Origin: Candidatus Omnitrophota bacterium
Lineage (GTDB): Bacteria > Omnitrophota > Gorgyraeia > JABMQH01
Reading direction: 5' to 3'
Length of the DNA stretch: 58,309 nt
Assembly (NCBI GenBank): GCA_013203355.1
Contig: JABMQH010000075.1
Location: 1-58,309 of the forward strand
The notes under the pieces were generated by a model. That model had not been told where the DNA came from and made no database searches. It was given only the letters and a program-made list of their open reading frames with translations. Each line of letters starts with the position of its first letter. Position 1 is the first letter of the stretch. Of the stretch, positions 1-58,309 are shown piece by piece. A program made the translations under genes and the position numbers.

Positions 1-122
1 ACTAGTATTATAATAATCTCTACTGCACGGCGAAAACGTGCGCCTTTAACCTTTTTATGGCAATACCTGCAAATTATAGCCTTGTCTTGTATCTCTTCAT
101 CACAATAAGGGCATCTTTTCAT
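1..122 (-). CDS. small zinc-ribbon protein, truncated by the left window edge
   Basis: ATG at 120-122 on the minus strand, with GGAGG 4 nt upstream. It translates as [41 protein letters not shown].., giving CPxC and CxxC knuckles followed by a hydrophobic stretch. It is absent from the ORF track because it runs off the edge. Confidence 0.45.
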
Positions 123-148
123 CTCGCCTCCTTAATAAATATATAAAT

Positions 149-175
149 AAAAAAACAACTCTTTTTCAGAGTTGT
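149..175 (-). terminator. Rho-independent terminator downstream of the 462-aa ORF
   Basis: On the minus strand: ACAACTCT-gaaaa-AGAGTTGT (8 bp stem, 5 nt loop) followed by TTTTTTATTT. The stem is AT-rich, so the call is moderate. Confidence 0.5.
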
Positions 176-265
176 CAAAATTTACCTCCTCATAAACCAT
201 AATCATATCTCTACGGTTCATTGAAACATAATACTATGTCAATATCATAAAAACAAGTGGAAATT

Positions 266-309
266 TCTAACCTGGCAAGACTAACCTGGTTAGATCTGGC
301 AGGTTAGAT
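266..309. repeat. cluster of CTAACC/GGTTAG half-sites directly after a stop codon; contains a 23-mer also found at 52452-52474
   Basis: The sequence reads tCTAACCTGGcaagaCTAACCTGGTTAGATCTGgCAGGTTAGAT. It has two direct CTAACCTGG copies, two GGTTAGAT copies and a central palindrome CTAACC-T-GGTTAG. Confidence 0.6.
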
Positions 310-1692
310 TTGGGAGTCAGTTAGTTTTAGGAGCGTTGCCCGGGATCTTTCTCGATTCAACCGTAATAACAATTCGTTATCGTCATATAGCGGCCGCTTT
401 CCTTCATATGCTGAAGGAGGGATATCTCCATCTAATAAACTCCCGCGGATCTTTAGTATTTCACGGAGCAGCCTCTCGCCTAATCTAGTCCGACTAAGAC
501 GGCCGTTCTGGTCTTCTTTTATTAAGCCATCGTATATCGCACGGTTAATAGCCTGCCTAAAGCGTTCTCCTACTATGTCTTTTGTTTGAGAAAACATACG
601 CAGGTGTAAGCGGTGCTCTTGAACGGCAAAGAGCTTCTCTAACACTTCTTCTTCCCTCATGGGATTAGTAAGAGCATATAATAGGACATTTCTGCGATAT
701 AATAACGCTGTTTCATCCACTTCTCCGGCAAGAGGTTCACAGGTAAAAAATAGATCTCGTATCCATCTAAAATGTTCCGTATCCCCTCTTTTAACAAAAA
801 CCGGCATGGCTCCCCACACATATTTTGGATATGGCACCATATCTACAAAGAGTCGATCGTGTTGCGCAAATTCTTGAACTGGGTCAGCATTTCTATCTGC
901 TACTCCTTCATGAGCTCCTAGATCCCTAAAAATCTCAGCCCATTGATCTCCAATATAATGCATCTCTACAACAAAGGCGTTTCGCAGACGCGGTGACATA
1001 TCCATCCCTTTGCGTATCTTCCCGAGCGGAACTTGACCATATTCACCTTTATGCCAAACGATTAACAAATCCACATCCGGTATAATACGTTTAAGGAATT
1101 CTACTTCGTCTATCTTACCGCGTGCTAACCTTAGGATAGTGAAGAAGATGATTTTCGTGATATCGGCATCACCGTAGAAAGGGTAACCAACGCCATATAC
1201 CGCCTTGACATGCGGGGCCCCAAGTAATGTCTTGGCAATTCGTCCCGCCCTTCGGCGATCCTCTCTAAAATCTTTGTTCTCAGCATAGAATCTTACCGCC
1301 TTTCTGGCTATCCACCGGCGCTTTTTGCCTACATACTTATCTATCATTCGATTTAAGCGTCTCGTGGAAAAGAAGCGATCAATTTCTTTTTCAGCAAATT
1401 CATCCAATTCCGGTATTTCTTCGTGCACCTGATGGAGAAATAAGAATATCTCATCCTGCTGGTCTGGAGATAACCTGCTAAAATCGCGCTCTTTCATTCC
1501 TTGTATCTGAGTTAATCGCGAACTAGCCGCCTCAAGCACTTCTTTTGACACACCATTGTTGTTCCCACCCCTGTCCCGAAATGCCTTTGCCCTCAAGGAA
1601 TAGAGGCTATAAGGATGCGCCCATACAATCCCCTGGCACAGGAATGTAAAAACGAGTATCCCTACAATGGATTTTGTTATTTTTAAACTCAT
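304..1692 (-). CDS. hypothetical exported protein (N-terminal hydrophobic helix then the motif W-A-H-P-Y-S..LR)
   Basis: 462-aa ORF with the signal-like N-terminus MSLKITKSIVGILVFTFLCQGIVWA. I recognise no confident family. A weak minimal-nucleotidyltransferase-like pattern (GVGYPFYGDAD ... DVDLLIV) is only a hint. Confidence 0.55.
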   Translation of the reverse strand: MSLKITKSIVGILVFTFLCQGIVWAHPYSLYSLRAKAFRDRGGNNNGVSKEVLEAASSRLTQIQGMKERDFSRLSPDQQDEIFLFLHQVHEEIPELDEFAEKEIDRFFSTRRLNRMIDKYVGKKRRWIARKAVRFYAENKDFREDRRRAGRIAKTLLGAPHVKAVYGVGYPFYGDADITKIIFFTILRLARGKIDEVEFLKRIIPDVDLLIVWHKGEYGQVPLGKIRKGMDMSPRLRNAFVVEMHYIGDQWAEIFRDLGAHEGVADRNADPVQEFAQHDRLFVDMVPYPKYVWGAMPVFVKRGDTEHFRWIRDLFFTCEPLAGEVDETALLYRRNVLLYALTNPMREEEVLEKLFAVQEHRLHLRMFSQTKDIVGERFRQAINRAIYDGLIKEDQNGRLSRTRLGERLLREILKIRGSLLDGDIPPSAYEGKRPLYDDNELLLRLNRERSRATLLKLTDSQI

Positions 1693-1848
1693 AGGATTAC
1701 ATACCTTAAGTGTGTAACAATTGTCTGAGTTACTAATAATATAGCATATGATTATAGTAAAGCAAGGGAAATTATCTAGCTTTTTGAAATATTAACAACT
1801 GACAAGGCGGGGGGACGTTCCCTAAGGGGACGGATTGTGGGGTTGTAA

Positions 1849-3684
1849 CTATTTCTTGCTTTGTAACTCTAATGCTTTTTGACGCATGATATCTGCTTCT
1901 TTGTGCTTGTTTAACTCCGTGTAGCAAATGGCAAGATTATTATATACCAGAGGGCTATCAGGCGCTAAGGGTAATAATCTTTTGTATTCTTCCGCTGCCT
2001 TTATGTAAAGATTCAAATGAAAATAAACTCCCGCACGATCAAAAAGGGCATTGAGATTTTCGGGTTCTATTTCTAATATGCGCTCTAATCTATCAAGGGC
2101 TTCGATATACAGGTTCTTCTTTAGGTATAATTTTGAAAGTTCGTAATTAACCGTTATATCATGAGGTTTCTTTTTGGCCACTTTCAATAATTTCCTGAAC
2201 CTTTTATCTTCCGCATACAAAAGCCTACTCATAGTTTTCCGCGTCGGCTGATAAAACGGCATTAAGCGTAAGGCCGTTTTCCAATTTTCAACAGCGCTGT
2301 CCTTATCATCTTCCAAATAATCCAAAAAGCCGATCCCGTGATAGACCAAAGGGTGGTTTGGATTAAGTTCGGCTGCCTTTTGAAATTCCTGTCGGGCAAG
2401 CCCAAGCTTATTAGCCGATATATAGAGAGAGGCTATATTCATATGCCCACCTGCGGAATTTGGGCTATATTTAAGTAAGTTTTGATAGAATTCAAATGGC
2501 CTCCCCCATTCCACATTCCTAAAAACTGTGCGGATTAAAAAAAAGCTTAAGAATCCGATAAAAAGCAAAGTGGCCATTTTTGTTACAGGGCTCTGTTTTG
2601 CGATTGGCTTCTTTAAATCTAAAACCTTAACAAGGCCGAATGAGACAATACTATATATGCCAATGGACGGCAGATACAGCCAGTGTTCTGCCATCGGCGC
2701 ATTCATAGCTAATACGTTCAGCATAGGAAAAAGTGTTATAAAAGAAAAACTTATACAGAAAAATAATGGCTTGGAACGCCTGTAAGCAATTTTTGAAACC
2801 CAGATTATGCATATTATTGCTATCAGGGAAATAATGGCCTGTGGGTTAAAAATCGAATGGATGGCCGGCTCAAGCCTTTCCATATGTAAATGTATAGGAA
2901 AGAATAAAAGCCATAAGTATGAAACTAGAATTTTAGGCGTAGTTAGCAAAAATGACTTAAGGGCCATCTGGCCCGGGATGGCTAAAGGCAGCCCTAAGAA
3001 AAACAGCCTATAAAAAACATAAACAAATATTATCAGAAAATAAGCAGCGTATAACTTAAGTGATCTTGCGGTAACTGAAGTCTGTCGTAGTATTAACGCG
3101 TCATAAAGAATTAGAACAAGCGGAAAAATCAAAGCGGCCTCTTTAGTCAGCAGTGAAAATGTAAAACATAGAACGGAAAAGAGAAATAGCTTCCCTTTGT
3201 GCTCACTTCTAAACTTGCTATAAAACAAAAACGCTGATAGAAAGAAAAAACTGCTTATCGGATCTGCCCTACCGGAGATATGGGTCACTGCCTCTGTATT
3301 GATCGGGTGTATCGCAAAAATTAGGCTCACCAAAAAAGCTATGTCGCGATTTTTAAAGATACGTCCTACAAAAAAATAGACCAACAGTATATTTAAAAGA
3401 TGGAAGATTACATTTGTTAAATGATAGCCGAAGGGGTTCAGCTTCCATATTGAGTAATCAAACATAAAGGAAAGGGTTTGTATCGGTCTGTAAAAATTGC
3501 TACCCCCTACCCCCCGAAATAGATGAGTTTTAAAAATAACGGGCAAATTCTGAAAACTTTTAATACTTTCCTCATTGACAACCAGATGAAAATCATCCCA
3601 AATGAACCAATTACTGAGCGAAGCCGAATAGATAGCAAAGGTCGTAAGGAGGATTAAGTAGAATAAGAGGCGCTTTTTATTCAT
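1849..3684 (-). CDS. GT-C fold glycosyltransferase, TMTC/PMT-like, with C-terminal TPR repeats
   Basis: 611 aa with about 10-12 hydrophobic helices. It has an N-terminal FIWDDF acidic motif and YRPIQTLSF..GYHLTNVIFH, as in TMTC/PMT_2-type enzymes. The C-terminal 200 aa have TPR-like periodicity. Confidence 0.65.
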   Translation of the reverse strand: MNKKRLLFYLILLTTFAIYSASLSNWFIWDDFHLVVNEESIKSFQNLPVIFKTHLFRGVGGSNFYRPIQTLSFMFDYSIWKLNPFGYHLTNVIFHLLNILLVYFFVGRIFKNRDIAFLVSLIFAIHPINTEAVTHISGRADPISSFFFLSAFLFYSKFRSEHKGKLFLFSVLCFTFSLLTKEAALIFPLVLILYDALILRQTSVTARSLKLYAAYFLIIFVYVFYRLFFLGLPLAIPGQMALKSFLLTTPKILVSYLWLLFFPIHLHMERLEPAIHSIFNPQAIISLIAIICIIWVSKIAYRRSKPLFFCISFSFITLFPMLNVLAMNAPMAEHWLYLPSIGIYSIVSFGLVKVLDLKKPIAKQSPVTKMATLLFIGFLSFFLIRTVFRNVEWGRPFEFYQNLLKYSPNSAGGHMNIASLYISANKLGLARQEFQKAAELNPNHPLVYHGIGFLDYLEDDKDSAVENWKTALRLMPFYQPTRKTMSRLLYAEDKRFRKLLKVAKKKPHDITVNYELSKLYLKKNLYIEALDRLERILEIEPENLNALFDRAGVYFHLNLYIKAAEEYKRLLPLAPDSPLVYNNLAICYTELNKHKEADIMRQKALELQSKK

Positions 3685-4253
3685 TAAAATAAAAAGACCG
3701 CGGAGGCAATAACAGTGGAATACCAGGCATTTGTGCCAACGACTGTGGATTGTGTGATATTTGTGGTTCTGACGATCTTCTCGCTGATTTTATATAGCTC
3801 TTCCTTTTCATCCCAGCTTTTATCTTCTTCAAATTCAATACCAAGCGTAGATGCAAGCATCGCTGCGGCAAGATCTTCTGAATAGTCGCCCGCTATCTCG
3901 TCCGTCTGGCCGTAAGCATGGTGTTCACTCAGATAGCCATAGGCATTTGGGTCTGAAGGAATAGCGCAACCTACCGAGGAGGCAATTAAACGATGGGGTT
4001 CGTTGCTTGAGCATCGGGCCATTACGCAAAAAGTGATCATGCCGGGTATAAGTTCTTTTATCCCTTCATTCTTTGAAATGGTTTTACAATCTGGAGGCAA
4101 AATGCTTGAGACCTGGACCAAGTTGCACTTTTCAATCCCTGCCTCTCTTAAGGCAAGCTCGTATGACCTAAGCTCCTCTTTATGAGTCCCCACCCCCTTT
4201 GTGAAGAATATTTTCTTTGGGAGCATTATCTTTTTCCTTGGGGTCAGAATCAT
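3684..4253 (-). CDS. pdaD: pyruvoyl-dependent arginine decarboxylase
   Basis: 189 aa with [14 protein letters not shown] and the self-cleavage motif [10 protein letters not shown] strong AAGGAGG lies 6 nt before the ATG at 4253. The gene overlaps the 3' tail of speB by 74 nt. Confidence 0.8.
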
Positions 4254-5172
4254 TCTTTTCCTCCTTCTTTAGTTGTGATAACCGCTTTGGTGAAAACAAA
4301 TATCCTAACAATCTATATGTTAGTTTAGCGGCAAAAAAATCAGAGGCAATATGGTCTTTTACCGGACATAATTCGACTATATCCATCCCGACGATATTTC
4401 TGTTCATAATAATTAAAGACAGCAACTCCAGAAATTCATACCAGCCAATACCTCCCGGTTCGGGCGTGCCGACAGCCGGGACGATAGATGGATCGAAGAC
4501 ATCCAGGTCAATTGAGATATAGACGTTTTTGGAAAGAAGCTGCCCTACCTTGTCCTTCCATAACGCATCATCGAGTATATCGTAAACACTTATCACATTC
4601 ACCTTTGTTCCTGCGGGGAGGTTGTTTAGAAACTCCTTTTCCTCTTTGCTTATACTCCTTGTCCCCGCCTCAACAAGGCCCGCGGATTCCGATATCCGCC
4701 TCGCTGTACAGCCATGATTGAATTTAGAGCCGTTAAATTCATCTTTTAAATCGTAATGCGAATCCAAATACAATACGCTTAAATCCTCATAATTTTCTTT
4801 AAAGGCCTGAACGGCTCCGATGCTCACAGAATGCTCCCCTCCTAAAATCACAGGGAACTTGTTTGTTTTTATCAGGTCCCGGACGGCTTCTTTTACCTTT
4901 TTTATCATATCTTCCGACGACAAACCCCTTACCTGTAATTCTTCCATTGTATGGATGCCGATCTTGTATGTTTCCTGATTCAACTCATCGTCAAACATCT
5001 CCATATGCGTTGAGGCCTCTATTATGGCACGGGGCCCGGAACTGGTACCTTTTCTGTAGGTGGTGGTACTTTCATAAGGGGTGGGCACAACAACAACCTT
5101 TGACCTCTTGAGGCTTGAATATTCTTCGCTTAGTTCTCCGAAATTTAGAATCTTCTGCGTTTGCTCTTCCAT
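4180..5172 (-). CDS. speB: agmatinase (arginase/ureohydrolase family)
   Basis: Motifs [16 protein letters not shown] and [20 protein letters not shown] match the Mn-binding signatures. It is adjacent to pdaD. It carries a charged, low-complexity C-terminal tail. Confidence 0.8.
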
Positions 5173-5187
5173 GAGATCCTTCCTGTA

Positions 5188-6234
5188 TTATCCTGCTTTT
5201 CTAAGTTTATCTGAAACCCCAATCAGGCGGTCCATGACCGCTGTTGTAATATGCTCATCGGCCAACCCCAAGCCGCAGCTCGGTGTGACCAGCATTGAAT
5301 CAAGGATTGCTTTTTCCTTTATGCCTTTATTTATAAGCAGCTTTGAGGCATTTTTGAATCTCTCAACCAGAGAATCATCGCTTTCCTCCAGGACCTCTTT
5401 CCCATTGGGTACAATGCCCCACGCCAAAAGACCGCCTTTTGTCAAAAATGCTTCCAGCTCTTTCGGGTACAACGATATACTTTCATAAAAATTATACGCG
5501 TCAAAGTTGACTATATCAACATCCGTATTAAGCAAAAAAGCCCAATCGGTATTTCCGCAACAGTGTATCCCGCAAATGGCCCCTTCCTGATGGATAGCGG
5601 AAATAACCTCATTCAACCCCAAGAGGGCATCCTCCTTCTTCAGGCTTACATAGCTTGATCCTATCGAAGTCAAATATGGCTCATCAATAATAATTATACA
5701 ATCTATCCCTGTCTCTTTCAATTTTCTTATCTGCCACTTTACCCTCATCGCCAAGGTTTTTAATATCGCCTCTTTCATCTCTGTATTATAAAAAAGAGAG
5801 CGCCTTTTGTCGTCAGTAACCGTCAGACCGAAACTTACAGGACCTGTTATCTGGCCTTTTAAAAATTTTGGCTTGCTCGACATTTTCTTTACGGCCTCTA
5901 TTAATTCATACAGGCCTTCGGCATGGTCTCTGCTAATCGCAAAAAAATCTAAATCGTTCTGCAAAAATTTCTCATATAGCTTCTCTAACTCTGGGGAGAG
6001 ATCTTTTTGCGTATCAACATATATCCTCTTCTCTTTTGAGTCTACGACTACACCGGGGAGTTTCTCAGAAAACTGGACATACATATTTTCGGCGAATGAG
6101 CGCTTGATAAGTTGAGGCCAGAAGGGTATTTCCTTAAAAACCTTTAAGATTTTTTCACAGGCGAACTTCGAGTCCTTGTACGGCAGGCTTCCTACTGATG
6201 TTGGATAAAATTTCCCTTTTAATTCCTGTATCAC
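5188..6234 (-). CDS. MetE C-terminal-domain-like (cobalamin-independent methionine synthase / URO-D_CIMS superfamily) protein
   Basis: 348 aa. The Zn-ligand-like motifs IHCCGN and TPSCGLG sit at the spacing of the MetE HxC and CGL motifs. Confidence 0.55.
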   Translation of the reverse strand: MIQELKGKFYPTSVGSLPYKDSKFACEKILKVFKEIPFWPQLIKRSFAENMYVQFSEKLPGVVVDSKEKRIYVDTQKDLSPELEKLYEKFLQNDLDFFAISRDHAEGLYELIEAVKKMSSKPKFLKGQITGPVSFGLTVTDDKRRSLFYNTEMKEAILKTLAMRVKWQIRKLKETGIDCIIIIDEPYLTSIGSSYVSLKKEDALLGLNEVISAIHQEGAICGIHCCGNTDWAFLLNTDVDIVNFDAYNFYESISLYPKELEAFLTKGGLLAWGIVPNGKEVLEESDDSLVERFKNASKLLINKGIKEKAILDSMLVTPSCGLGLADEHITTAVMDRLIGVSDKLRKAG

Positions 6235-6289
6235 CCCGTTACAAACCTCTCTTTCGCCCCACTACAGCACAACAGTTTGTAGCGGGGTA

Positions 6290-7138
6290 TCACCCGACCA
6301 CCACTTCTCCCAGTCGCTTTATGCGTTCCTTAATCGGAGGGTGCGTAGAAAAAAGCTTTGCCAAAAAGCCTCCACTTAAAGGATTTACTATAAACATATG
6401 TGCGGTCTGTGGGGAGGCGCTTAGCTTTTTATATTTCGATGCCTCTTCGAGTTTTTGAAGGGCATTTGCAAGGCCTGTTGAGGAATGCGCCAGATATGCG
6501 CCTTGTTTATCGGCGGCATATTCCCTCGAGCGCGATATTGCCAATTGAATCAACGTCGCCGCCAGAGGCGCGACTATAACAGTTGCCAGAAGCCCTATTA
6601 TATTTGAGCTTCCCCCGCTATTCCTTGATCTAAAACCGCCAAAGATTGCCGCCCATCTCGCCATATATGCGAGCATCATAATTGCCCCGGCGAGCGTAGC
6701 GGTTATGGACATGATCAATATATCTCTATTCTTTACATGACCTAACTCATGCGCTATAACGCCTTTTAGCTCTTCCTCGCTTAATATATCCATTATGCCT
6801 TTTGTTACGCAAACTACGGCATTATCCGGGTCCCTGCCGGTTGCAAATGCATTCGGCGAATCCTGAGGTATAACATATACCCGCGGCATAGGAAGCTTCG
6901 CATCTTGTGTAAGACCTTTTACGATCTGAAAAAGTTTTGGATATTCATCCTCGCCTGCAGGGCGAGCCTTATACATCCTGAGGACAATCTTGTCGCTGAA
7001 CCAAAAACTTGCCGCATTCATTATAAACGCTATTATAAAGGCTATTTGTGCACCTCTGGCGCCGCCAATCATCCCGCCGACCCAGACCAATAATAATGTA
7101 AGCCCAGCAATCAATATCCCTGTTTTTAAGTAATTCAC
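6290..7138 (-). CDS. htpX: membrane zinc metalloprotease HtpX (M48)
   Basis: HELGHVKNRD zinc motif, 4 TM helices and the C-terminal STHPPIKERI motif. The start overlaps the upstream stop by 4 nt. Confidence 0.85.
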   Translation of the reverse strand: MNYLKTGILIAGLTLLLVWVGGMIGGARGAQIAFIIAFIMNAASFWFSDKIVLRMYKARPAGEDEYPKLFQIVKGLTQDAKLPMPRVYVIPQDSPNAFATGRDPDNAVVCVTKGIMDILSEEELKGVIAHELGHVKNRDILIMSITATLAGAIMMLAYMARWAAIFGGFRSRNSGGSSNIIGLLATVIVAPLAATLIQLAISRSREYAADKQGAYLAHSSTGLANALQKLEEASKYKKLSASPQTAHMFIVNPLSGGFLAKLFSTHPPIKERIKRLGEVVVG

Positions 7139-8490
7139 CCTGCAATCACCTCATTAATTTTTTTTGCCACCTTCGAATACAAATCATTTGCTTCCTTTTT
7201 CGTCTTCGCCTCTACAATTATCCTGATTATGGGCTCTGTGTTAGAGGATCTTACATGAACCCATCTATCCGGCCAGATAACCTTAAGGCCATCGGTAACA
7301 TCTATATCCTCATTTTTGTAAACGTACCTTAAGGTGTTAAGGACATCTGTGGTTTTTGAGAGCGGGCATTCAAACTTTCCTTTTATCATCTCAAAGCGGG
7401 GCATCCCATCTACAAGCTGCGAAATCTTTTGATTGGACTTCGCAAGATATTCTAAGATAAGCCCCATGCCTACAAGGCTATCCCGTCCATAATTTATCTT
7501 CGGGAATATCACTCCGCCATTCCCTTCCCCTCCGATAACAGCGTTTCTTTTTTTCATCTCACGGACAACATTTGACTCCCCTACCTTTGCCCTGATCAAT
7601 TTAACCTTAAATCCCTTTGTTATGTAGTTCAACACCTGCGACGCAGAAAGATTTGTCACGACAGGGCCTTTTTTTCTATAAGAGAGTATGAACTTCACTG
7701 AAAGCGCAAGGGTCAGCTCTTCGCCGATCGCAGCCCCTTTATCCGAAACCACCGCCAGCCTGTCGGCGTCCGGGTCCTGCGCAAAACCTATATTCAATCT
7801 CTTTTGTTTTACTAATCGGCAAAGCGCCTTCAGGTTCTCAGGTAAGGGTTCGGGCTCATGGTTGAAGATCCCATTCGGGTTATCATTTAAAGCAAAAACC
7901 TTACATCCAAGCTCAGAAAGAAATCTTGGTGTTATCACGCATCCTGTGCCGTTTACATAATCAACCCCGATTTTAAAACGCTTTTTTCTTATGGCCTTCA
8001 CGTCCAGATTTTTCAGCACTTCCTTAATGTGCAATTCGACGGCATTAGGGTCTTTGCTTATATTATTAATCGCATCCCACGGAACATTTCTAAATTCTTT
8101 TTTATAATAGATATCGAAGAACTTCTCAAGCCTTGACTCATTTAAGAAGGTCCCATCCGGTTCAATAAACTTAAAACCATTCCATTCCCCGGGGTTATGG
8201 CTTGCGGTAATCATAACACCGCCGTCCACCTTGTGTTTTCGCACATAAAAGAGTACCGTCGGCGTAGGTACAATGCCCAGATCTATAACCTTGCAGCCGG
8301 ATGATAAAAGGCCTGCCACAACTGCGTTCTTCAACATATCCCCGCTTGTCCGGGTATCCCTTGCGATAGCAACTTTACCACAATTACTAAAAGTACCGAA
8401 GGTCTGACCAAACTCCAAGGCCACTGCGTTCGTTAACGCCTTTCCTGCGATACCCCTTACGCCTGAAATACCTATCTTTAGTGAAGTCAT
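7135..8490 (-). CDS. alpha-D-phosphohexomutase (PGM/PMM/GlmM family)
   Basis: ISGVRG, TASHNPGEWNGFK (phosphoserine loop), DPDADR (Mg loop), GGEGNGG and RSSNTEP. It overlaps the GH94 gene by 4 nt. Confidence 0.8.
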   Translation of the reverse strand: MTSLKIGISGVRGIAGKALTNAVALEFGQTFGTFSNCGKVAIARDTRTSGDMLKNAVVAGLLSSGCKVIDLGIVPTPTVLFYVRKHKVDGGVMITASHNPGEWNGFKFIEPDGTFLNESRLEKFFDIYYKKEFRNVPWDAINNISKDPNAVELHIKEVLKNLDVKAIRKKRFKIGVDYVNGTGCVITPRFLSELGCKVFALNDNPNGIFNHEPEPLPENLKALCRLVKQKRLNIGFAQDPDADRLAVVSDKGAAIGEELTLALSVKFILSYRKKGPVVTNLSASQVLNYITKGFKVKLIRAKVGESNVVREMKKRNAVIGGEGNGGVIFPKINYGRDSLVGMGLILEYLAKSNQKISQLVDGMPRFEMIKGKFECPLSKTTDVLNTLRYVYKNEDIDVTDGLKVIWPDRWVHVRSSNTEPIIRIIVEAKTKKEANDLYSKVAKKINEVIAG

Positions 8491-10910
8491 ACCTTAACCT
8501 TGCTCTTTTCGGATTTGGTGGTTTTTTTCGTTTCCTTTTTTCTCCCCATCACCACATCCACCCTATGGACCCTTCCATCTTTATGGGGTTTAATAAGATT
8601 CCCGTTCAGTTTTTTACCGTCAAGAATGATTTCCTTCGTGCCCCATTCCACCCCATCAGGATTTTTGATATAAACTTCGTAGACAGCCCCTCTGAACGGC
8701 CGTCTGATAAAGCACTCCTTCCATGCATGTGGCAGGCAAGGATCTATACGGAGGCCTTCCAGTTCTCGTCTGCAGCCTAATATCCACTCGGTAGCTGCTG
8801 TAAACATCCAAGGGGATGTCCCTGTATTCCATGTAAATGCGCCTTCGCCAAACCTATATGTTGACCCCGGCCCGATTATATATTCCGCCCATACGTATGG
8901 CTCAACCTTATATTTATCATGATCCGCTTTTGCGGGGTTCATGGGCATCAATCTATTAAATGTCTCGTATGCCTTATCTCCCCGTTTTATAAAACAGTCG
9001 GAAACAATCTTAAAGGCGCAGGCGTGCGAAAACACGGCCGCGTTTTCCTTTGTCCCTTCCGCAAATGCGGTAACCCTGCCTATGCCCGGATTAAATTTTG
9101 TATAGCTTGGCAAAAACAGGGCCGGGCCATACGGTGTATCCAAATAGTTATCTATCTTGTCTAAAATCTTTTTAAGCCTACTCTTATCTGTCACGACCTC
9201 ACTTAAGATAGCCCATGTTTGACTATTTAGCGGTACCTTCCCCTCTTCATTCTTGCTTGAGCCAATTTTGTAACCTTCATCATTGAAGGCGGCCAGATAC
9301 CAATCGCCATCCCATCCTATCTTGTTTATGATTTCGTACATCTCTTTATAGATCTTGCGCATCTCTTTGACAACTTCTTTATCGCCTAAGAAATTGGCAA
9401 GCTCCTCAACCTGTTTTGCGGCCCTGCATAAGGCCATGCCAAGCCACACGCTCTCACCTTTACCGCCTAAACCCACGTGGTCATAGGCATCATTCCAATC
9501 CGCTTTGAATATCAACGGCAAGCCATGAGACCCCCTGGTCTTGTGTAAATATCGTACGGCCCTCAATATATGTTCATAGACTGTGGCGGATGAACCGTCG
9601 CAAAATTTGTATCCCTTCCTAAGAAATCCCACATCCCCTGTTTCTTTTATATAAGAAACAACACAATAAGGCAGCCATATCGCAACATCCGCCTTGCCGG
9701 TTACCGGCGATTGGTGAAGCGAATCCCATGAACCTTCTGTATCCGAAAAACCAGCAACAGCGTGTCCGTTAGAATACTGATACCTTAAAATCTTTTCCAT
9801 CTTCTTCATGCCGAGTTCCAGATCTAAAGCAAAAAGGCCTTCAGCATCCTGGGCCGTATCCCGATAACCAAGCCCGCCTTCAACGCCATGATACTGTGAT
9901 GTGCCTCTCCAATGGGTAATCGCGCAAAGTTGATATTTTCCCCATACATTCACCATGAGGTCGAAATTTGGATCCGGTGTTTTAACCTTTATCTTCTCAA
10001 TTGCCTGGTTCCAGAAATCTTTTATGTTGGCCATTTCCTTTTTTACTGTCTTTACATCTAAAAATTTCTTCGCCAAGGTACTTATATCGGACTTCTTTTC
10101 AGCAAAACCCAACAGAACCACGAATTCCTTTTCCTCGCCGGGATTTAATTTAAGGTTCGTCTCTAATACCCCGATCATGTCTTCGCCGCGGGTGTCTGTA
10201 TCGGTGCACTTTCCTTTCGAGAGGATGTTTTCAGGTTTTGTTATATCATTATACCTGCCACAGAAGTTTTCCTTTCGCGTATCATATCCCTTTATATCCA
10301 GGCTGGTGGTAAAGAAACTGAAGCTTTCCTTGTGCGTACTTTTGAATCTATGCTTAAAAGACACTATGGAATTTGATTCTTTGTCAAAATAGGCCTCATT
10401 GTAAAGCATCACAATATTTCTATAGCATGCCTCGACTTCAATGTCGCCAGATACGAATTCCACGAATGGGAAAATCTTTAGATTTCTTTTTTTCTTTGAA
10501 TTATTCTTTATTTTAACATGCCACATCTCGACAGGCTCATCCTGGGCAACAAGATATGTGATCTCACCTGCAATACTGCTATGCGTGCAGGAAATCTTCG
10601 AATACCCAAGGCCATGAGTCGCCTCCCACTTGTCTAACGGCTCACAAAACGGCTGCCAGTTTAACGACCATGTTGACTTTTTATCCTCATCCCTTACAAA
10701 GATATATCTTCCGGGTCTGTCGGTAGACAGGTGATCATATCTTAGAATCCTGTTTGTCTTCGGATCCTTGTAGTAACTGAAGCCTCCTCCGGTTCCCGAG
10801 ATAAGCGCGTGGTATACATTATTAAAAAGGTAATTAAACCAGGGCCTCGGCGTATTGGGGTTTGTAATTACATATTCTCTGCCATCTTTTGAAAAATATC
10901 CGTATTTCAT
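8487..10910 (-). CDS. GH94 disaccharide phosphorylase (cellobiose / N,N-diacetylchitobiose phosphorylase type)
   Basis: 807 aa. The N-terminus MKYGYFSKDGREYVITNPNTPRPWFNYL is typical of CBP/ChBP, and YRDTAQDAEG matches the catalytic Asp region. I cannot assign substrate (Glc vs GlcNAc) by eye. Confidence 0.85.
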   Translation of the reverse strand: MKYGYFSKDGREYVITNPNTPRPWFNYLFNNVYHALISGTGGGFSYYKDPKTNRILRYDHLSTDRPGRYIFVRDEDKKSTWSLNWQPFCEPLDKWEATHGLGYSKISCTHSSIAGEITYLVAQDEPVEMWHVKIKNNSKKKRNLKIFPFVEFVSGDIEVEACYRNIVMLYNEAYFDKESNSIVSFKHRFKSTHKESFSFFTTSLDIKGYDTRKENFCGRYNDITKPENILSKGKCTDTDTRGEDMIGVLETNLKLNPGEEKEFVVLLGFAEKKSDISTLAKKFLDVKTVKKEMANIKDFWNQAIEKIKVKTPDPNFDLMVNVWGKYQLCAITHWRGTSQYHGVEGGLGYRDTAQDAEGLFALDLELGMKKMEKILRYQYSNGHAVAGFSDTEGSWDSLHQSPVTGKADVAIWLPYCVVSYIKETGDVGFLRKGYKFCDGSSATVYEHILRAVRYLHKTRGSHGLPLIFKADWNDAYDHVGLGGKGESVWLGMALCRAAKQVEELANFLGDKEVVKEMRKIYKEMYEIINKIGWDGDWYLAAFNDEGYKIGSSKNEEGKVPLNSQTWAILSEVVTDKSRLKKILDKIDNYLDTPYGPALFLPSYTKFNPGIGRVTAFAEGTKENAAVFSHACAFKIVSDCFIKRGDKAYETFNRLMPMNPAKADHDKYKVEPYVWAEYIIGPGSTYRFGEGAFTWNTGTSPWMFTAATEWILGCRRELEGLRIDPCLPHAWKECFIRRPFRGAVYEVYIKNPDGVEWGTKEIILDGKKLNGNLIKPHKDGRVHRVDVVMGRKKETKKTTKSEKSKVKV

Positions 10911-10949
10911 ATGTTCCTATATCCTCCTTATTCTATTATGATGAAATAA

Positions 10950-10998
10950 CCCACCACTAATTTACCTTTAAACTGCGGATCTACGAATTAGTGCTGGG
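10950..10998 (-). other. intergenic stem-loop between the ROK gene and the GH94 gene
   Basis: CCCACCACTAAT (10950-10961) pairs with ATTAGTGCTGGG (10987-10998): 12 bp with one mismatch and a 25-nt loop. There is no clear T-tract, so it could be an attenuator or a processing structure. Confidence 0.35.
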
Positions 10999-11020
10999 TG
11001 AAATCTGTTATTTTTTTGTA

Positions 11021-12223
11021 CTATACCTTACTAAATACACTTCTGATTACCAATGTGGCGGCACCCAGCGCAACAGAGTTGTTGCCGAGTCTGGCGGGAA
11101 TAATCTTTACAACCTCTGCCATCTCTTCAAAGGCCCACTTCTTAACCGACTTCCTTACAGAATCCAATAACAGCGAACCCGCCTGCTCAATCCCGCCGCC
11201 TATCACAACTATATCCGGATTTAACAGATTCACCAAAAAGGCAATCCTTACGCCGAGGGCTCCCCCGGCCTTTTCGATAGCCTCAGTGGCCAATTTATCG
11301 TTTTCCTTTGCAGCTTTAAAAACTATATCTAATGTTATATTTTCCGGCTTACCGGCCATCTTTAAAATCTTGGAGTCGGGGCTTTGCTTGATGCGCTCCT
11401 TAACCTCATCGGGAATTCCAAGGTGTGCGGCCCATGGGCCTAACGCAGAAAGTTTCCCTATCCATAGGTCGGTGGGCTCAAGATGGTCTCTAAGACTTGT
11501 CTCTCCGGCAACGCCTGCGGCACCGCGAAACACCTCACCATTAATAACAATACCGCACCCAACCCCTGAGTACATATAAAGCATAACCTTTGTATCCAAA
11601 TCCAGGCTTAACGCCCATTCACCGTAAGCCGCAGCGGTGGCATCGTTTTCAATAAACGTATCTATGTCAAGTTTCCTCTCAAGCGATAGGTTTATCGGGA
11701 GGAATACACTGGTAGTACCGACTGTGGAATGAACTGTTCCCGCTTCTTTATCCACAAGGCCTGAGGCGGCAACACATATACCTTTTACCTTAGATTTATC
11801 TAACTTAGCGGTCTTTATTACTTCCTCAATGGAACGTGTTATGCAATTAATAATACTCTCCGCATCTTCAGCAGGTCTTTCCTTTTGTGTGCTGGCAATT
11901 ACCTTTGCCTCCAAATCCGTCAGCACAGTCCTGACCCCGTCAAGGGCCAGGTCAACGCCTATAACATGCGCATAGGAACTCTTTAGTTCAATAATTGTGG
12001 GCCGCCTGCCGCCCGTAGAGGAATCATATCCCCTTTCAATGATAAGCCCCTTTTTAATATAATCATTGATATAATTTGACACCGTAACTATATTAAGCCC
12101 TGTGATCCTCGAAATATCAGTTCTGGAAATAGTCTTTCCCCGCCTTATCGATTCTAATATTGCCAAATTCTTTCTCTCGTGATCCGACAAAACGCTTCCA
12201 CTACCATACCCTACACTAACCAT
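11021..12223 (-). CDS. ROK-family transcriptional regulator (NagC/XylR-like)
   Basis: N-terminal wHTH (ISRTDISRITGLNIVTVSNYINDYIKKG) and a ROK glycine-rich signature (SGVGCGIVINGEVFRGAAGVAGE). The usual CxCGxxGC zinc motif is absent. Confidence 0.8.
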   Translation of the reverse strand: MVSVGYGSGSVLSDHERKNLAILESIRRGKTISRTDISRITGLNIVTVSNYINDYIKKGLIIERGYDSSTGGRRPTIIELKSSYAHVIGVDLALDGVRTVLTDLEAKVIASTQKERPAEDAESIINCITRSIEEVIKTAKLDKSKVKGICVAASGLVDKEAGTVHSTVGTTSVFLPINLSLERKLDIDTFIENDATAAAYGEWALSLDLDTKVMLYMYSGVGCGIVINGEVFRGAAGVAGETSLRDHLEPTDLWIGKLSALGPWAAHLGIPDEVKERIKQSPDSKILKMAGKPENITLDIVFKAAKENDKLATEAIEKAGGALGVRIAFLVNLLNPDIVVIGGGIEQAGSLLLDSVRKSVKKWAFEEMAEVVKIIPARLGNNSVALGAATLVIRSVFSKV

Positions 12224-12337
12224 TCTTAACCCCCTTGCGTTAGATGGTATGCACTACGGGTTACTTCTTAAAACGAGAGTGCCTGCCTTCTAAAAGTTTT
12301 TAAAAAGTTTATCGCAATATTGTTATAGGTTTACTAA

Positions 12338-12366
12338 ACTTTATCATAAATCGATTTATAAGTCAA
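12338..12366 (-). promoter_or_regulatory. candidate promoter of the ROK gene, with an operator-like palindrome in the spacer
   Basis: On the minus strand: TTGACT, a 17-nt spacer, then TAAAGT. The spacer contains the perfect 14-bp palindrome ATAAATCGATTTAT (12346-12359). Confidence 0.35.
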
Positions 12367-12390
12367 ATAAAAATAGGCAGGAAGCAGGAA

Positions 12391-13434
12391 TTATAAAGAA
12401 TCGGGCTTTTGGATGCCGAAAAAGGCCTCCCCCAGCGTATCCCAAACGCCCTGGGGGTCATCACTTGCCAGATATGACATGCATCCTGTCCCTAAGTAGC
12501 TCCAGGCAGCAATATTCCGTATGCCCTCTTTATGTGCTGCCATTACTGCTGTCTTGATATCTTTGTGGGTACCTTTTTTTATCCTAAAATTCAAGATCCA
12601 GATCTGGCCTTCTTTGTTGTATTCTTGCGCTAAATCATAAATCTTCTTTGAGAATCCTCGCACTAGACTCCCAACATCTTTTTCTCCAACTTTCCAGTAG
12701 GGGTCGGTCCCGATAATATCTAAAGATTTAATCGCAGCTGCCTTTGACCAATCCATGATCCCGCCAAGGGAACCTTTAAACGGCAGGAAGCAAACCGCGT
12801 TCTTTATAGTTCTCGGTTCTTGGTTCTCGGTTTTTGGTGCTCGGTTTTTGACATATTCGCACATTGTTTTTAAAAAATCGATGATGGAATCCTCTTTGAA
12901 AAGCTTTATATCATCGTTTGATTCAACGGGCATCTCATATCCAAATCTTTTTTTGAATTCCCGACGACAAACTTCGCATCTGCATGCCCAAAGCGTAGAG
13001 TCTCTTTCCATTTGGTCTAAAGGATACAGATAAAAATGGGGTTCATCCCAGAAAAAAACATCCGGTTTTAGCTCAAGCGCGGCATCGATCCAGGAAAGCA
13101 TAAAATCCCTAAACTGCGCATTATTCAAACAGGCAGCCGGAAGGGACTCTCCCTTTGCTGAAATCTCTCTCGCCTCTAAATTCACAGCTACAAATTTTGA
13201 ATAGGCCTCGCCGCCGAACACACCGCCAACAGCCCATGGGTCAACCCAAACCTCAAGTCCCAGGCCATGTGAAATCTCTACGATCTCCTTCATTGTCCCT
13301 TTGTAAAATTCCAAATCCGTCTCACTGAAGGTATGAACAACGAAGTTGCAGTTATGGTCCTTGATATCCTGCATGTCTTCCTTAACATGCCGTTGAATCC
13401 TGGAACCGAAATAGCTCACGCCTGTCTTTAGCAT
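12391..13434 (-). CDS. cytoplasmic GH42-like (clan GH-A) TIM-barrel glycosidase catalytic domain
   Basis: 347 aa with no signal peptide. FFWDEPH sits at the acid/base position, and the Cys cluster CRCEVCRREFKKRFGY resembles the GH42 Zn-site motif CxCxxCxxxF. It is much shorter than a full GH42 enzyme. Confidence 0.4.
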   Translation of the reverse strand: MLKTGVSYFGSRIQRHVKEDMQDIKDHNCNFVVHTFSETDLEFYKGTMKEIVEISHGLGLEVWVDPWAVGGVFGGEAYSKFVAVNLEAREISAKGESLPAACLNNAQFRDFMLSWIDAALELKPDVFFWDEPHFYLYPLDQMERDSTLWACRCEVCRREFKKRFGYEMPVESNDDIKLFKEDSIIDFLKTMCEYVKNRAPKTENQEPRTIKNAVCFLPFKGSLGGIMDWSKAAAIKSLDIIGTDPYWKVGEKDVGSLVRGFSKKIYDLAQEYNKEGQIWILNFRIKKGTHKDIKTAVMAAHKEGIRNIAAWSYLGTGCMSYLASDDPQGVWDTLGEAFFGIQKPDSL

Positions 13435-13481
13435 TTTACCTTCCTTTATTCATATTATAATTATATCTTATCTTCTCCTAT

Positions 13482-13510
13482 TTGACAATAAAGGAATTAT
13501 CTGATATATT
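13482..13510 (+). promoter_or_regulatory. sigma70-type promoter; ATG only 8 nt after the -10 (leaderless transcript predicted)
   Basis: TTGACA (13482-13487), a 17-nt spacer, TATATT (13505-13510), then taaaacaa and ATG at 13519. No Shine-Dalgarno sequence is possible. Confidence 0.6.
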
Positions 13511-13518
13511 TAAAACAA

Positions 13519-15765
13519 ATGAAGCTAATGAAGGCTATCCCCTTAATTATTGCTTTTTTAATCCTGCCAGTTGACACTTGCTGCGCCAAACAAGATAAGG
13601 TCACTCTTACTCTATGGGAATTTAGTGCAAATGAACAGCTGATGCAGAATCTGCTCAGCCGATTCGAGCAAGAAAATCCTGATGTAAAGATAAACCTGCA
13701 ACAACTAACATGGGAATATGGGCTTGATAAATTTATTATAAGTCTCGCCGCAGAAAACGCCCCTGATATATGCGAACTCGGTACAACATGGATCTCAAAA
13801 TTCGCCTCTTCCGGGGTTCTGCTGGACATCACAGATGATATTCAAGATGTAAAAGCAAAATATTTCTTATGGGACTCGGCTACCTACGATAATAAGATTT
13901 ACGGCATACCTTGGTTTGCGGGCACAAGGGTCCTTTTTTACAATAAGGAACTTTTCCTGAATGCCGGACTTGACCCGGAAAAACCTCCTCAAACATGGCA
14001 AGAACTATTAAATGCCGCAAAAAAGATTCACGCCCCAGAGAAAGGGATATGGGGTTTTTCGATATTCGCAGGGGAACCAGAATCCCCCTGGCAAGAATTT
14101 CTCCCCTTTGCCTGGGCCAATGGGGCTTATATCCTAAGTAGAGATTTTAAACAGAGCGCGTTAGATTCCCAGGAAACCCTGCAGGCATTAGAGTTCTATA
14201 AAGAGCTTTCGAAATATTCCTTGATCGAAAGGCAATCACAGGTAAATGAACTTTTTGCGCAAGGACAGGTTGGCATTCAGATATCAGGTGCCTGGAACTT
14301 AAGGTTTATACCCAGGCATAACCCGCAGTTAAATTTTGGAGTAGGGCTTATGCCGACACCGGAGCAAGAAACATCAAACCCATCCGCATTCGCAGGCGGG
14401 GAATTATTTGTAATCACAAAAAATTCCAAGCATCCGGAGGAGGCCTTAAGGTTAATCAAATTCCTAACCAGCAAAGATAACGTAATGAAAGCGGTAAAGA
14501 TCCAGCAAAATGTCATCCCGGCGCAAAAAGAGGCCCTGAGGGACCCCTACTACGAGCACTACCCTGAACAAAAAATATTCTTAACCCAACTCAAAAGCGC
14601 CATAGGCCCGCCGGCTCATCCAAAGTGGATAGAGATGCAAGAACATATAACCCAGCTTGTTGAAGAAACAATTATGAAGGATACCCCTCCCCAGGAGGCA
14701 ATGAAAAATGCCTCACTTAAGATAGATAATTTGTTGAAAAAAGAAACCAAAGAAAGTACAGCCAGCGATAAGATCATAGCGATTGTTGCCGGGATCTTTC
14801 TTTTAATAGCTGTGTTTTTCGTTTATTTAGTAAACAAAATAAAGCGCACGATAAAAAAACCGGCCTCTGCCGGCGCAAAAAGAGAATTAAAACCTTTCCT
14901 TTACCTAAGTCCGTGGCTTGTGATCTTTGTAATCTTCGGTCTTTACCCGATCTTATATTCGTTTATAATAAGTTTTTCAAAATATGACATCCTCAGCTCC
15001 CAATTTAATCTAATCGGGGTACAAAATTATTTGCTTGCGCTCTCTGATAAAAGTTTCCACAGGGCGCTGTGGCATACATTTGTATTCGCCATCGGGACCG
15101 TTCCGTTTACGGTAGGCCTTTCGCTTTTCTGTGCGATTTTGATAAATAGAAAAATTCCCTTCAAGCAACTCTATCAGGCGGGGTTATTTTTGCCGGTTAC
15201 TACCTCTGTCATTGTAATAGCAACGGTCTTTACATACATATACTCACCCCGTGGTCTGGCTAATTTGGCATTAGACTATCTTGGGATCATACACCCGCAA
15301 TCAAGTTGGCTTAACAGTCCGTTAAGCTGGCTTGACATAAGCATACCGCTGCTTAGCATAATGGCTATGAACATCTGGGCAAGTTTTGGCTATTATACAG
15401 TGCTATTTCTAGCCGGACTGCAAACAATACCTGACAGCCTTTATGAAATGGCAAGTCTCGACGGGGCAACAGAGTGGCATAAGTTTAAATATATCACCCT
15501 TCCACAGCTTAAACCGATAATACTTCTTGTTATTGTACTAAATACAATATATTCAATGCAGGTATTCCCTGAGATATTCACAATGACAATGGGCGGACCA
15601 TTGGGCTCAACAACCACCGTAGTATATCATTTATATCAATTAGGGTTCCATAAATTTGATATGGGCATGGCTTCCAGCGTAGCCTATATACTCTCGTTTA
15701 TAATAATCGCGTTCTCGCTCTTACAAATGCGCTTGCTTAAAAGTGAAGAAAAATTAGAAGAATGA
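13519..15765 (+). CDS. CUT1 sugar ABC transporter: solute-binding protein fused to a MalF-type permease
   Basis: aa 1-410 form a family-1 extracellular solute-binding domain (signal/lipobox-like start, WEYGLDKF, GIPWFAGTRVLFYN). An extra TM helix follows at about aa 418-437. Then comes a 6-TM permease with the EAA-type loop (ASLDGATEWHKFKYITLPQLKP). Confidence 0.8.
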   Translation: MKLMKAIPLIIAFLILPVDTCCAKQDKVTLTLWEFSANEQLMQNLLSRFEQENPDVKINLQQLTWEYGLDKFIISLAAENAPDICELGTTWISKFASSGVLLDITDDIQDVKAKYFLWDSATYDNKIYGIPWFAGTRVLFYNKELFLNAGLDPEKPPQTWQELLNAAKKIHAPEKGIWGFSIFAGEPESPWQEFLPFAWANGAYILSRDFKQSALDSQETLQALEFYKELSKYSLIERQSQVNELFAQGQVGIQISGAWNLRFIPRHNPQLNFGVGLMPTPEQETSNPSAFAGGELFVITKNSKHPEEALRLIKFLTSKDNVMKAVKIQQNVIPAQKEALRDPYYEHYPEQKIFLTQLKSAIGPPAHPKWIEMQEHITQLVEETIMKDTPPQEAMKNASLKIDNLLKKETKESTASDKIIAIVAGIFLLIAVFFVYLVNKIKRTIKKPASAGAKRELKPFLYLSPWLVIFVIFGLYPILYSFIISFSKYDILSSQFNLIGVQNYLLALSDKSFHRALWHTFVFAIGTVPFTVGLSLFCAILINRKIPFKQLYQAGLFLPVTTSVIVIATVFTYIYSPRGLANLALDYLGIIHPQSSWLNSPLSWLDISIPLLSIMAMNIWASFGYYTVLFLAGLQTIPDSLYEMASLDGATEWHKFKYITLPQLKPIILLVIVLNTIYSMQVFPEIFTMTMGGPLGSTTTVVYHLYQLGFHKFDMGMASSVAYILSFIIIAFSLLQMRLLKSEEKLEE

Positions 15766-16922
15766 AAAAAACAAAAGTTGTAAATTCAATAGTGGTCTTT
15801 TCACTGCTCGTGCTTGTAATGTTAACCTTAACACCTCTTGTTTTAATGTTTCATGCTTCATTCAAGCCTGTCGGTACCCTGACCAAAGAGACCAGGGAAG
15901 TTAAATTGTATCCCATAAATAAGTCTAAAAATATCTGGTCGCTAAGGCTCAATCAGGATGTACGAAAGTTCTCTACAATAAACCTTTTGGTTAAGGGCAG
16001 TCGCGGTGGCGAACAATTTAAGATTATATTCCACGATATTAGTGGAAGGACGTGTGCTATGGATTCAAGCAGATATTTAAAAAATGGATTATCGCAGCAT
16101 GCGGCTATCCTTAGAATACCCACAAAAGATTTCAGCATACATGCCTTGAATCCTGGCCTTCCCGAGAAGATCGCGGAATTCATCACAATAAGGCCGAATA
16201 ATAAGGACGATTCCATCTTTATCGACGAGTTAACACTTGACATAAAAAGATTTACCTTAGCAAATTTTATAGATGTACTAACAAGCGGGCATTTCGGAAG
16301 GTATTTCTTCAACAGCACCCTAATTGCCATAATCATAACTCTGGGAAATATTTTCTTCTGTACGGTTGTAGGTTATACCTTTGCCAGGAAGGATTTTGCC
16401 TTCAAAAAGCTTCTATTCATGCTCATCCTGGCAAGCATAATGATCCCGCCCCAGGTATTGATTGTCCCGATATTTATACTGATGAAAAACCTCGGATGGC
16501 TAAACACATATTTTGCGCTTATTGTACCTTCTATGGTTCAGCCGTTTGGGATATTTTTGATGAAACAGTATATATCCAGGCTTCCTACATCTTTAGAGGA
16601 TCAGGCCCGGGTGGACGGGGCGACAGAGAGGCAGATACTTTTTAAGATAATATTCCCACTTTCAAAACCTGCACTGGCAATCATAGGGATAACTACATTT
16701 ATGGGCGCTTGGAATACATTCCTTTTCCCCTTTATCCTGACAAACACCACGCGGATGAGAACACTCCCAGTGGGTCTTGCCCTGTTTAAAAATCTTCAAG
16801 GCGCGGATTGGGTTCATCTTATGGCAGGTTCTAGCCTTACTGCGCTGCCTGTAATCCTTGTATTCTTGGGATTTCAGAAATACATAATTGCGGGTTTAAC
16901 AACGGGGTTGGTTAAGCGATAG
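15762..16922 (+). CDS. CUT1 sugar ABC transporter permease (MalG type) with an inserted extracytoplasmic domain of about 130 aa
   Basis: EAA loop QARVDGATERQILFKIIFPLSKPA. The loop between TM1 and TM2 (aa ~40-170) is enlarged and resembles the CBM-like module of the 37.9-42.9 kb operon. It overlaps the upstream gene by 4 nt. No ATPase gene is present in the window. Confidence 0.8.
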   Translation: MKKTKVVNSIVVFSLLVLVMLTLTPLVLMFHASFKPVGTLTKETREVKLYPINKSKNIWSLRLNQDVRKFSTINLLVKGSRGGEQFKIIFHDISGRTCAMDSSRYLKNGLSQHAAILRIPTKDFSIHALNPGLPEKIAEFITIRPNNKDDSIFIDELTLDIKRFTLANFIDVLTSGHFGRYFFNSTLIAIIITLGNIFFCTVVGYTFARKDFAFKKLLFMLILASIMIPPQVLIVPIFILMKNLGWLNTYFALIVPSMVQPFGIFLMKQYISRLPTSLEDQARVDGATERQILFKIIFPLSKPALAIIGITTFMGAWNTFLFPFILTNTTRMRTLPVGLALFKNLQGADWVHLMAGSSLTALPVILVFLGFQKYIIAGLTTGLVKR

Positions 16923-16924
16923 GG

Positions 16925-17707
16925 TTAATCTATATCAACCCATTCGGTCTTGGCCTTGTTCCACTCTTGAATTGTATGGCCGCGATCTTCAAAAAACTTT
17001 CTTATCTGGGCCTCGTCATACCTTAAGATATCCTCCAAAATCGGAACAAGCACACTCAAGGCATCTTCTGAGATCATAGAGCGCTTGCATATATGCCCCA
17101 TGTATGGAGTAAGGGAAACGGATATTGTATACCCCTGGTAGGAAAGGACGTGCAGCATAACATGCATATCCGAGGCGCCATCCCCAACATAAATAATCCT
17201 ATGCCTGGGTATCCTCTCCTTGGCCTTTAGTATGTCCAGGGTGGCAACCTTGGCGTGCCCTGCACCGGTATGTTCTATATCAACAGCAATATCATTCTTA
17301 TCAAAAATGAACTTGGTTCCAAAAATATGATCAGCCGGCAAGATCCCTTCAAGGGCCTTCTCTACAATTTCCTGCGGTCCTGCCGAGAGTACATAAAAAG
17401 AAAATTTCCTCCCGTTAAAACCATCCGTTAATACCTTGGCTAAGTCTGCGACGTTCTTCTTCAGCCTTGTCTCTTGTCCGGCTTCACGTAGGATCTTTTT
17501 TGAAACCTTACCTTTATATGCGGGGTCATTTACGATAAGATGCGCCAGCTCTCCGCCAAGCTGAGAGATGTTTCTTTTCTGGGTCCTCTCCGTCTTTTCC
17601 GTGAATTCCTTCTGCGAAATGCCCAGCTTCGAGCTCAAGATAACGCCGGCATCGTCTATGCTTAGCGTCTTGTCAAAATCTGAAACAAATAGATATCTTC
17701 GTACCAT
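16925..17707 (-). CDS. HAD-superfamily hydrolase
   Basis: DFDKT motif I (LFVSDFDKTLS), a motif III/IV-like VGDGASDMHV, and 260 aa. Confidence 0.6.
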   Translation of the reverse strand: MVRRYLFVSDFDKTLSIDDAGVILSSKLGISQKEFTEKTERTQKRNISQLGGELAHLIVNDPAYKGKVSKKILREAGQETRLKKNVADLAKVLTDGFNGRKFSFYVLSAGPQEIVEKALEGILPADHIFGTKFIFDKNDIAVDIEHTGAGHAKVATLDILKAKERIPRHRIIYVGDGASDMHVMLHVLSYQGYTISVSLTPYMGHICKRSMISEDALSVLVPILEDILRYDEAQIRKFFEDRGHTIQEWNKAKTEWVDID

Positions 17708-17717
17708 CCAACCATTC

Positions 17718-19484
17718 CTATGTAGCCCAGTCCATCTTGCCTATTTCCCTGAGTATGATCTTCATCGTAACAAAACAGATTATTATCGCAATCAGCCCTC
17801 TTATGTACTGGCCCATCACCAACCAGCCTAAACCAAAGAGTGCTGAATAAATACTTATCGAAGTCAAAAGCCAGTTAAATATTTCCCGCCGGCCTATTTT
17901 CATAGCGTTCACATCCGGACATTTCTTGGCAATAGGCCCCCACCAGCCTCCGGGTTTTACCCTCCTGTAGAATTTCTCCAGATGCTCCTCCGGTTCAGGT
18001 GGTGTCAAAAACGCAACTAACAGTGCTATCGCTGTGCATGAAACAATCGTGATGACAAGCCTGATCGGGTAATAATCATCCGTACCCAATACGGGTACTC
18101 TTAAAAGTGCGAGCGCTATGGTAGCGGTAGAGATCAAAGAGGCGAATTCGCACCAAACGTTTATCCTCCACCAATACCAGCGCAGGAGCACAATAATAGC
18201 CGTTCCCACCATAAGCGACATTACAAAAAGCCAGGCAGAGTAAATGGATTTCATCATTAAACAGGCGGATCCGGCTAAAATAGTCATAAATATTATGGAA
18301 AGCCTCGACATCCAGACATAATGTTTCTCTGATGCGCCTTTTACAAGAAATCTTTTATATATGTCATTTACAAGATAGGATGCGCCCCAGTTTATATGCG
18401 TGACTACCGTTGACATAAACGCCGCCAGGAATGCCGCAACCATCATGCCGCGTAAGCCGTTTGGCAGAAATTTAACCATCATCCGCGGATATGCTGTTTC
18501 CGGATCGGCAATGTTCGGGAAGTATATAAGAGAGGCAAGGCCAACAACAATCCATGGCCATGGCCTTATAGCGTAATGCGCAAAATTATACCACAAAACG
18601 GCCAGGAGGGAATGCTTTTCATTCTTACAGGAAAACAGCCTCTGCGCCAAAAATCCGCCGCCTTCTCCCCCGCCCCACCATTGGACCAATATGAATACCA
18701 AAAATGTTATAACCGCAAGGTTTGAGGATTCCAGATTGGGGAATATATTAACAAGCTGGGACGACTCAACAACCCGTGACTGAACCCCTGCGGCGTTTGC
18801 CGCCTCGGCAGCTGCAATAGATTTTGTAATTAAGGCCGCTGGGCCGCCTGTCTTTACCATAACGATACCTGCTAATATTATAGATCCCGTCATTGCCAAT
18901 ATAAACTGGAAGAAATCGGTCGCTATAACACCCCAAAGTCCGGAGAAGAAAATATATATTATGGCAATAAACACCAGGGCCCATGTTGACATAACCTTTG
19001 GCCAGCCTAAAAGGACGTGCACGATTTTATACATGGCCAGGATTACCCAACCCAGCACAATGGAATTCCAGAATATCGAACGGTAAAAAGCGTGAAATCC
19101 CCTTAAAAATGCAGCGGGTTTGCCGTGATACCTGATTTCCATAAACTCAGCGTCAGTTATCAGGTTTGCCCGTCTCCATAGCCGTGCATAGAAAAATACG
19201 CAGAGCACACCACCCATAATTCCGCTCCACCAATACCAATTGCCCTGAAGCCCTCTGGTTCTTACGATCGCGGTAATAGCCAAAGGCGTATCTGCGGCAA
19301 AGCTGGTAGCGACTATAGAAGTGCCTGCAAGCCACCAATTAACTTCTCTTCCTGCAACAAAATATTCCAAGAGCCCCTTAGAGCCGCGTTTTGTAAAATA
19401 CAACCCTACCGCGATGGAAATCATCATGTAGATGATAATAATGCTCCAATCTACCTTGGAAAGTACCATTAATGTACCACCCAT
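17718..19484 (-). CDS. sodium:solute symporter family (SSS) transporter
   Basis: 588 aa with about 13 TM helices. The N-terminal block YFVAGREVNWWLAGTSIVATSFAADTPL is typical of SSS. AGGAGA lies 8 nt before the ATG. Confidence 0.8.
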   Translation of the reverse strand: MGGTLMVLSKVDWSIIIIYMMISIAVGLYFTKRGSKGLLEYFVAGREVNWWLAGTSIVATSFAADTPLAITAIVRTRGLQGNWYWWSGIMGGVLCVFFYARLWRRANLITDAEFMEIRYHGKPAAFLRGFHAFYRSIFWNSIVLGWVILAMYKIVHVLLGWPKVMSTWALVFIAIIYIFFSGLWGVIATDFFQFILAMTGSIILAGIVMVKTGGPAALITKSIAAAEAANAAGVQSRVVESSQLVNIFPNLESSNLAVITFLVFILVQWWGGGEGGGFLAQRLFSCKNEKHSLLAVLWYNFAHYAIRPWPWIVVGLASLIYFPNIADPETAYPRMMVKFLPNGLRGMMVAAFLAAFMSTVVTHINWGASYLVNDIYKRFLVKGASEKHYVWMSRLSIIFMTILAGSACLMMKSIYSAWLFVMSLMVGTAIIVLLRWYWWRINVWCEFASLISTATIALALLRVPVLGTDDYYPIRLVITIVSCTAIALLVAFLTPPEPEEHLEKFYRRVKPGGWWGPIAKKCPDVNAMKIGRREIFNWLLTSISIYSALFGLGWLVMGQYIRGLIAIIICFVTMKIILREIGKMDWAT

Positions 19485-19538
19485 AATTTTATTCTCCTAT
19501 ATTAAGTTATTATACACATATAATATATAAAAAATGGT

Positions 19539-19572
19539 GGATATATTATAACATATCCACCAAAATTCAAGC
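19539..19572 (-). terminator. Rho-independent terminator of the 3749-aa gene
   Basis: On the minus strand: TGGTGGATAT-gttataat-ATATCCACCA (10 bp stem, 8 nt loop) followed by TTTTTT. It lies 42 nt after the stop codon. Confidence 0.65.
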
Positions 19573-19613
19573 AAGGGGAAAATAACGCCTAAATTGAACC
19601 GACCGTTACCTTA

Positions 19614-22600
19614 TTATATATTTTCTGCAGTTTGTTCTGGTCCCTTCCCTAAGTCGTCTAGTCCTGCCGCACCAGCTGCAGGCTGCTTAGGCTTTCCATT
19701 TGGCACCCATTGATATTCTACCTTGCCCGCACCTTCGGGTGAGAGGCGAAGCCATCGACCTTTTGTAAACTCATCATTTGCCATCTCCCAACGGCCTTCA
19801 CTCAGGTGTGTTGTAAATCTTGCGATACCTCTTTCTAGCTGCTCTTGCGTATAGCCGGGGTTCTGATCAGGATCAGCTAACATTGCTTGACATATTTCAA
19901 GCGCTTCTTTTATCTTGGCCACCATAAGTTTATCTACCAGATGCCTTTGGTCTTCAGGCATCGCTGCCTTTGTCTTACTAATTAAATGTCTGAAAATTAC
20001 TCCAGGCATATCTAGAACTCCGCCTATTTCATCATTCTCTAAGCCGGGGCCGTTCTTAAAAGTAAACGCAAGAACGTTTTCGTCTTTTCTTATTCCATTT
20101 TTTACATACGCGCAGAAACCTACCCTGGCTCCAGCCGCTATATCCGTATCCGAAGCTATAAAGGCACTTTCTATTACAACCCTTTCTTTCGCTCCTGTTA
20201 TGCCTATAGTTGAACCACCTCCTATATTGGCAACATTGGCAACATATACAGTCTCCCCATCTATTTCCGCTTTAATCTCAGGGAAATCCGTATTACGAAT
20301 TGCTGTAGCCATATGGTGGTCTGCTAGACCTGTTGCGCCATTTGTTAACTCGGTCCCAACGGTTGAATCAATAAATGGGCTTCCTATAGTACCGGCACTT
20401 CTACCTCCTACAACTACAGCGCGTGGTTCAAACTTTGTTCCATCGGCTGCAGTGTTTCTTTCTATCAAATTATGAGAAGACGTTACATCATCTCCAAGCT
20501 GAGAATTACGTATACGTGAATTTGAGTGCTTATTGTTTTCGCCTATTGTTACATTTTCTCCTACACAATTCTCAATCTCTGAATTTGCTCCCACTGTAAC
20601 ATTGTCGAGATGGGAACCCCATACGGTTACTCCTGGTCCAATTACTGTGTTGCCTGTGAGCCTGGTCCCTGGAAGAAGTCTCGCAGTTGGATGCACCTCC
20701 ACCGCTGCATCGACATACGTTATTTGTGTTCTTGATCTCAGGGCTTGTGTTTTTACTATATCCGTCCGAATAGGTTCTCTTGCAACACCTTGACGCCTAA
20801 CATCCAATATCTGTGGCATCATTGTCTGTGCGTACTGGTGATGATTTGCGATAAGTCCATCCGCGATCAATTTGGTTAATAGCGGCTTACATCTGTCACT
20901 TGTATACATCGCAGTCGCAGCATCGTAATTCCACTCTGAAATAAACTTACCATTGCGAAATTCCCACGCTCTACTGTCCAAATGTGTTTTATATAAAGCT
21001 AATGCCTGCTGTAGTGTATCCCTTCTCGCTTCGAGTTTCGCCTTTGCTTCGGAACCGTCGCCCTCTGCAGCAATCAATGGCTCAAGCGCAGATAAGGCCT
21101 TTGTGCAAATAACCATACCTGTCCTAAGCATCTTCTCTGGAAAATCATCCAACACCTTAAGTACCTCATCTGGATCCGTATCATCCAGTTTTGCTTTCGC
21201 GTGAACTTTGGTGACCATATTTTCCATCATTCTTATAATCGCATGCGGACTATACGTAAAGGTCCATCCGGGAGTGGTATCTCTCGGACTAAGCCCATGT
21301 CTGGCCTCACCCGGTAGTATCTGGCCCCAGACCTCCCTTCCCTGATGTGCGGCTACACTAAATGGATTAATAACGGTTAGGTTCGGCTCCATGGCATGTT
21401 CCCAAGTTGTCAAATCCAGTTGTCTAGATAAAGCTATAATTCTTGTGTCCGGGGCAATTATACAGGATGGTTTAACAAAAACCGTACCGTGGTCGCTTAT
21501 GTCTCCTACTCCTGTAATGCGAGTGACGTAGTCACCCTGCGCAACCGCCTTCTCACCCTGATAATCTGAGAAGATAGCATACTCGCCCACAGGACTTACA
21601 TTAGGCAAACCCTCTATAAATTCTGGAACTACATTATCACCTTGTAAATCCAGTGCTAAAACCTTGTTTGTGAATACTCCTGTAACAAAAGCCATTCTCT
21701 TGATCTCTAATCCCCAGCCAAGCCAGGACTCAGCCACCTCTGTGGGGCCTATTATATTCACTAAATCCTCTGCATGAACCAATTCCACCTTGGCTCTTAC
21801 AATATTACATTGTCTGCCTATTTCGCTATGAGATACGTCGCTTTCTTCCACTACTGACCCCTTACCAACTCTGGTATTAATAAGATTGGACTGTCCTGTT
21901 ACTTTAGCTTCTGTTTCTATAACAGTCCTATCGTTAGCAACGCGGTACTCGCTATCCGCGTACCCCCATTTCTTTTTCTTTTCCACCGTCTTTAAAGTGG
22001 AATCCGAAATTATTGCCCTCTTCTCTACGTCAACATCATCCAACTTGCTGCGTTTGATTTGTGCACCCTGCTCAACTATGGAATTGGCGACAACGCTATT
22101 CTCGGAAATCCTTACATCTGAACCTATAACTGTCTTCATGCCTGTTACTATGCTTCCGCTTCCTATAAAAGCAGTCTCATCTATATTTCTAAGATCGACA
22201 TCCTTGGCTATCATTCCTCCTTGCTGTGTTTCATAGTAGTGGCCGTTATCGGTAAGGTTCAATTTAGCCATTCGTTCTGCTCTTTCCGCAGGAGGCATTG
22301 CTACTGCTGCTTCTACCACAGGAGTTCCTGCGGTAAGCCGCGCAAAGGAAAATTCAGAAGACGTTGATCTATTAAGTTCATTCGCAAAGATCGTCGCTAA
22401 TGTCATCTGGCTGAAATTTGTCAGTTCGTTGGGTGAATCGGGTATCGTCAGAATAAGTGCTCCTCGATTTTCAAGGAAGTCCACTGCCGGTTTTGCCTCT
22501 GCCCCATCCTGTACATCCGATTCCTTTACCACCACTATCAGGCTGGCGGCCCTCGTATCGTTTCTGTTTGCATCAACAACAGCTGCGGTCAGCGTCCTGG

Positions 22601-25600
22601 AATCGGTACCTAATACAACAACCAAGGCATCTTGGTATTTCGAAGCCGGGGCCTCTGTCGGATGAGGAGTAAACTCTGAATTCCTACCCGCTTTATTAAT
22701 CTGATCCAAAAATTTCTTTACCGTGTTCCACACCGCTGCCAGAGGTCCATGCACAGATTCATCTACAGGAAGGGCTTCTGCTTCAACACCGGCTATACGA
22801 TGCAACATAGACCCCCAGACCAACGCACTTGCATAATCCTGGCCGCCACCAATGATCTGAACCGTCCTATGCTGCATATCAAATTTATTCCTCCTCAAGT
22901 CAACGAGGCGCTGTCGCAAACGTCCAATCTGAGCTTCATTGGTAACAACTTGCCGTGACAACTCTCTAGCAGAGGTTAGGCCTACTTCGTAATCCTTCAT
23001 ATTTAGCGAGCCTTTTTGCCAACCCAGATAAACCCCAAAGCTCATCAACGACATATAGTACATTCCTGTAGTAGATGTTGCGTCCAAGTCATTGGGCAGG
23101 ACAATTGAGCCAAAACTGTTATTTCCATATGCCAGGACGCCTGGCGAGCGCCCATCAGTAATAGCAAATATGGGTGTCCCTTCAGGGACGTTTTCCTCTA
23201 ACACCTGCAGAATAAGCTCTTCGCCAATCGCATCCCCGGGCACTGCTTGTTGATCTGCATTACGGCCTTCAACCGGATCTTCGATATCAGGGATCTCTGC
23301 ATTTCTGCCCCAGGGTCTATTGTTCGACCGCCGCAGGACGACAACCACGGTATTTTCATCAATATCTGATGCAAGATCATAATCGCGTGGATTGTGGACT
23401 ATTACATTTACCCCTGCCAGTGTAGGTTTAACTGCTTCAAACACAAGTCCTTGTGTTTTATTCGCCGTAATCTTATACTCCCTGCCGTCGAAAAATGCTT
23501 TCAGCTGCTGTTGAAATTCCCTAGAAAACTGTCCTTCGTCAACCGTTGCAAATTCTATTAGCTGATCCTCACCCTTAACTTTTTTAACACCATCTTCCCC
23601 AATACCATTAATTTCTATTGGGCCACCTATTGGCTGGCCATGTTTAGTTTTTTGAATATAAAAATTGCGCGTACGAAAATTAAACGTAACGGTATAATAT
23701 TCTCCATTGACGGCAACATTTCCTACTGTCTGAGTCTCCATCGGTGTTCCGGTAGCCGGATCCTTAGGCCGATCAAAGAGACCTGCTCCTGTTATTCGAA
23801 AATCTGCGTGTCCCAAGGGGCCTGCAGCCATAATAGCTGCTGTATTACCATCGACCACTTCTTCAGTGATCACAACTACTTTTTTTATGTTCTCTGGACC
23901 AAATTGCTTAATGGCACTATCGTTGAATGTGCTGTAGCCAGCCATGCCGCCGACAGTGTTAGGAAGACACCTTCGTGTAACATTATCATATACTAATGGA
24001 AGTCTGGCTATGGCCTTATCGATTGATTTTGCCAATGTGGCCCAGTAAGCAGCAATCGCCTGCTGGTGCTGCACAACAAGCTCTTCAATAGCAACACCTT
24101 GAAGTTCGCTCATATATTGAAACATTTCATAGAGAACGCCGGGGACTTTAATACCTTTTACCGTGACAGATTTGGCGAGATTACGTGAACTATCAATTTC
24201 TGTATCCGATAAACCTGCTTGCCTAGCAAACGCTACCGCAGACTTAAAAAAGAACGTTGCATCGACAACAGCCTGGAGGGCGGGATGAACTCTATCAACC
24301 CCAAAAATCTGGACGCGGTCGCGACCATCGCCGCCTTCTGCTACAGGATCTATACCCGCTTCTTGCTTTAAAGTTTGTAGTTGTTCCCAAAATTCATTTT
24401 TCTCATCGCCTTCAAAATCATCCTCGTTAAAAGTTTGCACGATAAAATCAAGGCCAAGCTCTTTGCATCTTCTTATAAGCGCTAGTGCCTCATCAAACCG
24501 TGTAGGGTCGGTAACTTGAATAACGATCGGCCATCTCAGTTTATTTTTAGCAATAAACTCTAGAAGATTCCATGCAGTATCCTCGCCATAATCATAAGCC
24601 TTACCGAGAATCCAGCGTGTCTCCTCCCATTTTAATTCACCTTCCTCTATAATAGGATTATTGTGCTTACTGCCGAATACCAGAGCACCGCTCCCATTCC
24701 GATAGCGTTTGCCTTCGGCCATAATCCAACTATTCGGGTCCTCTGGATCTAATTGCGGATCTCTTACTTGTGCTGTTAGTATTTCCGGCATTTGCTGTTG
24801 TTGTTGCACAATTGTCATGCGCTCTGCCTGCACCTGCTGTCTTTGTTCTTCTTGGAGCGCGCCATCGCGCATTTGGCTAAGCTGAACACCGAGGATACCA
24901 AGATCAAATAGGATGCCCAAGAATCCTTTCGTGGTAAAGACGGCTCTCTCTTCTCCGGTCTTTACGTGAATTGTACCTGCCGAGTCAGCGGTGAGCGTTC
25001 CAATATCCGACTTAGGTTTTCCAGTAAGAGAAGCGGTGCATACCCCGTGACTGTCCTTAGCCTGCGTCAAGGCATCGAGCGTCAATGCCGTGGAACCGGA
25101 CCAGCTAATACCGACAACAAAATCGTGTTTTTCATCATAATGCTGGTTAGTAGAGACGAGATGACCCGGACCTACGGGAATAATTTCAACGCCGGGTAAA
25201 AGGGTTTTGAAAAGTCGCTGAACACATTTTGCATCTCTTTCAGAGCTTCCGATACCAGTAATAAACATTCGTTCAAGCCCCTCAAGATTCTCACCAAATC
25301 GTGCCTTTAACTCATCAATATCAATACCATATCGCTTGAAAACTCCCTTAACCTTTTCCATTGACATATCAACGGTCCCATCGGGCTGAATATAATTGGC
25401 CACACTCCTTAAAACAATCCATGGGATTTCATTGATGTGTTTCTCGGCATAGGTCCTAAATTTACCCTTATCAGCTATATCAATAGGGATTAAATCTTCC
25501 TCATCTTTTATTTCATCTGTTGTGGTTGGATCGATAGGGGTACCCAAGAACTTAGTATACTCAAGATTAACTTCCCAGTCATCAGTTGCTTCATTGAGCC

Positions 25601-28600
25601 TTTTTGATATTGAAACGACCTTTTGTTTGCCTTTAAGGGTTACCACGCGGGCGCTATATTTGTTTCTAATCACGTCCTTCTTGGTTTCCACTTCTTTGTC
25701 GATTTCTCGAACCCTTATGTTAAAAGCCTCGATTGCCTGGGCTACTTGCGGCTCATAGGAAGCTCCTAATTCCGCTTGCTTTCCAGCGAGCACTTCAAGT
25801 GCTGCATCCCTCGCTGCTCTAGCTTCGTCCACCGCCGCCATACCGTCTTCATCTATCTGATTAAGATCTCTTACATCGGCATCTATTTGTTGAGTGTCCC
25901 ATAACCGCAAGGCAGAACTGGGATCAGAGGTAACCTGGTATTTAGCGTCGACTACTTTCCCCTTTACAACTTCAGTTCTAATGACTACATAAAGAGGCCT
26001 TTCATGGCTTACGATAATGTGTTTATCAGGCATGTGGAGAGAGCGCACATCTGCAGCTATTTCAGATATTTCAGATTCCGGACCAAACACCGTAAGGGCC
26101 ACGCGCAAGGCTATTTCGTCAGGCGACATGAATCTAGTTTTTTTCGATGTCTTGACAATTTCGTTCCACAATGCTGCTAATGTCATCTCCTCCCCTGTCG
26201 CTATTTGTACGTTCCCTTCCAAGAAATTATGCGGGGAGTCTGTATCTGTATACTCTTGGGTTTCGTCACTCCTTCTGGATTCTTCACCACTTATAGCCAT
26301 AGAATCTAGGGCCGCTGCATCGCGAACATACTCCCAGAATACAATAAGCGCTTTGGTGTCGGTAAGAATCCTTTCTCCGTCTTCTGTCATAAAGTCATAA
26401 CCGCGCGCTTCAAGAAACTCTACCATGGCAGCAACGATATTCGGATTTAAGTCACCATTGTGGGCCATGATGCGTGTCGCTCTGCCTCTTTCCTCGGCCG
26501 GCAGAGCCTTGGCTCTTTTTAAACATTCCTGTAAACGTTCTCGCGAGCTCAAAGGTTGTCCACCATCTCCGTTGTGTGTAGGTAAATCTTTAACTATTGA
26601 AGCGATAGCGCTGGCCCTAAGCCCTGACACTCTACCAGTGTCCGTATGCGGTTGCCCATCTTTCTTCTCGTTACTTCCAGTGGTGGCCCATCGATCGTGT
26701 CCTCCTATGTAATCTATATTACTCATGTACCCCAAAGTAATGCTATCAAGGGTGCCGAGTTCGATCCCGTATTTCCTAATAACCGCAATTTTTGCATTAC
26801 CTGGATTTGCCGGAACAACAGATTCCCTCTGGAACCATATCGTCAGCGCCTCAGAAGCCCTGCCAACCATATTAAGCCGTGCCTCTTCGCGCCAGTCAGT
26901 AAACCAATCTTTTGTTCTCCAATCTTTTACGCCCTTGGTTCTCAACAGGGTTCGGTAGTTTTTCTCTACTTCTCCTCGATCTTCTGTCCGCACGGTAAAA
27001 GTGCCTATTAACGATGACTGCAACCTGAAGAGGTGCCGAACAGGATCCAGACTAAATATAGCAGGAACCCTGACAAAACGACCATTGAGAAACTGCTTTA
27101 TGGCATCCCAGCGGACTTGATCGCCTGCGGGAACCTCTTCTCCCCTGATTACCCTATCAATCACCCGCTCGTAGGTCATAACAAGCTCTGCTATCTTTGC
27201 TTCGATGTGTTCTGGATGTTGTCCCATCGCTTGCTCAGCAGCAGTAATTGCTTCTTCTAATTCAAATTTAATAAAATATTTAATATACTCGATATCCAGT
27301 TGATGTTTGTCTTTAAGTCTCCTTACCAAAGCGGGGATATTATTGCGGATTTTATATTCTCTACCACCAAAAAAATCAACTGCTAATCCGACGGGAGAAA
27401 ATCCCATTTGTCCAACCCCAATTGCTTTATTCTTTACGACATGGCCAGCGGCATCAAGCTCTCGAGTATACATCTCAGGTGCGCTGAAATCTGAATGTGC
27501 AGTAACGGCTATGTTTTGGTGGGTTCGCAATGTTTGACGTGCAGCAGTGACCCGCCTATTTATTTCCTGGCGCTCTTTCCGGTTCAGATTTCTCCATTTT
27601 TCATGAAGTGCTGCCAGGTCTTGATCTGTAAGCGGTTTGTGGTCATACAATTTAAGTAATGCTATTTCTAATTGAGGATCTTCACAGTCCGATACAACAG
27701 CTTCACGATTTTCATATAAATAATGCATAGCTCTTTCTTCAAGTCCCTGGCCTCTCATATATATAGCCCTGGCCATTTCTTCAGAGCCACCCATCACCTT
27801 ATTTACCCGGGTGCCAAACTCATCGTTGGTACTAATACCTACATCATCCGATCCCCTATACTCCATCTGCCTCATTGATCCCAGATGCTTACCAAATCCT
27901 GCTCCGATAGTTGTAATAATGCCGCAGGCACCTCTTATCCGTTTCAAATCGGCCCCTTCTAAAAGCCGAAATCCTGCATCACGAGCTTGCATAACCGGCT
28001 GAAGGAGCTTAAGTTCATCACCTAACTCACCATTAACCAGAATATTTCCTGTCCATCTTTGTATAAAATCCCCTATTGGTTCTGTTTGCTGAATCCCATT
28101 ATCTCTATAAGTTATTTCACTTTCACTTATGCTTTCAACTTCGACATAGTGATTTCCTTCTGGATCAGAAGCATTCCTTTTTACATGAGCTATAAATCTC
28201 TGCTGCCCGGTAGCTAGGTGTCTTAAAAGCTCAAAGCCGTTAGCAGTGGGTGCCATTCCGACACCTATTAACTCGCCTAATTCAGCTAATGCAAAGGCCG
28301 TATGATATAACCTGCCCTCTGCATCAATGTGGGCAACTTTGCCTTCCGACTCTGACATATCTATAGCTGTCAAAAACAATGCTGATATATCATTAGAGAC
28401 ATGCGAAGGCGAGGAGTATCGGCCTGTAAAAAGCGGGCTGGCATGTTGGGGATTATGAAGTGCATCGTGTAGGGCTTGTGGGCCGCAGGCCTCTGCAAGC
28501 CGCCTGTTAAGCCTATCCCATTCTTTTCTTGCAGTAGCCTGGAGTGCGGTATTTCCTGGATTGAGTGCTGCTACAATTTCTAAAAGCCAGTTATCAGGGC

Positions 28601-30863
28601 TACCGCGAAGACCGTGCATGCTCTTGACAAATAGCTCTGCCAATTTATCCACCCTCTCCTGTCGCGTTGCCCTTCGGCCCTTAGCGGTTCTTGACCATGC
28701 CTCAAACTCCCTCTTAAAAAGTGCGCTATCCGCTTCAGCTACAAGCGTTTTGGGTGCTTGTGCTTCCCCTCTTGTTACCTGAATCCCTGAGGCCTCTACA
28801 ACCCGGGCATATTGCGCTTCTGTTAGAATCTGAAGACCTACATTCTCCTGCTCTCCTACGACATCAGGATCAACTTCAATATCCGCAGGGGCTTCTTCTA
28901 AATTAAAATAACGGATAATTCTTTTTTCTCCAGCGATAGTGATAGGTATGTAATAGCGTCCGGTTCTATCTACCAAAAGATTGTCTATATCAAATGTTAG
29001 CGAACCAAGGGCTGCTCTAAGATTTTCTGCTTGGTCGTGCCGCAGGCTACCTACATACCCTGAAAACCATGTATCCCTTGCTTCATTTAATCTTTGCGTT
29101 AGGTCCGCGCTACTAATATTTGGATCTTCTTGCTTTAATTTATACACAAAGCCGCTTAAGAATAATAAAGCTACTTGCGTATTAAAATCTACTATCGCCT
29201 CGCTAGCAACAGGTGAATCTTTGGCCAGAAGTGAAGTTATGGCCAATTCATTTCTGTCGGTAGAAAACTTTTTTACATAAGGAATTTTTGTTCCTGAAAG
29301 AATTTTTAAATACGGGTTTTCTGTACTATGGCTTGTTATGCGCGGCGAAATCACTACATAAGATATGCCTCGCCCCCTTAGCCGCTCCGTTATCCCCTTT
29401 GTATGATAGCCACCAGTGATCAAGGCCATTACATCGACATTGCTTTCGTCCATCTTTTTAATTGTATTCTCGATTATGGCATCATCTCGCGTATCTGCTA
29501 TACGATAAAAGTCTTCTAAATCAGGCAGGTGTTTATCTATAAGAGAAAAATTTGGATCAGGGCGATATGGGATCCTATATTTTTTAGCCTTAGAATTTAT
29601 AAAGTCTATAAAGACAGCCGAGCGGAAGTTGGTTTTATTATTCGTGTAATACTCTACGTCTTTTTTCGACATAGAGATATCAAGCATATTTTCTAAAAGC
29701 TGTATGTGCTTCAAGAGCTTAGCAAGTGTGCGCTGATCCTCATTAGCAAAAAGCCCTTCCTTGATCAGATCTTCCAAAGCAACCATTTCCTCTAAAAGAC
29801 CTAAATTATCTATCCTTTCATAGATCATTAAATACGTGATATAGTGACTTAGGTTTGGATATTTATGAAGATCGATCTTTTTTACATAGGAGAGGTTTCT
29901 CAAATAGGCGTAATATACGGCTGCGCCAATTCGATTGGATTGAAAACTCGTGCTTTGCGTCAATAACTCTTCAAGCTCTTTTTTTGAAAGAATCTTTTCT
30001 AAAATAGAAATAACATCGGAGCGTTCACGGTCTACTTGATTGAAATTGATCTTCTTTTCTATATCGATAGTCTTATAAAGGAGTTTAAGGTTGGCAAATT
30101 CTTCTACGGGTACCTTCTTGGATTTTGCAAGCTTCCGCAGATAATTACAATAATCAATTAGGTTGATCTTCTCATTTTGGTACGCAGCGGCCTTTGCGTC
30201 TAAGCGCTTAAGCGTCTTTGAATAAATACGTTCCTTAAATTTACCTAACACCCTCTTTACGTTATCACATGCGGATATCATCGCCTCTCTGTCCGCTAAA
30301 GTATTGGTGAATGATGCAAGATTTGCTAAATAGTACTCTTTTGTCTCCACGCCATAAAGTTGTGGCGGGTTTTTAGAGGTTATCGCGAGAAACTCCGCAC
30401 CGTTTATCTTTCCCTTTTTCATAAAATAGGTTGCAACTTCTCTTCTGATGTCTTTATCCGGGAAAGCGGTAAATAAAGAAGGGTCTATTTCGCCTGTCGA
30501 TCCCTCAAGGCCGATAAATCTTAAACCATTTTCGTTTACAAGGGTATCTAAAATCTGAGAAATATTCGATTGTGCCTCAAAATTGCAGTGGGCATCTTGG
30601 ATGTTTATTACAAGCCTGCTCTTATTTCCCTTAAAAATCTCATGCACCCTACCTGCGCTCTCAGCAATTATGATCTTTTCGGGGTCAGTTATCTTAATTT
30701 GACGGGAAATTGAAAGGTCCCCTTCAACTTTCAGTTCCGGGGATTGAGATTGTGATGTTTCCATCATACCAGCAAGGCTTGCCTGGGTGGGATTTGTTAA
30801 CAGAAAGGAAAAAACAACAAGGAGAGAAATAATCCTGCACAAATATGTCTTCCTAAAACTCAT
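19614..30863 (-). CDS. 3749-aa signal-anchored multidomain protein. Domain order: unknown N-domain, degenerate C39-like domain, expanded GlmS-type amidotransferase (GATase plus SIS pair), second SIS-like pair, two DUF4954/left-handed beta-helix modules
   Basis: AAGGAGG 8 nt before the ATG. N-terminus is MSFRKTYLCRIISLLVVFSFLLTNPTQA. GlmS landmarks: Cys980 (GA-CGII), EYRG, GGHDRWATTG (W1392), HNGDLNPN (H1468), TDTKAL, GISWSGSTALTL, GELKWEE, and NLAKSVTV (ending at aa 2235), which matches the GlmS C-terminus. VHGPLAAV lies at H2705. Hexapeptide-repeat regions start at about aa 2869 and about aa 3380. Confidence 0.75.
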   Translation of the reverse strand: MSFRKTYLCRIISLLVVFSFLLTNPTQASLAGMMETSQSQSPELKVEGDLSISRQIKITDPEKIIIAESAGRVHEIFKGNKSRLVINIQDAHCNFEAQSNISQILDTLVNENGLRFIGLEGSTGEIDPSLFTAFPDKDIRREVATYFMKKGKINGAEFLAITSKNPPQLYGVETKEYYLANLASFTNTLADREAMISACDNVKRVLGKFKERIYSKTLKRLDAKAAAYQNEKINLIDYCNYLRKLAKSKKVPVEEFANLKLLYKTIDIEKKINFNQVDRERSDVISILEKILSKKELEELLTQSTSFQSNRIGAAVYYAYLRNLSYVKKIDLHKYPNLSHYITYLMIYERIDNLGLLEEMVALEDLIKEGLFANEDQRTLAKLLKHIQLLENMLDISMSKKDVEYYTNNKTNFRSAVFIDFINSKAKKYRIPYRPDPNFSLIDKHLPDLEDFYRIADTRDDAIIENTIKKMDESNVDVMALITGGYHTKGITERLRGRGISYVVISPRITSHSTENPYLKILSGTKIPYVKKFSTDRNELAITSLLAKDSPVASEAIVDFNTQVALLFLSGFVYKLKQEDPNISSADLTQRLNEARDTWFSGYVGSLRHDQAENLRAALGSLTFDIDNLLVDRTGRYYIPITIAGEKRIIRYFNLEEAPADIEVDPDVVGEQENVGLQILTEAQYARVVEASGIQVTRGEAQAPKTLVAEADSALFKREFEAWSRTAKGRRATRQERVDKLAELFVKSMHGLRGSPDNWLLEIVAALNPGNTALQATARKEWDRLNRRLAEACGPQALHDALHNPQHASPLFTGRYSSPSHVSNDISALFLTAIDMSESEGKVAHIDAEGRLYHTAFALAELGELIGVGMAPTANGFELLRHLATGQQRFIAHVKRNASDPEGNHYVEVESISESEITYRDNGIQQTEPIGDFIQRWTGNILVNGELGDELKLLQPVMQARDAGFRLLEGADLKRIRGACGIITTIGAGFGKHLGSMRQMEYRGSDDVGISTNDEFGTRVNKVMGGSEEMARAIYMRGQGLEERAMHYLYENREAVVSDCEDPQLEIALLKLYDHKPLTDQDLAALHEKWRNLNRKERQEINRRVTAARQTLRTHQNIAVTAHSDFSAPEMYTRELDAAGHVVKNKAIGVGQMGFSPVGLAVDFFGGREYKIRNNIPALVRRLKDKHQLDIEYIKYFIKFELEEAITAAEQAMGQHPEHIEAKIAELVMTYERVIDRVIRGEEVPAGDQVRWDAIKQFLNGRFVRVPAIFSLDPVRHLFRLQSSLIGTFTVRTEDRGEVEKNYRTLLRTKGVKDWRTKDWFTDWREEARLNMVGRASEALTIWFQRESVVPANPGNAKIAVIRKYGIELGTLDSITLGYMSNIDYIGGHDRWATTGSNEKKDGQPHTDTGRVSGLRASAIASIVKDLPTHNGDGGQPLSSRERLQECLKRAKALPAEERGRATRIMAHNGDLNPNIVAAMVEFLEARGYDFMTEDGERILTDTKALIVFWEYVRDAAALDSMAISGEESRRSDETQEYTDTDSPHNFLEGNVQIATGEEMTLAALWNEIVKTSKKTRFMSPDEIALRVALTVFGPESEISEIAADVRSLHMPDKHIIVSHERPLYVVIRTEVVKGKVVDAKYQVTSDPSSALRLWDTQQIDADVRDLNQIDEDGMAAVDEARAARDAALEVLAGKQAELGASYEPQVAQAIEAFNIRVREIDKEVETKKDVIRNKYSARVVTLKGKQKVVSISKRLNEATDDWEVNLEYTKFLGTPIDPTTTDEIKDEEDLIPIDIADKGKFRTYAEKHINEIPWIVLRSVANYIQPDGTVDMSMEKVKGVFKRYGIDIDELKARFGENLEGLERMFITGIGSSERDAKCVQRLFKTLLPGVEIIPVGPGHLVSTNQHYDEKHDFVVGISWSGSTALTLDALTQAKDSHGVCTASLTGKPKSDIGTLTADSAGTIHVKTGEERAVFTTKGFLGILFDLGILGVQLSQMRDGALQEEQRQQVQAERMTIVQQQQQMPEILTAQVRDPQLDPEDPNSWIMAEGKRYRNGSGALVFGSKHNNPIIEEGELKWEETRWILGKAYDYGEDTAWNLLEFIAKNKLRWPIVIQVTDPTRFDEALALIRRCKELGLDFIVQTFNEDDFEGDEKNEFWEQLQTLKQEAGIDPVAEGGDGRDRVQIFGVDRVHPALQAVVDATFFFKSAVAFARQAGLSDTEIDSSRNLAKSVTVKGIKVPGVLYEMFQYMSELQGVAIEELVVQHQQAIAAYWATLAKSIDKAIARLPLVYDNVTRRCLPNTVGGMAGYSTFNDSAIKQFGPENIKKVVVITEEVVDGNTAAIMAAGPLGHADFRITGAGLFDRPKDPATGTPMETQTVGNVAVNGEYYTVTFNFRTRNFYIQKTKHGQPIGGPIEINGIGEDGVKKVKGEDQLIEFATVDEGQFSREFQQQLKAFFDGREYKITANKTQGLVFEAVKPTLAGVNVIVHNPRDYDLASDIDENTVVVVLRRSNNRPWGRNAEIPDIEDPVEGRNADQQAVPGDAIGEELILQVLEENVPEGTPIFAITDGRSPGVLAYGNNSFGSIVLPNDLDATSTTGMYYMSLMSFGVYLGWQKGSLNMKDYEVGLTSARELSRQVVTNEAQIGRLRQRLVDLRRNKFDMQHRTVQIIGGGQDYASALVWGSMLHRIAGVEAEALPVDESVHGPLAAVWNTVKKFLDQINKAGRNSEFTPHPTEAPASKYQDALVVVLGTDSRTLTAAVVDANRNDTRAASLIVVVKESDVQDGAEAKPAVDFLENRGALILTIPDSPNELTNFSQMTLATIFANELNRSTSSEFSFARLTAGTPVVEAAVAMPPAERAERMAKLNLTDNGHYYETQQGGMIAKDVDLRNIDETAFIGSGSIVTGMKTVIGSDVRISENSVVANSIVEQGAQIKRSKLDDVDVEKRAIISDSTLKTVEKKKKWGYADSEYRVANDRTVIETEAKVTGQSNLINTRVGKGSVVEESDVSHSEIGRQCNIVRAKVELVHAEDLVNIIGPTEVAESWLGWGLEIKRMAFVTGVFTNKVLALDLQGDNVVPEFIEGLPNVSPVGEYAIFSDYQGEKAVAQGDYVTRITGVGDISDHGTVFVKPSCIIAPDTRIIALSRQLDLTTWEHAMEPNLTVINPFSVAAHQGREVWGQILPGEARHGLSPRDTTPGWTFTYSPHAIIRMMENMVTKVHAKAKLDDTDPDEVLKVLDDFPEKMLRTGMVICTKALSALEPLIAAEGDGSEAKAKLEARRDTLQQALALYKTHLDSRAWEFRNGKFISEWNYDAATAMYTSDRCKPLLTKLIADGLIANHHQYAQTMMPQILDVRRQGVAREPIRTDIVKTQALRSRTQITYVDAAVEVHPTARLLPGTRLTGNTVIGPGVTVWGSHLDNVTVGANSEIENCVGENVTIGENNKHSNSRIRNSQLGDDVTSSHNLIERNTAADGTKFEPRAVVVGGRSAGTIGSPFIDSTVGTELTNGATGLADHHMATAIRNTDFPEIKAEIDGETVYVANVANIGGGSTIGITGAKERVVIESAFIASDTDIAAGARVGFCAYVKNGIRKDENVLAFTFKNGPGLENDEIGGVLDMPGVIFRHLISKTKAAMPEDQRHLVDKLMVAKIKEALEICQAMLADPDQNPGYTQEQLERGIARFTTHLSEGRWEMANDEFTKGRWLRLSPEGAGKVEYQWVPNGKPKQPAAGAAGLDDLGKGPEQTAENI

Positions 30864-30941
30864 ATATACGTCCTCCTTACTTTCTTAGGGAACTCCCTTA
30901 CATAACCTATTATTATACCGTTATAATAAGGTCTGCGTATA

Positions 30942-30969
30942 AGTATAGCATATACAAGGCAAATGTCAA
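30942..30969 (-). promoter_or_regulatory. sigma70-type promoter of the 3749-aa gene
   Basis: On the minus strand: TTGACA (30969-30964), a 16-nt spacer, then TATACT (30947-30942). A 5' UTR of about 75 nt follows, with a small AGGGAgtTCCCT hairpin and AAGGAGG. Confidence 0.55.
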
Positions 30970-31106
30970 GAAAAACTTGCTAACTTTTTTAACTCCTAAC
31001 TAACTTGTACCGTTTTGCCACAGTTTCCTATTTGGGCTCGAAATAGTTCCCGATACCAGTGTGAAACAGTTTCTGGCGCCAATTAGAAGCTGTTTCGTAT
31101 TGGTAC

Positions 31107-31136
31107 TTGACAGAGGGGTATGGCTTCTTGTAGAAT
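31107..31136 (+). promoter_or_regulatory. sigma70-type promoter of the MtnX-like gene; very short leader
   Basis: TTGACA (31107-31112), an 18-nt spacer, TAGAAT (31131-31136), then ATG 12 nt downstream with no Shine-Dalgarno sequence. Confidence 0.5.
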
Positions 31137-31148
31137 AAAGCGCTTAAT

Positions 31149-31814
31149 ATGAGAAAGATAATCGTGATCTCGGATTTTGACGGAACAATCACAGCAAAGG
31201 ATTCGCTTGTTGAGATATTAAACAAATTCGCAAGCCCGGAGTGGCATAAGATCGCAAGGCTTATAAATAAAGGCCGCCTTGGTACCCGAATCGGCCTGCG
31301 AAAAGAATTCAATTTATGCAAAGTCACCAGAAAGGAATTCGTAAATTTTCTTATCAAAAACATAAAGATCGATACAACCTTTAAAAACTTTTTACAATTC
31401 TGCAGAAAAAATAAATTCAGATTCCTGGTTGTAAGCGGCGGCTTCGGGCTTAATATTAAAACCATCTTTAAAAAATTCGGGATCAAGAACATACCTTTTT
31501 ACGCCAATGCAATAAAGTTCAATGAGGACGTAGCCGAGTTAAAATTCCCTCCCGAAGCTAAGACCTGCAAAACATGCAGCCATTGCAAGGCGCCTTATAT
31601 AGGACAATTTAAAAAGAAGGGTTATTTCACTATTTATATCGGGGATAGTGTAACGGACCGCTGCCCTGCAAGGGTCGCTGACTTAGTATTCGCCAAGCAT
31701 CAGCTGGCTGAATATTGCAAGGCCAAAGGCATTAAGTATATTCCTTATAATACCTTTGGCCAGATAAAGAAATATCTTACTTCTTGCTCTTTACAGCCTC
31801 GGAAGCGACACTAA
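31149..31814 (+). CDS. HAD-IB phosphatase of the MtnX (2-hydroxy-3-keto-5-methylthiopentenyl-1-phosphate phosphatase) family
   Basis: IVISDFDGTITAKDSLVEILNKFASPEWHKI closely resembles the B. subtilis MtnX N-terminus. The Cys cluster CKTCSHCKAPY and IGDSVTDRCPA..DLVFAK also match. No other methionine-salvage genes are nearby. The 3' end overlaps the convergent DUF4954 gene by 38 nt. Confidence 0.65.
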   Translation: MRKIIVISDFDGTITAKDSLVEILNKFASPEWHKIARLINKGRLGTRIGLRKEFNLCKVTRKEFVNFLIKNIKIDTTFKNFLQFCRKNKFRFLVVSGGFGLNIKTIFKKFGIKNIPFYANAIKFNEDVAELKFPPEAKTCKTCSHCKAPYIGQFKKKGYFTIYIGDSVTDRCPARVADLVFAKHQLAEYCKAKGIKYIPYNTFGQIKKYLTSCSLQPRKRH

Positions 31815-33690
31815 TAGTCTCAAGAAGCTTTTCCACTTCTTTTTTAAGCTGCGCGGTTTCCTGGTGAGTTTGCTTTACAAAGCTATCCTCGGCAGCTGGT
31901 GCATGTGCCTCCGGATAGTCGTCTATAATACGAGCCCCTCTTATATCATCCTTCTCTTTTGAAACCTGCACATCTCTGGCGATCTTCTCCTGCATCGAAA
32001 CTAAGAGCTTCAGGTTTTCTTCAATGCTGTTGCTGGACAGCTCTTGGTTCAAAATCGCCCTCTCGTGTTCCCATCTGGGATCCTGGGTCTTTTTGGTCAA
32101 GGTGTCTTTTGCTTTTTTGTTGGCCTCAAGCTGTTTTTTTAACCCCATAAGAGCATAATACCTTATATAAAAAGTATAGGCCTCAATACCTGCCTTGCGG
32201 GATCTTTCCAGCATATAGCTCTTACCTATCCCCTTTATATCTTTATCCGTATAGAGCTCTTTTTTCTGCTTAACGTCTTCCAGCCTCTTTCTTGCATCAA
32301 TCATAAGATCTACTATCTCGGGCCTGAAGACCTCAAATTCAATCTTTGCCCGTTTTGCCTTATTTCTCTTTTTGTATTTACCTTCATTTCTCCTGACTGT
32401 AAATATGTTATCGCTCAATACCCATCCCGGCATGATCTCATTATATGCGGGGGATATCTTCTCAATGGTTGCAGCGGATGAATTAATAAGAGAAAACGGG
32501 AATGTAACCTTTTGTGGAAGCGCATTCACGGCAGTTGCAATAATCGAATAGGGTGCCTTTGTGAAATCTGATGGAAATTTTATATTTACGCCTAAGCCAA
32601 AGAAGGTGCCTTCTCCCGCCCATAATTCCTGGTCGGGTGCTTTTGAGGTATGGTTTGAACCAACGTTTGCTCCATAGCCAACGTTACCTTTACCTTCCGG
32701 CCAGAATGCCGCGATCAAAAGGGCCTGATGATGAAAGCCTACAAATGGGCCAACCAAACAAGCAGTAACCTCTCCCTCGGCAATACCGGTGTTTGCTCCT
32801 ATGATGGAATCCGTGACCTTCCCATGACGCTCAACATGAGAATGCTCTACCAAAACAGAGTTGGCGACTATTGCCATCGAGGTAACCTCGCAACCCCATT
32901 GGATAAGCGAACCTTTTACATAAGCGCCATCGGAAATCTCGGTTTCCTCTGCCTCGCTACTTAAGATCATTGAATTAAGAATCGTCTCAGCGCTATCTAT
33001 TGCGGCATGCTTTCCTATATAAGTATTCGAGATTTTCTTTATATTCTTTACCTTTGCGCCTTCTTCGATAATTCCTTTATCCTGCTTAATTTGTTCAATG
33101 TATTTGTCTACGGAGTTGCTGTATTCCTCCAGGAATTTCTTATCAGCTCTGGAGGCCGCTACCTTGGAGGCTACTTCTATGGTTATTTCAGCATAGGTCT
33201 TTACTTCTCTGCCACCTGTCTCAATGGCAATTGGTAATTCCGAACCATTACCGAATGTGTTTTCCTTTTTTGCGGAAATAACACCGCAGTTAAAGACAAC
33301 GGTGTTATCTGCGACAATATAATTAGATAAAGTCTTTACATCTTGTATAAGTACTCCGTCGCCTATATTGGAATCAATTACTATGGAGTTAAATATTCCG
33401 GAGGGGACCTTGGTGCCTTTTGCGATCTCTACGTTTCCGGATAATTTGCCTATAGTCACCTCACCTGAAAAATAATTGCGCCTTATCCTTGATATATCAA
33501 TACCCTTGGCAACCTTTATCTTTTTCCAGTCCTCGGCACAATTGCCGTTCGCCTTTAATTTATCTATCTCTGCCTTGGTAAGCGAGGCGGTTGCCTTCTT
33601 GGCAATTTTCTTTGAGCCTTGTATGCTTTTTATAATTTCGGATTTGGTTATAAGCCCCTTTAATTCACTTAATACTTCTTTGGTGCCCAT
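31777..33690 (-). CDS. DUF4954-family left-handed beta-helix protein
   Basis: 637 aa. It starts with LTKAEIDKLKANGNCAEDWKKIKVAKG..IRRNYFSGEVTIGKL, continues with long imperfect hexapeptide repeats, and ends in a helical C-terminal region. This matches DUF4954 proteins as I remember them and needs HMM confirmation. Confidence 0.55.
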   Translation of the reverse strand: MGTKEVLSELKGLITKSEIIKSIQGSKKIAKKATASLTKAEIDKLKANGNCAEDWKKIKVAKGIDISRIRRNYFSGEVTIGKLSGNVEIAKGTKVPSGIFNSIVIDSNIGDGVLIQDVKTLSNYIVADNTVVFNCGVISAKKENTFGNGSELPIAIETGGREVKTYAEITIEVASKVAASRADKKFLEEYSNSVDKYIEQIKQDKGIIEEGAKVKNIKKISNTYIGKHAAIDSAETILNSMILSSEAEETEISDGAYVKGSLIQWGCEVTSMAIVANSVLVEHSHVERHGKVTDSIIGANTGIAEGEVTACLVGPFVGFHHQALLIAAFWPEGKGNVGYGANVGSNHTSKAPDQELWAGEGTFFGLGVNIKFPSDFTKAPYSIIATAVNALPQKVTFPFSLINSSAATIEKISPAYNEIMPGWVLSDNIFTVRRNEGKYKKRNKAKRAKIEFEVFRPEIVDLMIDARKRLEDVKQKKELYTDKDIKGIGKSYMLERSRKAGIEAYTFYIRYYALMGLKKQLEANKKAKDTLTKKTQDPRWEHERAILNQELSSNSIEENLKLLVSMQEKIARDVQVSKEKDDIRGARIIDDYPEAHAPAAEDSFVKQTHQETAQLKKEVEKLLETISVASEAVKSKK

Positions 33691-33707
33691 ATTTCTCCCT
33701 TCGTCTT

Positions 33708-33762
33708 AAATAGGGACGATCCCTTCTGCCTCTATCTTTAGGTTAGGGAGCCGTCCCTATTT
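33708..33762 (-). other. long intergenic stem-loop between nagB and the DUF4954 gene
   Basis: AAATAGGGACG (33708-33718) pairs with CGTCCCTATTT (33752-33762): an 11 bp perfect stem, with further TCCCT/AGGGA pairing inside the 33-nt loop. It ends 6 nt upstream of the DUF4954 RBS. Confidence 0.4.
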
Positions 33763-33803
33763 ATACATTCAGCAATGACGATGAACAATAAACTCTATGC
33801 TAA

Positions 33804-34574
33804 TTACTTACAGCCGCAGCAGCCAGAAGTCGGTGCTTCGTATTGCTTCTTTAAATTGCTGGCAGCATCTTTATCAACTACAAACGTAGTGTTTTTGTGT
33901 GCCTGTAAGAGCGAAGCAGGTACCTGCTCGGTTGGTGAACCTTCAATTGACTTTGCGATCGCATCCGCCTTTGAGGTCTTATCGGCAATAAGGACTATCT
34001 CCTTTGCCTCTAAGATAGTGCCGTTACCCATCGAAAGGGCCTGTTTCGGCACTTCATTTGCGCTCTTGAAAAATCTTGCGTTATCCTCAATAGTCGTCTT
34101 GGTTAAATCAACAACCCTTGTCCTTGAATCTTTTGCTGAACCGGGTTCATTGAAGGCGATATGGCCGTTTCCACCTATCCCAAGCAATTGAATGTCAATA
34201 CCGCCGGCCTTTTTTATTGCCTCTTCGTAGGCCTTGCACTCAGCAGCCGGGTCTTTTGCTACACCGCTTAATACGTGCGTATTGGCCTTGTTGATGTTGA
34301 TGTGGTCGAAAAGGTTGGTATTCATGAAGTATCTGTAGCTCTGGTCGTGCTCCGAGGTTATCCCTAGGTACTCATCCAGATTGAAAGATCTCACGTTTGA
34401 AAAATCAAGGCCTTCCTCCTTGTGTATACGGATTAGCTCCTTATACATCTTGACAGGCGTCCCACCTGTTGCAAGCCCTAATATGATATTGGGCTTTTTC
34501 TTAATCCTCTCTGCGAAGATTCGAGCAGCTGCTTTGCTCATCTCGTCAGAACTCTTGCAAACAATAACTTTCAT
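33804..34574 (-). CDS. nagB: glucosamine-6-phosphate deaminase
   Basis: ILGLATGGTPVKMY, FNLDEY and GIGGNGHIAFNEPGS signatures, with AAAGGAGA before the ATG. It has an unusual C-terminal tail ..APTSGCCGCK. Confidence 0.85.
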   Translation of the reverse strand: MKVIVCKSSDEMSKAAARIFAERIKKKPNIILGLATGGTPVKMYKELIRIHKEEGLDFSNVRSFNLDEYLGITSEHDQSYRYFMNTNLFDHININKANTHVLSGVAKDPAAECKAYEEAIKKAGGIDIQLLGIGGNGHIAFNEPGSAKDSRTRVVDLTKTTIEDNARFFKSANEVPKQALSMGNGTILEAKEIVLIADKTSKADAIAKSIEGSPTEQVPASLLQAHKNTTFVVDKDAASNLKKQYEAPTSGCCGCK

Positions 34575-34760
34575 TGCGGTTCTCCTTTCCCTGTTAATAA
34601 AGTTTGAGCTTATGAACTTATCATATTAAGAAAAATTTGTCAATAATTTTCTGGGGACGGCATGCGGAGAAACAGGCTATCTGTTTATAACTCCTTATAC
34701 TTAAAGATGTTGCGGTAAGTACTCCTATAATAGGATGTCCCCTTTAGAACTGTCCCACTG

Positions 34761-36860
34761 TTAGTCTTTTTCGCACAAGGCCTTGTAGCTCTTATAATAG
34801 TGTATTGCAAACCCTGCGAAGCTTGGATGTCTCTCAAACTCTCTTTTTGCCTCAACTAAAACCTTATTCAGATCCCTTTGAGTCAAATCTGCAAATGTCA
34901 ACTTCTCAAGCATTACTTCCTTTGCCGCAAACATCAAAAAACTGCTTCCATCCTCACTGCTATATTCCTGATATCGAATGTCTCTGAATTCAGGGTTTTG
35001 TGAAATGGCCTCAATCGCATCAAATGTCAGTTCACTAAGCCCTTCTTCGTCTTCTGGCTTAACGATCCCCCCGAATAAGGCCCTTAATTCAAAGAGTGCC
35101 TTTTTGAAATCTTCTTCAGCGGCCTTTTCCGGCTTCATGAGGCCTATGTATGTTTTTTTGTTGTCCGTATAAGTCTTTAGTGAAAATCCGTTGAAGCGGG
35201 TTCCTCCGACAAACCACGAGGTTTCTTCATCTGACAGATATTTATTGAACTTATCTTCATCTAAGCGCGAAATAAAATAAACTTCCTGATTAGGATATTT
35301 CGATGTCTCAACGCCTACAAAAACTTTTTTTCTGACCTCAGCGGCGTATTTTAACTCATCCAGGGCAAGCCGTATCATCCCGTCGGGACCAGATGCATAA
35401 TTTCTGTAGGCCATTATCCCTACATTATCGCATATATCAATTAACCTCTTATCAAGAAAACCCACCTGGTCAAACCAGAATGGTATGTCTATCCCGAATT
35501 CCAGCTTGGATTCGCTTGAGGAGATCAGTTTCTTGCACTCCTTGTTTAACGCCAAAAACTGATTTACAATCTCTTCTTTTTTACCAGAATGAAAACCGGG
35601 CAACAAATAGGGCTCGTTATCATAATGAATACCGTCTATCTGTTCCGAGGCAGGATATTTTTTATTAAACTCCAATATCGCATTTACCTCTGCCAGAACA
35701 AGGTGATGTTTGTCCTTCAAGCAAAAATCAGCCGCGCCGTCCAGTATGTGCACCTTCAGTCCCTCCGCATGCGCCTCCCTAAGAAAGGACCTTAACTTTG
35801 TTTCATAAAGCAATCTGCAGACTGTCTTGCCCTTATAAGGAATAAATTGATACTGGAGTTGAAAAAACAGAATTTGGATATCCTTCTTTTTGCAGAAATC
35901 AAACAACTCCTTTCTTTTGGCTTCATTCAGAAGGATTTCTTTCGAATGCCAGACCCACATTGCATTCTGCGTATTATTTTTCTCAGCCCTTTTTCTCATC
36001 AGGGTAACCTCTCTTCTTATCGTAAGCGCAGTGGATTTATTGTTAAATATCTTTCGTTTCAATTCTTTAAATTCCCAATACCGCGTATTTTCCCCGTCGA
36101 CCCTTGCGATCAAGTCTCCTTCTCTTAAACCTGACTTGTATGAGGGGCTCCCTTCCTTAATAGTTTTGACTATGGGGCCCTCAAATTCCATGCTTATCGA
36201 GAAAGGTAAAGATAACGCAATTGATGGCAATGGCCCGACATTAACATCTCTTTCTATAACTATTTTCAATATGGTGTTTGAAAGTCCTATTAAGATCCTT
36301 GACGCATTTTTCAGCCCTGCATAGGTAAGGTATTTCGCCCAACAGCTTACAATCACATCCCCTATTAAGAGATCAGTTTCTTTGGGGGCCTCTTTATCCA
36401 GGGCCTTGATAGCGATCTTCTCGCCGACCTTCTTTAAGCTAATCCCCAGCTGGGCCTTCAAGATATCCTTAAGATCTCTATAACGCCAACTCTTATTAAA
36501 ATGCCATCTTGCGTCCTCAAGGCCTTTTATGGCATCCTGGGTTTCTTTAAAATCTGGATTTGATTGAAGCGCCAACCGATAGAATTGAAGCGCCTTTTCA
36601 AAATCGCCTTTGGTTTTAAACTTTTTTCCGATATATAAATTATTCTGATACGGCTCATTAAAAAATATTTCGTCTATTTTTGATTTAAGGATTTCTCCTT
36701 CTCCGTAGTCGGGAATGTTAAATACAAATCGGTCATAATACTCTTCAACGACTAATCCCTTTTCCGTAGTGCCGTCTTTAAAATATATAGTATCAGCAAA
36801 AGCTTTGGGGGATAAAAAATACAGCGCAAAGGATAAGAAGAGGACTAAAGATTTCTTCAT
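34761..36860 (-). CDS. exported multidomain protein: TPR, 2 PDZ-like domains and a GH-A-like TIM barrel
   Basis: Signal peptide ..SPKAFA-DT, a TPR-like segment (GDFEKALQFYRLALQSNP), a PDZ-like segment (SPSYKSGLREGDLIARVDGENT) and a C-terminal barrel. The barrel has MWVWHSKE.., IDGIHYDNEPY (NEP acid/base motif) and VFVGVETSK. Confidence 0.6.
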   Translation of the reverse strand: MKKSLVLFLSFALYFLSPKAFADTIYFKDGTTEKGLVVEEYYDRFVFNIPDYGEGEILKSKIDEIFFNEPYQNNLYIGKKFKTKGDFEKALQFYRLALQSNPDFKETQDAIKGLEDARWHFNKSWRYRDLKDILKAQLGISLKKVGEKIAIKALDKEAPKETDLLIGDVIVSCWAKYLTYAGLKNASRILIGLSNTILKIVIERDVNVGPLPSIALSLPFSISMEFEGPIVKTIKEGSPSYKSGLREGDLIARVDGENTRYWEFKELKRKIFNNKSTALTIRREVTLMRKRAEKNNTQNAMWVWHSKEILLNEAKRKELFDFCKKKDIQILFFQLQYQFIPYKGKTVCRLLYETKLRSFLREAHAEGLKVHILDGAADFCLKDKHHLVLAEVNAILEFNKKYPASEQIDGIHYDNEPYLLPGFHSGKKEEIVNQFLALNKECKKLISSSESKLEFGIDIPFWFDQVGFLDKRLIDICDNVGIMAYRNYASGPDGMIRLALDELKYAAEVRKKVFVGVETSKYPNQEVYFISRLDEDKFNKYLSDEETSWFVGGTRFNGFSLKTYTDNKKTYIGLMKPEKAAEEDFKKALFELRALFGGIVKPEDEEGLSELTFDAIEAISQNPEFRDIRYQEYSSEDGSSFLMFAAKEVMLEKLTFADLTQRDLNKVLVEAKREFERHPSFAGFAIHYYKSYKALCEKD

Positions 36861-37792
36861 TTTTTCTCTACTAGTTTTCTATAACTTAAATAATGGTGCA
36901 TTGCAATACCGGCAAAGGCAGGATTGCTGCCATATGCCTTAACCAACTTGCGTATTTCACTTTCCATCTCTTGCTCGGTCATCTTCGCGAATGTTATATG
37001 CTCCGGATAGAGGTTCTCCTTTGTCTCCTGGCCAATATAAATCTTCTTGTTTACGCTATCTGCGTATTCGATCTCATTTTTCGCGAGGGCAATAGAGCCA
37101 TTAGGGCCGTCTGCAAAGTTTCTATAATCCATAATTGTAACGGAATCGACTGTATCCAGAATATGAAAACTTGGGGATTTTGCCTGCCCATCCCAGATAA
37201 CGACTAAAGAAGGATCGTCATCATACCAGAACGGGATATCACAGGCATATATTATATCCGCTTCCTCTATCTGCCTTAGCTCGATTATTTTCCTATTCAG
37301 GTCAAGGTATTCCTTAAGAAGCTTCCCTTTATTCTGCTCCCACGGTTTGCCCAAAAGGTACACCTCGGTATCATTTTGTATGCCGTCAAATCTTTCCCTC
37401 GGCTTTACGGCCCTGTTAAAGCTCAAAATCGCCTCAAACCACCTCAAAGGCTGTTGATGATACCTTTCCAGGCCCCATCTCGGGTCTCCTCCGAGGGCAT
37501 GGACAGAAATATCATGACTATGTGCAAGGCGATTAAATAGACGGTAATTTTGGATGTTCTGTTCACTAAAATGGTGGGCGGATATGTATAGGCGGTTTAT
37601 ATTCCTGGTCTTGCAAAATTCAAGGAGCCTGCGCGTAGATTCCTTCGACGCGGGGATCTTTACGTCCCAGACCCACATTGCGCGCGGCGGCTCAGCTATA
37701 TCCTGCGCATCTATAAGAAGTGTTGGGGAAAATATAAAAAGAATTATCAAAAACCATTTTGAAATTTTTGTATATTTCGCCCCGTTACGCAT
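36857..37792 (-). CDS. exported GH-A-like TIM-barrel protein (paralog of the C-terminal domain of the 699-aa protein)
   Basis: 311 aa with a signal-like N-terminus. It has RAMWVWDVK.., FDGIQNDTEVY, DIPFWYDDD, TIMDYRNFADGPNGS, IYIGQETKE and FAGIAMHHYLSYRKL. All of these are collinear with the 699-aa and 792-aa proteins. Confidence 0.6.
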   Translation of the reverse strand: MRNGAKYTKISKWFLIILFIFSPTLLIDAQDIAEPPRAMWVWDVKIPASKESTRRLLEFCKTRNINRLYISAHHFSEQNIQNYRLFNRLAHSHDISVHALGGDPRWGLERYHQQPLRWFEAILSFNRAVKPRERFDGIQNDTEVYLLGKPWEQNKGKLLKEYLDLNRKIIELRQIEEADIIYACDIPFWYDDDPSLVVIWDGQAKSPSFHILDTVDSVTIMDYRNFADGPNGSIALAKNEIEYADSVNKKIYIGQETKENLYPEHITFAKMTEQEMESEIRKLVKAYGSNPAFAGIAMHHYLSYRKLVEKK

Positions 37793-37830
37793 TTTGGTCT
37801 CGCTCCATTAAAGACCCCAATTACATCTAA

Positions 37831-37858
37831 ATCCCGTTAGATAAGTTTCTAACGGGAT
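37831..37858 (-). other. perfect 11-bp stem-loop between the 262-aa and 311-aa genes
   Basis: ATCCCGTTAGA-taagtt-TCTAACGGGAT. Only TT follows on the minus strand, so it is a weak terminator at best. It may be an intra-operon processing or stability element. Confidence 0.4.
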
Positions 37859-37906
37859 AAACATAGCAATCATTCTATTATCGCACACAATAATGTGTAA
37901 CGGGGT

Positions 37907-38692
37907 TCATTTCTCAAGCGCTATATCGTCAATAAGCACACCGCCCGAACCAGCGCCTTCAGGATAGCAATCTGCTTCAAAATTTATTGATACCGAAGAC
38001 AGGCTTGCGTAATCCAGAAAAAACACATTAAGCGGTATTTTGGCCTTCTGCCACTCAGTAGTAATCCTGCCTTTTTCCAAATAGACGCCTACCTCTTCTG
38101 ATTTTAAGGAGTCGCCCATCCTATCCCAATGCTCATCGGCTAGGCCAATCATAAAATTTTCACCACCCTCTTCACCTTTTACCCAAAAGGTTATGAGACT
38201 ATAATTTGACGCGTCAAAATACTGGCTGGTCCTTGGATTTTTAAGCAGTGTGTAATAGCCGCACCATCCGCCAAGCCCGCTGGGCCCGCCTGTATTCTTT
38301 TTTTCATACTTAATCATCAGAACCTTTGTTTCCTTGCCGGATATAACTTCATCGCGTTTCGCAAGCATAACCCTCGAAGGCGGCCTTACGTATATATTTG
38401 TTCGTGAACCAAGTTTATTCGTACCGCCCCCCTTTTCAAAATCATCAATGATGACTATGTCGGCATCCGGTGAAGCTGTCGGGTAAGGAGCGCTGGGTTT
38501 TACCGGCGCGCTTGAAGCCTGCGAACCTTGATCTGATGACTCAAACTTATTTATCACAGTAACCTCTTCGCTAATCGCCTGTTTCTTCTCTATGCCCGTG
38601 GTGATAAAATAGAAAATACTAAAGAGACATATTACATTAATTACTACGACCATCCCTACCTTTATTGCCTTCAGTTTATTTTTCTCCCCCAT
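37907..38692 (-). CDS. membrane-anchored protein with one CBM-like jelly-roll module
   Basis: I prefer the start at 38692 (MGEKNK.., GGAGG 8 nt upstream) over the track start at 38728. It has a TM helix and a Ser/Pro linker. The module reads GGWCGYYTLLKNP..ITFWVKGEEGGENFMIGLADEHWDRMGDSLKSEE..TTEWQKAKIPLNVFFLD..VLIDDIALE. Confidence 0.65.
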   Translation of the reverse strand: MGEKNKLKAIKVGMVVVINVICLFSIFYFITTGIEKKQAISEEVTVINKFESSDQGSQASSAPVKPSAPYPTASPDADIVIIDDFEKGGGTNKLGSRTNIYVRPPSRVMLAKRDEVISGKETKVLMIKYEKKNTGGPSGLGGWCGYYTLLKNPRTSQYFDASNYSLITFWVKGEEGGENFMIGLADEHWDRMGDSLKSEEVGVYLEKGRITTEWQKAKIPLNVFFLDYASLSSVSINFEADCYPEGAGSGGVLIDDIALEK

Positions 38693-38708
38693 GGAACCAA
38701 CCTCCGTT

Positions 38709-39317
38709 TCATTCAAACGCCACTTCATCTATATAAACCACGCCTCTTCCCTGCCCCTCAGGGAAACAATCGCCTTCAAAACAAATAGCCACAGAGGCCA
38801 ACTCCTTCATGTCCAGGAAAAATACGTCAAGTGGCACAGTCGCCTTCTGCCATTCTGTCGTAATATGATTCTTCGGCAGATACGCGCTGATCTCTTCTGA
38901 TTTTAAGGAATCGCCCATTTGCTCCCAGTATTTGTCTGCTAATCCAATTTTAAAATTCTCCTGCCCCTTCTCTCCTTTTACCCAGAATATAAGGTTTGTA
39001 AAACCCGTGGCATCAAGATATTTCGGGCCTGACTTTAAGAGAGAGTAATAACCACACCACCCACCCGTGTCATCGGGGCCGCCTACATTTTTCTTATCGT
39101 ATCTTATGACTAATGCCTTCCCCGAAGGCCCGTAATGCTCCCTGTCGCTAGTCGCAGCAGTCGCCCTTGAGGGTGCGCGTTGATACACGCTTGTGCGGCC
39201 GCCTAAAAGATTCCCAACCTTTTCAAAATGGTCAACGTAAAAAGGCTCGGCAAAACAAGGAGTGACATAAAACGAAATACATAAAACGCAAAATAGAAAT
39301 ACACTAACCTTCCTCAT
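38709..39317 (-). CDS. secreted protein consisting of one CBM-like jelly-roll module
   Basis: Signal peptide ..TPCFA-EP, then GGWCGYYSLLKSG..LIFWVKGEKGQENFKIGLADKYWEQMGDSLKSEE..TTEWQKATVPLDVFFLD..VYIDEVAFE. GGAGG precedes the ATG. Confidence 0.65.
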   Translation of the reverse strand: MRKVSVFLFCVLCISFYVTPCFAEPFYVDHFEKVGNLLGGRTSVYQRAPSRATAATSDREHYGPSGKALVIRYDKKNVGGPDDTGGWCGYYSLLKSGPKYLDATGFTNLIFWVKGEKGQENFKIGLADKYWEQMGDSLKSEEISAYLPKNHITTEWQKATVPLDVFFLDMKELASVAICFEGDCFPEGQGRGVVYIDEVAFE

Positions 39318-39320
39318 CGC

Positions 39321-40529
39321 TCAATCCTCCTTCAAATAGAATTTTAAATCATCAATATATACGGTTCCTTTTCCTTTTTCGTTAAAATTTATCACAAATG
39401 AACCCATCTGTGAAAAATCCAGCAGGCCAAAATCCTCAAGCGGTACGACTACCTCCTGCCATTCGGTGGTAATGCCGCCGGGCAGGTACTTTGCCACTCC
39501 GCCTGCCTTTAAGGAATCCCCTATTATGCCCCAATTCTTATCGGCCATGCCTATTTCAAATTTCTCGCCTCCCGTTTTGCCTTTTACCATAAAAGAGGCG
39601 GCCTTAAAGCCTGAAAGGTCGTAGTATTCTCCGTCTATTTGATTCAGCAACGTATAATACCCGGCCCATCCGGTTGATTCCCTTTTATAAACGATTTTTA
39701 AAGAGCGGCCTTTTGAACCAAAATACTCTTCGGATGACCTTCCGGTTTTGCATACCGAAGGAAGCTTCTTATAAGTATTTGTCTTCCTTCCGAGAAGATT
39801 TAAATCGGAATAATCAAAACTATCCAACAGCAAGAAGCCCTTCTTTTTTATCTGCTCCAATCTCCCCTCAAAAACCAAATCTTCTTTATAAAACCTTACT
39901 TCATCAATCCAGAATACGCCATCACTTATGTCATTAAATTGAAAAACCAGGCTATATGTCTTTGATATGTCAGGCCCGTAAAAGTCCGAAAGCGGAAGCT
40001 TAACCAGCTGCCAATTCTTCGTAAGGCCACTCGGCAGATACCTATCTATGGGCCCAATATAAACAGCATCTTCCCTTTTATTGGATATCACATCGTTCAT
40101 TCCGACTTCAAAAACCTCACCGCCTTTTTGTCCTTTAATTAAAAAGGAAATGGTTTTATATCCGGATAAATCAGCCATCAATATCATATAGGCGCCGCAA
40201 AAGCTTTTCTCGTCGGCCTTTTTATACATAACCTTTATTGCCTTATGATCCAGCGTATCTTTTGCCTCCTTAGTGGAATCTGCTATTGACTCGCCTTTAT
40301 AAAATACCTTCTTATCATAAAATACGCCAACCTTAGAAGGCGAGCAGACAAACCCACCAATCTTCCCTCTATATCCAAATCTCTTTTCGCTTTCAAAAAG
40401 CTGGGTTTCTTTTGGCATCGGCGGCAGGTCATTTATGCTAACAGAATCGGCTAAACTTACAGAGAATAAGGAATAGAAAACGGATGATAAGAAACAAAAA
40501 ATCGAAATGATTATAGCTTTTTTATTCAA
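39321..40529 (-). CDS. secreted protein with two tandem CBM-like jelly-roll modules
   Basis: Module 1: ISFLIKGQKGGEVFEVGMND..WQLVKLPLSDF..FWIDEVRFY. Module 2: GWAGYYTLLNQ..SFMVKGKTGGEKFEIGMADKNWGIIGDSLKAG..TTEWQEVVVPLEDF..VYIDDLKFY. Confidence 0.65.
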   Translation of the reverse strand: MNKKAIIISIFCFLSSVFYSLFSVSLADSVSINDLPPMPKETQLFESEKRFGYRGKIGGFVCSPSKVGVFYDKKVFYKGESIADSTKEAKDTLDHKAIKVMYKKADEKSFCGAYMILMADLSGYKTISFLIKGQKGGEVFEVGMNDVISNKREDAVYIGPIDRYLPSGLTKNWQLVKLPLSDFYGPDISKTYSLVFQFNDISDGVFWIDEVRFYKEDLVFEGRLEQIKKKGFLLLDSFDYSDLNLLGRKTNTYKKLPSVCKTGRSSEEYFGSKGRSLKIVYKRESTGWAGYYTLLNQIDGEYYDLSGFKAASFMVKGKTGGEKFEIGMADKNWGIIGDSLKAGGVAKYLPGGITTEWQEVVVPLEDFGLLDFSQMGSFVINFNEKGKGTVYIDDLKFYLKED

Positions 40530-42900
40530 GTTCTAACACCCCAAACGTGGTTGGGTCTCCCCAAACCCGGTTTTGTGACGTGGACATGAGTACCTTCATT
40601 GGATTGGTTATGTCATCCGTGTCTCCCACGTCTATCATTATACCAATTCTGCCTCCTTTAGGCAAACCTAAACTGGCTCCTTCTTCAGACCCTGGTCGAG
40701 AGGTTCCACTGCTTTCCGCCTGCATTGATTCAACATTACCCACGGAAATCTGTCTCTCATAAAGCAAGATCTCTTTTGGAATCCTCGCCTCAACAATATA
40801 CCCACTTTGCGTCTTGGAAGAGGCGACCTCCACAAGTTCCTTATACTTTAATTCCTCCGGTAGGGTAGGCACCCAGAGATAGACCTCTGGCTCTAAACTG
40901 GAAAAGTTTCCCGCATTTAGCCCAAATTGGAAATCATCATCTGATGTTACCGACTCATTCAAATCAGTGGCCAGGTCTATATCAAACCAGAGCTCCACGT
41001 GATCCCCCTCCCACATATCCTTGCCAACCTTTTCCTGAATGTATTTATCGTCTGTAACATCCATCGCAATATATAACGCATCCTTATCCCACTGAGTATA
41101 AAATTTATAACTTAAGTCCTCTTGCCCCTGCCACGCAATCTGGCCGTAAAGTACATATTTTTCATCCATAATTTCATAAGGCGTACTTAAACCCCAATCG
41201 TCTAACGCACCGTCTATTACCAAATCGCCCACCCTCTGAGCTGCCTTTATGATATAATTTTCTTTCCGCTGTTTAGTCGGCACATTTCTCCCTCTTGTCA
41301 TAATCCTATAGCTGTCATAACAGTGGATAGCGATGCCTTCAAAGCTTGGATCAAATAAGAATTCCTGTTTTACCCTGTCGAGCTGGCGCTCCATCTGCTC
41401 CCAGCCTTCCTCAATAAAGGTGTTGCGCCTTTTACCTTGGCGCATCGAGATCAGATCCTGTGTCTCGACCGCTATCACAACCCTCTTGTTCATTTTATTT
41501 GCCAGATCAATATGAAATTTCGCATGCCCGATAATCTCTTTTGCCGTATCATAATAATCCATCAGCGCGATATAATCTACGTACCCTAAAATCTCCTTCT
41601 CAAATGCGCCTTCATCCTCCTTGTCGTAAAAGAAAGGTATGGCCGCTCCCATCCGAAATTCCTGTTGGTAACTGTCGACGAGTTCTCTGCATTGCCTCAA
41701 TAGATCCACGTACTCCCTTTTTATCCTATCCCTATTCTGCTCCCATTCCGCGGTCAGATATGGCTCTACATCCAAAGAGACGCCGTCTATCCTCTCCTCT
41801 TCGGGCCTTCTGTTGTTGTAGTCCAAAAAGAATTTTATCCAATTCAGAAGCAAATAATGGTTTTCAGCTAAAGACCAGACTGGGTTACCTGTCAGGGCCT
41901 CTACTTTAATACCGATATCGTGACACTCTTTTAAGAATTCTGAGAGTGAGTCAAAATAACCCGCTTCCGGCATTTCGGTGAATTCCGGAAAGAACAGATA
42001 CAATACTCCGATATCCGCATTTTTACAAAGCTTAAATACGTTTTGCCTTTGCTTTTTATTGCTTATGGGATCTATTTTCCAAATCCAGAGTGCCCTTGGA
42101 TGCATAGGATCCTTTTCTGCCTGCGGCAGGTTGTATGCCTCTATCTTTGCGATACCTATGTCGTTCTTAAATTTGACATCCTCTACGTATACCTTCCCGG
42201 AACCTCCGTACTTAAAGAAAAAAATCAAAGACCCCATTTTGGACAAATCCATCTCGGAAGACAATCTTGACAATGGAATCTTTGCCTCTTTCCATTCCTT
42301 TGTGATAAACCTTCCCGGTAAAAATGAAGTAGCGGGCCCTAAGAAGCAGGCATCTATCTCAAGCTCCCTCATCTGCGCATCGGCTAACCCAACATCAAAG
42401 TTTTCCCCGCCTTCCTCGCCTTTGATCCAAAAACTTAGGGTGTTATATGAAGTTATATCAATATCATTCAAAAGCGTATACCACCCGCTCCACCCTCCTT
42501 CTTTTCTATAGTCAATAACCAGACTTTGGCCCTGCTCGCCTCTTATGACCTCGCGTGATTTAGTAATAATGGCGTAACTCGGCCTAACGGCAAACGTGCC
42601 CTGGTAGCTGCCTACCCTGTTTTTCCTTCCGTGAGCTATCCCGCTGGTTAATCCTACATCGAAATCATCCACTAAAATTTCATCCTGTAACAGCTCAGGC
42701 AGTATAGGAGTGCGCCATCTTCTTGTCCCTCTTATGACTACCTGAATAGGTTTCTCGAGGATTCTTCTGGCAATCCCTTTCAGCTCTTCCCTCTTCTCCT
42801 TGGCATTCAGCATAAAATATATATTAACCCCTGAAACTATTCCAAGGATAAATACCGAAATTATTATCCCGATTAATACGAATTTATTGAACTTTCGCAT
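40522..42900 (-). CDS. membrane-anchored protein: CBM-like module, GH-A-like TIM barrel and C-terminal CBM9/DOMON-like domain
   Basis: It has an N-terminal TM helix. The CBM-like module reads GGWSGWYTLLND..LSFWIKGEEGGENFDVGLAD..KEWKEAKIPLS..VYVEDVKF. The barrel has RALWIWKID.., IDGVSLDVEPY, ALMDYYD and VVIAVETQD. The C-terminus reads IDGALDDWG..YTQWDKDALYIAMDVTDD, as in CBM9-like domains. Confidence 0.65.
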   Translation of the reverse strand: MRKFNKFVLIGIIISVFILGIVSGVNIYFMLNAKEKREELKGIARRILEKPIQVVIRGTRRWRTPILPELLQDEILVDDFDVGLTSGIAHGRKNRVGSYQGTFAVRPSYAIITKSREVIRGEQGQSLVIDYRKEGGWSGWYTLLNDIDITSYNTLSFWIKGEEGGENFDVGLADAQMRELEIDACFLGPATSFLPGRFITKEWKEAKIPLSRLSSEMDLSKMGSLIFFFKYGGSGKVYVEDVKFKNDIGIAKIEAYNLPQAEKDPMHPRALWIWKIDPISNKKQRQNVFKLCKNADIGVLYLFFPEFTEMPEAGYFDSLSEFLKECHDIGIKVEALTGNPVWSLAENHYLLLNWIKFFLDYNNRRPEEERIDGVSLDVEPYLTAEWEQNRDRIKREYVDLLRQCRELVDSYQQEFRMGAAIPFFYDKEDEGAFEKEILGYVDYIALMDYYDTAKEIIGHAKFHIDLANKMNKRVVIAVETQDLISMRQGKRRNTFIEEGWEQMERQLDRVKQEFLFDPSFEGIAIHCYDSYRIMTRGRNVPTKQRKENYIIKAAQRVGDLVIDGALDDWGLSTPYEIMDEKYVLYGQIAWQGQEDLSYKFYTQWDKDALYIAMDVTDDKYIQEKVGKDMWEGDHVELWFDIDLATDLNESVTSDDDFQFGLNAGNFSSLEPEVYLWVPTLPEELKYKELVEVASSKTQSGYIVEARIPKEILLYERQISVGNVESMQAESSGTSRPGSEEGASLGLPKGGRIGIMIDVGDTDDITNPMKVLMSTSQNRVWGDPTTFGVLELE

Positions 42901-42908
42901 ATATACTT

Positions 42909-42937
42909 ATTATAGACTGATCATATCCTAAAGTCAA
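42909..42937 (-). promoter_or_regulatory. near-consensus sigma70 promoter; ATG 8 nt after the -10 (leaderless first gene of the six-gene operon)
   Basis: On the minus strand: TTGACT (42937-42932), a 17-nt spacer, TATAAT (42914-42909), then aagtatat and ATG at 42900. Confidence 0.65.
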
Positions 42938-42966
42938 TTTATAGAAGAGTGTCTGTCGGTTTAACT

Positions 42967-45900
42967 TTAGATTGCCGCAGCAGCTGCAGTCTTGGCATCA
43001 TGCGCCTGTTCCATTTCCGCAGAACTAACTGGTGTAGCCGGGGAGGAGATCCCTTTTTGTTGCATATAATCTCTTAAATCCTTTTGGGCGGCAGGAAGTA
43101 CTTTTTGATAGGGTCTAAGCGCCGGACTAAGATTTCCAAGATCAGCCGTTAATATCTGCTCGGAGGTTTTAGCAACGGTTCTTTGTAAAACGTTGCCTAA
43201 GGTCGTTTTTAAAAAACCGTAGGTCTTATCAACTATTTCCTGCTGTTGATCCGGCTGAACGCCGGTTATGGAAGATGGGAAAACAGCGCTTGCGCCCAGT
43301 CTTGTCAGCCCGATCTCAGTTATCGAATCCCTAAACCAGATCCAGCCAATTGGGATCTTTTTGCCGCCCCTATGTATATAAAACTTAATCTTATACCCTC
43401 CGTCGCCAATCTGACGGCGCATAGGGGGTTTCTCCCGGCGGTTACCCCTGCCGGGCTTAGCCCTTTCTTCATAATTTACATATTCATAACTAATGTCTTC
43501 TTTACTGACACCCCAGATTCCCGCTAAGCCTGAGAGTGCGCTTTCTCTAAAATCGCTTTCAAATACATCATCTACGGTATCCTTAATCAATCCAACTATC
43601 AAAGGTGGATTTATCATCTCGCCTTCCCCGCCAACTGTGAAGAAATCCGTAGTCTTGCTTGCGGGCAAATAGCTTATTACCCTATGCATAATCGTAGCCA
43701 TGCCTTCTCCCGTATCCCACCAGCTTTCGTCGAATTCGTCTTCCCGCCCCAGGCGCCTAAGCAATGCGCGCATGAACTGCTTGCCGGTAGCAGGACTTAA
43801 AAAATTGATAAGACTTTTTATGGTGTGGATCGGGTCGCGAACTAACAGGTCTGGGGTAAAATCGCTTCCATTGCTGCCTTCTCCGCCAACAATTACTTTA
43901 ATCTTTTCACCGTCGTGGCTAGCGTCAAATTGCTGCCTCACACTATCCGGGATTATGATTTCTTCTTCACCGCTTTCGGCGGCCTCTTTTAATTCGGCCC
44001 AAGTCATATTGGAAAGGCGTTCCATCCCATCCGCCACATATGCCTCCCCTGTTTGCGTACGTATGACAACAAATCCCAAAACCTCTGCCAGCTCTTCAAG
44101 CAATACCCCTGTCGGCCCATTACAGGAAACTCCTAAAATCCTTTTAGGCTGGTTTTTCTCAAAGTCATATTCACTCAACGCATAACTTATGACATCCAGC
44201 GCAAAGCAAATCTGTACCATATCATCCCTGAGGGAAAATTCGCCTTTTAAGTCAATGGGCCTGTAATTACGGCGGTCTCCGTCGGTGTCGTTATGCAAGG
44301 AACCTATCACCGTATAACCCTGCCGCACAGCTATATCCCTAATGCTTTCCAGCGCCTCGGTTGTTTCTGCCACAGCAGCAGTGGAAGGACAAAGCTCGTG
44401 ATCCATGTCATAGCGCGGCCGTGGATTAAGCCTGTAAGTTTTGATCCCCAACGCATCCAGGTAGCCCATATCCTCTCTTGCCCCACCGTTAGGATCAGAA
44501 ATAACTGCCAGTTTAAGCCGGGATATCATATCTCTAATTTCTGCTATGGGTGCTTGAGCCTGTTGGTTTGTTGAAACGCCAGCGATGATCCTATCGCGAT
44601 AATTCCAATCTGCTTGCTGGGATTGCTGTTTTACCTGTGGTATTCTTTCATAAACCGCTCTAACATCTTTGGGGTCAATGCTACTAACCTTTGCAATAAC
44701 GTCCCTTGTATGTGAAGCATTCTCCAAAACACCTTTTACCCGTCCTTTTCTTACTGACGGGTGACTGCCGCACAAAACGAATATATAAGGATAAGCAACG
44801 GGTTCGGGCATCACACGGCCATCCCCCAACAACAACTTTATCCCATTATAGCCCTCATCATTGTGTGATGCAGAAATATAAATACATCCGTCAATATCGG
44901 GATTGTCTTTAACATAAACCGCTGCCTCATCTACGCTGGCAACAAAGGCATATTCAACATCTACGCCTTCAGCTATAAGTGTGCGAATATCCACATCTGC
45001 CAAGGCGGGACCTGTACTTCTGGTATCTAATAAAACTGTTATCTTTTTTCTTTTTCTCTTCGTTTTAGAAGCTTGCGTTTTTTCCAATAAAGAAACAAAA
45101 TCGCTCTTATTTTGTTTATGCTGTTCAACAGTCTGATCTGCTAATCGCGGTATTCTTTCAGCAAACCCGCTAGGATCCTGTAACATCTGCGCAAAAAGTT
45201 CGGCCTGTGTAGCGGCATGAACCTTTGCCGCCATAGTAGGTTCTGTTCCGATGCCAAGACGCCATGGAAATCTTAACGGCAAAGGTCTGTCTCCAAAAAA
45301 CGGATCGAAAATCTGCCTAATGCCGGAAACGCTGAATACACCTGCAGTCGTCCTCTGCCATATGTCATCTTGAAGCTTATCGTAATCAATCATATCTATG
45401 TCACCGAAGGGGGCCCTGTCCGGATTGCCGATTTCCAATCTTGATCTTTCATTAATCATCGTATTCTGAACATCTTCCCATGTCCTTAAGGCCTCACCGG
45501 AAAGCGACAACTCTCCCGCCCGGGCAACAATCCTGGCCCATAGCGCTGGGTTGTCATTCCCATTTGTCGCCCTAAGATAAATCAAAATATAACGGCCGAG
45601 GGTATTCTCGGAGAGGTTATTAAAAAGATAATCTATCTCCTCATCACTTAACTCCGCTTTTCCTTCATGAATTATTTCCTGGTAGAGTCTATTGTGATGC
45701 ACTATGCGCCTTACACGTTTTTCTTTGCCTTCATCGCGGATGGTGAAATATCTGTTTTCCTTAACCAAAAATTTATCCTTTTTGAGCGCTTCACTCAAAA
45801 GATACCTTGTATGGCCAATGCTTAAAAAATGCTCTTGGCCTTCCGGCCTAACAAATCCTTCGGCCTCGAGGGCTTGATCAATAATAGTCAATGCCCCGGG

Positions 45901-48153
45901 GACTACAAGTTCTCCTCTGGCATTTCTAATATCTGTTATGATAACCGGGCCTGCTAATCTCGCGAAAACCCTATCTACTACCTCAGCGGCTCTTAATTCT
46001 ACCTCTTGCCTGCCTTTTATCCTCTGGCCCTTTTTTATCCTGACGGGTTCTCCATCTTTTGAAGCCTTTATAACGACAACTCCCCCATTAAAAAATTCAA
46101 CGCCGTCTTCTATTGTAACCGGGCCGTTCCCTTCTATTATAACTGTGGTATCGTCCCCGATTTTTACATTCCTGCCTATGTTTATTTCAAATCCATTCCC
46201 AAGATAACTGCCGCCAAGATACAGTCCCGCATTCCTGCCAAACCTAAGGGTAGGATCTATTTTTGCCCTGGCAAGCGGGCTGATTTCTACAACAGTGCCT
46301 TCTCCTATATTTTCGCCTGGGATCCCAAATTCCTGCTGCAGCCTTGCCATATGCTTAGATGCGTAATGGTCTCTGCTTTCAACAAATTTTCTCGCGTCCT
46401 TCGTAGGTAACGCATCCCCTTCATCCACCAATGCCACAGAAGTTGAGCCTAAAATTTCCGGCAGCCTTTGGATAGGCAGTTCGAGATTATCGGTTTGAAC
46501 TTTTGTGCCGTCTTTTTTATTTCTGCTCTTTTTCGACTGGACGAAGGGCTTCAGTTTCCTTGTCTCTATAACGGCCTTGAGGTTTTCCATGCTTAAATTA
46601 TAAGCGCCGGTGTTGGCTGGAATAACAAGCTCCGGGTTGGTAGCCTGCGCTTGACTTGAGGCCAATAAGCCATTAATCTCCTCCTGAAGATGTTGAATTG
46701 CCCCTGCCTTCAGTTCTTCAGATTCTGCATTTATTGCTTCAAGCCCTCCCATTGTTTCCACCATTTCGCTAAGCCTGTCTTGCAAAACGCCTTTACCTAC
46801 GCCCCATCTTGTACGATACACAAGGTCCTGAAGTCCATTATTCCTTTCAAAATACTCCACTATGGCTGCTGAGTCGGGATCCGTTGAAAAGAACGTACCG
46901 AGGGTAAATTCATCTTCAACATAAATCCCGGTAATATTGCCAGCATCATCTTTTTTGGTTTTTACGGATACTGTCCGGGGATAATCATAACCAATGGCGG
47001 ATAGTTCGCTGCCTGTAGCTTCTCTTGTCCCAACCAAACCTGATATTATTTCTGGCTCTAACGCCATATCCGTCTGTAAAAAGTTTGCATCTTCGACTTC
47101 GGGGTAATTCGCATCCAGCCATTCTAACGGTGTTTCCTCTGCTACCAGCGCCTCTTGGCCATTTTGCACAAGGAGCATGCCTTTATTACCTAATGCCATA
47201 ACAGTACCACCGCCGCCATCAGGCGCTTCTATGAACGTCCCATCAGGTTCCGACTCTATCGGACCCCAGCTCATGACAGCGCCGTCAGCATCATAGGTTT
47301 TATACACAGGGACAGCACTTTGGTCTTTTATAATAACCGTCTTCAGGCCAAAATAATTGTTTTTTCTAAGCGCTTCCAATATGGGCCTTCGTGTATCCGG
47401 GCCGACTATAACAACCACTGGGGAATCATCAGTATCTTGGGCGATTCTCCTCAATGATTCAAGAATAACCGTTATGGGGCTTTTGTGCATTATCTTCGAA
47501 TAAGGCACTGTCGGCTTTGAAATGCTTTTGAGCTCTGCTTTTTTTAAATCACCCGCGCCGATTTGCTGCCGCTGGCCTTCTGACATAGTATATAATTCCT
47601 GAAGTCGCGTACCGGCGCCTCCTGCCATAAGGACATTTATTACTTTCGGCATTCTTCTCATACCAATTGAAGAAGCATCCGAGGCACGTCTTATATTTTC
47701 GGTAGGGAATAAATTATGCGTAACTACTTCATAACCTTCCGGCCCGATAGAAACAGCCATGGGGATGTCGGAATAGTCTTGGAAGTTTATATTCGGAGGG
47801 GAGCGTGCGGAGTCATTTGCAATTATGTACTCTTTGACCGCCTTCATGTCCTTTAAAATAAACATCAATCTTTCAGCAACTAAACCAAATAATTTTTTAC
47901 TGGCTATGGTGGGGCTTTCGGCAATTTGAGCTTTTACATTATCCAGCTGCCTGGAATAGTCCCCTGCAAAAGAATTAAGCTGAGCGAGATCTTCTTTGGC
48001 CTTGGCAATTTTTGCATCTAACGTGCTTCGCTCAAGTAAAGGTAACTGCCTCAGGCAGGATTCGGGGGCAGGCCAGGTTATGGTGGGGGTTATAAATAGG
48101 ATTGATATAACTAACGCAATAATTTTGGAGGCAAGAACATTCGGCCTCATCAT
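42967..48153 (-). CDS. 1728-aa signal-anchored fusion of a UAP1/UDPGP-type UDP-sugar pyrophosphorylase (with beta-helix) and an alpha-D-phosphohexomutase
   Basis: N-terminus is MMRPNVLASKIIALVISILFITPTITWPAPESCLRQL. The pyrophosphorylase part has LMAGGAGTRL (M176), SKPTVPY and EAPDGGGGTVMAL. A hexapeptide-like region lies at about aa 611-725. The mutase part has VSGIRQ, YISASHNDEGYNGIK (S1096), HNDTDGDRR, GGEGSNG and FRDSITE. The start lies 1 nt after the stop of the upstream gene. Confidence 0.7.
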   Translation of the reverse strand: MMRPNVLASKIIALVISILFITPTITWPAPESCLRQLPLLERSTLDAKIAKAKEDLAQLNSFAGDYSRQLDNVKAQIAESPTIASKKLFGLVAERLMFILKDMKAVKEYIIANDSARSPPNINFQDYSDIPMAVSIGPEGYEVVTHNLFPTENIRRASDASSIGMRRMPKVINVLMAGGAGTRLQELYTMSEGQRQQIGAGDLKKAELKSISKPTVPYSKIMHKSPITVILESLRRIAQDTDDSPVVVIVGPDTRRPILEALRKNNYFGLKTVIIKDQSAVPVYKTYDADGAVMSWGPIESEPDGTFIEAPDGGGGTVMALGNKGMLLVQNGQEALVAEETPLEWLDANYPEVEDANFLQTDMALEPEIISGLVGTREATGSELSAIGYDYPRTVSVKTKKDDAGNITGIYVEDEFTLGTFFSTDPDSAAIVEYFERNNGLQDLVYRTRWGVGKGVLQDRLSEMVETMGGLEAINAESEELKAGAIQHLQEEINGLLASSQAQATNPELVIPANTGAYNLSMENLKAVIETRKLKPFVQSKKSRNKKDGTKVQTDNLELPIQRLPEILGSTSVALVDEGDALPTKDARKFVESRDHYASKHMARLQQEFGIPGENIGEGTVVEISPLARAKIDPTLRFGRNAGLYLGGSYLGNGFEINIGRNVKIGDDTTVIIEGNGPVTIEDGVEFFNGGVVVIKASKDGEPVRIKKGQRIKGRQEVELRAAEVVDRVFARLAGPVIITDIRNARGELVVPGALTIIDQALEAEGFVRPEGQEHFLSIGHTRYLLSEALKKDKFLVKENRYFTIRDEGKEKRVRRIVHHNRLYQEIIHEGKAELSDEEIDYLFNNLSENTLGRYILIYLRATNGNDNPALWARIVARAGELSLSGEALRTWEDVQNTMINERSRLEIGNPDRAPFGDIDMIDYDKLQDDIWQRTTAGVFSVSGIRQIFDPFFGDRPLPLRFPWRLGIGTEPTMAAKVHAATQAELFAQMLQDPSGFAERIPRLADQTVEQHKQNKSDFVSLLEKTQASKTKRKRKKITVLLDTRSTGPALADVDIRTLIAEGVDVEYAFVASVDEAAVYVKDNPDIDGCIYISASHNDEGYNGIKLLLGDGRVMPEPVAYPYIFVLCGSHPSVRKGRVKGVLENASHTRDVIAKVSSIDPKDVRAVYERIPQVKQQSQQADWNYRDRIIAGVSTNQQAQAPIAEIRDMISRLKLAVISDPNGGAREDMGYLDALGIKTYRLNPRPRYDMDHELCPSTAAVAETTEALESIRDIAVRQGYTVIGSLHNDTDGDRRNYRPIDLKGEFSLRDDMVQICFALDVISYALSEYDFEKNQPKRILGVSCNGPTGVLLEELAEVLGFVVIRTQTGEAYVADGMERLSNMTWAELKEAAESGEEEIIIPDSVRQQFDASHDGEKIKVIVGGEGSNGSDFTPDLLVRDPIHTIKSLINFLSPATGKQFMRALLRRLGREDEFDESWWDTGEGMATIMHRVISYLPASKTTDFFTVGGEGEMINPPLIVGLIKDTVDDVFESDFRESALSGLAGIWGVSKEDISYEYVNYEERAKPGRGNRREKPPMRRQIGDGGYKIKFYIHRGGKKIPIGWIWFRDSITEIGLTRLGASAVFPSSITGVQPDQQQEIVDKTYGFLKTTLGNVLQRTVAKTSEQILTADLGNLSPALRPYQKVLPAAQKDLRDYMQQKGISSPATPVSSAEMEQAHDAKTAAAAAI

Positions 48154-48154
48154 T

Positions 48155-51100
48155 TTATATACCGGAACTAACGGCTCTTCTTGTCTTTAATCCGTCCTGC
48201 GCAGCTTGAGTTGCCAGCGCACCAGCAACTACCGCTCCGGCTTCTCTGTCGAGTGCGGCGGCTCCTTTTTGTTTTCCTTCTCTTTCAATGACTGCAGGTT
48301 TCTCGAGCCGTGGGTTTGCCGGTACATAATAAAATCTTATCTCGTCGTTAGTGGTCTTCTGGGTCTTTTTGCTATTTTCGTAGGTGTCTTTCTCGCTTAC
48401 CTCTATTATTCTTTCAAATTCTACGGCGCCGGAAATTACTTCGCTGCCTGTAAGTTTTGCATGTCTCTTGCTTCTTGAAACCGAGCGTATGCCAACGCCG
48501 ATAGGAACCATTACGCGTTCTGTCGTTCCCCCAATCTCTACATCTTTAACAACATATAAATAATGCGCAACTAAATATTTTCTATGCTTCGCCCGTTCTA
48601 CCGGGTCGGGGTATTCTTTTGTTATGCGCGCCTCATTCTCAGGGTCAACACCCAATCCCTTCTGCTGCTCATCAACAATGGTCCTGCCCTCTTCATACGC
48701 CACCATAGCAAGGCCTGAGCTGTTTAAAGGAACGGCGCCGGGGTTGGTGACAATCTCATCATAGGTAACCTCTTTTTTGCCGTCTAATTTTCCGCGCCTT
48801 TGCACTAATCGTTCTGCTAAATGCCATTTATTAGTCCTTTTATCTCTTACAATGCGCCCGGTCGGCCGAATGGCACCTTTTACGTACTTTCCATTCTCGG
48901 CCCTTCTCGCTTGAGGTGATAGCATGATACGCATTTTTTTGCCTCCTACCTTTGCATCGCCAACAGCCGGCGGTTCGAGCTCCAGCGCCTTTTTAATAGT
49001 GGGGTGCCCTAAGGTAGTTGCCGTATCGGAGACTGTTTTTTTCTCTATAGCCTCTGTTAATTCTGCAACTCTGCGTTTCCAGAAATTCTCCAAAGCCGTA
49101 AGGTACTCTGCCATGGTCTTGCCTCCGGTTACAGGAAGGCGTTCGCTCCGTCCGGCTGCCCGCTGGACAGCCTTTTTGGCAAGCGGACTAATACGTTTTA
49201 GTATTGCTTTGGCAAATTCAAGTTCCCTTGTGGCCTGATTTGTCTGTGCCTTTTCATATTCGCCAGAGGCACTCTTAGTTTCTTCTGCAGTCTTGCTCCC
49301 GGCTACCTTCGCCCTACTATTGATGACCTGGCCGGCGGCCTTTTGAACACCTATATATTGTTCAATTGTTACAGGGGAAAAAATACTGGAGTCCTTCCTT
49401 CTTGAGCGGCTCTTTCTTGCTTTCACTTTCGTCATATCAGCTATCTCGGCAGCAATCCGCTTTTTCTCCAACTCTAATAACCTTGCTTCATTGGCCTCCA
49501 GGGCAGTCAGCAGTTGCTTTACATAACCCGGGCTCGGTTGGCTCTCGAGCCCATCCTGAAAGACAGTAAGGCTTTCAATGTCAAAATATGAGGATATATC
49601 ACGTTTATGCGAACCCACAAACCATTGAGTTACCGCACTACTATATCTCTTTGCTGACCCTCTCAGATAATCTTGCACCTGGCGTTGCCTCTCCCGAAAA
49701 TAGCGTAAGCCTCCTTCTATTTTATCTGCCCGGGTTTGAGTAAATTCTACTTCATATCCTGCCTGTATCCGTCTTCTTTGCAGTGTGGTCATACCAGTCA
49801 GGCGCGTTTGAAGCGGCATTGCGTCAAGCCCTGACTTAAGCGCTCTACCGTCCATACCAATAACGCGTAGCGGGTCAACCATGTTTGGCATGTTCCTCGA
49901 AAGCATGGTATGGTCATGCAATATATCCTCTGATCTACGCTGTGCATCAAGAAGGCTGACCCAGGCATCCTGGACTCTTCTCAATGCCTCTTTGCGCTCA
50001 TCTTCTGCTGCCATTATTTGCCTCTCTAGTGTGTTAGCATCACTCCTCGCGCTACGATTGCTCATCATGACCTGGAAGATCGCAAGGCGCTCTCCGTATT
50101 CCTGGTCCATGAGGAGTCCCTCATTCCGCTCGGATATGGACGGAGAAAGGGCTGATCCGAGGGCTACGCGAATCCTCATTGTCTGTCCACCCACCTCGTG
50201 TCGCTCTAACTCAATGGTGGCAAGCTGTAGCTCGCGCTCTCTCTTTTCTTTCCATTCCGGCAGTTCCCCTCGTATATATCTTCCGCGGTATTTACTCAGG
50301 TAATCTACGCGATGCCTGGCTAAACTAACCCTGGCATCTTGTTCGGCAATAACAGCTTTATTAAGCGCTTGTTGGGCATCAAAGGTATTTTCTTTTGTTG
50401 GGGATGTATCTTCCGCAGATATCTTCCGAAATCGCTGAAGTATGTTTATGGAATGTTGTTGTGTCCGTAGTAATTTGATGTTGGCTTTATAAACCCCGAC
50501 CTCTTTTTCTAGGTTTTGCACCGTTCTTGTGCGCCTACTCCGCCTAAACGCAATTTCCCGTTCGGCCGTCTTCTTCTGGGATTCTAAATGTGCGATCTCG
50601 GCATTCAGGAGTTTCTTCTTCTGTTCTAACTGCTGGTCGATCAAAGGTGCGCAATGCTCACTAAGAACCTTTTTTTGTTGTCCTTTTGACAACGCGGGGC
50701 GCCCTGGTATTAATAAGCATGGCTCATGCGCTGCTGAGAGATTTCGTCCTGCCCCAGGCAGAAATAAAATTCCCTGATCCAATAATTTGTCATTTAGTTC
50801 TCTTTCCTGTTGCGCCATAGCATGGTTGTATGCCGCTATTTGCTCAGCATATTTTAAAGAAGCCTGCGGTTCTACCACCTTGCCATATAGTGGATGTTTT
50901 GGCCCAAACTTAGATTTGAAGGGGTGAGCTTTAATAAAAGAATGGTCTTTAGACGTAAGCTCCTGGACGCTCTTAAGATAATCGCGCGTTGTCTTAGCAA
51001 GGGCTTGCCATACACTGCTCTGTTTTGCTTTATCATTGACGGCGCCAGCTTTGTAATACTGCGATAAAAGCTGATTCATCTTTTCTTTAAAAGCGGTATC

Positions 51101-51478
51101 CATCCGGCGTCTCAGAGAAGCGGATTTAGCGCGGCCTTCGATCATGATCCTCATATAAGAGTTAATGAGGCCTTGGCTTCCAAGAATCTCAAGCTCATCC
51201 TTCGCTTGGACTTTATTGTCTGCGCCTAAGGCGTCTAAAGTAGTACCTGGTGCAACGACACCTGCGGAAGTCAGTATCCCCATCGTTCTCAAAAAACCTC
51301 GACGACTCCTTCCTGCGGCGCTTAAGGCATCTAAATCATCTGCTTCACTCTGCCCGCCTTCAATTATGGCAAGCGGCCTTAGGGAAGATTGCGGCGCAGA
51401 CCAGGCGATATTAGAATACACCAGGAGTATTGAAAGTAGGATCGACCAAATTTTAAACATCTTGTTTCTGGTGTTCAT
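48155..51478 (-). CDS. 1107-aa coiled-coil-rich protein with an N-terminal hydrophobic helix and an internal twin-arginine-like motif; paralog of the core of the >2051-aa protein
   Basis: N-terminus is MNTRNKMFKIWSILLSILLVYSNIAWSAPQSSLRPL, followed by GRSRRGFLRTMGILTSAGVVAP (R59-R60). Long Glu/Arg/Lys/Gln-rich helical stretches follow. The C-terminal ~280 aa are about 65-70 percent identical by eye to the paralog. Confidence 0.7.
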   Translation of the reverse strand: MNTRNKMFKIWSILLSILLVYSNIAWSAPQSSLRPLAIIEGGQSEADDLDALSAAGRSRRGFLRTMGILTSAGVVAPGTTLDALGADNKVQAKDELEILGSQGLINSYMRIMIEGRAKSASLRRRMDTAFKEKMNQLLSQYYKAGAVNDKAKQSSVWQALAKTTRDYLKSVQELTSKDHSFIKAHPFKSKFGPKHPLYGKVVEPQASLKYAEQIAAYNHAMAQQERELNDKLLDQGILFLPGAGRNLSAAHEPCLLIPGRPALSKGQQKKVLSEHCAPLIDQQLEQKKKLLNAEIAHLESQKKTAEREIAFRRSRRTRTVQNLEKEVGVYKANIKLLRTQQHSINILQRFRKISAEDTSPTKENTFDAQQALNKAVIAEQDARVSLARHRVDYLSKYRGRYIRGELPEWKEKRERELQLATIELERHEVGGQTMRIRVALGSALSPSISERNEGLLMDQEYGERLAIFQVMMSNRSARSDANTLERQIMAAEDERKEALRRVQDAWVSLLDAQRRSEDILHDHTMLSRNMPNMVDPLRVIGMDGRALKSGLDAMPLQTRLTGMTTLQRRRIQAGYEVEFTQTRADKIEGGLRYFRERQRQVQDYLRGSAKRYSSAVTQWFVGSHKRDISSYFDIESLTVFQDGLESQPSPGYVKQLLTALEANEARLLELEKKRIAAEIADMTKVKARKSRSRRKDSSIFSPVTIEQYIGVQKAAGQVINSRAKVAGSKTAEETKSASGEYEKAQTNQATRELEFAKAILKRISPLAKKAVQRAAGRSERLPVTGGKTMAEYLTALENFWKRRVAELTEAIEKKTVSDTATTLGHPTIKKALELEPPAVGDAKVGGKKMRIMLSPQARRAENGKYVKGAIRPTGRIVRDKRTNKWHLAERLVQRRGKLDGKKEVTYDEIVTNPGAVPLNSSGLAMVAYEEGRTIVDEQQKGLGVDPENEARITKEYPDPVERAKHRKYLVAHYLYVVKDVEIGGTTERVMVPIGVGIRSVSRSKRHAKLTGSEVISGAVEFERIIEVSEKDTYENSKKTQKTTNDEIRFYYVPANPRLEKPAVIEREGKQKGAAALDREAGAVVAGALATQAAQDGLKTRRAVSSGI

Positions 51479-51536
51479 ATGTCACCTTTTTTAACTTGAT
51501 CCTTCCCTTGAATGCCAGGGACAGGTTCAAACTTGG

Positions 51537-51570
51537 GTTTGGGGACACTTGCGTATTCAAATCCCCAAAC
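51537..51570 (-). other. stem-loop in the spacer between the HD-GYP gene and the 1107-aa gene
   Basis: GTTTGGGGA (51537-51545) pairs with TCCCCAAAC (51562-51570): a 9 bp stem and a 16-nt loop, with no T-tract. Confidence 0.35.
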
Positions 51571-51586
51571 GGTACCAATATTACTA

Positions 51587-52165
51587 TTATATCACTTTTA
51601 AGAGCTCCACGATAAACACTTCAACGATCCTTGGATCAAACTGTTTGGCAGAATATTTACGCAATATTCTTATCGCCTCCTGAATTATCATAGCCTTTCT
51701 GTAAGGCCTCACTGAAACCATCGCCTCATAGGAATCGCAAACCGCTATGATCCGTGCACTGATGGGGATCCTGGATCCCTTCTTTCGTGCATTAGTCGGA
51801 TATCCGTTTCCGTTAAACCAGACGTGGTGATAATAGATTGCCTCGACAACCTCTTTGCTAAATCCTGCCTCTTTCACCAAACGGGCAGAAATTATCGGAT
51901 GCATCTTTATCTTAAGCCATTCAACGCTCGACAATCTTTGCTCTTTCCCCCAGATCCGCATATCTATTCCTATCTTTCCAACATCATGGATTAGGCTGGC
52001 GGCTATAATCATATCTTTTTTCTTGCCTCTGATCTTCAACACCTTACATAATGCCATGGCGTAATTTGCCACATTCTCGGAGTGGCAGGGCGTACAATTA
52101 TTCGTCCTGTCAAGTTTCCTCGCTAATGTCCTGAGGTCCTGTGGGGTGTATATTAGCTTGCCCAT
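51587..52165 (-). CDS. stand-alone HD-GYP domain protein (putative cyclic-dinucleotide phosphodiesterase)
   Basis: 192 aa with LIHDVGKIGI (HD) and YYHHVWFNGNGYP (a variant of the HHExxDGxGYP motif). There is no receiver or sensor domain. The start overlaps the end of the upstream giant ORF by 13 nt. Confidence 0.7.
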   Translation of the reverse strand: MGKLIYTPQDLRTLARKLDRTNNCTPCHSENVANYAMALCKVLKIRGKKKDMIIAASLIHDVGKIGIDMRIWGKEQRLSSVEWLKIKMHPIISARLVKEAGFSKEVVEAIYYHHVWFNGNGYPTNARKKGSRIPISARIIAVCDSYEAMVSVRPYRKAMIIQEAIRILRKYSAKQFDPRIVEVFIVELLKVI

Positions 52166-55100
52166 TTTTTAAACACTCTCCTAAAAGGTTTCTTAAAATA
52201 CTTCAGGAAATCCTCTCTGATCCTCGCAAAATGGATAGGGCTGGTTTTGAATTCTTCCTTATCCATAAATCGGTCTGTATCCCCGAATGCCGTCCTTGTC
52301 TGCGTGGATTTTTTACGCACCGGATATTTCCCTGCAGGCGTATCCTTGGTTCTTGAGAACATATATTCCAAATTAAGTGAAGTGATCAAAGGGATCAATC
52401 TTCGGTCTCTTGCGATTTTAATCAAGGTGTTCCTATCTAACCGTACAGATTCTAACCTGGTTAGATCTGTCAGGATAGGATAGTCCGCAAATAGGCTTTG
52501 TAAGTCTAGCTCCGTCATAAACGGCTCAAGCAAGCCGTCTATATCTTCTATCTTGTCCACGTCGAGTATCACGCCGTATGGCACTCCAAGGTCGCTTAAT
52601 TTCTTTTCCATCATATCCCGCTCAACAGATACAACTAATATATCTCTCCTGCCCATACCCCCTAACTTCTCCTGTACGGCTTGAATCATTCCTGCAGTTG
52701 CCTTTTCCTGAGGGATACCTATTACAAGAGAGGTCTTGCGGGTTTTTGGTATAACCTGTGTAATCTTAAATGACGAGGATAGTTCCATCCTTCCGGCAAG
52801 TTCTACAATAGGAAGTTCTCTTATGACGTCGGTTGCACTTATCGGTGGTTTTAATTCTCCAACTAATGGCTTTGCTTGTGGTGTTTGCTGCTGGATTTCA
52901 GCCTTTGCACCAGCCCAAAATTCTCCATCACTTGCTATCTGCTCTCTAGTTCTGCCAGAAGACCTATAGAAACTTGGATATAGCCCTTCAAGTCCTCCTC
53001 TTTCTAACAGGTCATAAATACTAATAAGCAGAATATGGGGATCGGCAGACACGCCTGATTCGAATCTCGTGACGTGTCTTGCTATTGCTTCATCTGCGGA
53101 CACTCCAGATTGCCTAATACTGTTCTCAGCCCTCCCTCTTAACAACCCGATATTTTGTTTCAATATTGTATCAGCATTTATGAATTCTTCATTAAATATG
53201 GCTATTATCTCCCTGCGAACTTCGGGGTTCTCCCATCCATCAATATAATTTCTTAAATACGTAAGCTCTCCCACATCTATAAATTGATCTTGAAGTACAT
53301 CTGGTACATCTGGTGGAATCTCTGCTATAACCTGTTGTGGATAATCTTCAAAATCATCAACATCGCAAAGACTATGGGCATGATCTATAATAGTTACGTC
53401 TCCTGTATCTCTATTTACGAGCATGTCGGGTGGATGAACTCTGGTAAATACAACTTCTCTTCCCCGCGCAAGTCTAGCCATATTTCTTATAAAATTCCTA
53501 GCTACTTCATTTTGGTTGGCATAACTTATTTTTTGATCTTCTGGTAGCTCGTTAGCACTAAGTCGCTCACCCGCAATCCTTGGTGCCATAGCACCCCTAA
53601 CACCTCCTAAAGTAAATATGTTATAAGTATTATATATCCCGCATGCCATAAGTAATTCGCTAGTAGCTCGACGTTGTTCAGGCCAGCTGCCATAAAATAC
53701 AGTCTCTATACTCCTCCCATCTCTTGTATTAAATGTTACAAAGTACGTAGAGCGGTCATTGCCTCCTGCAAATATCACTTCTCCTATAGGATTATTTGGA
53801 TCCAAATTAGCTGCTTCCTCTCCAAGATAGGTCAGTACAAGTCTTGTTAATTCATTTGAATCCAGCCTATATACATCTTTATATGTATGAGGATATTTCG
53901 TAAAATCAGGTTCTTGCGTAAAGGATTCGAATATATGTCGGTTTTGTTCTAGTGCATCTCTTAAAGCCCTACCTCTCGTCTCTTCTTCTGTCATTTTCTC
54001 TGCTGTTCTGGAAAAATCTGCAATCCAGCCTTCAACTACCTTACCAATACAAACCACTAGCCCAAATTGACCTTTCTCAGCGAGTACCCTCGCTTCCATT
54101 AAAGCGCTAACCACAAAATTCGCAACAAAACCAGGCGAGGTCTTATCGATAAACACATTGAATTCAGGATGTGCGCTAATACTTCTGGACAACGTAGGTA
54201 TTACACTCGCCACGTCGCCTGCGGTAGGCAAATCATCACGTCTTGCCATAGCAATATAATTTCTAATTTCATCAGAAATTCTATCCGAAGACAAAAATGC
54301 CACCATTTCCGCTTCCCTTTCATCAAATGTCTTGACTTCTATACATGAATTAATAATACCTTGTGAGGAAAATTCTGCATCACGTCTTCCGATAACACGT
54401 AATCTGCCTAAATAAGCTTCGTATGCACCAGGATCAATTGCCCCTGCTTGGAAAGTGGCATTTATATCCCTAATCAGTGCTGTTGCCGTCGCTATCATAT
54501 GGAAATTTACATGATGGCTGCGCTTACTTGACCCAAAGAACTCGACATTACTATCGAGCTTGTCTATCCTAGCATCTATTGTCTCACCCATACCAGCAGC
54601 CGACATAGCGGCAGCTGCAACCACTGTTTCACCTTTTCTGTCAGCTGCAGCTTGACCCTTTGGCTTTTTTTCGGTTTCAATAACTGCGGGTTTCCCAAGA
54701 CGCTCGATCGACGGAACCAAGTAAAATCTTACCTCTTCTGTGGTGGTCTCTTGCGTCTTTGTGCTGGCCTCATAGGTGTCTTCTTCTGTTACGTCTATTA
54801 CATTTTCAAATTCTACACGGCCGGCTATTACATCTGCTGCTGTAAGCTTTGTATTCCTTTCAGTTCTTGAAAGCGAGCGTATACCGACACCGACAGGAAC
54901 CAGCATGCGTTGTGTCCTTCCTGAAACCTTTACATCTTTACCAACATAAAGGTGATGCGCAACTAAATATTTTCTATGCTTTGCCCGTTCTTCTGGATCA
55001 GGATATTGGTCTGCTATGCGTGCTTCATTCTCTGGGTCAACGCCTAACTCCCTCGGTTGCTCGTTAACAACGGTTCTGCCTTCTTCGTATGCTACCGTGA

Positions 55101-58100
55101 CAATATCGGCTCCGTTGTAAGCAACAGCGCCCTCACTTCCAACAACCTCATCATAGTTAACTTCTTCCTCACCGTCTAATTTCCCTTTTCTCTGCACCAA
55201 ACGTTCTCTTAAATGCCAAGTCTTGGTCTGTGGATCCTGTACGACATCTCCGCTCGGCCGGACAGCGCCTTTTACGTACCTTCCATTAGCAGCCCTTCTT
55301 AATTGAGATGGCAACATAATAGGCATAGTCTTGTCTTTTCCATCTTTTACCTTTACCTTTGCGTCACCAACAGCCGGCTTTCCGAGTTCCAGCGCCCTTT
55401 CAATGGCGGGCTGGCCTTTACCGGAAGATACAGAGGAAGGTAGACCTTTTTCTACTCCCTGTTCTGCTTGTTTTGTTCTACGCGCCCAGAAACCTTGCAA
55501 GGCCTTGCAATACTCTGCGCGTGTGCGGGTGCCGGTTACAAGATATCTGCCAGCAATAGGTGTCTCTGCGCCACGTGCAAGCGTACTCAAGTGGTCTGAC
55601 ATTGCTTTTGCAAATTGAAGCTCCAGCGCAGCCTGATTTGCCTGCGCTTGCTTGTATTTATCATTTGCTGCCTCAGCTTCTTGGTCCGTCGTGGCCCTTA
55701 TTGCTTCCAGGCGATAATCAATGAGCCGGCGCGCGCCATTCATCAGCACTATATATTGCTTAAGTAATGGCACTAGTGCGGCAGGTTTATACATAAGATC
55801 CTTCTCTGTTTGGTTCATTTCAGTAGTAATCCGTTCGCTCTCTAATTCCAAGAGTTCTTCTTCGTGATCTGCTAAAGCGTCAAGGCGGGCAGGTACCTCA
55901 CCTGGACTCATATATTCGATACGGCCTGATTGAAGCGGTATTAAATTCTCAACGTCAAAATAAGGAGTCTCTATAATCCTATGTGAATTAACAACCCATC
56001 TGGCTATCATGCCGTTATATGTCCCTCTTGTTTGCGGAATAGCCGCTTGTGCCCTGGCTGCTTGTTTCTTAAAGTATTCAATACCTTCCGCTGCTTCTCG
56101 AGCCTGGCGTTTAGTCCGGCTAACATGCATCCATGCCTGAAGCTCAGCTCGATTCATCCGTGCCTGCTGCATTAGATGCCCTATTCTGGCGCGGTCAGCC
56201 TGATGTGCTAATTTGTAGTTTGAACCCCCCATTAAACTTCGATAGCCAGTAGCCTGACTCTTGCCATAAGCCTGCATAACTTGTGCCTGGCCAATTTCAA
56301 GTTGGGCAAGCCCATATTGCAATCTGGATATATCGCGTTGAAACTCAATATAGTCAAGGCCTCCCCACGCTTTATTTACCGCCGCCAAAGACCTTTGGTA
56401 TTCCCCTCTGGCTTCGTCTACCCTTGCTGCTTGTTGTCCGGCAGCCTGGACCGCCCTGTAGATATTGCTGCGGGCATGGAAGATTAAAAGACGAGCGCCA
56501 TATTCATGATCTATATCCAGCTCTTCATTTCGTTCGGGCAAAGATGGGGCAAGGGTCCCTCCAAGTTCTGAGATTTCCACCATTATTTTCTCAATTAGTT
56601 CACTGTGCCTGCGCGCAAACCTGATACGCTGGAACTCATCTAATCTCCCTTCTTTATCCTTAGCCGGTTCAACACGCGCCGGGCCGTGATATGTGCGCAG
56701 TTCCTCTTCTTCTTTTTTTATGATGATAATATTTAAGCGCTGTTCGGCAATAACTGCCTTATTAATATCTTGTTGGGCATCGAGGCGTTCTTTGTCTGTA
56801 GTCGCATTATTAAGCTTTCTTAGCCCTTTCAAGGCATCCCTTTGCGCCTCTAATAATGCAATGCGTGTTTCATAATCAGCGATCCTTTGCCGTATTGGAG
56901 TTATCATTGAATGTGTCTGATTAGCGAATCTGCCGATCACCTCCTCCTCTGATTTTTTCTTGCTTTCAAAATGTGCGATTTCAGAATCTAAAACCGATAT
57001 CTTATAATCTAATAATGCATTCCGCGCGGGGACAAAAGTCTCGCGTATCAGTTTTTCCCTTTCCTGCTTAGTAAGTGTTGGCCGCCCTGGCTGCGATATA
57101 AACGCCTCCTGTGCAGAGTGGATGTTACGGCCTCCTTCGGGGAGAAATAAAAGTCCCTGGCTGAGTAATTTCTCGTTCAGTTCTCTTTCGTGCTTAGCGC
57201 GGTCATAAGCATGCCTTGTTTCTCTTTCAAAACCTATCAATAATGATGAAGTATCGCCAAAGCGTCCGCTAGTTCTTATGAAAAGATCTCTGACCCTTGG
57301 CAGATGTGCCTTCATAAAAGCGCTATTCTTAGATTCAAATTCTTCTACTCTTTTAAGATAGCTACGGGTAGTGCCTGCAATATCCTGCCATAATACGTGT
57401 GCTGTTTTCTCATCACCCGAATTACGTGCTTCATAATATTGCGGTAAAAGCAAATTCATCCTTCGCTGGAACCAGCCATCCAGTTCCCGTTTATAGGAAA
57501 TAGCGCGAGACTGTCGAGCTAATAACATTCCCATGGGATCATTGACAAGACCTAGCTGTCCAAGTCGCTCAAGCTCATCTTTAGCGCTTGGTGGCGCTTC
57601 TGCGCCTAAAGCTCTAACGGTCACGCTAGGTGCTATAGCAACCCCAGCGGCTGCGGCAACAGCTTCCCTTATAAAGTCACGCCGACTTATTCTGAAATCA
57701 GCCGGCATAGCCGGTGGCTGTACGCCAATTTTACCCTGCGCATACTTTAAGAACTCTGCCTCATATTCCAGTATTGCCCTTGCGTCGCCTCTTAGTTGTG
57801 CAGGTACTGTCCTGTCTTCTCTTGAAAAAGACTCAAGTATCCTTAGGGCTTGTGGAGTTCCTTCCTGTGCGAGTTGGTCTAAGTACCATTTATGGAATGC
57901 GCTTATATGTTCTCCTTCATTTATAAAGTTCCTTGAGCCCTGGGCAGCGTATCTGTGTCTTAGTTGGGGTGGTATATTTCTTTCTGGTTCTGCTGCTTCT
58001 ATGTTTTCCTTATATTCATGATCTATTAGTTCATCAAGCATGTTCTCATTGGAAGTTAGTTCATCGAAGTATCCTTCGGTTACATATATATGTACTTCTC

Positions 58101-58309
58101 CATCTACTACCCCTGCGTGTGCGTTTACCATCTCTGTTATACTTGTTGCGCCGTCTTTCCTTGGTATGCCCATACCAGAGGTTTCATCTGTCTTCTTCAA
58201 TACGTGGATCTTTACTGTGGTTTCTCCTACCTGTTGGGTGTGCTGTACGGTTGAAGGGGTGCGGGCTATTACTTCATTTATATGTTCCTGTTCAGCTGTT
58301 GATGCGCCG
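52153..58309 (-). CDS. giant protein (>2051 aa), 5' end outside the window: 1107-aa-like core plus a ~790-aa C-terminal extension with a possible kinase-like fold
   Basis: The track begins at a TTG (58200), but the same frame stays open through 58201-58308 (GASTAEQEHINEVIARTPSTVQHTQQVGETTVKIHV). It contains an internal ISRRDFIREAVAAAAGVAIAP motif and is collinear with the 1107-aa protein. Confidence 0.7.
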   Translation of the reverse strand, partial: GASTAEQEHINEVIARTPSTVQHTQQVGETTVKIHVLKKTDETSGMGIPRKDGATSITEMVNAHAGVVDGEVHIYVTEGYFDELTSNENMLDELIDHEYKENIEAAEPERNIPPQLRHRYAAQGSRNFINEGEHISAFHKWYLDQLAQEGTPQALRILESFSREDRTVPAQLRGDARAILEYEAEFLKYAQGKIGVQPPAMPADFRISRRDFIREAVAAAAGVAIAPSVTVRALGAEAPPSAKDELERLGQLGLVNDPMGMLLARQSRAISYKRELDGWFQRRMNLLLPQYYEARNSGDEKTAHVLWQDIAGTTRSYLKRVEEFESKNSAFMKAHLPRVRDLFIRTSGRFGDTSSLLIGFERETRHAYDRAKHERELNEKLLSQGLLFLPEGGRNIHSAQEAFISQPGRPTLTKQEREKLIRETFVPARNALLDYKISVLDSEIAHFESKKKSEEEVIGRFANQTHSMITPIRQRIADYETRIALLEAQRDALKGLRKLNNATTDKERLDAQQDINKAVIAEQRLNIIIIKKEEEELRTYHGPARVEPAKDKEGRLDEFQRIRFARRHSELIEKIMVEISELGGTLAPSLPERNEELDIDHEYGARLLIFHARSNIYRAVQAAGQQAARVDEARGEYQRSLAAVNKAWGGLDYIEFQRDISRLQYGLAQLEIGQAQVMQAYGKSQATGYRSLMGGSNYKLAHQADRARIGHLMQQARMNRAELQAWMHVSRTKRQAREAAEGIEYFKKQAARAQAAIPQTRGTYNGMIARWVVNSHRIIETPYFDVENLIPLQSGRIEYMSPGEVPARLDALADHEEELLELESERITTEMNQTEKDLMYKPAALVPLLKQYIVLMNGARRLIDYRLEAIRATTDQEAEAANDKYKQAQANQAALELQFAKAMSDHLSTLARGAETPIAGRYLVTGTRTRAEYCKALQGFWARRTKQAEQGVEKGLPSSVSSGKGQPAIERALELGKPAVGDAKVKVKDGKDKTMPIMLPSQLRRAANGRYVKGAVRPSGDVVQDPQTKTWHLRERLVQRKGKLDGEEEVNYDEVVGSEGAVAYNGADIVTVAYEEGRTVVNEQPRELGVDPENEARIADQYPDPEERAKHRKYLVAHHLYVGKDVKVSGRTQRMLVPVGVGIRSLSRTERNTKLTAADVIAGRVEFENVIDVTEEDTYEASTKTQETTTEEVRFYLVPSIERLGKPAVIETEKKPKGQAAADRKGETVVAAAAMSAAGMGETIDARIDKLDSNVEFFGSSKRSHHVNFHMIATATALIRDINATFQAGAIDPGAYEAYLGRLRVIGRRDAEFSSQGIINSCIEVKTFDEREAEMVAFLSSDRISDEIRNYIAMARRDDLPTAGDVASVIPTLSRSISAHPEFNVFIDKTSPGFVANFVVSALMEARVLAEKGQFGLVVCIGKVVEGWIADFSRTAEKMTEEETRGRALRDALEQNRHIFESFTQEPDFTKYPHTYKDVYRLDSNELTRLVLTYLGEEAANLDPNNPIGEVIFAGGNDRSTYFVTFNTRDGRSIETVFYGSWPEQRRATSELLMACGIYNTYNIFTLGGVRGAMAPRIAGERLSANELPEDQKISYANQNEVARNFIRNMARLARGREVVFTRVHPPDMLVNRDTGDVTIIDHAHSLCDVDDFEDYPQQVIAEIPPDVPDVLQDQFIDVGELTYLRNYIDGWENPEVRREIIAIFNEEFINADTILKQNIGLLRGRAENSIRQSGVSADEAIARHVTRFESGVSADPHILLISIYDLLERGGLEGLYPSFYRSSGRTREQIASDGEFWAGAKAEIQQQTPQAKPLVGELKPPISATDVIRELPIVELAGRMELSSSFKITQVIPKTRKTSLVIGIPQEKATAGMIQAVQEKLGGMGRRDILVVSVERDMMEKKLSDLGVPYGVILDVDKIEDIDGLLEPFMTELDLQSLFADYPILTDLTRLESVRLDRNTLIKIARDRRLIPLITSLNLEYMFSRTKDTPAGKYPVRKKSTQTRTAFGDTDRFMDKEEFKTSPIHFARIREDFLKYFKKPFRRVFKKWAS
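52451..52474. repeat. second copy of the 23-mer seen at 281-303, including the 15-bp palindrome TCTAACC-T-GGTTAGA
   Basis: CTAACCTGGTTAGATCTG-t-CAGG matches 281-303 (CTAACCTGGTTAGATCTG-g-CAGG): 18 nt exact and 22 of 23 overall, in the same orientation. Here it lies inside coding sequence. Confidence 0.6.

Follow-up and report, generated by a model that had tools for sequence, protein, structure and literature searches.

A C39-type peptidase domain and a double-glycine motif precede the GlmS-type cysteine of a signal-bearing giant protein in an Omnitrophota amino-sugar gene cluster

In a 3749-aa protein of a Candidatus Omnitrophica bacterium, a C39 domain and a double-glycine motif lie directly upstream of Cys980 of a GlmS-type module. 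This arrangement is new here. Signal-bearing multi-enzyme long proteins as such are already described for Omnitrophota in two preprints, which report long proteins with signal peptides or TM helices and cytoplasm-type enzyme Pfams, list PGM/PMM, GT1, ROK and C39 peptidase domains near their N-termini and discuss the same topology paradox. Hence, the statement in the preliminary description that no such system was known is too strong. The window (the whole 58,309-nt stretch of DNA analysed) is an entire contig of a metagenome-assembled genome (MAG), and its minus-strand ORFs of 3749 aa (19614-30863), 1728 aa (42967-48153) and 1107 aa (48155-51478) lie where they had been placed before. The region is best explained as a ~39-kb co-directional amino-sugar gene cluster whose 3749-, 1728- and 1107-aa products belong, together with a 462-aa protein, to a class of proteins with Sec signals that extends across the lineage; taken jointly, this account has about an even chance of being correct. 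With a protease sited where a cut would activate a glutamine-using enzyme, the puzzling location of these enzymes becomes open to experiment.

The proposed order of the 3749-aa chain is as follows:

30780..30863, minus strand: Sec-type signal peptide or anchor, residues 1-28, by direct sequence reading
28677..30779, minus strand: conserved ~700-aa N-terminal domain, residues 29-729, common to the relatives P0005, P0006 and P0032
27927..28676, minus strand: C39-type (double-glycine) cysteine peptidase domain, residues 730-979, from alignment, profiles, AF2 and Foldseek
27927..27962, minus strand: double-glycine-type motif LEGADLKRIRGA, residues 968-979, directly before Cys980 (LEGADLKRIRGA|C980)
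24150..27926, minus strand: GlmS-derived module, residues 980-2238, from Pfam, PDB, a GlmS HMM and motif equivalents
22284..24143, minus strand: ~620-aa region, residues 2241-2860, family-conserved in alignment A4
19617..22166, minus strand: two left-handed beta-helix (LbH) modules with helical spacers, residues ~2900-3749 (LbH_EIF2B 1.4e-7)

The N-terminal domain (residues 29-729) matches no Pfam family, even at E <= 1. The C39 domain carries a putative triad C793/H905/D921, of which the Cys is invariant and the His near-invariant in alignment A2. Pfam Peptidase_C39 matches four of 14 members (best 1.3e-5; window copy 0.013, below the Pfam cutoff), and a PDB profile search leads to the C39 domain of PCAT1 (E 0.012). 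The AF2 model (pLDDT 84.1, pTM 0.85) has the fold of this family, with PCAT1, ComA-PEP and LahT150 as best Foldseek structures (probability 1.00), all of them double-glycine peptidases. An oxyanion-hole Gln was not identified in the window's C39 domain. The pattern L-[ST]-x-x-[ED]-L-x-x-[IV]-x-G-[GASC]|C fits 18 of 18 family members, in each case abutting the Cys, and LEGADLKRIRGA is its sole strict match in the 3749-aa protein (chance expectation anywhere 0.23).

In class-II (Ntn) amidotransferases, the Cys has to be the first residue and its amino group has to be free. Relatives of ~1500 aa that lack a signal begin straight at MCGIV and therefore the fused forms had to solve an N-terminal-Cys problem. 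Based on alignments and the modelled fold, we infer that the 3749-aa protein is a pro-enzyme which would cleave itself at Ala979|Cys980. The cut by the C39 domain after Ala979 would expose Cys980 as N-terminal residue and thereby switch on the glutaminase, since this needs a free N-terminal Cys, and would separate the catalytic body of 2770 aa from the N-terminal part that bears the signal. The processing model applies to the 3749-aa protein only because the 1728- and 1107-aa proteins have neither a peptidase domain nor a double-glycine site. Peptidase and cleavage-type site had both been overlooked in the preliminary description.

The GlmS-type module consists of a class-II (Ntn) glutaminase interrupted by a ~335-aa insertion, two SIS subdomains and an NLAKSVTV tail, with CGII at 980, RWAT at 1391, HNG at 1468, SWSGST at 1920 and KSVTV at 2231. 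The Pfam scan detects SIS (24.9 bits; PDB 1e-7) and no GATase domain. An HMM built from 29 canonical GlmS glutaminase domains matches the protein (E 3.5e-10) and 20 related giants, with all reversed-sequence controls at or above 0.58, and aligns its position 2 (Cys) to C980. Thus, the proposed GlmS/GFAT-type amidotransferase is supported by profiles. Retained glutaminase equivalents are C1=C980, R26=R1003, R73/W74/T76=R1391/W1392/T1394, N98/G99=N1469/G1470 and D123=D1502. The isomerase domain is alignable through NLAKSVTV and retains S347/S349/T352=S1920/S1922/T1925, K485/E488=K2078/E2081 and K603=K2231. Most related giants have the glutaminase motifs, and nearly all keep these isomerase residues. 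The catalytic signatures quoted earlier as intact are all present in the proteins named, but the equivalent of isomerase His504, a position that varies over the family, is A2097; therefore GlcN-6-P synthase activity may be altered or lost.

Residues 2241-2860 contain the SIS-reminiscent stretches IIGGGQD and DESVHGPLA and have no sequence relative in the PDB (best E 0.18). The LbH modules that follow are real, although the LbH_EIF2B match lies below the Pfam cutoff (PDB, LbH of the ADP-Glc PPase family, 0.005) and the match to the stand-alone DUF4954 protein of the window is weak (E 9e-4). They were taken for candidate N-acetyltransferases, but the LbH modules of the giants most resemble the non-catalytic LbH domains of NDP-sugar pyrophosphorylases and eIF2B as well as gamma-carbonic-anhydrase (gamma-CA)-type LbH, and no acetyltransferase site is demonstrated in them. 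With this step unsupported and His504 replaced, a "complete" hexosamine pathway was an overstatement.

The 1728-aa chain would combine a pyrophosphorylase-like module, an LbH domain and a mutase with four catalytic loops:

48028..48153, minus strand: signal or anchor and W-P-A-P-E-S-C-L-R-Q motif, residues 1-42, conserved in P0002 and P0003
46270..47661, minus strand: UAP1/AGX-type UDP-HexNAc pyrophosphorylase-like module, residues ~165-628, from a remote PDB profile; EISPL at 623
46024..46269, minus strand: gamma-CA-type LbH, residues ~629-710 (PDB profile 9f5x 4.8e-4, 3vnp 0.009)
43204..45102, minus strand: alpha-D-phosphohexomutase module, residues ~1018-1650, from PF02878, PDB and collinearity

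The mutase proposed earlier is supported by PGM_PMM_I (PF02878; 5.5e-15, 55.7 bits, cutoff 22.5) and by all four signature loops (SASHN 1094, DTDGDR 1289, GGEGSNG 1423, RDSITE 1608). Moreover, it matches GlmM/PGM in the PDB (3e-5) and is collinear with the window's own GlmM; Pfam does not detect mutase domains II-IV. The UAP1/UDPGP assignment is remote: GGAGTRL (178) and PDGGGG (311) are present, but the Pfam scan misses the UDPGP domain. The UAP1 match rises from E 0.8 with a single sequence to 6.7e-4 with a three-sequence profile (2yqc 6.7e-4; 8yp3 2.8e-3; 9g53; 4bma) with three collinear motif blocks, and all best non-LbH matches are UDP-GlcNAc pyrophosphorylases. The AF2 model of this module (pLDDT 45.7) is not usable.

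The N-termini of the three giants resemble Sec signals or signal anchors in an N-in orientation, as had been proposed: two to four basic residues precede a single hydrophobic stretch, and except for a buried SIS helix no further TM-like segment was found. In the 3749-aa protein, the n-region (R4, K5, R10) is followed by a 12-residue h-region and the c-region TNPTQA|S, an N-terminus shared by the relatives P0006 and P0032. Two further proteins show the signatures of the class:

48155..51478, minus strand: 1107-aa protein with signal, W-S-A-P-Q-S-S-L-R-P, a charged helical body and the end SSGI
304..1692, minus strand: 462-aa protein with N-terminal IVWAHPYSLYSLR and C-terminal TDSQI, without a family in Pfam and NCBIfam

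The class is marked by a W-x-A-P...L-R-P motif behind the N-terminal helix, which in the 1728-aa protein is also shared with neighbouring unrelated proteins, and by a conserved aliphatic C-terminal end (TAENI in the 3749-aa protein). The association is significant in the window (Fisher p = 2.4e-4) and holds for 8/8 when pooled with loci L001 and L002. These shared signatures had not been mentioned before. Residues 58-85 of the 1107-aa protein contain an internal Tat-like SRRGFLR (TAT_signal_seq 14.4 bits, below cutoff).

The remaining genes of the window are listed below:

7135..16922, mixed strands: amino-sugar uptake and catabolism cassette outside the ~39-kb cluster, from profiles
7135-8490, minus strand: GlmM, passing its curated cutoff
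8487-10910, minus strand: GH94 phosphorylase
11021-12223, minus strand: NagC-like ROK protein
12391-13434, minus strand: 347-aa protein
13519-16922, plus strand: SBP-permease fusion and permease (ABC importer)
31149..31814, plus (opposite) strand: 221-aa HAD-family phosphatase (HAD 4e-10, Put_Phosphatase 4e-8)
31777..33690, minus strand: 637-aa stand-alone DUF4954/LbH protein, no signal peptide (PF16314 4.8e-60)
33804..34574, minus strand: NagB, 256-aa glucosamine-6-phosphate deaminase, no signal peptide (TIGR00502 311.8 bits, cutoff 236.9)
34761..42900, minus strand: six exported or anchored proteins, from Pfam and N-terminal hydrophobic segments
51587..52165, minus strand: 192-aa HD-GYP protein (HD_5 6.9e-31; HDVGK, NGNGYP)
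52153..58309, minus strand: paralog of the 1107-aa protein, at least 2015 aa

Profiles confirm NagB and HD-GYP as neighbours of the giants. The six-gene block, earlier read as CBM- and GH-like exoproteins, encodes CBM30 four times (792, 402, 202 and 273 aa), CBM9 (792 aa) and TPR with PDZ (699 aa); the GH18-like match of the 792-aa protein is weak and sub-threshold, and the 311-aa protein has no Pfam family. The two giant neighbours are indeed paralogous (40% identity over 1053 aa), with the correction that the 2015-aa ORF is open to the contig end (base 58309) and thus truncated at its N-terminus. The GlmM/GH94/ROK/ABC-importer cassette in the left half had been missed. The GH94 scores (cellobiose 473 bits, chitobiose 457 bits) do not allow its specificity to be called.

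In two other independently assembled loci, a giant is likewise linked to amino-sugar genes (NagB, GH94, ROK, ABC importer). Locus L003 reads CBM30, 308 aa, PDZ, NagB, DUF4954, HAD, giant, with the HAD gene in the same position and strand as in the window. In the distant lineage of L004, the cassette without GlmM recurs directly upstream of the giant P0019 (importer, NagA-like, 349 aa, ROK, GH94). In L005, the giant is followed by an NTP_transferase+APH protein and a GHMP-kinase giant. That the giant ORFs are mis-assembled, chimeric or fused calls of separate cytoplasmic enzymes might be suspected in a MAG, particularly as the 1728-aa architecture occurs as two genes in L002. However, each half there carries its own N-terminal signature, the first ending in the C-terminal signature and the second running off the contig, which therefore indicates modular evolution rather than error. 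As independent contigs from five or more datasets (ENA, Logan, JGI and NCBI among the sources) carry the same fusions, and the frames are uninterrupted with uniform composition over the cluster, mis-assembly is excluded for practical purposes.

The modules and their partners (stand-alone GlmM, NagB, NagC-like ROK, GH94 disaccharide phosphorylase, ABC importer, exported CBM30/GH18-like proteins) would interconvert Fru-6-P, GlcN-6-P, HexNAc-1-P and UDP-HexNAc; flux may run in one direction or the other. Alternatively, the folds might bind sugars or sugar phosphates, or act as scaffolds, in an exported apparatus for surface functions or adhesion, next to the CBM30/CBM9 proteins and with no hexosamine chemistry. 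The divergence of the modules (Pfam misses GATase, UDPGP and mutase II-IV), the large insertions breaking up the glutaminase, the lost His504, the resemblance of the LbH modules to non-catalytic LbH domains, adjacent glycan binders and the absence of substrates at an exported location would all fit. Yet among relatives that share only ~30-50% identity the nucleophile Cys is never lost, and there is wide retention of the oxyanion/specificity motifs of the glutaminase, of Ser/Thr/Lys/Glu/Lys in the isomerase and of the mutase loops for phosphoserine, metal, sugar and phosphate. A peptidase with a cleavage motif placed to free an Ntn Cys would be purposeless in a binder. Such reuse, suggested before, is thus weakened and appears improbable; the earlier ideas of a metabolon and of delivery into another cell both stay.

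A location outside a cytoplasm would be expected to lack UTP, acetyl-CoA and Fru-6-P. We nevertheless lean weakly towards export, at slightly better than even and ahead of the cytoplasmic side at about one in three, because standard topology rules take these proteins out of the cytoplasm. A cytoplasmic-side metabolon is possible, if doubtful: the N-terminal helix would only tether the giants, or the C39 cut would release the body before translocation, and the modules would work in their own cytoplasm beside the ABC importer, turning GH94-derived HexNAc-1-P and GlcN-6-P/Fru-6-P into UDP-HexNAc for peptidoglycan or surface glycans. All substrates are found there, GH94 phosphorolysis would give sugar-1-phosphate, which a UAP-type enzyme uses directly, and the co-conserved NagB, DUF4954, HAD, GH94 and ROK proteins lack signal peptides, which argues for cytoplasmic chemistry; a NagA-like protein and the nearest unfused relatives, which start with MCGIV, are likewise signal-less and point the same way. 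Furthermore, many giants with TM helices only are taken to face the cytoplasm in the 2026 preprint, and in PCAT transporters the C39 domains work on the cytoplasmic face, where a cut would free the enzyme body. The C39 domain of the 3749-aa protein, in contrast, sits behind a Sec-type signal, and co-translational Sec targeting would export it before cytoplasmic folding. The positive-inside rule gives N-in/C-out with no second TM segment to return the chain, the h-regions are short as in signal peptides, and the 1728-aa protein could not be released by such a cut, having neither peptidase nor site. The motif behind the signal and the C-terminal tail, both conserved, resemble sorting determinants. 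If exported, the giants would act in a reducing, metabolite-rich milieu, e.g., a breached or invaded host cell.

We give about an even chance to the explanation that this locus is an amino-sugar cluster of signal-bearing proteins built around a self-processing pro-enzyme, which by a lean would be exported. The pro-enzyme would be the 3749-aa protein (NQU73656.1/HQ547_02980), one of three giants, the other two having 1728 aa (HQ547_03030) and 1107 aa. The source record is a MAG filed as 'Candidatus Omnitrophica bacterium', of which the window makes up one complete contig (58,309 bp). Thirteen minus-strand genes extend from the contig end to base 19614, with most intergenic gaps between -20 and +186 nt and a single larger gap (913 nt) that houses a HAD gene on the opposite strand. 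The left part of the window had been absent from the preliminary description.

Features of the window, the thirteen genes in order of transcription
Gene 1, minus strand: protein of at least 2015 aa, its frame open to the contig end, which cuts off the N-terminus
Gene 2, minus strand: HD-GYP protein
Gene 3, 48155-51478, minus strand: 1107-aa protein
Gene 4, 42967-48153, minus strand: 1728-aa protein
Genes 5-10, minus strand: six exported CBM30/CBM9/PDZ-type proteins
Gene 11, minus strand: NagB
Gene 12, minus strand: DUF4954/LbH (left-handed beta-helix) protein
Gene 13, 19614-30863, minus strand: 3749-aa protein
Between genes 12 and 13, opposite strand: HAD phosphatase
Left part: mutase passing the curated archaeal-type GlmM model (544 bits vs cutoff 439)
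Left part: GH94 disaccharide phosphorylase, NagC-like ROK protein, ABC importer with fused binding protein
Left part: SSS transporter, HAD phosphatases

The GlmS/GFAT-type module that the preliminary description had assigned to the 3749-aa protein is supported, as its isomerase domain aligns with solved GlmS structures, including the NLAKSVTV tail, and its glutaminase is matched by HMM. All motifs quoted in that description were found where it had placed them. Pfam returned for the giants only SIS (24.9 bits, just below the cutoff of 25), sub-threshold LbH matches and PGM_PMM_I (PF02878, 55.7 bits, cutoff 22.5). An HMM built from 29 canonical GlmS glutaminase domains matches the 3749-aa protein with E 3.5e-10 and 20 related giants, i.e., relatives of this protein, with E 7e-23 to 2e-3; reversed sequences used as the control all gave E of at least 0.58. 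The Cys position of this HMM aligns with Cys980 and the alignment picks up again ~335 residues later, which points to a large insertion in the glutaminase. Global hmmalign to full-length GlmS lost the glutaminase half of the giants owing to insertions, and local HMM matches and motif positions were used. Residues are numbered after what we take to be the E. coli GlmS sequence, which was self-consistent in length and catalytic positions. The glutaminase residues Arg26 (R1003), Arg73/Trp74/Thr76 (R1391/W1392/T1394), Asn98/Gly99 (N1469/G1470) and Asp123 (D1502) are kept, as are Ser347/Ser349/Thr352, Lys485/Glu488 and Lys603 of the two-SIS isomerase domain. The equivalent of His504, which acts in ring opening, is Ala2097, a position that is variable across the family. 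The module further differs from GlmS in its length (~1260 vs ~608 aa) and in being embedded in a signal-bearing polyprotein, so that the tail is internal and not C-terminal. We infer from these sequence features that the modules catalyze hexosamine-pathway reactions. Non-catalytic binders, with which the lost His504 equivalent might be reconciled, appear quite improbable to us next to the retained glutaminase and isomerase residues.

Residues 960-2159 of the 3749-aa protein served as the query of an exhaustive HMMER search, which yielded 167 cluster representatives. Roughly 20 are giants of 2,200-4,900 aa with the whole stretched GlmS-type module, and these related giants keep the glutaminase motifs and isomerase residues Ser303, Ser347, Ser349, Thr352, Lys485, Glu488 and Lys603. 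Another ~45 are signal-less proteins of 1,450-1,880 aa that start with 'MCGIV', one of them named 'glucosamine 6-phosphate synthetase-like' in its source, and ordinary GlmS of ~610 aa appears only at E 1e-7 to 1e-4. The signal-less proteins (P0024-P0066) combine the 'MCGIV' start of an Ntn glutaminase with a central SIS domain and long unannotated stretches. They form a sizeable, apparently uncharacterized family and, among unfused proteins, stand closest to the GlmS-type module of the giant. Two further assignments within the 3749-aa protein were not supported: a second GlmS-isomerase-like pair at residues 2241-2860, supplying the missing His ('DESVHGPLA'), found no PDB relative with a 6-sequence profile, and a suspected TraB/TIKI-like fold of the N-terminal 700 aa had no Pfam support even at E <= 1.

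In class-II (Ntn) amidotransferases, the free amino group of the N-terminal Cys is catalytic. Hence, an internal Cys980 should be inactive. As encoded, the nucleophile is residue 980 and not residue 1 as in GlmS, and it would become N-terminal only if the double-glycine site in front of it is cut. The 12 residues preceding this Cys conform to L-[ST]-x-x-[ED]-L-x-x-[IV]-x-G-[GASC] before C, i.e., a double-glycine leader pattern, in all 18 relatives examined. In the 3749-aa protein, the motif reads LEGADLKRIRGA followed by C and is the sole strict match in 3749 residues (0.23 expected by chance); the 1728-, 1107- and 2015-aa proteins contain no double-glycine site. The ~250 residues upstream of the motif harbor an invariant Cys (C793), a near-invariant His (H905, in at least 90% of members) and, 16 residues after the His, Asp D921. 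A profile of this stretch has the C39 domain of PCAT1 as its best PDB match (E 0.012), and Peptidase_C39 of Pfam is detected in 4 of 14 members (lowest E 1.3e-5), with the copy in the 3749-aa protein below the cutoff (E 0.013). An AF2 model of the region from 14 diverse sequences (pLDDT 84.1, pTM 0.85) has as top Foldseek matches substrate-bound PCAT1, ComA-PEP and LahT150 in complex with its leader peptide (probability 1.00, target TM 0.57-0.63). No oxyanion-hole Gln was found in the C39 domain of the 3749-aa protein. The profile match, the Pfam matches and the modeled fold identify the stretch upstream of Cys980 as a putative C39 peptidase.

The C39 fold and the double-glycine motif at the nucleophile together suggest a cut after Ala979. 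By this cut, the C39 domain would create the catalytic N-terminal Cys and part a body of 2770 aa from the signal-bearing N-terminal 979 residues. The putative peptidase resembles PCAT/AMS C39 peptidases (PCAT1, ComA, LahT) in its papain-like fold and Cys/His/Asp spacing (16 residues from His to Asp), and in the site of the giant positions -2/-1 are Gly-[Gly/Ala/Ser] while -4, -7, and -12 are hydrophobic. In contrast to these peptidases, the putative peptidase lacks a fused ABC transporter, its substrate site lies on the same chain ~45 residues away, and its product would be a 2770-aa enzyme body with a catalytic N-terminus instead of a small peptide. As for ABC proteins, the window encodes just those of an SBP-dependent importer. 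In PurF and glutamate synthase, short propeptides are removed to expose Cys1, a step that is not known to involve a C39 domain. Our literature search found no description of a C39/double-glycine site tied to an amidotransferase nucleophile.

At the start of all three giants, as had been proposed, a single hydrophobic stretch comes after 2-4 basic residues, and no TM-like segment follows further on. Sec-type n- and h-regions fit in each of them. A clean A-x-A-type site (TQA before S) is present only in the 3749-aa protein; in the 1728- and 1107-aa proteins W-[SP]-A-P takes its place and cleavage there is uncertain. Directly after the hydrophobic helix, W-[SPA]-[AH]-P-x-S-x(1,3)-L-R occurs in the 462-, 1728-, and 1107-aa proteins and more weakly in the 3749-aa protein. 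The same four proteins all end in Ile (4/4), compared to 1/24 other ORFs in the window (Fisher p 2.4e-4). This pair of N- and C-terminal signatures recurs in P0002 and P0003, two homologs of the 1728-aa protein, and in unrelated neighbors of these homologs. On L002, the contig with P0003, the architecture of the 1728-aa protein is distributed over two genes with the mutase part downstream, each with its own N-terminal signal motif; the first gene product ends in Ile and the second runs off the contig. High-GC relatives have an N-terminal version, 'TQA-x-P-x-W-ALRP...GLEE', and their neighboring giants a common C-terminal tail, 'PRDYSPESAA...V'. No curated model recognizes the W-x-A-P...LRP motif. 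The terminal signatures have the look of determinants for a dedicated route of sorting or processing, and we infer that they direct sorting. As an idea only, the conserved exported PDZ/TPR protein might be the reader of the C-termini.

A second motif, G-[LM]-E-[ED], was observed 36 times (3.0 expected) in 11 high-GC family members (among P0010-P0021 and P0028, which are related giants). It always lies in Pro/Ala/Gln-rich linkers, usually once ~10-20 residues past the LRP motif and again at module borders, and may serve as another site of processing or docking. Near its C-terminus (window 19614-19700), the 3749-aa protein reads 'AAGAAGLDDLGKG', which was noted together with this motif.

Robust N-in polarity, the lack of a second TM segment, short h-regions, the conserved motifs that resemble sorting signals and what has been reported on the biology of Omnitrophota giants let us lean modestly to export over cytoplasmic chemistry. 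Against this lean, a metabolon on the cytoplasmic side is a lesser but real possibility, given that the substrates are cytoplasmic, the partner enzymes carry no signals, known C39 domains act in the cytoplasm and signal-less relatives exist. Both catalytic cysteines need a reducing milieu, which fits a cytoplasm, be it the cell's own or that of a host, or an anoxic habitat.

A host is central to a further reading, which we regard as unlikely and in which an epibiotic or predatory nanobacterium would export the giants as polyproteins with metabolic effector function. The shared W-x-A-P...LRP and C-terminal signatures would target them to the cytoplasm of a host cell or to its leaking contents, where the C39 cut would arm the GlmS-type enzyme. 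The UAP1-, mutase- and LbH-type modules would act together with it, the host's hexosamine/UDP-HexNAc pool would be rewired or drained, and the parasite would take up the products via the importer and catabolic cassette encoded alongside. The logic would be MARTX-like, but directed at metabolism and not at toxicity. MARTX and large clostridial glucosylating toxins are giant exported polyproteins, whose internal cysteine protease releases enzyme modules that need cytosolic nucleotide-sugar substrates. The internal cysteine protease of the 3749-aa protein would likewise free enzyme modules, a resemblance of logic only. Unlike the toxins, the giant has a C39 domain instead of a C80 CPD, an N-terminal Sec-type signal and no T1SS signal, and Pfam detects neither RTX repeats nor a translocation domain in the giants.

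The putative self-processing pro-enzyme would be accompanied by the modules of the 1728-aa protein. Here, the proposed phosphohexomutase is supported by its PF02878 match and by BLASTP collinearity with the GlmM of the window through three signature loops (SASHN 1094, DTDGDR 1289, GGEGSNG 1423); a fourth loop, RDSITE 1608, is the phosphate-loop equivalent. Mutase domains II-IV were not detected by Pfam in this protein. The eukaryote-type UAP1/UDPGP module is the weakest of the module assignments. It retains GGAGTRL 178 and PDGGGG 311 but has no Pfam hit, and its PDB match improves from E 0.8 with one sequence to 6.7e-4 (C. albicans UAP1) with a three-sequence profile. The top non-LbH profile matches are all eukaryote-type UDP-GlcNAc pyrophosphorylases, with three collinear motif blocks. 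An AF2 model of the UAP-like and LbH region from a 3-sequence alignment (pLDDT 45.7) was judged unusable. Of the candidate N-acetyltransferases, the LbH fold is supported, but the modules match best to LbH domains without catalytic role (eIF2B epsilon, ADP-Glc PPase) or to gamma-carbonic-anhydrase types. The complete UDP-HexNAc pathway including acetylation that had been proposed is therefore not demonstrated. Like the GlmS-GlmM-GlmU, UAP1-AGX1, and AmgK-MurU or NahK salvage routes, the giants comprise modules of amidotransferase/isomerase, phosphohexomutase and uridylyltransferase type, the last of these next to LbH. In contrast to GlmU, the putative uridylyltransferase is of the eukaryotic UAP1 type, and, in contrast to the bacterial hexosamine route, the modules are all divergent paralogs beside a canonical GlmM. 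A scan of GTDB species genomes with the family alignment of the 1728-aa protein found no relatives. P0003 (L002 730-4431) has an inserted PIG-L (LmbE-type N-deacetylase) domain, which separates its N-terminal LRP motif from the UAP1-like module.

The gene neighborhood is preserved in other lineages. L003, a contig of another metagenome whose proteins are ~43-50% identical, has the order CBM30, 308 aa, PDZ, NagB, DUF4954, HAD on the opposite strand, and giant, followed by a second giant with a GHMP-kinase domain. On L004, from a distant high-GC lineage (~33% identity), the giant (P0019) comes immediately after SBP-permease, permease, NagA-like amidohydrolase, 349 aa, ROK and GH94, i.e., the cassette at 7135-16922 of the window minus GlmM. 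L005 has a giant with a 1544-aa NTP_transferase+APH protein and a GHMP-kinase giant behind it. NTP_transferase, APH and GHMP-kinase domain types serve in anomeric-kinase/uridylyltransferase salvage of amino sugars (NahK, AmgK/MurU, GALK2/AGX1). As these three contigs and P0003 show, the modules have a conserved link with the uptake, phosphorolysis and deamination of amino sugars and with nucleotide activation. Mis-assembly or fused gene calls, which would make the giants an artefact, were rejected outright, and we give an artefact practically no weight.

Within the cassette, the model scores of the GH94 protein are close (473 bits for cellobiose phosphorylase vs 457 bits for chitobiose phosphorylase). 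The solute-binding protein and the ABC permease form one chain of 748 aa (13519-15765, plus strand), and the same fusion occurs on L004 (746 aa). Between ROK and the ABC importer, a 347-aa protein (12391-13434, minus strand) has no Pfam or NCBIfam family and has a 349-aa counterpart on L004 (2897-3946); it is an unannotated member of the amino-sugar cassette. The 699-aa TPR/PDZ and 311-aa proteins (34761-37792, minus strand), whose genes overlap by 4 nt and are both kept on L003, share a C-terminal domain without family assignment, with the common motif 'PSFAGFAIHYYKSY' / 'PAFAGIAMHHYLSY'. Our literature search found no functional literature on DUF4954.

Omnitrophota are widespread, uncultured and probably host-dependent nanobacteria. 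Long or giant proteins that combine a signal peptide or TM helix with cytoplasm-type enzyme Pfams have been reported from the phylum (West-Roberts et al., 2023, bioRxiv 10.1101/2023.11.21.568195; bioRxiv 10.64898/2026.06.07.730766), and the same genre of proteins is touched on by Seymour et al. (2023, PMC10066038). The two preprints also describe a sugar-metabolism module including PGM/PMM and ROK, C39 domains near N-termini and the topology paradox, i.e., export signals mixed with cytoplasm-type enzymes, which is left there without solution. For the C39 domains, cleavage of the proteins is the guess of West-Roberts et al. (10.1101/2023.11.21.568195). Hence, the earlier view that no such system had been described stands only in part: searches of the text of the three papers found no mention of a GlmS/SIS module, a UAP1-type module, a double-glycine site at an Ntn Cys or paired terminal signatures. 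The giants share with the described multi-enzyme proteins the phylum, several enzyme families on one chain and a signal or TM helix, and they fall into class 1 of the 2026 preprint. They differ in size (1.1-3.7 kaa vs mostly at least 10 kaa). Housekeeping glmS was reported in 174/176 and glmU in 176/176 genomes (10.64898/2026.06.07.730766). Thus, the modules of the window are extra, divergent paralogs and not the primary pathway.

New here are the recognition of GlmS-derived and UAP1-type modules, the placement of a C39/double-glycine site such that it would yield the Ntn Cys, the pairing of terminal signatures and the conserved coupling to a GH94/ROK/importer/NagB cassette. With proteins of 1-4 kaa compared to 10-150 kaa, the locus is a compact, tractable case with one sharp prediction, the cut between Ala979 and Cys980. 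If confirmed, this cut would activate an Ntn amidotransferase in a previously undescribed manner, would give double-glycine peptidases a new role in cis, and would show the 'enzyme' modules of Omnitrophota giants to be real catalysts. The location of the processed body would tell if Omnitrophota carry out sugar-nucleotide chemistry beyond their own cytoplasm, and a new class of sorted proteins may be marked by the paired terminal signatures.

The two giants that the preliminary description called coiled-coil, the 1107- and 2015-aa proteins, are indeed paralogs (40% identity over 1053 aa). Together with a 990-aa homolog on the comparison contig L001, they belong to no Pfam or NCBIfam family and have no PDB sequence relative. 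A twin-arginine-like 'SRRGFLRTMGILTSAGVVAPGTTLDALGA' is internal in the 1107-aa protein (51220-51310, residues ~58-85), behind the first signal-like helix, and is conserved in the 2015-aa ORF (residue ~172) and the 990-aa homolog. An N-terminal Tat signal was rejected for the paralogs, because 'SRRGFLR' and its h-region are internal and TAT_signal_seq (TIGR01409) scores 14.4 bits vs a cutoff of 16.7. By its sequence, the segment could be a second membrane segment that gives a hairpin topology. No structured RNA was found at Rfam thresholds. A pyruvoyl-dependent arginine decarboxylase gene and an arginase-family (agmatinase-like) gene (3684-5172, minus strand), with a 74-nt overlap as called, constitute a polyamine-synthesis pair unconnected with the hexosamine finding.

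What the first reader, a model, noticed from the sequence alone, without database searches (positions are those of the whole stretch)
24159..27926. GlmS spread over about 1256 residues by large insertions, with its nucleophile cysteine buried at position 980
All GlmS landmarks occur in the canonical order from Cys980 to ..NLAKSVTV(2235). This span is about twice the length of a normal ~610-aa GlmS.

The distance between the EYRG arginine (R1003) and the HDRWAT arginine (R1391) is 388 aa. I remember about 47 aa for E. coli GlmS, which implies an insert of roughly 340 aa in the glutaminase domain (nt ~26709-27830). This insert is helical and charged, e.g. DIEYIKYFIKFELEEAITAAEQ.

A second coiled-coil-like linker of about 200 aa (aa ~1655-1860) separates the glutaminase and isomerase halves.

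Class-II amidotransferases use the free alpha-amine of Cys1, so an internal Cys980 requires proteolytic maturation or implies a non-catalytic role.
Basis: partly seen in the sequence, partly recalled or inferred. Interest (0 to 1): 0.75.

Follow-up and report, generated by a model that had tools for sequence, protein, structure and literature searches.

The report
Protease-gated GlmS-like enzyme in giant protein
Inside a 3,749-residue secreted-looking protein of an uncultured Omnitrophota bacterium sits a stretched-out copy of the sugar-amine enzyme GlmS, and its essential first cysteine is buried right after a built-in protease and that protease's own cut-site motif, so the enzyme is probably switched on by being cut.

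Summary
Window 24159-27926 (- strand) is aa 980-2235 of one uninterrupted 3,749-aa ORF (19614-30863). All GlmS landmarks are collinear from Cys980 to NLAKSVTV. There is also a ~54-aa insert and a 77-aa two-helix hairpin.

The inserts are real. About 20 giant homologues from independent assemblies share them, as do ~45 clusters of 1,450-1,880-aa relatives that start with Met-Cys. The AlphaFold model is confident (pLDDT 91, pTM 0.90), and its only structural matches are GFAT/GlmS/PurF glutaminase domains.

New here: in every homologue with an internal Cys (21/21), a C39-type papain-like peptidase domain lies directly upstream (aa 753-944; invariant Cys793, near-invariant His905). It is followed by a double-glycine-type leader motif (L-12, E/D-8, L-7, I/V-4, G-2, small-1) that ends exactly at the nucleophile (…LLEGADLKRIRGA|C980).

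All glutaminase catalytic residues are invariant. The best reading is a zymogen: C39 cleavage exposes Cys1. No cleavage has been shown.

It is not a canonical GlmS: 102 bits against a cut-off of 418, and the His504 loop is lost, although an extra downstream SIS domain keeps an invariant HGP.

Novelty: new variant of known kinds. Interest is about 0.72.

The parts
19614..30863 (-). Whole ORF, 3,749 aa: the giant multi-domain protein that contains the finding
   Evidence: It has a single N-terminal hydrophobic segment and no other membrane-helix-like segment apart from a buried SIS helix.
30780..30863 (-). aa 1-28: signal-peptide-like N-terminus (MSFRKTYLCR-IISLLVVFSFLL-TNPTQA|SL). The assignment is inferred from sequence features only.
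   Evidence: Giant homologues carry similar N-termini ending '..LTQAxPAWA|LRP'.
28608..30779 (-). aa 29-752: N-terminal region of unknown fold, shared only with the closest relatives
   Evidence: No Pfam or PDB sequence hit. It is homologous to the N-termini of P0003, P0037 and P0002, and partly P0001. Other family members have only ~100 aa here.
28032..28607 (-). aa 753-944: C39-type (papain-like, double-glycine) peptidase domain. Candidate triad: Cys793 (nt 28485-28487), His905 (nt 28149-28151), Asp921.
   Evidence: Alignment A1: C793 invariant, H905 near-invariant, and a 'DN-G...eF..rWtG..L' tail. Profile against PDB: the top 6 hits are all the PCAT1 C39 domain, E 0.018-0.23. Foldseek on the AF2 model (pLDDT 78.8): PCAT1, LahT150 and ComA peptidase domains, best E 2.9e-4, prob 1.0. 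P0001 gets a Pfam PF03412 hit at E 2.6e-4. The family HMM finds the domain in 21/21 homologues with an internal Cys.
27927..28031 (-). aa 945-979: leader-like tether ending in the double-glycine-type motif F-15 L-12 D-8 L-7 I-4 G-2 A-1 (..FRLLEGADLKRIRGA|C). The predicted scissile bond is Ala979-Cys980.
   Evidence: Position counts in 20 homologues: -1 C/A/S/G 20/20; -2 G 18/20; -4 I/V 16/20; -7 L 14/20; -8 E/D 13/20; -12 L/I/V 18/20. These match the published consensus (PMC6363468). The segment is modelled at pLDDT ~88-92, with a helix at -10..-5.
27756..27926 (-). aa 980-1036: first piece of the Ntn glutaminase core (Cys1, Gly2, Arg26=R1003, Asp29=D1006)
26718..27755 (-). aa 1037-1382: insert 1, ~346 aa, all-helical. 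It is conserved (DPVRHxFRL and WFQ motifs) in the giants and in the ~1,500-aa Met-Cys relatives.
   Evidence: It has no structural match in the PDB.
26637..26717 (-). aa 1383-1409: core piece with GHDRWATTG..QPH (Arg73=R1391, Trp74=W1392)
26475..26636 (-). aa 1410-1463: insert 2 (~54 aa), present only in a subset of the giants
25896..26474 (-). aa 1464-1656: core piece with AHNGD (Asn98=N1469, Gly99=G1470), LTDTK (Asp123=D1502) and the TSD motif. It includes a smaller insertion at ~1527-1575.
   Evidence: helices 678-715 and 717-754 of the model, pLDDT >95; conserved in the family
25476..25664 (-). aa 1734-1796: last beta-strands of the glutaminase domain
24156..25475 (-). aa 1797-2236: GlmS-type isomerase module (two SIS domains) ending in RNLAKSVTVK. 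The Ser303, Ser347, Ser349, Thr352, Lys485, Glu488 and Lys603 equivalents are kept. Gln348 is replaced by Trp, and the His504 loop is lost.
22254..24155 (-). aa 2237-2870: family-conserved region after the GlmS C-terminal motif. It contains an extra SIS-like domain (aa 2605-2788, nt 22500-23051) with an invariant HGP (His2705), the motif that holds His504 in GlmS.
19614..22178 (-). aa ~2896-3749: two left-handed beta-helix (hexapeptide) regions (~2896-3060 and ~3364-3460), each followed by helical segments. They resemble the GlmU/sugar-nucleotidyl-transferase LbH weakly.

Best explanation
The region is the catalytic core of a divergent GlmS-like glutamine amidotransferase/sugar-phosphate isomerase embedded in a 3,749-aa, signal-peptide-bearing multi-domain protein of an Omnitrophota bacterium. 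It is made as an inactive precursor, because the Ntn nucleophile Cys980 is blocked by 979 upstream residues.

A C39-type cysteine peptidase domain in the same chain (aa 753-944) recognises the double-glycine-type leader motif that follows it (aa ~965-979). It cuts after Gly978-Ala979, in cis or between copies. That cut creates the free alpha-amine of Cys1 that class-II amidotransferases need. It also detaches the enzyme (aa 980-3749) from the N-terminal signal/anchor-plus-protease fragment.

The matured module would hydrolyse glutamine and pass ammonia to a ketose phosphate bound in the SIS pair. The ring-opening histidine lost from that pair may be supplied by the extra downstream SIS domain, acting as a fused 'second subunit'.

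What is shown:
- domain identities
- collinearity with GlmS
- conservation of the inserts, motif and catalytic residues
- co-occurrence of an internal Cys with the C39 module and the motif

What is inferred:
- that cleavage happens
- that C39 performs it
- the substrate (fructose-6-P or similar)
- the role of the extra SIS domain
- where the enzyme works
For: 1. GlmS-like identity and real inserts:
- Collinear profile matches.
- Profile-profile probability 99.4 %, E 3e-20, with no ordinary GlmS in the query.
- AF2 pLDDT 91.1, pTM 0.90 for aa 980-1797.
- Foldseek top 36 hits are all GFAT/GlmS/PurF.
- The same inserts occur in ~20 giant homologues at 26-48 % identity and in ~45 clusters of 1,450-1,880-aa relatives.

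2. The glutaminase is under selection for catalysis. Cys1, Gly2, Arg26, Asp29, Arg73, Trp74, Asn98, Gly99 and Asp123 equivalents are invariant in 18/18 giants.

3. A C39 peptidase lies directly upstream:
- Invariant Cys793 and near-invariant His905.
- Top PDB profile hits are all PCAT1 C39.
- Foldseek finds PCAT1, LahT150 and ComA.
- In the model Cys793 starts a helix, while His905 and Asp921 lie on consecutive strands, as in LahT150 (PMC6363468).

4. The 13 residues before Cys980 fit the double-glycine leader rule (L-12, E-8, L-7, V/I-4, G-2, G/A/S-1) in 20 homologues. Published C39 domains tolerate any P1' residue.

5. Perfect co-occurrence. 21/21 homologues with an internal Cys have the C39 module. 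Relatives without it start Met-Cys.

6. It is not an assembly artefact. The same architecture and the same gene neighbourhood appear in independent assemblies.

7. Background from established knowledge: class-II amidotransferases need the free N-terminal Cys, and short propeptides are removed from B. subtilis PurF and from glutamate synthase.
Against: - No cleavage data of any kind exist (no proteomics, no biochemistry).
- The sequence-level C39 evidence is weak for the window protein itself. It has no Pfam PF03412 hit, and the PDB profile E-values are 0.018-0.23.
- The part of the model around Cys793 has pLDDT <50.
- The oxyanion Gln of classical C39 domains is not conserved.
- The cut-site motif alone is not statistically distinctive. 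A PSSM scan gives comparable scores in shuffled sequence. Its weight comes only from its position and conservation.
- The P1 residue is Cys in 7/20 homologues, which is not a described double-glycine variant.
- A signal peptide implies export, where glutamine, sugar phosphates and acetyl-CoA are not expected. The site of action is therefore unexplained.
- The isomerase half lacks His504 and has Gln348 replaced by Trp, so the acceptor substrate may not be fructose-6-P.
Confidence: 0.58

Rival explanations
1. Maturation occurs at the same bond, but by Ntn-type self-processing. Cys980 attacks its own preceding peptide bond (N-to-S acyl shift), as in other Ntn hydrolase precursors. The C39 domain would serve another purpose, such as cutting other proteins or acting as a non-catalytic chaperone-like C39-like domain.
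For: Autocatalytic propeptide removal is the rule in the Ntn superfamily (established knowledge). A small residue at -1 and Gly at -2 also suit a tight turn before the nucleophile. The sequence evidence that the C39 domain is active is only moderate.
Against: This does not explain the conservation of the hydrophobic and acidic positions at -4, -7, -8 and -12, which are the C39 recognition positions. It also does not explain the strict 21/21 coupling of an internal Cys with a C39 domain carrying an invariant Cys and a near-invariant His.
Confidence: 0.17
2. There is no cleavage. The glutaminase-like domain is a structural or regulatory pseudo-enzyme, or uses free ammonia, and Cys980 stays internal.
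For: The domain is so divergent that Pfam and NCBIfam glutaminase models miss it. It carries about 500 aa of insertions. The isomerase half has lost His504.
Against: Nine glutaminase catalytic and binding residues are invariant across giants that share only 26-48 % identity. Relatives with the same inserts place the Cys right after Met, the active configuration. A protease and cut motif sit at the exact bond.
Confidence: 0.15
3. Artefact: an assembly chimera, or a frameshift-fused run of separate genes (protease gene plus Met-Cys GlmS-like gene).
For: None found. It was considered only because the protein is very long and absent from the 90 %-cluster protein index.
Against: The reading frame runs uninterrupted through the junction, with no start codon before Cys980. 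Base composition is uniform. The same fused architecture is found in about 20 proteins from JGI, ENA, NCBI and Logan assemblies, and the same neighbouring genes in four of those assemblies that were looked up.
Confidence: 0.02

Closest known systems
GlmS / GFAT (glutamine--fructose-6-phosphate aminotransferase, class-II Ntn amidotransferase plus two SIS domains)
   Same: Same domain order and fold. The Cys1, Arg26, Asp29, Arg73, Trp74, Asn98, Gly99 and Asp123 equivalents are kept, as are Ser303, Ser347, Ser349, Thr352, Lys485, Glu488 and Lys603 and the RNLAKSVTV tail.
   Different: It has about 500 aa of conserved insertions in the glutaminase domain. The nucleophile is internal at residue 980. 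The chain continues 1,500 aa past the GlmS C-terminus. The His504 loop is lost and Gln348 is replaced by Trp. It scores 102 bits against the NCBIfam cut-offs of 381 and 418. Canonical glmS is reported in 174 of 176 complete Omnitrophota genomes (preprint 10.64898/2026.06.07.730766), so this is probably an extra paralogue.
Peptidase C39 domains of bacteriocin/peptide exporters (PCAT1, ComA, LahT150) and their double-glycine leader substrates
   Same: Papain-like fold with Cys at a helix start and His/Asp on consecutive strands. The substrate motif is L-12 x3 E-8 L-7 x2 V/I-4 x G-2 G/A/S-1, with cleavage after the second small residue.
   Different: It is not fused to an ABC transporter. Protease, leader and 'cargo' are one polypeptide in the order protease-leader-cargo. 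The cargo is a 2,770-aa enzyme whose new N-terminus is a catalytic residue. The oxyanion Gln is not conserved, P1 is often Cys, and it falls below the Pfam threshold.
Propeptide-bearing class-II amidotransferases (B. subtilis PurF, glutamate synthase large subunit) and Ntn-hydrolase precursors in general (from established knowledge, not tested here)
   Same: The nucleophile is unmasked by removing residues in front of it, so the precursor is inactive.
   Different: Known amidotransferase propeptides are about 11-40 residues and have no dedicated protease domain. Here the 'propeptide' is 979 residues and carries its own C39 protease and recognition motif.
Omnitrophota giant proteins with N-terminal signal peptide plus C39 domain (West-Roberts et al. 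2023 preprint, 10.1101/2023.11.21.568195; Nielsen & Lui 2026 preprint, 10.64898/2026.06.07.730766)
   Same: Same phylum. The proteins have an N-terminal signal peptide and a nearby C39 domain, and their polypeptides contain multi-enzyme sugar-metabolism modules. Self-cleavage has been speculated.
   Different: [quoted passage not shown] Here a specific scissile bond with a functional reason is predicted. This protein is also much shorter (3.7 kAA) than the >=10-30 kAA proteins they catalogued.
Long GlmS-like proteins of 1,450-1,880 aa starting Met-Cys-Gly-Ile-Val (one is named by IMG 'glucosamine 6-phosphate synthetase-like amidotransferase/phosphosugar isomerase protein')
   Same: They have the same ~300-aa insert at the same position, the same hairpin and the same isomerase module. 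A Pfam GATase_6 hit falls after the insert.
   Different: They have no signal peptide, no C39 domain and no leader, and the Cys is exposed simply by Met removal. Their C-terminal extensions differ.

Membership tests
GlmS (NCBIfam TIGR01135 / NF001484 equivalog) | Whole-protein score at or above the curated cut-off | tested here: not met
   101.7 and 102.1 bits against cut-offs of 418 and 381, and only the isomerase half matches.
GlmS | Nucleophile Cys is residue 1 after Met removal | tested here: not met
   The Cys is residue 980 of the ORF, with no start codon in front of it. The feature would be met only after the predicted cleavage.
GlmS | Ntn glutaminase fold with Arg26, Arg73, Trp74, Asn98, Gly99 and Asp123 | tested here: met
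   Foldseek top hits are GFAT1, GlmS and PurF. The residues are invariant in 18/18 giants.
GlmS | Two SIS domains with Ser347, Ser349, Thr352, Lys485, Glu488 and Lys603 in a C-terminal RNLAKSVTV tail | tested here: met
   However, the tail is not the C-terminus of the chain.
GlmS | Ring-opening His504 in the ELKHGP loop of the second SIS domain | tested here: not met
   The loop is replaced (GETAWNL) in the window protein and is not conserved in the family. An invariant HGP exists instead in an extra SIS domain at aa ~2705.
GlmS | Catalyses Fru-6-P + Gln -> GlcN-6-P + Glu | not testable with these tools
   Needs an enzyme assay.
Peptidase C39 (Pfam PF03412) | Score above the Pfam gathering threshold | tested here: not met
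   No hit for window aa 1-979 at E<=1. Homologue P0001 scores 21.3 bits against a cut-off of 22.
Peptidase C39 | Papain-like fold resembling the PCAT1, ComA and LahT peptidase domains | tested here: met
   Foldseek: 6v9z E 2.9e-4, then 6mpz, 3k8u and 5xe9, prob 0.99-1.0, TM (target-normalised) 0.46-0.56 for the isolated domains. The model pLDDT is 78.8.
Peptidase C39 | Catalytic Cys, His and Asp, plus an oxyanion Gln | tested here: inconclusive
   Cys793 is invariant and His905 near-invariant. By my reading, the third position is Asp in most of the 20 and another residue (Ser, Asn or Glu) in the rest. The Gln is not conserved, and the model is of low confidence around Cys793.
Peptidase C39 | Substrate with a double-glycine leader (L-12, E-8, L-7, V/I-4, G-2, G/A/S-1) | tested here: met
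   The motif is present directly downstream in 20/20 aligned homologues. The consensus is taken from PMC6363468.
Peptidase C39 | Proteolytic activity at that site | not testable with these tools
   Needs biochemistry or proteomics.

The most novel reading that the evidence does not exclude
The signal peptide - C39 - double-glycine unit at the N-terminus of Omnitrophota giant proteins may be a general self-release and activation device. In this family it has been recruited to manufacture the catalytic N-terminus of an Ntn amidotransferase.

If so, this would be the first amidotransferase zymogen gated by its own dedicated protease. It would keep a glutamine-burning amino-sugar enzyme silent until it has been exported, to the periplasm, the cell surface or a prey cell. 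The enzyme forms part of a two-protein set that also holds LbH, PGM-like and UAP-like modules. The fused extra SIS domain would replace the second subunit of the GlmS dimer by donating the catalytic histidine.
Probability: 0.3. Interest if true: 0.85.

Novelty: new variant of a known kind. Interest (0 to 1): 0.72.

Why it matters
1. It predicts, to the residue, a cleavage site for the C39 domains that sit at the N-termini of Omnitrophota giant proteins. The published preprints raise self-cleavage only as speculation and say cleavage points are unknown. The prediction can be tested with a ~1,000-aa recombinant fragment.

2. It would be a new way of controlling a class-II amidotransferase. A protease domain and its recognition motif in the same chain would create the catalytic N-terminus. 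This extends the use of C39 and double-glycine processing from small peptides to the activation of a large enzyme.

3. It defines a previously undescribed, structurally well-predicted family of insertion-bearing GlmS-like enzymes, both giant and ~1,500-aa forms. Standard annotation misses the glutaminase half of these proteins.

4. The family may be a natural example of a homodimeric active site (His504 supplied in trans) rebuilt within a single chain.

5. The apparent export signal on an enzyme that needs cytoplasmic metabolites bears on how these ultra-small, host-dependent bacteria use their giant proteins.

Tried and rejected
- **Word-indexed homologue search.** The search on the whole ORF timed out. 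The search on aa 940-2260 and the one on alignment A1 found nothing, although relatives exist. Only the exhaustive HMMER search found them.
- **Pfam on a spliced glutaminase domain** (insert 1 removed): no GATase hit. The glutaminase identity therefore rests on home-made profiles, hhalign and fold comparison.
- **phmmer of the region against PDB:** only SIS/isomerase hits.
- **Collection scans.** The genome-contig scan found only an ordinary Saccharibacteria GlmS.
- **'Polyprotein' idea.** I tested whether further double-glycine sites occur in this and the other giant ORFs. A leave-one-out PSSM ranks the Cys980 site second of all positions, but shuffled sequences score as high. No other site can be claimed, and the motif alone is not significant.
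- **Internal duplication.** BLAST found no internal duplication of the GlmS module and no relation to the neighbouring DUF4954 protein.
- **Regions with no informative sequence match.** The N-terminal 750 aa and aa 2237-2900 gave nothing against PDB sequences.
- **Model geometry.** I could not measure the distance from the scissile bond to Cys793 in the model, because coordinates are not returned.
- **Profile A2 against PDB** hits GlmS strongly. A2 contains three ordinary GlmS sequences, so I do not count it as independent evidence; one search is the clean test.

Full report
**What is at the coordinates**

The finding's interval, 24159-27926 on the minus strand, lies inside a single open reading frame, 19614..30863, of 3,749 codons. 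With aa p starting at nt 30863-3(p-1), Cys980 is nt 27924-27926 and Val2235 ends at 24159. The DNA reads straight through the junction (…GAT TTG AAA CGG ATA AGA GGT GCC TGC GGC ATT…), with no stop, frameshift or start codon. Base composition is even across the window.

**Is it GlmS-like, and are the inserts real?**

Curated models see only half of it.
- NCBIfam GlmS models match aa 1794-2094 at 102 bits, far below their cut-offs of 381 and 418.
- Pfam reports only a borderline SIS domain.
- phmmer against PDB sequences finds only SIS/isomerase domains.
- Splicing out the big insert does not rescue a Pfam glutaminase hit.

A profile built from 38 ordinary ~610-aa GlmS proteins nevertheless gives four collinear matches:

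| GlmS profile positions | Window aa | Content |
|---|---|---|
| 2-58 | 980-1034 | CGI…EYRG.D..G |
| 65-94 | 1383-1411 | GHDRWATTG…QPH |
| 245-609 | 1797-2236 | ends RNLAKSVTVK; E 4e-32 |
| 411-557 | 2605-2788 | weaker match to an additional SIS-like domain |

BLASTP against the E. coli sequence, recalled from memory, adds AHNGD…TDT aligned to residues 95-225.

An exhaustive HMMER search of 1.84 billion cluster representatives found 171 relatives.
- About 20 are giant proteins of 2,241-4,868 aa that match the query nearly end to end (P0001 48 %, P0003 43 %, others 26-35 %).
- A second tier consists of 1,450-1,880-aa proteins.
- Ordinary GlmS matches only weakly, on the isomerase half.

Mapping the GlmS profile on all of them shows the large insertion always between profile positions ~60 and ~66. 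It is ~350 aa in the giants, ~300 aa in the 1,500-aa class, ~185 aa in two intermediates and absent in two others.

A giant-only profile, containing no ordinary GlmS, aligns to the ordinary-GlmS profile with probability 99.4 %, E 3e-20.

AlphaFold2 on aa 980-1797, using a 23-sequence alignment, gives pLDDT 91.1 and pTM 0.90. The inserts are therefore ordered parts of one compact body:
- a helical bundle for insert 1
- a long antiparallel two-helix hairpin at aa 1657-1733

Foldseek against the PDB returns only class-II amidotransferases in its top 36 hits. These are human GFAT-1, E. coli GlmS (the isolated glutaminase domain 1xff at target-normalised TM 0.54-0.56) and PurF. Nothing matches the inserts.

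The one correction is that the 'second 200-aa linker' is a 77-aa hairpin inside the glutaminase domain. It is followed by that domain's last strands, and the isomerase begins at ~1797.

**Catalytic residues**

Across 18 giants the equivalents of Cys1, Gly2, Arg26, Asp29, Arg73, Trp74, Asn98, Gly99 and Asp123 are invariant.

In the isomerase module Ser303, Ser347, Ser349, Thr352, Lys485, Glu488 and Lys603 (in RNLAKSVTV) are kept. Gln348 is Trp in most of the giants, and the ELKHGP loop that carries His504 is gone.

The extra SIS-like domain further down (aa 2605-2788) carries D-E/S-x-x-H-G-P, with H and G invariant in every family member. In E. coli GlmS, His504 acts on the active site of the neighbouring subunit (established knowledge). 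A fused domain that supplies it in trans is therefore a reasonable but untested reading.

**What lies in front of Cys980**

I aligned the 230 residues upstream of the Cys in 20 homologues. The alignment shows:
- an invariant Cys (window Cys793, in a CGxxA motif)
- a near-invariant His (His905, in N-H-Y/F-V-E-V)
- a mostly conserved Asp/Asn two strands later (Y-R-D921-N-G)
- a tail e-F-x-x-r-W-t-G-x-x-L

Several lines identify this as a C39 peptidase domain.
- The alignment profile's top six PDB hits are all the C39 peptidase domain of the bacteriocin exporter PCAT1. The E-values are weak (0.018-0.23), but the His, DPG and F..W.G motifs align.
- Homologue P0001 has a Pfam Peptidase_C39 hit just below threshold.
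- An AlphaFold model of aa 750-990 (pLDDT 78.8, pTM 0.77) places Cys793 at the start of a helix and His905 and Asp921 on consecutive strands. The confidence around Cys793 itself is low.
- Foldseek on that model returns PCAT1 (E 2.9e-4), the LahT150 double-glycine protease bound to its leader, the ComA peptidase domain and other papain-like proteases.

The 13 residues between this domain's tether and the nucleophile follow the double-glycine leader rule:

| Position before the Cys | Residues | Count (of 20) |
|---|---|---|
| -1 | C/A/S/G | 20 |
| -2 | G | 18 |
| -4 | I/V | 16 |
| -7 | L | 14 |
| -8 | E/D | 13 |
| -12 | L/I/V | 18 |

The window sequence is F-R-L-L-E-G-A-D-L-K-R-I-R-G-A | C980.

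The published description of C39 substrates matches (PMC6363468). Leaders end in Gly-Gly, Gly-Ala or Gly-Ser. The consensus is Leu(-12)-X3-Glu(-8)-Leu(-7). [quoted passage not shown] Residues after the cut are tolerated broadly.

A family HMM of the peptidase core finds it in all 21 homologues whose Cys is internal. It ends 25-40 residues before the Cys, and it is absent from the window's other giant ORFs. Family members without the module begin Met-Cys-Gly.

**Interpretation**

The precursor cannot be an active glutaminase, because class-II amidotransferases use the free amine of Cys1 (established knowledge). Its glutaminase residues are nonetheless under strict conservation.

The simplest account is that the built-in C39 domain cuts after Gly978-Ala979. 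This unmasks Cys1 and releases aa 980-3749 from the N-terminal signal/anchor-plus-protease fragment. I put this at about 0.58.

The rivals are:
- Ntn-type self-cleavage at the same bond, with the C39 domain doing something else: about 0.17. This does not explain the conserved -4, -7, -8 and -12 positions.
- No cleavage, with a non-catalytic glutaminase domain: about 0.15. This is contradicted by the invariant catalytic residues.
- An assembly artefact: effectively excluded by about 20 independent homologues and by conserved synteny.

Weaknesses:
- There are no experimental data.
- The sequence-level C39 evidence for the window protein is sub-threshold.
- The oxyanion Gln is missing, and P1 is Cys in 7/20 homologues.
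- A PSSM of the motif is not significant on its own in a scan.

**Context**

The organism is an Omnitrophota bacterium. The canonical GlmM at 7135-8490 is 71-76 % identical to proteins named 'Candidatus Omnitrophica bacterium'.

The neighbourhood is NagB (33804-34574), DUF4954 hexapeptide protein (31777-33690), HAD phosphatase, the giant gene, an SSF transporter and a second HAD. It is the same in L004 and L005. The ABC-transporter/ROK/GH94 block recurs next to P0016 in L002.

The protein has one N-terminal hydrophobic segment, with basic residues before it and a T-Q-A site after it. No other membrane segment was found. Homologues share signal-peptide-like N-termini ending AWA|LRP.

After the GlmS-like part come a family-conserved ~630-aa region and two hexapeptide-repeat regions with weak GlmU-like similarity.

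A second giant ORF (42967-48153) combines a phosphoglucomutase domain with a region weakly resembling eukaryote-type UDP-GlcNAc pyrophosphorylase. The two proteins could together cover a UDP-GlcNAc-like pathway. This is inference only.

An export signal on enzymes that need cytoplasmic metabolites is unexplained.

**Comparison with what is known**

Two preprints on Omnitrophota giant proteins are relevant.
- One notes C39 domains near N-terminal signal peptides, speculates about self-cleavage and states that cleavage points are unknown (10.1101/2023.11.21.568195).
- The other describes multi-enzyme sugar-metabolism giants and a 24-protein C39 architecture cluster (10.64898/2026.06.07.730766).

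In the term searches I ran inside these two papers, a GlmS-like module in the giant proteins does not come up. GlmS appears only as the canonical gene, present in 174/176 complete genomes. A full-text search for C39, double-glycine and amidotransferase together found nothing relevant.

The module is therefore not a member of canonical GlmS, since it fails the score cut-off, the N-terminal Cys and His504. It is not a Pfam-threshold C39 domain either. It works like both: a GlmS-type amidotransferase whose activation step appears to be a C39 double-glycine cut.

I classify it as a new variant of known kinds, with interest of about 0.72.

Noticed in passing
window 42967-48153 (-): A second giant ORF (1,728 aa) has a signal-peptide-like N-terminus. 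It has a clear phosphoglucomutase/phosphomannomutase domain I (aa 1018-1118, E 5.5e-15). An upstream region (aa ~150-620, containing 'LMAGGAGTRL') has as its best PDB sequence hits eukaryote-type UDP-GlcNAc diphosphorylases, but these are weak (E 0.085-0.24). Together with the GlmS-like/LbH giant it could cover a UDP-GlcNAc-type pathway.
   Followed up: partly
window 48155-51478 (-) and 52153-58200 (-): Two further large ORFs (1,107 and 2,015 aa) are paralogues, 40 % identical over ~1,050 aa, with no Pfam hit. Each carries an internal twin-arginine-like motif followed by a hydrophobic stretch: SRRGFLRTMGILTSAGVVAPG at aa ~58 and SRRDFIREAVAAAAGVAIAPS at aa ~172. These look like Tat signals that are not at the N-terminus.
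   Followed up: no
window 22500-23051 (-), aa 2605-2788 of the giant ORF: An extra SIS-like domain lies downstream of the GlmS C-terminal motif. It keeps an invariant H-G-P (His2705) in all family members, whereas the GlmS-like module itself has lost the His504 loop. This may be a fused stand-in for the second subunit of the GlmS dimer.
   Followed up: partly
proteins P0026-P0071; not in the window: A sizeable family, about 45 clusters at 50 % identity, of 1,450-1,880-aa proteins starts MCGIV.YFGGAGN.LTRVL. They carry the same ~300-aa insert in the glutaminase domain and a 450-800-aa C-terminal extension of unknown nature. One is named by IMG only as a 'glucosamine 6-phosphate synthetase-like' protein.
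   Followed up: partly
window 31777-34574 (-), 31149-31814 (+), 16925-19484 (-); loci L004, L005: The gene order NagB - DUF4954 (hexapeptide-repeat protein) - HAD phosphatase (opposite strand) - giant gene - SSF transporter - HAD hydrolase is conserved in two independent assemblies. A GlcN-6-P deaminase next to a GlcN-6-P-synthase-like enzyme would form a futile cycle if both were active in the same compartment.
   Followed up: partly
window 8487-16922; locus L002: A GH94 phosphorylase, a ROK-family protein, a 347-aa protein with no Pfam hit and a fused sugar-binding-protein/permease ABC system lie near the giant gene. The same set recurs next to homologue P0016, which suggests an amino-sugar or disaccharide uptake and phosphorolysis block linked to the giant protein.
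   Followed up: partly
window 36857-42900 (-): This is a run of secreted-looking proteins. Three (38709-39317, 37907-38728, 39321-40529) repeat a ~150-aa module with the motif 'GGWCGYYTLL…FWVKGE.GGENF.IGLAD', and the same kind of module opens the 792-aa protein that also has CBM30/CBM9 and a weak GH18-like region. Two others (311 and 699 aa, the latter with PDZ and TPR) share a C-terminal domain with no Pfam hit.
   Followed up: no
N-termini of window ORFs 42967-48153, 48155-51478 and 304-1692, and of giant homologues P0007-P0017: The signal-peptide-like N-termini are unusually alike and end in a shared motif: '…LTQAxPAWALRP' in the homologues, and 'ITWPAPESCLRQL', 'IAWSAPQSSLRPL' and 'IVWAHPYSLYSLR' in the window. 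The conserved L-R-P after the likely signal-peptidase site might be a sorting signal.
   Followed up: no
aa ~786-795 of the giant ORF and the equivalent positions in homologues (alignment A1): In about half of the homologues the candidate C39 nucleophile is part of a C-x-x-C-G motif (for example DCPTCGA, LCPNCAE). The window protein has a single Cys there (AEACGPQ). The classical oxyanion Gln six residues upstream is absent throughout the family.
   Followed up: no

Follow-up and report, generated by a model that had tools for sequence, protein, structure and literature searches.

A giant Omnitrophota protein of 3,749 amino acids, encoded in the 58,309-nucleotide stretch of DNA analyzed here (hereafter, the window), combines a C39-type cysteine peptidase domain with a GlmS-like module that starts at the amidotransferase nucleophile, Cys980, and a double-glycine-type recognition motif abuts this Cys. 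With a probability of roughly 55%, the C39 domain of this protein cuts its own chain between Ala979 and Cys980, probably acting in cis as translation proceeds, so that the amidotransferase would be released and activated by a protease encoded in the same gene.

In the giant ORF, a signal peptide or membrane anchor is followed by an N-terminal module, the C39 peptidase and the GG-type site; next come the GlmS-like module with large inserts, a conserved region, and two left-handed beta-helix modules (Table 1). Only two segments exceed the hydropathy threshold, namely, residues 1-29 and residues 1975-1993, the latter of which lies inside the SIS-domain match and is read as fold core. N-termini similar to residues 1-29 are present in most of the homologs. 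This signal-like segment suggests export, which is hard to square with an enzyme acting on glutamine and fructose-6-phosphate.

Table 1 Features of the giant ORF and their positions in the window
Feature	Residues	Coordinates	Strand	Basis or remark
Giant ORF, Omnitrophota	1-3,749	19614..30863	-	
Signal peptide or membrane anchor, MSFRKTYLCRIISLLVVFSFLLTNPTQAS	1-29	30777..30863	-	Hydropathy scan
Second GG-like motif, LFVKSMHGLRGS followed by Pro	744-755	28599..28634	-	N-terminal edge of C39 domain
C39 (papain-like, bacteriocin-processing type) cysteine peptidase domain	779-946	28026..28529	-	Local HMM, Pfam, PDB profile, hhalign, AF2/Foldseek
Predicted catalytic nucleophile, ACGPQAL	Cys793	28485..28487	-	Upstream of the span initially annotated
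Insertion between helices 1 and 2 of C39 domain	803-822	28398..28457	-	Alignment; low AF2 confidence
Predicted catalytic His, NHYVEV	His905	28149..28151	-	
Predicted third catalytic residue, YRDNG	Asp921	28101..28103	-	
Variable linker, peptidase core to motif	947-964	27972..28025	-	Poorly conserved; predicted helical
Double-glycine-type recognition motif, FRLLEGADLKRIRGA	965-979	27927..27971	-	Directly precedes Cys980
Ntn nucleophile of class II amidotransferase	Cys980	27924..27926	-	Residue 1 if cleaved
GlmS-type glutaminase (class II, Ntn) domain	980-1797	25473..27926	-	About 580 aa of inserts
GlmS-type isomerase (SIS) part	1798-2237	24153..25472	-	NCBIfam, Pfam SIS, PDB GlmS

The identical protein is present on the JGI metagenome contig Ga0335112_10858364, and its closest genome relatives come from Omnitrophota MAGs. 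Residues 1-979 as a whole yielded no reliable match in Pfam or NCBIfam, and single-sequence PDB searches with residues 765-1700, 1361-1620, and 31-750 gave no useful match, so that family profiles were required. Word-indexed homolog searches (residues 761-1560; alignment A1; the C39 domain of the relative P0009) returned no matches, which reflects a limit of the index, not absence of homologs, because an exhaustive search, whose query took in the C39 domain, found 16 relatives. A genome scan with alignment A2 detected two Omnitrophota loci, identical to P0001 and P0004 from this set, and a metagenome scan seeded on the amidotransferase region recovered only P0003 and P0016, both already included.

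The initial annotation, which covered positions 27912-28421 of the minus strand (residues 815-984), described residues ~815-945 as C39-like, and profile, profile-profile, and fold comparisons all bear this out: the domain upstream of Cys980 is a C39 domain. The Pfam C39 family (PF03412) matches 9 of the 17 family members, with the best E-value of 6.1e-14; the domain from the window scores 15.6 bits (E = 0.015), below the gathering cut-off of 22, which is exceeded by P0009 (74.9 bits, profile positions 12-128), P0013 (26.9), and P0012 (22.8-26). The remote homology is evident from the match of the family profile to PCAT1 among PDB sequences (E = 1.2e-4) and from hhalign comparison with a genuine plasmid-encoded C39 ABC exporter of S. 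haemolyticus (94% probability, E = 1.2e-7; also 96.6%, E = 4.9e-10). The AF2 model of the region (pLDDT 77, pTM 0.75) has the papain-like C39 fold, with the first helix at low confidence; the top Foldseek matches are substrate-bound PCAT1, LahT150, and ComA (6v9z, 8vp5, 6mpz, 3k8u, 5xe8; E-values from 4e-4 to 2e-2, TM about 0.5 on the target). ABC domains are absent from the giant protein, that is, the C39 domain resides in an enzyme-like protein, not at the N-terminus of an exporter.

This C39 domain is probably active, judging from the conservation of its predicted catalytic residues. Across the 17 related domains, which share 19-51% identity, Cys793 and His905 are the only near-invariant side chains besides Gly and Phe, each retained in 16 sequences. 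Cys793 opens the first helix, within a CGP..L stretch that resembles DCGPTCL of a real C39 exporter, and comparison via P0009 shows it to be collinear with the genuine exporter's catalytic Cys; for this helix, AF2 gives a pLDDT below 50. In alignments with PCAT1 and the Staphylococcus C39 exporter, His905 matches the catalytic His, and Asp921, mostly conserved in the family, matches the Asp of the DP motif in C39 exporters. The two residues lie on adjacent strands 16 positions apart, the same spacing as between His101 and Asp117 of LahT150 (PMC6363468). Both residues, their spacing, and the FIQRWTGNILV segment had been correctly placed at the outset.

The assignment of the nucleophile had to be revised. 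Ile826, 79 residues before His905, had been taken as the equivalent of the catalytic Cys and the domain, accordingly, as degenerate and inactive, similar to the C39-like domains of RTX exporters. The alignment and the conservation pattern reject Ile826 and place the nucleophile at Cys793, 112 residues before the His, compared with 74-79 residues in canonical C39 domains. This long distance is accounted for by an insertion of ~20-30 residues, made up of residues 803-822, which explain part of the spacing, and a longer second helix; Cys793 is thereby displaced, and was missed because the canonical spacing had been assumed. In RTX exporters, the C39-like domains (HlyB type) have no catalytic Cys and bind the substrate without cutting it. 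The domain described here belongs to the same fold family, but only here is the Cys near-invariant, and its retention in 16 of the 17 sequences speaks against a non-cutting domain of the HlyB type. No conserved oxyanion Gln is present about 6 residues upstream of Cys793 in the family alignment, in agreement with the earlier remark that none was evident; the role of this Gln has been questioned for LahT150 (PMC6363468).

The 15 residues that precede Cys980 do fit the double-glycine consensus, as originally noticed, with L968 at P12, D972 at P8, L973 at P7, I976 at P4, G978 at P2, and A979 at P1, so the scissile bond is predicted at Ala979-Cys980. In the AF2 model, a linker helix (model residues 196-211) precedes the motif, which is modeled with pLDDT of about 90, helical between P10 and P5 and extended from P3 to P1', the geometry of the LahT150-bound leader; past Cys980, pLDDT is ~40. 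The 15-residue pattern occurs only once in the protein, compared with 0.09 occurrences per protein in shuffled sequences, a figure that is indicative only given that the pattern was set after viewing the sequence. Stronger support for the motif comes from the conservation of its register in 14 homologous junctions, where the positions read by C39 peptidases are aliphatic at P12 (12/14), acidic at P8 (10/14), Leu or Met at P7 (9/14), Ile, Leu or Val at P4 (12/14), and Gly at P2 (11/14), with Ser at P11 in 6 of the 14; P1 is small and P1' is Cys in all 14, whereas the intervening positions are variable. The exceptions at P2-P1 are Val-Gly in two relatives and Ala-Ala in one. This pattern agrees with the published C39 determinants, Leu-12, Glu-8, Leu-7, and Val-4 followed by GG, GA or GS (PMC6363468).

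Reduced to a 12-residue core, [h]xxx[DE][h]xx[h]xG[GAS], the motif occurs four times in 49,398 amino acids; three of these occurrences are within 80 residues downstream of a C39 domain, against 0.11 expected, and the fourth follows a partial copy. P0009 contains two C39 copies, followed by LNDTEMKALRGA ahead of Gly and by LNDADLEKKLGG ahead of Leu, with no amidotransferase domain after either. In P0013, a protein with RHS and F5/8-type-C domains, LKTDDLLKIKGA precedes Gly downstream of the C39 domain, again without an amidotransferase. Thus, in giant proteins that are otherwise unrelated, the motif travels with the C39 peptidase rather than with the amidotransferase.

This association bears on an alternative route of maturation, self-processing by the Ntn domain, whereby the thiol of Cys980 would attack the carbonyl of Ala979 in an N-to-S acyl shift, a reaction described for some Ntn enzymes, and the C39 domain would have another function, for instance, in docking or in the cleavage of other proteins. 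Self-activation is common among Ntn hydrolases, and propeptides are present in certain class II amidotransferases, such as Bacillus subtilis PurF and glutamate synthase. The small P1 residue in all 14 junctions would suit a strained scissile bond and, in P0010, Thr replaces the catalytic His of the C39 domain, yet the junction (Gly-Cys followed by Cys) is retained. Nevertheless, we consider this route unlikely: self-processing explains neither the conservation of hydrophobic and acidic residues at P12, P8, P7, and P4 nor the presence of the same motif after C39 domains in proteins without an amidotransferase, and it leaves the conserved C39 domain without an evident substrate. Furthermore, known amidotransferase propeptides are short and are not known to end in Gly-Gly or Gly-Ala.

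Cleavage in trans, by a separate C39 enzyme such as a PCAT-type exporter encoded elsewhere in the genome or by another copy of the giant protein, with the resident domain serving for docking only, appears very unlikely. C39 peptidases normally cut leader peptides in trans (PMC6363468), and a docking role would parallel that of the HlyB-type domains. However, the resident domain retains the catalytic residues, and the window contains neither a further C39 domain nor a PCAT gene. Besides, PCAT leaders are short N-terminal peptides, as opposed to the region of ~980 residues here, and the motif follows the resident domain at a fixed distance of 20-60 residues in all relatives. The initial annotation put forward three possibilities, namely, a trans-acting C39 enzyme, Ntn self-processing, and docking by a degenerate domain; the resident C39 domain, probably active, is now favored as the cutter, and the degeneracy does not hold given that Cys793 is kept.

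Cys980 had been proposed to be a buried Ntn nucleophile, and a family profile that begins at this residue confirms the assignment: its first position corresponds to Cys1 of GlmS and PurF (1xff, E = 1.8e-3; 1ecb; 1jxa). The AF2 model of the glutaminase domain (pLDDT 85, pTM 0.85) adopts the Ntn glutaminase fold, and the top 47 Foldseek matches are all GFAT-1, GlmS or PurF. The YRG, HDRWATTG, HNGDL, and TDT motifs do not vary within the family and correspond to GlmS residues 69-89 and 94-127, and the residues of the glutamine site (E. coli GlmS numbering) are all present: Arg26, Arg73/Trp74/Thr76, Asn98/Gly99, and Asp123. For the isomerase part, there are matches to NCBIfam GlmS (E = 2.6e-29), Pfam SIS, and GlmS in the PDB. 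The signature NLAKSVTV, which in GlmS is C-terminal, ends this part and is thus internal in the giant protein; a cut at this internal GlmS C-terminus (NLAKSVTVKG) was considered and rejected because there is no GG-type motif there. Because of the large inserts, the GlmS-like module spans ~1,258 residues, compared with the ~600-residue GlmS architecture that ends in NLAKSVTVE, and it scores 102 bits against the GlmS equivalog models (TIGR01135/NF001484), below their cut-offs of 381-418. In all 14 GlmS-like relatives recovered, the C39 domain is located directly upstream of the Cys, an association that is not fully independent of the search, in which the query contained the C39 domain.

Class II amidotransferases need a free N-terminal Cys as the nucleophile. 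Because Cys980 is residue 980 of the ORF, this first-residue role demands cleavage; internal initiation at a Met-Cys pair was ruled out, there being none near Cys980. It is quite unlikely that the protein remains intact, with the motif acting as a structural tether on a C39-like domain and the GlmS-like module using ammonia directly or only binding or isomerizing a sugar phosphate. Such a scenario would accord with the high divergence of the module from GlmS, reflected in its low NCBIfam score, with the internal position of the GlmS C-terminal tail, which implies that the canonical GlmS rules may not apply, and with the confident packing of the motif onto the domain by AF2. However, the conservation of the peptidase Cys and His together with all glutamine-site residues at 19-51% identity would be pointless without catalysis, and N-terminal extensions before Cys1 abolish the glutaminase activity of GlmS and GFAT.

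Under the preferred scenario of cleavage by the resident C39 domain, the giant protein would carry its own maturation module, consisting of the peptidase (residues ~779-946) and the leader-like motif. The motif would fold back onto the peptidase, with a short helix inserting Leu968, Leu973, and Ile976 into the hydrophobic groove and Arg-Gly-Ala extending into the active site, and the bond would be cut before the Ntn fold encloses Cys980. An intramolecular, co-translational cut seems most likely because synthesis of the peptidase and the motif runs about 800 residues ahead of the completion of the glutaminase domain. As a result, the N-terminal ~950-980 residues, including the signal or anchor, the N-terminal module, and the peptidase, would detach from the rest of the protein, Cys980 would be freed as the N-terminal nucleophile with its alpha-amino group serving as the general base, and the glutaminase half would be switched on. 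The suggestion that the protein is cleaved at this junction, with the release of a ~979-residue fragment, thus appears to be the most economical reading of the conserved motif and of the identity of Cys980, the cut itself being a prediction.

The domain shares with the C39 peptidases of PCAT/AMS exporters (ComA, PCAT1, LahT) the papain-like fold, the Cys/His/Asp residues, the 16-residue distance between the His and the Asp, and the WxG and HFVV...DP/DN blocks. Also common to both is the recognition motif, L(-12)-S-x-x-E(-8)-L(-7)-x-x-I(-4)-x-G-[GAS], helical from P11 to P4 and extended from P3 to P1. Unlike in these exporters, the domain is not fused to an ABC transporter but is located ~780 residues into the 3,749-residue protein, its substrate site belongs to the same polypeptide, the distance from the Cys to the His is longer, the oxyanion Gln is not conserved, and the cargo is not a peptide but an enzyme of ~2,770 residues.

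Known maturation of class II amidotransferases involves removal of 1 to ~40 residues, by Met aminopeptidase or by self-processing. The goal, a Cys1 with a free alpha-amino group, is the same whether a propeptide is removed, as in B. subtilis PurF and glutamate synthase, or only Met, as in GlmS; in contrast, ~980 residues that include a dedicated protease and a recognition motif precede the Cys here. Viral cis-acting polyprotein proteases and self-releasing toxins (MARTX CPD) follow a similar logic, with an adjacent cut in the same chain, perhaps in a single turnover, but involve other protease families and motifs, and lack the link to Ntn activation.

The presence of C39 domains and their possible self-cleavage in Omnitrophota giant proteins have been proposed previously (bioRxiv 10.1101/2023.11.21.568195). 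Both the preprint of West-Roberts et al. (2023) and a 2026 preprint on Omnitrophota reported C39 domains near the N-terminal signal peptide and suggested autocatalytic cleavage. The protein described here comes from the same phylum and has the same C39 placement; the two preprints give no cleavage site, recognition motif or GlmS/amidotransferase module, whereas here the bond is specified, as a prediction, together with the link to the Ntn nucleophile. In the initial annotation, an internal double-glycine site that activates an amidotransferase was considered to be new; this applies to the coupling of a defined C39 site to Ntn activation, for which the literature searched contained no precedent, but not to C39 self-cleavage as such.

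The papers describing Omnitrophota giant proteins raise the question whether these function as single chains or as cut pieces. For this locus, the prediction reaches the level of an individual bond, Ala979-Cys980, and of a product with the N-terminus CGIITTIG... (CGIITTIGAGFGK). If the prediction is valid, the cleavage products would be about 105 and 305 kDa, the reach of C39 peptidases would extend from trans removal of leaders on exporters to cis processing of very large enzymes, and a third route to an exposed Ntn Cys in class II amidotransferases would be added to Met removal and self-processing. The unit composed of the peptidase and the roughly 35-residue linker and motif could potentially be used as a self-cleaving tag that yields any chosen new N-terminal residue.

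More tentatively, with odds that we put slightly below even, the C39 domain, a recruited bacteriocin-type peptidase, and the leader-like motif in the same chain might constitute a portable, single-use 'cut-here' maturase shared by different types of Omnitrophota giant proteins, with the Ntn Cys occupying P1' in this case. One cut would then both release the enzyme from its anchor and activate it, and the second GG-like motif, at residues 744-755, may allow excision of the peptidase, as in polyprotein processing. This motif is retained only in the protein from the window and in P0001-P0004, with Pro at P1' and a non-acidic P8, so its role as a further cut site is speculative. Other GG-like strings in the window ORFs were dismissed as chance or known motifs: VVIGGG of a ROK protein, LLREILKIRGS (ORF 304-1692), and LRALFGG in a PDZ/TPR protein.

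The window encodes, on the minus strand, an unbroken giant protein that is present with identical sequence on a contig of a JGI metagenome. When aa 641-1240 were searched exhaustively against 1.84 billion representative proteins, only 16 relatives emerged, each 1,197-4,402 aa long. In the genome collection, the closest relatives come from two MAGs of Candidatus Omnitrophota, with identities of 50% and 38%, and in the LacPavin relative the surrounding gene order is that of the window. Only two segments of the window protein exceed the hydropathy threshold. One of these, aa 5-25 at the N-terminus, resembles a signal peptide or anchor; the second (aa 1975-1993) falls within a SIS-domain hit and is read as the core of that fold.

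Cys980 is the predicted N-terminal (Ntn) nucleophile of a GlmS-like module. The GlmS models of NCBIfam give matches in several collinear stretches (E = 2.6e-29) with a score far under the equivalog cut-off, and a family profile that starts at the cysteine places its position 1 on Cys1 of Escherichia coli GlmS (1xff, E = 1.8e-3) and of PurF. The HDRWATTG, HNGDL and TDT blocks, invariant across the family, align to GlmS residues 69-89 and 94-127, where the glutamine-site residues are located. In the AF2 model of aa 980-1800 (pLDDT 85, pTM 0.85), a strand begins at residue 2, and GFAT-1, GlmS and PurF structures account for every one of Foldseek hits 1-47 in the PDB. The module extends to NLAKSVTV (aa 2228-2235) and, because of large inserts, spans approximately 1,258 aa. 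In class II amidotransferases, the catalytic base is the free alpha-amino group of Cys1, so a cysteine at position 980 needs proteolytic exposure; the ORF offers no Met-Cys start that could expose it. The NLAKSVTV signature, which normally terminates GlmS, is internal here and in all relatives is followed by x-Gly and then about 1,500 further residues; no GG-type cut motif was found at this internal signature.

The domain upstream of the junction is a non-degenerate C39 peptidase. Pfam PF03412 matches 9 of the 17 aligned family members; P0009, the relative nearest to canonical C39, reaches 74.9 bits, and the window domain is sub-threshold (E = 0.015). The family profile aligns with PCAT1 (E = 1.2e-4) over the His, Asp and WxG block, and hhalign pairs it with the peptidase domain of a plasmid-encoded exporter from Staphylococcus haemolyticus (94% probability, E = 1.2e-7). 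Among PDB structures, the AF2 model of aa 750-1004 (pLDDT 77, pTM 0.75) best matches PCAT1 with bound substrate, LahT150 in complex with its leader peptide, and ComA. The C39 relationship proposed in the initial annotation thus holds, and all residues quoted there (the motif at aa 965-979, Cys980, His905, Asp921 and FIQRWTGNILV) are present and correctly numbered. The view of the domain as degenerate and non-cutting does not survive: Ile826 had been assigned to the catalytic position by subtracting the canonical 79 from His905, and the 17-domain alignment places there Cys793 (ACGPQAL), found in 16 of the 17 domains. Apart from Gly and Phe, no side chains other than those of Cys793 and His905 are nearly invariant. 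In P0009, CAIISLSGLLTKLGKNVS aligns gap-free with CGPTCLAMISQYYGKRVS of a genuine exporter, and the Cys-bearing helix is also reached by hhalign (96.6% probability, E = 4.9e-10) and by Pfam, whose match to P0009 begins at profile position 12; in the AF2 model of the window protein, the helix with Cys793 has low confidence. In this protein the Cys-to-His distance is 112, stretched by inserted residues (aa 803-822) and by a second helix of greater length, and the His905-to-Asp921 distance of 16 equals that between His101 and Asp117 of LahT150. As the initial annotation observed, no oxyanion Gln is evident: none is conserved in the alignment of 17 domains. In seven distant relatives (P0005, P0006, P0007, P0010, P0012, P0014 and P0015), the cysteine in the Cys793 column is the second one of a CxxC (C-S-N-C, C-P-N-C, C-R-S-C and other forms; A-E-A-C in the window clade), an arrangement that might act as a redox or metal switch for the peptidase.

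The 15-residue pattern formulated in the initial annotation occurs once in the protein, at the junction, compared to 0.09 expected per shuffled protein; since it was defined post hoc, we rely mainly on conservation. Across 14 homologous junctions, P12 is aliphatic in 12, P11 is Ser in 6, P8 is acidic in 10, P7 is Leu or Met in 9, P4 is Ile, Leu or Val in 12, and P2 is Gly in 11, with Gly, Ala, Ser or Cys at P1 and Cys at P1' in all 14; the intervening positions and the preceding linker are variable. The resulting consensus, L-S-x-x-E-L-K-x-I-x-G-[AGSC]/C-G-I-I (slash, predicted scissile bond), is essentially the published double-glycine consensus (Leu-12, Glu-8, Leu-7 and Val/Ile-4, then GG, GA or GS; PMC6363468), as the initial annotation had surmised. 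For comparison, a genuine bacteriocin adjoining a genuine C39 exporter has LNLAELNTINGG/G. Self-processing by the Ntn enzyme, which would remove the upstream part, accounts for the small P1 but leaves the pattern at P12, P8, P7 and P4 unexplained.

Judging by its distribution, the motif belongs with the peptidase. In 49,398 aa from 17 giant proteins, the core 12-residue form, [h]xxx[DE][h]xx[h]xG[GAS], has four occurrences: three lie no more than 80 residues beyond a C39 domain (against an expectation of 0.11), and the fourth follows a partial C39 copy. Three C39-motif modules have no amidotransferase after them: one behind each of the two C39 copies of P0009 (LNDTEMKALRGA/G and LNDADLEKKLGG/L) and one in P0013 (LKTDDLLKIKGA/G), which carries RHS repeats and F5/8-type-C domains. 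These, too, are left unexplained by self-processing, which we consider unlikely. All recovered GlmS-like relatives carry a C39 domain directly upstream of the cysteine, in a set seeded with a C39-containing query; a scan that took the amidotransferase region as its seed returned only members already known.

We propose, with a probability of about 0.55, that the resident C39 domain, taken as active, cleaves between Ala979 and Cys980 in cis. The cut would detach the enzyme part from the signal or anchor segment, the N-terminal module and the peptidase, and would also generate the Ntn cysteine. It would probably occur during translation because the peptidase and the site are complete some 800 residues ahead of the glutaminase fold, which would bury Cys980. 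In the AF2 model, the motif (pLDDT ~90) is helical at aa 970-975 (P10-P5) and extended at aa 977-980 (P3-P1'), with pLDDT dropping to ~40 beyond Cys980. The modeled geometry is that of the leader bound to LahT150, with P4-P11 in a two-turn helix and P1-P3 linear (PMC6363468); the motif would contact Cys793. Against cleavage by the resident domain, P2-P1 is Val-Gly or Ala-Ala in three relatives, and P0010 keeps the junction despite a His-to-Thr replacement at the catalytic His. An uncleaved tether, with the motif merely structural, would leave two conserved catalytic sites without a purpose, and appears less probable still than self-processing. Cleavage in trans by another C39 enzyme is the least probable: the resident domain looks active, and no other such gene was found within the window, the three other very long ORFs included.

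Features of the contig and of the related locus L001 (LacPavin Omnitrophota relative)
Feature	Position	Strand	Description
Giant ORF	19614-30863	-	3,749 aa
Segment of giant ORF	27912-28421	-	aa 815-984
N-terminal module	28635-30776	-	aa 30-743
Second GG-like motif	28599-28634	-	aa 744-755; LFVKSMHGLRGS/P
Junction motif	aa 965-979	-	FRLLEGADLKRIRGA, directly before Cys980
Cys980	27924-27926	-	predicted Ntn nucleophile
GlmS C-terminal signature	24153-24179	-	aa 2228-2237
ORF	304-1692	-	462 aa
Very long ORF	42967-48153	-	1,728 aa; phosphoglucomutase domain I embedded at aa 1018-1118
Very long ORF	48155-51478	-	1,107 aa; no Pfam match
Very long ORF	52153-58200	-	2,015 aa; no Pfam match
Amino-sugar/chitin gene set	7135-17707, 31149-42900		neighbors
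Overlapping ORFs	31028-31814		two ORFs
L001 giant gene	8417-16009		start aligned to window aa ~227
L001 upstream ORF	7851-8420		189 aa; abuts giant gene

A second GG-like motif borders the C39 domain on its N-terminal side, with hydrophobic P12, P7 and P4, Gly at P2, Ser at P1, a non-acidic P8 and Pro at P1'. It is kept only in the clade with the long N-terminal module, where P0003 has Gly-Asn, and could serve self-excision of the peptidase. The module itself, about 710 residues separating the signal-like segment from the peptidase, is common to P0001, P0003 and P0004 only and has no match in Pfam, NCBIfam or PDB sequences; its QDAH and GGYHTKG strings are, we presume, reminiscent of TraB/GumN-type motifs. 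The junction-like string ERLLREILKIRGS/LLDG near the C-terminus of the 462-aa ORF, a product with no Pfam match, is probably a chance resemblance.

West-Roberts et al. (bioRxiv 10.1101/2023.11.21.568195) described C39 domains close to the signal peptides of giant proteins in Omnitrophota and suggested that the domains might cleave these proteins, and a 2026 preprint includes a PF03412 architecture cluster of 24 proteins. The novelty claimed in the initial annotation is accordingly narrowed: C39 cleavage of such proteins had been suggested, and full-text literature searches turned up no paper in which C39 is combined with activation of an Ntn enzyme or an amidotransferase. In the text of the two preprints covered by our search terms, an amidotransferase or GlmS within a giant protein is not mentioned (in the 2026 preprint, glmS appears only in a list of gene presence), and no cleavage site is named, 'double-glycine' not being among the terms. 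What would be new is the combination: a protease family and a motif that are both known, used in cis for the maturation of an Ntn enzyme. The proposed self-processing of giant proteins becomes testable at one defined bond. C39-like domains are also toxin domains in polymorphic toxins (PMC3482391).

The giant protein of L001 ends at about window aa 2843, without the beta-helix modules, and its N-terminus may be split or frameshifted, given the abutting ORF. P0012, a divergent GlmS-like relative with a C39-GC/CG junction, contains a Glu/Leu/Phe/Val dehydrogenase domain (aa 1852-2115), which suggests that nitrogen-handling enzymes are joined within these giant proteins. The neighboring amino-sugar/chitin genes encode a GH94 phosphorylase, phosphoglucomutase, ROK kinase, HAD phosphatases, NagB, a DUF4954 beta-helix protein, an ABC sugar importer including a solute-binding protein-permease fusion, and a GH18 protein with CBM9/CBM30; the order PDZ/TPR, NagB, DUF4954, giant gene is common to the window and L001. 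As for the two overlapping ORFs, the gene call of the source contig backs the plus-strand 221-aa HAD-type phosphatase (31149-31814) and does not support the minus-strand 154-aa ORF.

Follow-up and report, generated by a model that had tools for sequence, protein, structure and literature searches.

Directly behind nagB, in the Omnitrophota genome from which the DNA studied here derives, lies a gene whose 637-aa product belongs to DUF4954, a family with just two mentions in the published literature, both incidental. Its position raises the question of what such a protein does beside an amino-sugar enzyme. We approached this through the whole 58,309-nt stretch of DNA that was analysed (the window), through the rest of the source genome and through related loci in other phyla. 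The features of the window are given in Table 1.

The nagB-DUF4954 gene pair

The two genes at the centre of this locus are what an earlier note, made from the DNA letters, had taken them to be. NagB is canonical, with 311.8 bits against the TIGR00502 equivalog (cut-off 236.9) over residues 1-243. The 637-aa protein, which had been described as a DUF4954 beta-helix protein, matches PF16314 at E 4.8e-60 and 203.9 bits over residues 36-473, and so spans positions 3-432 of the 433 in a model whose gathering threshold is 26.2 bits. A six-frame scan of the whole genome returned this single DUF4954 (205.1 bits). The structured spacer that had been noticed between the two genes was also confirmed, its predicted fold (-35.5 kcal/mol, z -3.6) being equalled by none of 200 shuffles. 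The spacer has no match in Rfam and its sequence occurs once in the window; hairpins of equal strength and unrelated sequence are found in the same spacer of four Omnitrophota relatives (L002, L003, L008 and L070). A consensus scan of its minus strand found neither a promoter-like nor a terminator-like site, and nagB and the DUF4954 gene are most likely co-transcribed as a two-gene unit.

The pairing extends well beyond this genome. Of 68 loci spread over about ten phyla, 52 have nagB directly upstream of DUF4954 on the same strand; the two genes frequently make up an operon by themselves, and the spacer between them is short (median 45 nt). Canonical nagB was found in just 10 of 201 Omnitrophota genomes, and it adjoins DUF4954 in all nine of the 201 that carry this family. 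Kinship among the genomes means that these counts overstate independence; even so, a survey across phyla upholds the association with an amino-sugar gene for which the earlier note had argued from neighbourhood.

Table 1. Features of the window discussed in the text, with positions counted from its first nucleotide
Feature	Position	Strand	Evidence and remarks
Archaeal-type phosphoglucosamine mutase	7135-8490	-	TIGR03990 (Arch_GlmM) 544.5 bits, cut-off 439; follows GH94 gene (joint span 7135-10910)
GH94 disaccharide phosphorylase	8487-10910	-	Pfam GH94 341.7 bits
NagC-like ROK protein, 400 aa	11021-12223	-	Pfam ROK 153.9 bits; NagC (NF047937) 172 bits, under cut-off
Giant protein, 3749 aa	19614-30863	-	Own promoter-like site 30942-30969; GlmS-like core, then two tandem beta-helix modules
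C-terminal module 2 of giant protein	19614-20726	-	Same rare family as module 1
C-terminal module 1 of giant protein	20994-22259	-	Beta-helix and helical tail; homologous to module 2
GlmS-like core of giant protein, residues 966-2785	22509-27968	-	SIS region nt 24582-25484
MtnX-like HAD-IB phosphatase, 221 aa	31149-31814	+	TIGR01489 117.9 bits, cut-off 81.55; Pfam HAD and Put_Phosphatase; promoter-like site 31107-31136
DUF4954 protein, NagB-linked subfamily, 637 aa	31777-33690	-	Pfam, AlphaFold2, Foldseek
nagB-DUF4954 spacer, 113 nt	33691-33803	-	Long hairpin (core ~33707-33763) and GGGAG ribosome-binding site before ATG
nagB, glucosamine-6-phosphate deaminase, 256 aa	33804-34574	-	TIGR00502 and Pfam Glucosamine_iso
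Promoter-like site 5' of nagB	34727-34756	-	GGGACA-18-TATTAT, 9/12; putative, consensus scan only

The giant protein and genuine fusions

A second line of argument had been that two modules at the C-terminus of the giant protein are further copies of DUF4954, fused to GlmS. The GlmS-like part of this claim stands. The core of the giant protein matches the double-SIS isomerases 3g68 and 2aml in the PDB and scores 101.7 bits against TIGR01135 (GlmS) over residues 1795-2094, a match to the SIS part only and far under the cut-off of 418, while Pfam SIS reaches 24.9 against a threshold of 25. The core thus shares GlmS-type SIS domains with GlmS and other double-SIS phosphosugar isomerases, but it differs from GlmS in that it is embedded in 3749 aa and in that Pfam detected no glutaminase (GATase) domain in residues 960-1800. 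It is 27 % identical over 1967 aa (E 2e-150) to residues 350-2098 of P0199, a giant protein from a related Omnitrophota genome; weak class-II glutaminase matches are present in two other relatives, P0201 and P0202. The modules are also homologous to each other, as had been suggested (hhalign 99.1 %, E 7e-19, 297 columns), and the strings THLDSRAWEF and THLSEGRWEM are present in them.

They are not, however, DUF4954. PF16314 gave no match at E <= 10 to the modules, singly or together, and was missing from ten of their relatives, six of which are stand-alone two-module proteins. A phmmer search of 1.84 billion representatives with the 928-aa C-terminus of the giant protein returned 75 relatives, among which there was no DUF4954 protein. 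In hhalign the similarity between DUF4954 and the modules is confined to some 90-95 beta-helix coil columns, the DUF4954 core (residues 300-480) reaching a probability of about 1 % and its tail 0.1-0.2 %. Lack of an HMM match and a profile similarity limited to the coils rule out the identification, and of the three regions assigned to DUF4954 the family's HMM recognises only the 637-aa protein. On their sequences the modules are a separate, rare beta-helix family, from which nothing direct can be learnt about DUF4954, and the fusion argument as drawn from this window has to be given up. Genuine fusions of a GlmS-like enzyme with DUF4954 were found only in P0199, P0201 and P0202, giant proteins of related Omnitrophota, in which DUF4954 lies behind the GlmS-like core.

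Predicted fold and a candidate reaction

The AlphaFold2 model of the DUF4954 monomer (pLDDT 94.1, pTM 0.92) consists of N-terminal helices, a left-handed beta-helix (residues ~58-330, in short strands with beta-helix periodicity), a conserved loop-rich core (~331-420) and a C-terminal helical bundle (423-636). In a Foldseek search of the PDB the top 27 matches were almost all GlmU, with a TM-score of 0.55-0.58 when normalised to 4aa7, the acetyltransferase domain of E. coli GlmU in isolation, although the E-values are modest (~1e-3) and beta-helices all resemble one another. Hexapep_GlmU in Pfam is above its cut-off (28.2 bits against 23.3). The signature motifs GPFVGFHHQ, GSNHTSKAPDQE, FPFSLIN, RNEGKY and SKEKDD..RG are all present in the 637-aa protein and vary little or not at all in alignments A1 and A4, and relatives across phyla are 55-95 % identical. 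Polar residues invariant over all DUF4954 subfamilies include E157, N300, E307, H320, H321, R434, K438 and R442; four of these, N300, E307 and H320/H321, lie on successive late coils of the monomer model, an arrangement that is suggestive only.

With the C-terminal domain of GlmU (glucosamine-1-phosphate N-acetyltransferase, EC 2.3.1.157) DUF4954 has the left-handed beta-helix and the amino-sugar context in common. It lacks a nucleotidyltransferase domain, however, is about three times larger than that C-terminal domain, to which it adds an N-terminal extension, a helical insert, the loop-rich core and a 200-aa helical bundle, and shows insignificant sequence similarity to GlmU, with which it coexists in the source genome. 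The acyl-ACP-dependent acyltransferases LpxA and LpxD are likewise built from a beta-helix and a helical domain at the C-terminus. An amino-sugar acceptor would be shared with them, and use of ACP as in these enzymes would suit the ACP genes present in a few DUF4954 operons, but DUF4954 has no significant sequence similarity to them, no lipid A context and another domain layout.

The conserved linkage to nagB and the GlmU-acetyltransferase-like predicted fold make DUF4954 a testable candidate for a hitherto undescribed step of cell-wall amino-sugar metabolism. We tentatively favour, at rather less than even confidence, the view that it is a GlmU-like N-acetyltransferase which acts on a glucosamine phosphate together with NagB. 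It could be a trimeric acyltransferase of the GlmU kind that N-acetylates its substrate with acetyl-CoA or, in some lineages, acetyl-ACP as thioester donor, the likeliest acceptor being GlcN-6-P that NagB would make from fructose-6-P and ammonium. The genuine fusions to GlmS-like enzymes speak for this view, as do the genes related to acetyl supply that are now and then operon mates of the pair (acetate kinase in three cases, ACP-type PP-binding proteins in two, Pta in one). Acetylation, which is irreversible, would pull the unfavourable amination by NagB forward, and the two proteins would form a GlmS-independent entry to hexosamine synthesis, from which the archaeal-type mutase encoded in the window, with the uridylyltransferase of GlmU, could complete the path to UDP-GlcNAc. 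It is possible, if doubtful, that this constitutes an undescribed, ammonium-dependent entry used by ten or more phyla (among them Omnitrophota, Planctomycetota, Spirochaetota and probably Bacteroidota), in which a beta-helix GlcN-6-P N-acetyltransferase makes the NagB amination irreversible. If true, DUF4954 would be a bacterial analogue of eukaryotic GNA1 (glucosamine-6-phosphate N-acetyltransferase, EC 2.3.1.4). The same reaction, an acetylation of the 6-phosphate, would then take place right after formation of GlcN-6-P, but since GNA1 has a GNAT fold and DUF4954 a beta-helix the two would be analogous, not homologous.

The earlier note had also favoured an acetyltransferase, as the enzyme of an otherwise missing N-acetylation step. 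The GlmU-like fold supports the first part of this; the second fails because the source genome has a full-length bifunctional GlmU (418.8 bits, cut-off 366.85), and no acetyltransferase is therefore missing there. GlmS was not found above cut-off in the source genome. Among Omnitrophota it was found in 0 of the 9 DUF4954-positive genomes and in 181 of the 192 others, among 50 DUF4954-positive genomes of mixed phyla in 28 (not found in 22), and among Spirochaetota in 41 of 51 positive and 47 of 50 negative genomes (not found in 10 and 3, respectively). Absence of GlmS alongside the gene pair is an enrichment and not a rule, and cannot be told apart from what NagB alone, or a scavenging lifestyle, would bring about. 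Full-length GlmU was found in none of 22 DUF4954-positive Planctomycetota against 77 of 129 negative ones, and in just 10 of the 50 positive mixed genomes; in the control set the one bacterium that carries DUF4954, B. thetaiotaomicron, is also the one bacterium that gave no GlmU match at E <= 1e-30. In Spirochaetota, however, 7 of 51 positive genomes and none of 50 negative ones have a full GlmU, such that all seven with GlmU are positive and 50 genomes have neither. As complementarity fails in this phylum, the pattern in Planctomycetota may reflect phylogenetic confounding. It also counts against an N-acetyltransferase that co-occurrence with NagA would give a futile cycle unless regulated, and that the NagC-like regulator and the sugar-uptake genes (an ABC importer) near the pair in the window suggest a catabolic setting.

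Possible catabolic, regulatory and other roles

Such a setting would suit an alternative hydrolytic deacetylase of GlcNAc-6-P or GlcNAc-1-P, a beta-helix metal enzyme that feeds NagB where NagA is absent, a role that we consider unlikely but which has several observations in its favour. Neither NagA above cut-off (best 28 bits) nor a PIG-L deacetylase was found in the source genome, which retains nagB, the NagC-like ROK protein, the ABC importer, the mutase and a GH94 enzyme that may be a chitobiose phosphorylase. The classical nag operon of E. coli (nagB-nagA, NagC) shares with the window a canonical NagB and a nearby NagC-like ROK protein, and has the nagA amidohydrolase in the slot after nagB where DUF4954 lies here. 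His, Asp and Glu abound in conserved DUF4954 motifs (EHSHVERH, GFHHQ, SNHT and PDQE), and NagA was not found in 4 of the 9 DUF4954-positive Omnitrophota or in 16 of the 50 mixed genomes. The majority (5 of 9 and 34 of 50), however, have NagA as well as DUF4954, sometimes on the same contig, so that the two are not complementary in their distribution. Moreover, some DUF4954 operons hold NagB-like proteins or genes for acetyl-thioester supply, the nearest solved folds are those of transferases, a bypass of NagA could be provided by three CE4 deacetylases that the genome encodes outside this locus, and the GH94 protein is about equally near to the solved phosphorylases of cellobiose (473 bits) and of chitobiose (457 bits).

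It is also conceivable, at a fairly low probability, that DUF4954 is a non-catalytic partner, binding sugar phosphates and regulating or scaffolding NagB (in the fusions, the GlmS-like core), in the manner of the beta-helix domains found in ADP-glucose pyrophosphorylase and in eIF2B epsilon/gamma. Sub-threshold matches to LbH_EIF2B, GMPPB_C and GlgC in Pfam and NCBIfam, and to eIF2B structures, point in this direction, as does the strict one-to-one pairing with nagB; a GlmS-like fusion would be equally expected of a regulatory domain, and the long helical bundle suits oligomerisation. Set against this are the fold search, in which GlmU acetyltransferase domains outrank eIF2B and GlgC, and the very high conservation of the family, with His-His, Glu and Arg/Lys residues kept even between subfamilies at just 22 % identity, which is more typical of catalysis.

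We give only a slight chance to a different acyl transfer that is tied to NagB indirectly, with a UDP-amino sugar or some other amine or hydroxyl as acceptor, or with a non-acetyl acyl group. LpxD, OatWY, DapD and putative acetyltransferases are among the further fold matches, five Bacteroides-type Planctomycetota loci (L099-L103) have other DUF4954 subfamilies that do not adjoin nagB, and in three DUF4954-bearing genomes (G231, G244 and G213) NagB was not found. Linkage to nagB is nevertheless the one constant feature of the subfamily in the window, and the only known fusions of DUF4954 are to GlmS-like enzymes. A transacetylase that conserves the acetyl group of GlcNAc-6-P by moving it to CoA or ACP, and then to ATP through Pta-AckA, is highly improbable, since from established thermodynamics amide hydrolysis should yield far too little free energy for a thioester or ATP and the net reaction would be strongly uphill, and since the acetate kinase, Pta and ACP genes that speak for it are seldom operon mates (at 3-4 of 75 loci) and do not occur in the window.

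Two other genes of the window recur near relatives of this locus. The cluster of the ROK protein is present at 11 of 80 related loci in addition to the window, and a ROK gene lies immediately 5' of nagB-DUF4954 in 7 of 123 scanned operon mates. The gene for the MtnX-like phosphatase is convergent with that for DUF4954, with a 38-bp overlap at the 3' end of the latter. The protein cluster of the phosphatase occurs at 14 of the 80 related loci as well as in the window.

The nagB-DUF4954 pair and its conservation

The 637-aa protein encoded directly downstream of nagB is a member of DUF4954, as the earlier note had suspected. It matches nearly the whole of the Pfam model PF16314 (positions 3-432 of 433) with 203.9 bits (cut-off 26.2; E 4.8e-60), and a Hexapep_GlmU match within it also lies over threshold (28.2 vs 23.3). 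The 113-nt spacer between the two genes is structured, as had likewise been stated, and folds into a long hairpin of -35.5 kcal/mol (z -3.6); an Rfam search with the spacer gave no match and the hairpin has no repeat copies elsewhere in the window. Since neither a promoter-like nor a terminator-like site was seen on the minus strand of the spacer, and nagB is preceded by a promoter-like site, co-transcription of the pair is plausible from the sequence. The 3749-aa gene has a promoter-like site of its own.

Positions of the nagB-DUF4954 pair and the adjoining phosphatase gene in the window, and of amino-sugar enzyme domains in other Omnitrophota (genome:contig:position)
Feature	Position	Strand	Remarks
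nagB, glucosamine-6-phosphate deaminase, 256 aa	33804-34574	-	TIGR00502, 311.8 bits vs cut-off 236.9
DUF4954 protein, 637 aa	31777-33690	-	Pfam PF16314
MtnX-like HAD phosphatase	31149-31814	+	convergent; between the nagB-DUF4954 pair and the 3749-aa gene
NagB-like/NagA-like domain in giant ORF	G067:C1:16516-17310
NagB-like/NagA-like domain in giant ORF	G187:C6:63825-64556
NagB-like/NagA-like domain in giant ORF	G084:C7:66410-67600

In the Omnitrophota relatives compared (loci L002, L003, L008 and L070), as in the window (33691-33803), the spacer always contains a long, almost perfect hairpin (-29 to -44 kcal/mol), and these hairpins are unrelated to one another in sequence. In other phyla the two genes lie close together or overlap. 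The Omnitrophota hairpin may set the ratio of nagB to DUF4954 expression, as a stabiliser or attenuator between the two cistrons.

The gene neighbourhood to which the earlier note had appealed recurs across phyla. In 80 loci from GTDB species genomes of the Omnitrophota, Sumerlaeota, Latescibacterota, Planctomycetota, Spirochaetota, Calditrichota, Verrucomicrobiota, Auribacterota and others, an unbiased clustering of adjacent ORFs put NagB far ahead of any other neighbour of DUF4954 in frequency. In a tblastn recount of the 68 loci with enough upstream sequence, 52 had nagB immediately before DUF4954 in the same orientation. The pair frequently forms an operon of its own, and the median spacer is 45 nt. 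Acyl carrier protein and acetate-activation partners occur in the loci set but are rare, the less common operon mates (n = 123 scanned) being ROK proteins (7), MtnX-like HAD phosphatases (5), acetate kinase (3), ACP-type proteins (2) and Pta (1). The tie to nagB is looser in the other DUF4954 subfamilies, which are 22-29 % identical to the 637-aa protein. At least three subfamilies of DUF4954 can be distinguished, the first two among the Planctomycetota loci L099-L106: a Bacteroides-type of ~630 aa, scoring 370-430 bits to the Pfam model and without an adjoining nagB in five loci; a type of 710-825 aa, with nagB adjoining in one locus of three; and the NagB-linked type found in the window.

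DUF4954 is a real, conserved, uncharacterised and enzyme-like partner of NagB, belonging to a large and strongly conserved orphan family that extends over many phyla and is kept in a spirochaete genome of 1.1 Mb (G484). Our search of the literature on DUF4954 and PF16314 found just two incidental mentions and no functional study; the family is annotated in Treponema pallidum (PMC6953169).

Predicted fold and relationship to the giant GlmS-like proteins

Searches of the PDB by sequence and by profile with the 637-aa protein gave nothing significant. A first AlphaFold model built on 20 close homologues had a pLDDT of 61.7 (under 50 in the conserved core) and was discarded; the addition of divergent subfamilies gave a 90-sequence alignment and a model of pLDDT 94.1 and pTM 0.92. 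In this model the chain starts with helices, runs on into a long left-handed beta-helix that contains a helical insert, and ends, after a loop-rich and conserved core, in a bundle of long helices. When it was compared with the PDB by Foldseek, GlmU structures took nearly all of the first 27 places (best E-value 9e-4; TM-score 0.55-0.58, normalised to the isolated E. coli GlmU acetyltransferase domain, 4aa7), followed by LpxD, a putative acetyltransferase, eIF2B and gamma-carbonic anhydrase. Residues invariant in all the subfamilies of the alignment include E157, N300, E307, H320, H321, R434, K438 and R442, the first group of which is placed by the model on late coils of the beta-helix and the basic ones on the next helix. 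This arrangement fits a putative acyltransferase site with a phosphate-binding arm.

It had also been claimed that the last ~880 residues of the 3749-aa giant protein hold two further copies of DUF4954 fused to GlmS. These residues do form two modules of one type, which are mutually homologous (hhalign 99.1 %, E 7e-19), but of the three regions assigned to DUF4954 the HMM bears out only the 637-aa protein, PF16314 having no match in either module even at E <= 10. A six-frame scan of the whole genome found a single DUF4954 only, and BLASTP of the modules against the 637-aa protein reached an E-value of 0.001 at best. With the 928-aa C-terminus as query, phmmer found only 75 relatives among 1.84 billion representatives, namely giant proteins and stand-alone two-module proteins of ~800 aa, and DUF4954 was present in none of the ten that were scanned. 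Profile-profile alignment of the modules with DUF4954 takes in ~90 columns of the beta-helix coils alone, while the DUF4954 signature core and helical tail score ~1 % and ~0.1 % respectively (hhalign). These results, which include several hhalign set-ups, rule out the modules as DUF4954 and leave a likeness at the level of the coils.

The SIS region of the giant protein is GlmS-like (TIGR01135, 101.7 bits vs 418, residues 1795-2094), and the protein matches solved double-SIS isomerases. The fusion inferred in the earlier note, absent from the window, is found elsewhere. In P0199, a protein of 3358 aa from a related member of the Omnitrophota (G099), a GlmS-like core, alignable to residues 966-2785 of the giant protein (E 2e-150), precedes a full-length DUF4954; the latter shares 41 % identity with the 637-aa protein over 671 aa (E 4e-168). 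Besides P0199 just two long proteins with DUF4954 were found among 5.8 billion clusters, both of them giant Omnitrophota fusions (P0201 and P0202) which have weak class-II glutaminase matches as well. The Rosetta-stone link between GlmS-like proteins and DUF4954 is therefore real, but it is rare and lies outside the window.

At residues ~960-990 of the window's giant protein (window 27900-27990) an internal '...RGACGIITTIG...' is reminiscent of the catalytic Cys-Gly at the N-terminus of GlmS and other class-II glutaminases. This motif stands ~980 residues into the chain, so that glutaminase activity would need self-cleavage; a glutaminase HMM had no match in the protein. P0199 has a similar 'GCCGV' motif. 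In other Omnitrophota, NagB-like and NagA-like domains lie inside giant ORFs of 5035, 5739 and 9449 aa, and the giant proteins of this phylum seem to have collected amino-sugar enzyme domains repeatedly.

Co-occurrence with GlmS, NagA and GlmU

The window's genome (1.57 Mb in 206 contigs, 92.7 % complete), assigned to the Omnitrophota by its best matches, encodes a full-length GlmU (418.8 bits vs 366.85), and so the N-acetylation step which the earlier note had taken to be otherwise missing is present there. Neither GlmS over cut-off nor NagA (best 28 bits) was found in it. Canonical nagB occurs in only 10 of 201 Omnitrophota genomes and adjoins DUF4954 in all nine that have the latter; GlmS was found in none of these nine as against 181 of the other 192, and NagA in five. 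The 50 DUF4954-positive genomes of mixed phyla include 28 with GlmS, 34 with NagA and only 10 with full-length GlmU, many having a uridylyltransferase-only protein of ~260 aa. In the Planctomycetota full GlmU was found in 0/22 DUF4954-positive vs 77/129 negative genomes; in the Spirochaetota seven genomes have it, all of them DUF4954-positive, and 50 have neither, while GlmS was not found in 10/51 positive vs 3/50 negative genomes. All these counts are indicative and not statistical proof, because the genomes are inter-related and two of the samples are without taxonomy.

DUF4954 is associated with, but not bound to, GlmS loss; strict replacement of GlmS is ruled out by the mixed-phyla genomes that have both. 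A universal stand-in for the GlmU acetyltransferase is favoured by the Planctomycetota and opposed by the Spirochaetota and by the GlmU of the window's own genome. In both of these phyla many genomes, with DUF4954 and without it, have only a uridylyltransferase-type GlmU of ~250-300 aa that lacks the acetyltransferase half. Three DUF4954-positive genomes (G231 and G244 of the Spirochaetia, and G213) have no NagB match, and the first two of these lack GlmS and NagA and have full GlmU.

Proposed function and surroundings of the pair

Peptidoglycan and lipid A cannot be made without UDP-GlcNAc. The most coherent reading, to which we give a little less than even chances, is that the 637-aa protein is a GlmU-like N-acetyltransferase. 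It would acetylate the glucosamine phosphate handled by NagB, and this irreversible step would pull the unfavourable amination by NagB forward, which could explain why GlmS is so often absent. Such a function would also account for the tight pairing with nagB, for the GlmS-like fusions as consecutive steps, for the acetyl-thioester supply genes in a few operons, and for the fold. Against it stand the full GlmU coexisting in the window's genome, the frequent co-occurrence of NagA, the NagC-like regulator and sugar-uptake genes close by, and the Spirochaetota counter-example.

A minority alternative, for NagA-less genomes such as the window's, is that DUF4954 is a NagA-independent deacetylase. 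Neither NagA nor PIG-L was found in this genome, but three CE4 deacetylases were, and as a general replacement for NagA the family is ruled out by the many genomes in which the two co-occur. DUF4954 as a non-catalytic regulatory partner of NagB, or as the enzyme of a different acyl transfer, are rivals also. An acetyl-conserving transacetylase is thermodynamically implausible, as judged from established energetics rather than by computation.

If DUF4954 does act as an acetyltransferase with NagB, a known reaction would have gained a new enzyme family, which would fill part of the gap left in the many sampled Planctomycetota and Spirochaetota without the GlmU acetyltransferase half, and in the sizeable share of DUF4954 genomes without GlmS, and the nagB annotation would have to be read as anabolic instead of catabolic.

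Elsewhere in the window (7135-16922), the genes for a GH94 disaccharide phosphorylase and for a phosphoglucosamine mutase of archaeal type (TIGR03990, 544.5 bits) form a pair that overlaps by 4 bp. Beside this pair are encoded an ABC sugar importer and a NagC-like ROK protein. Solved cellobiose phosphorylases and solved chitobiose phosphorylases are equally similar to the GH94 enzyme. The genes upstream of nagB (34761-42900) encode a series of proteins that look exported, with PDZ/TPR, CBM30 and CBM9 domains and a weak match to GH18; the same series precedes the nagB-DUF4954 pair in several Omnitrophota loci (L002, L003 and L045, for example). A further three very large ORFs lie on the minus strand (42967-58308): two encode 1728 and 1107 aa, and the third, of at least 2051 aa, leaves the window.
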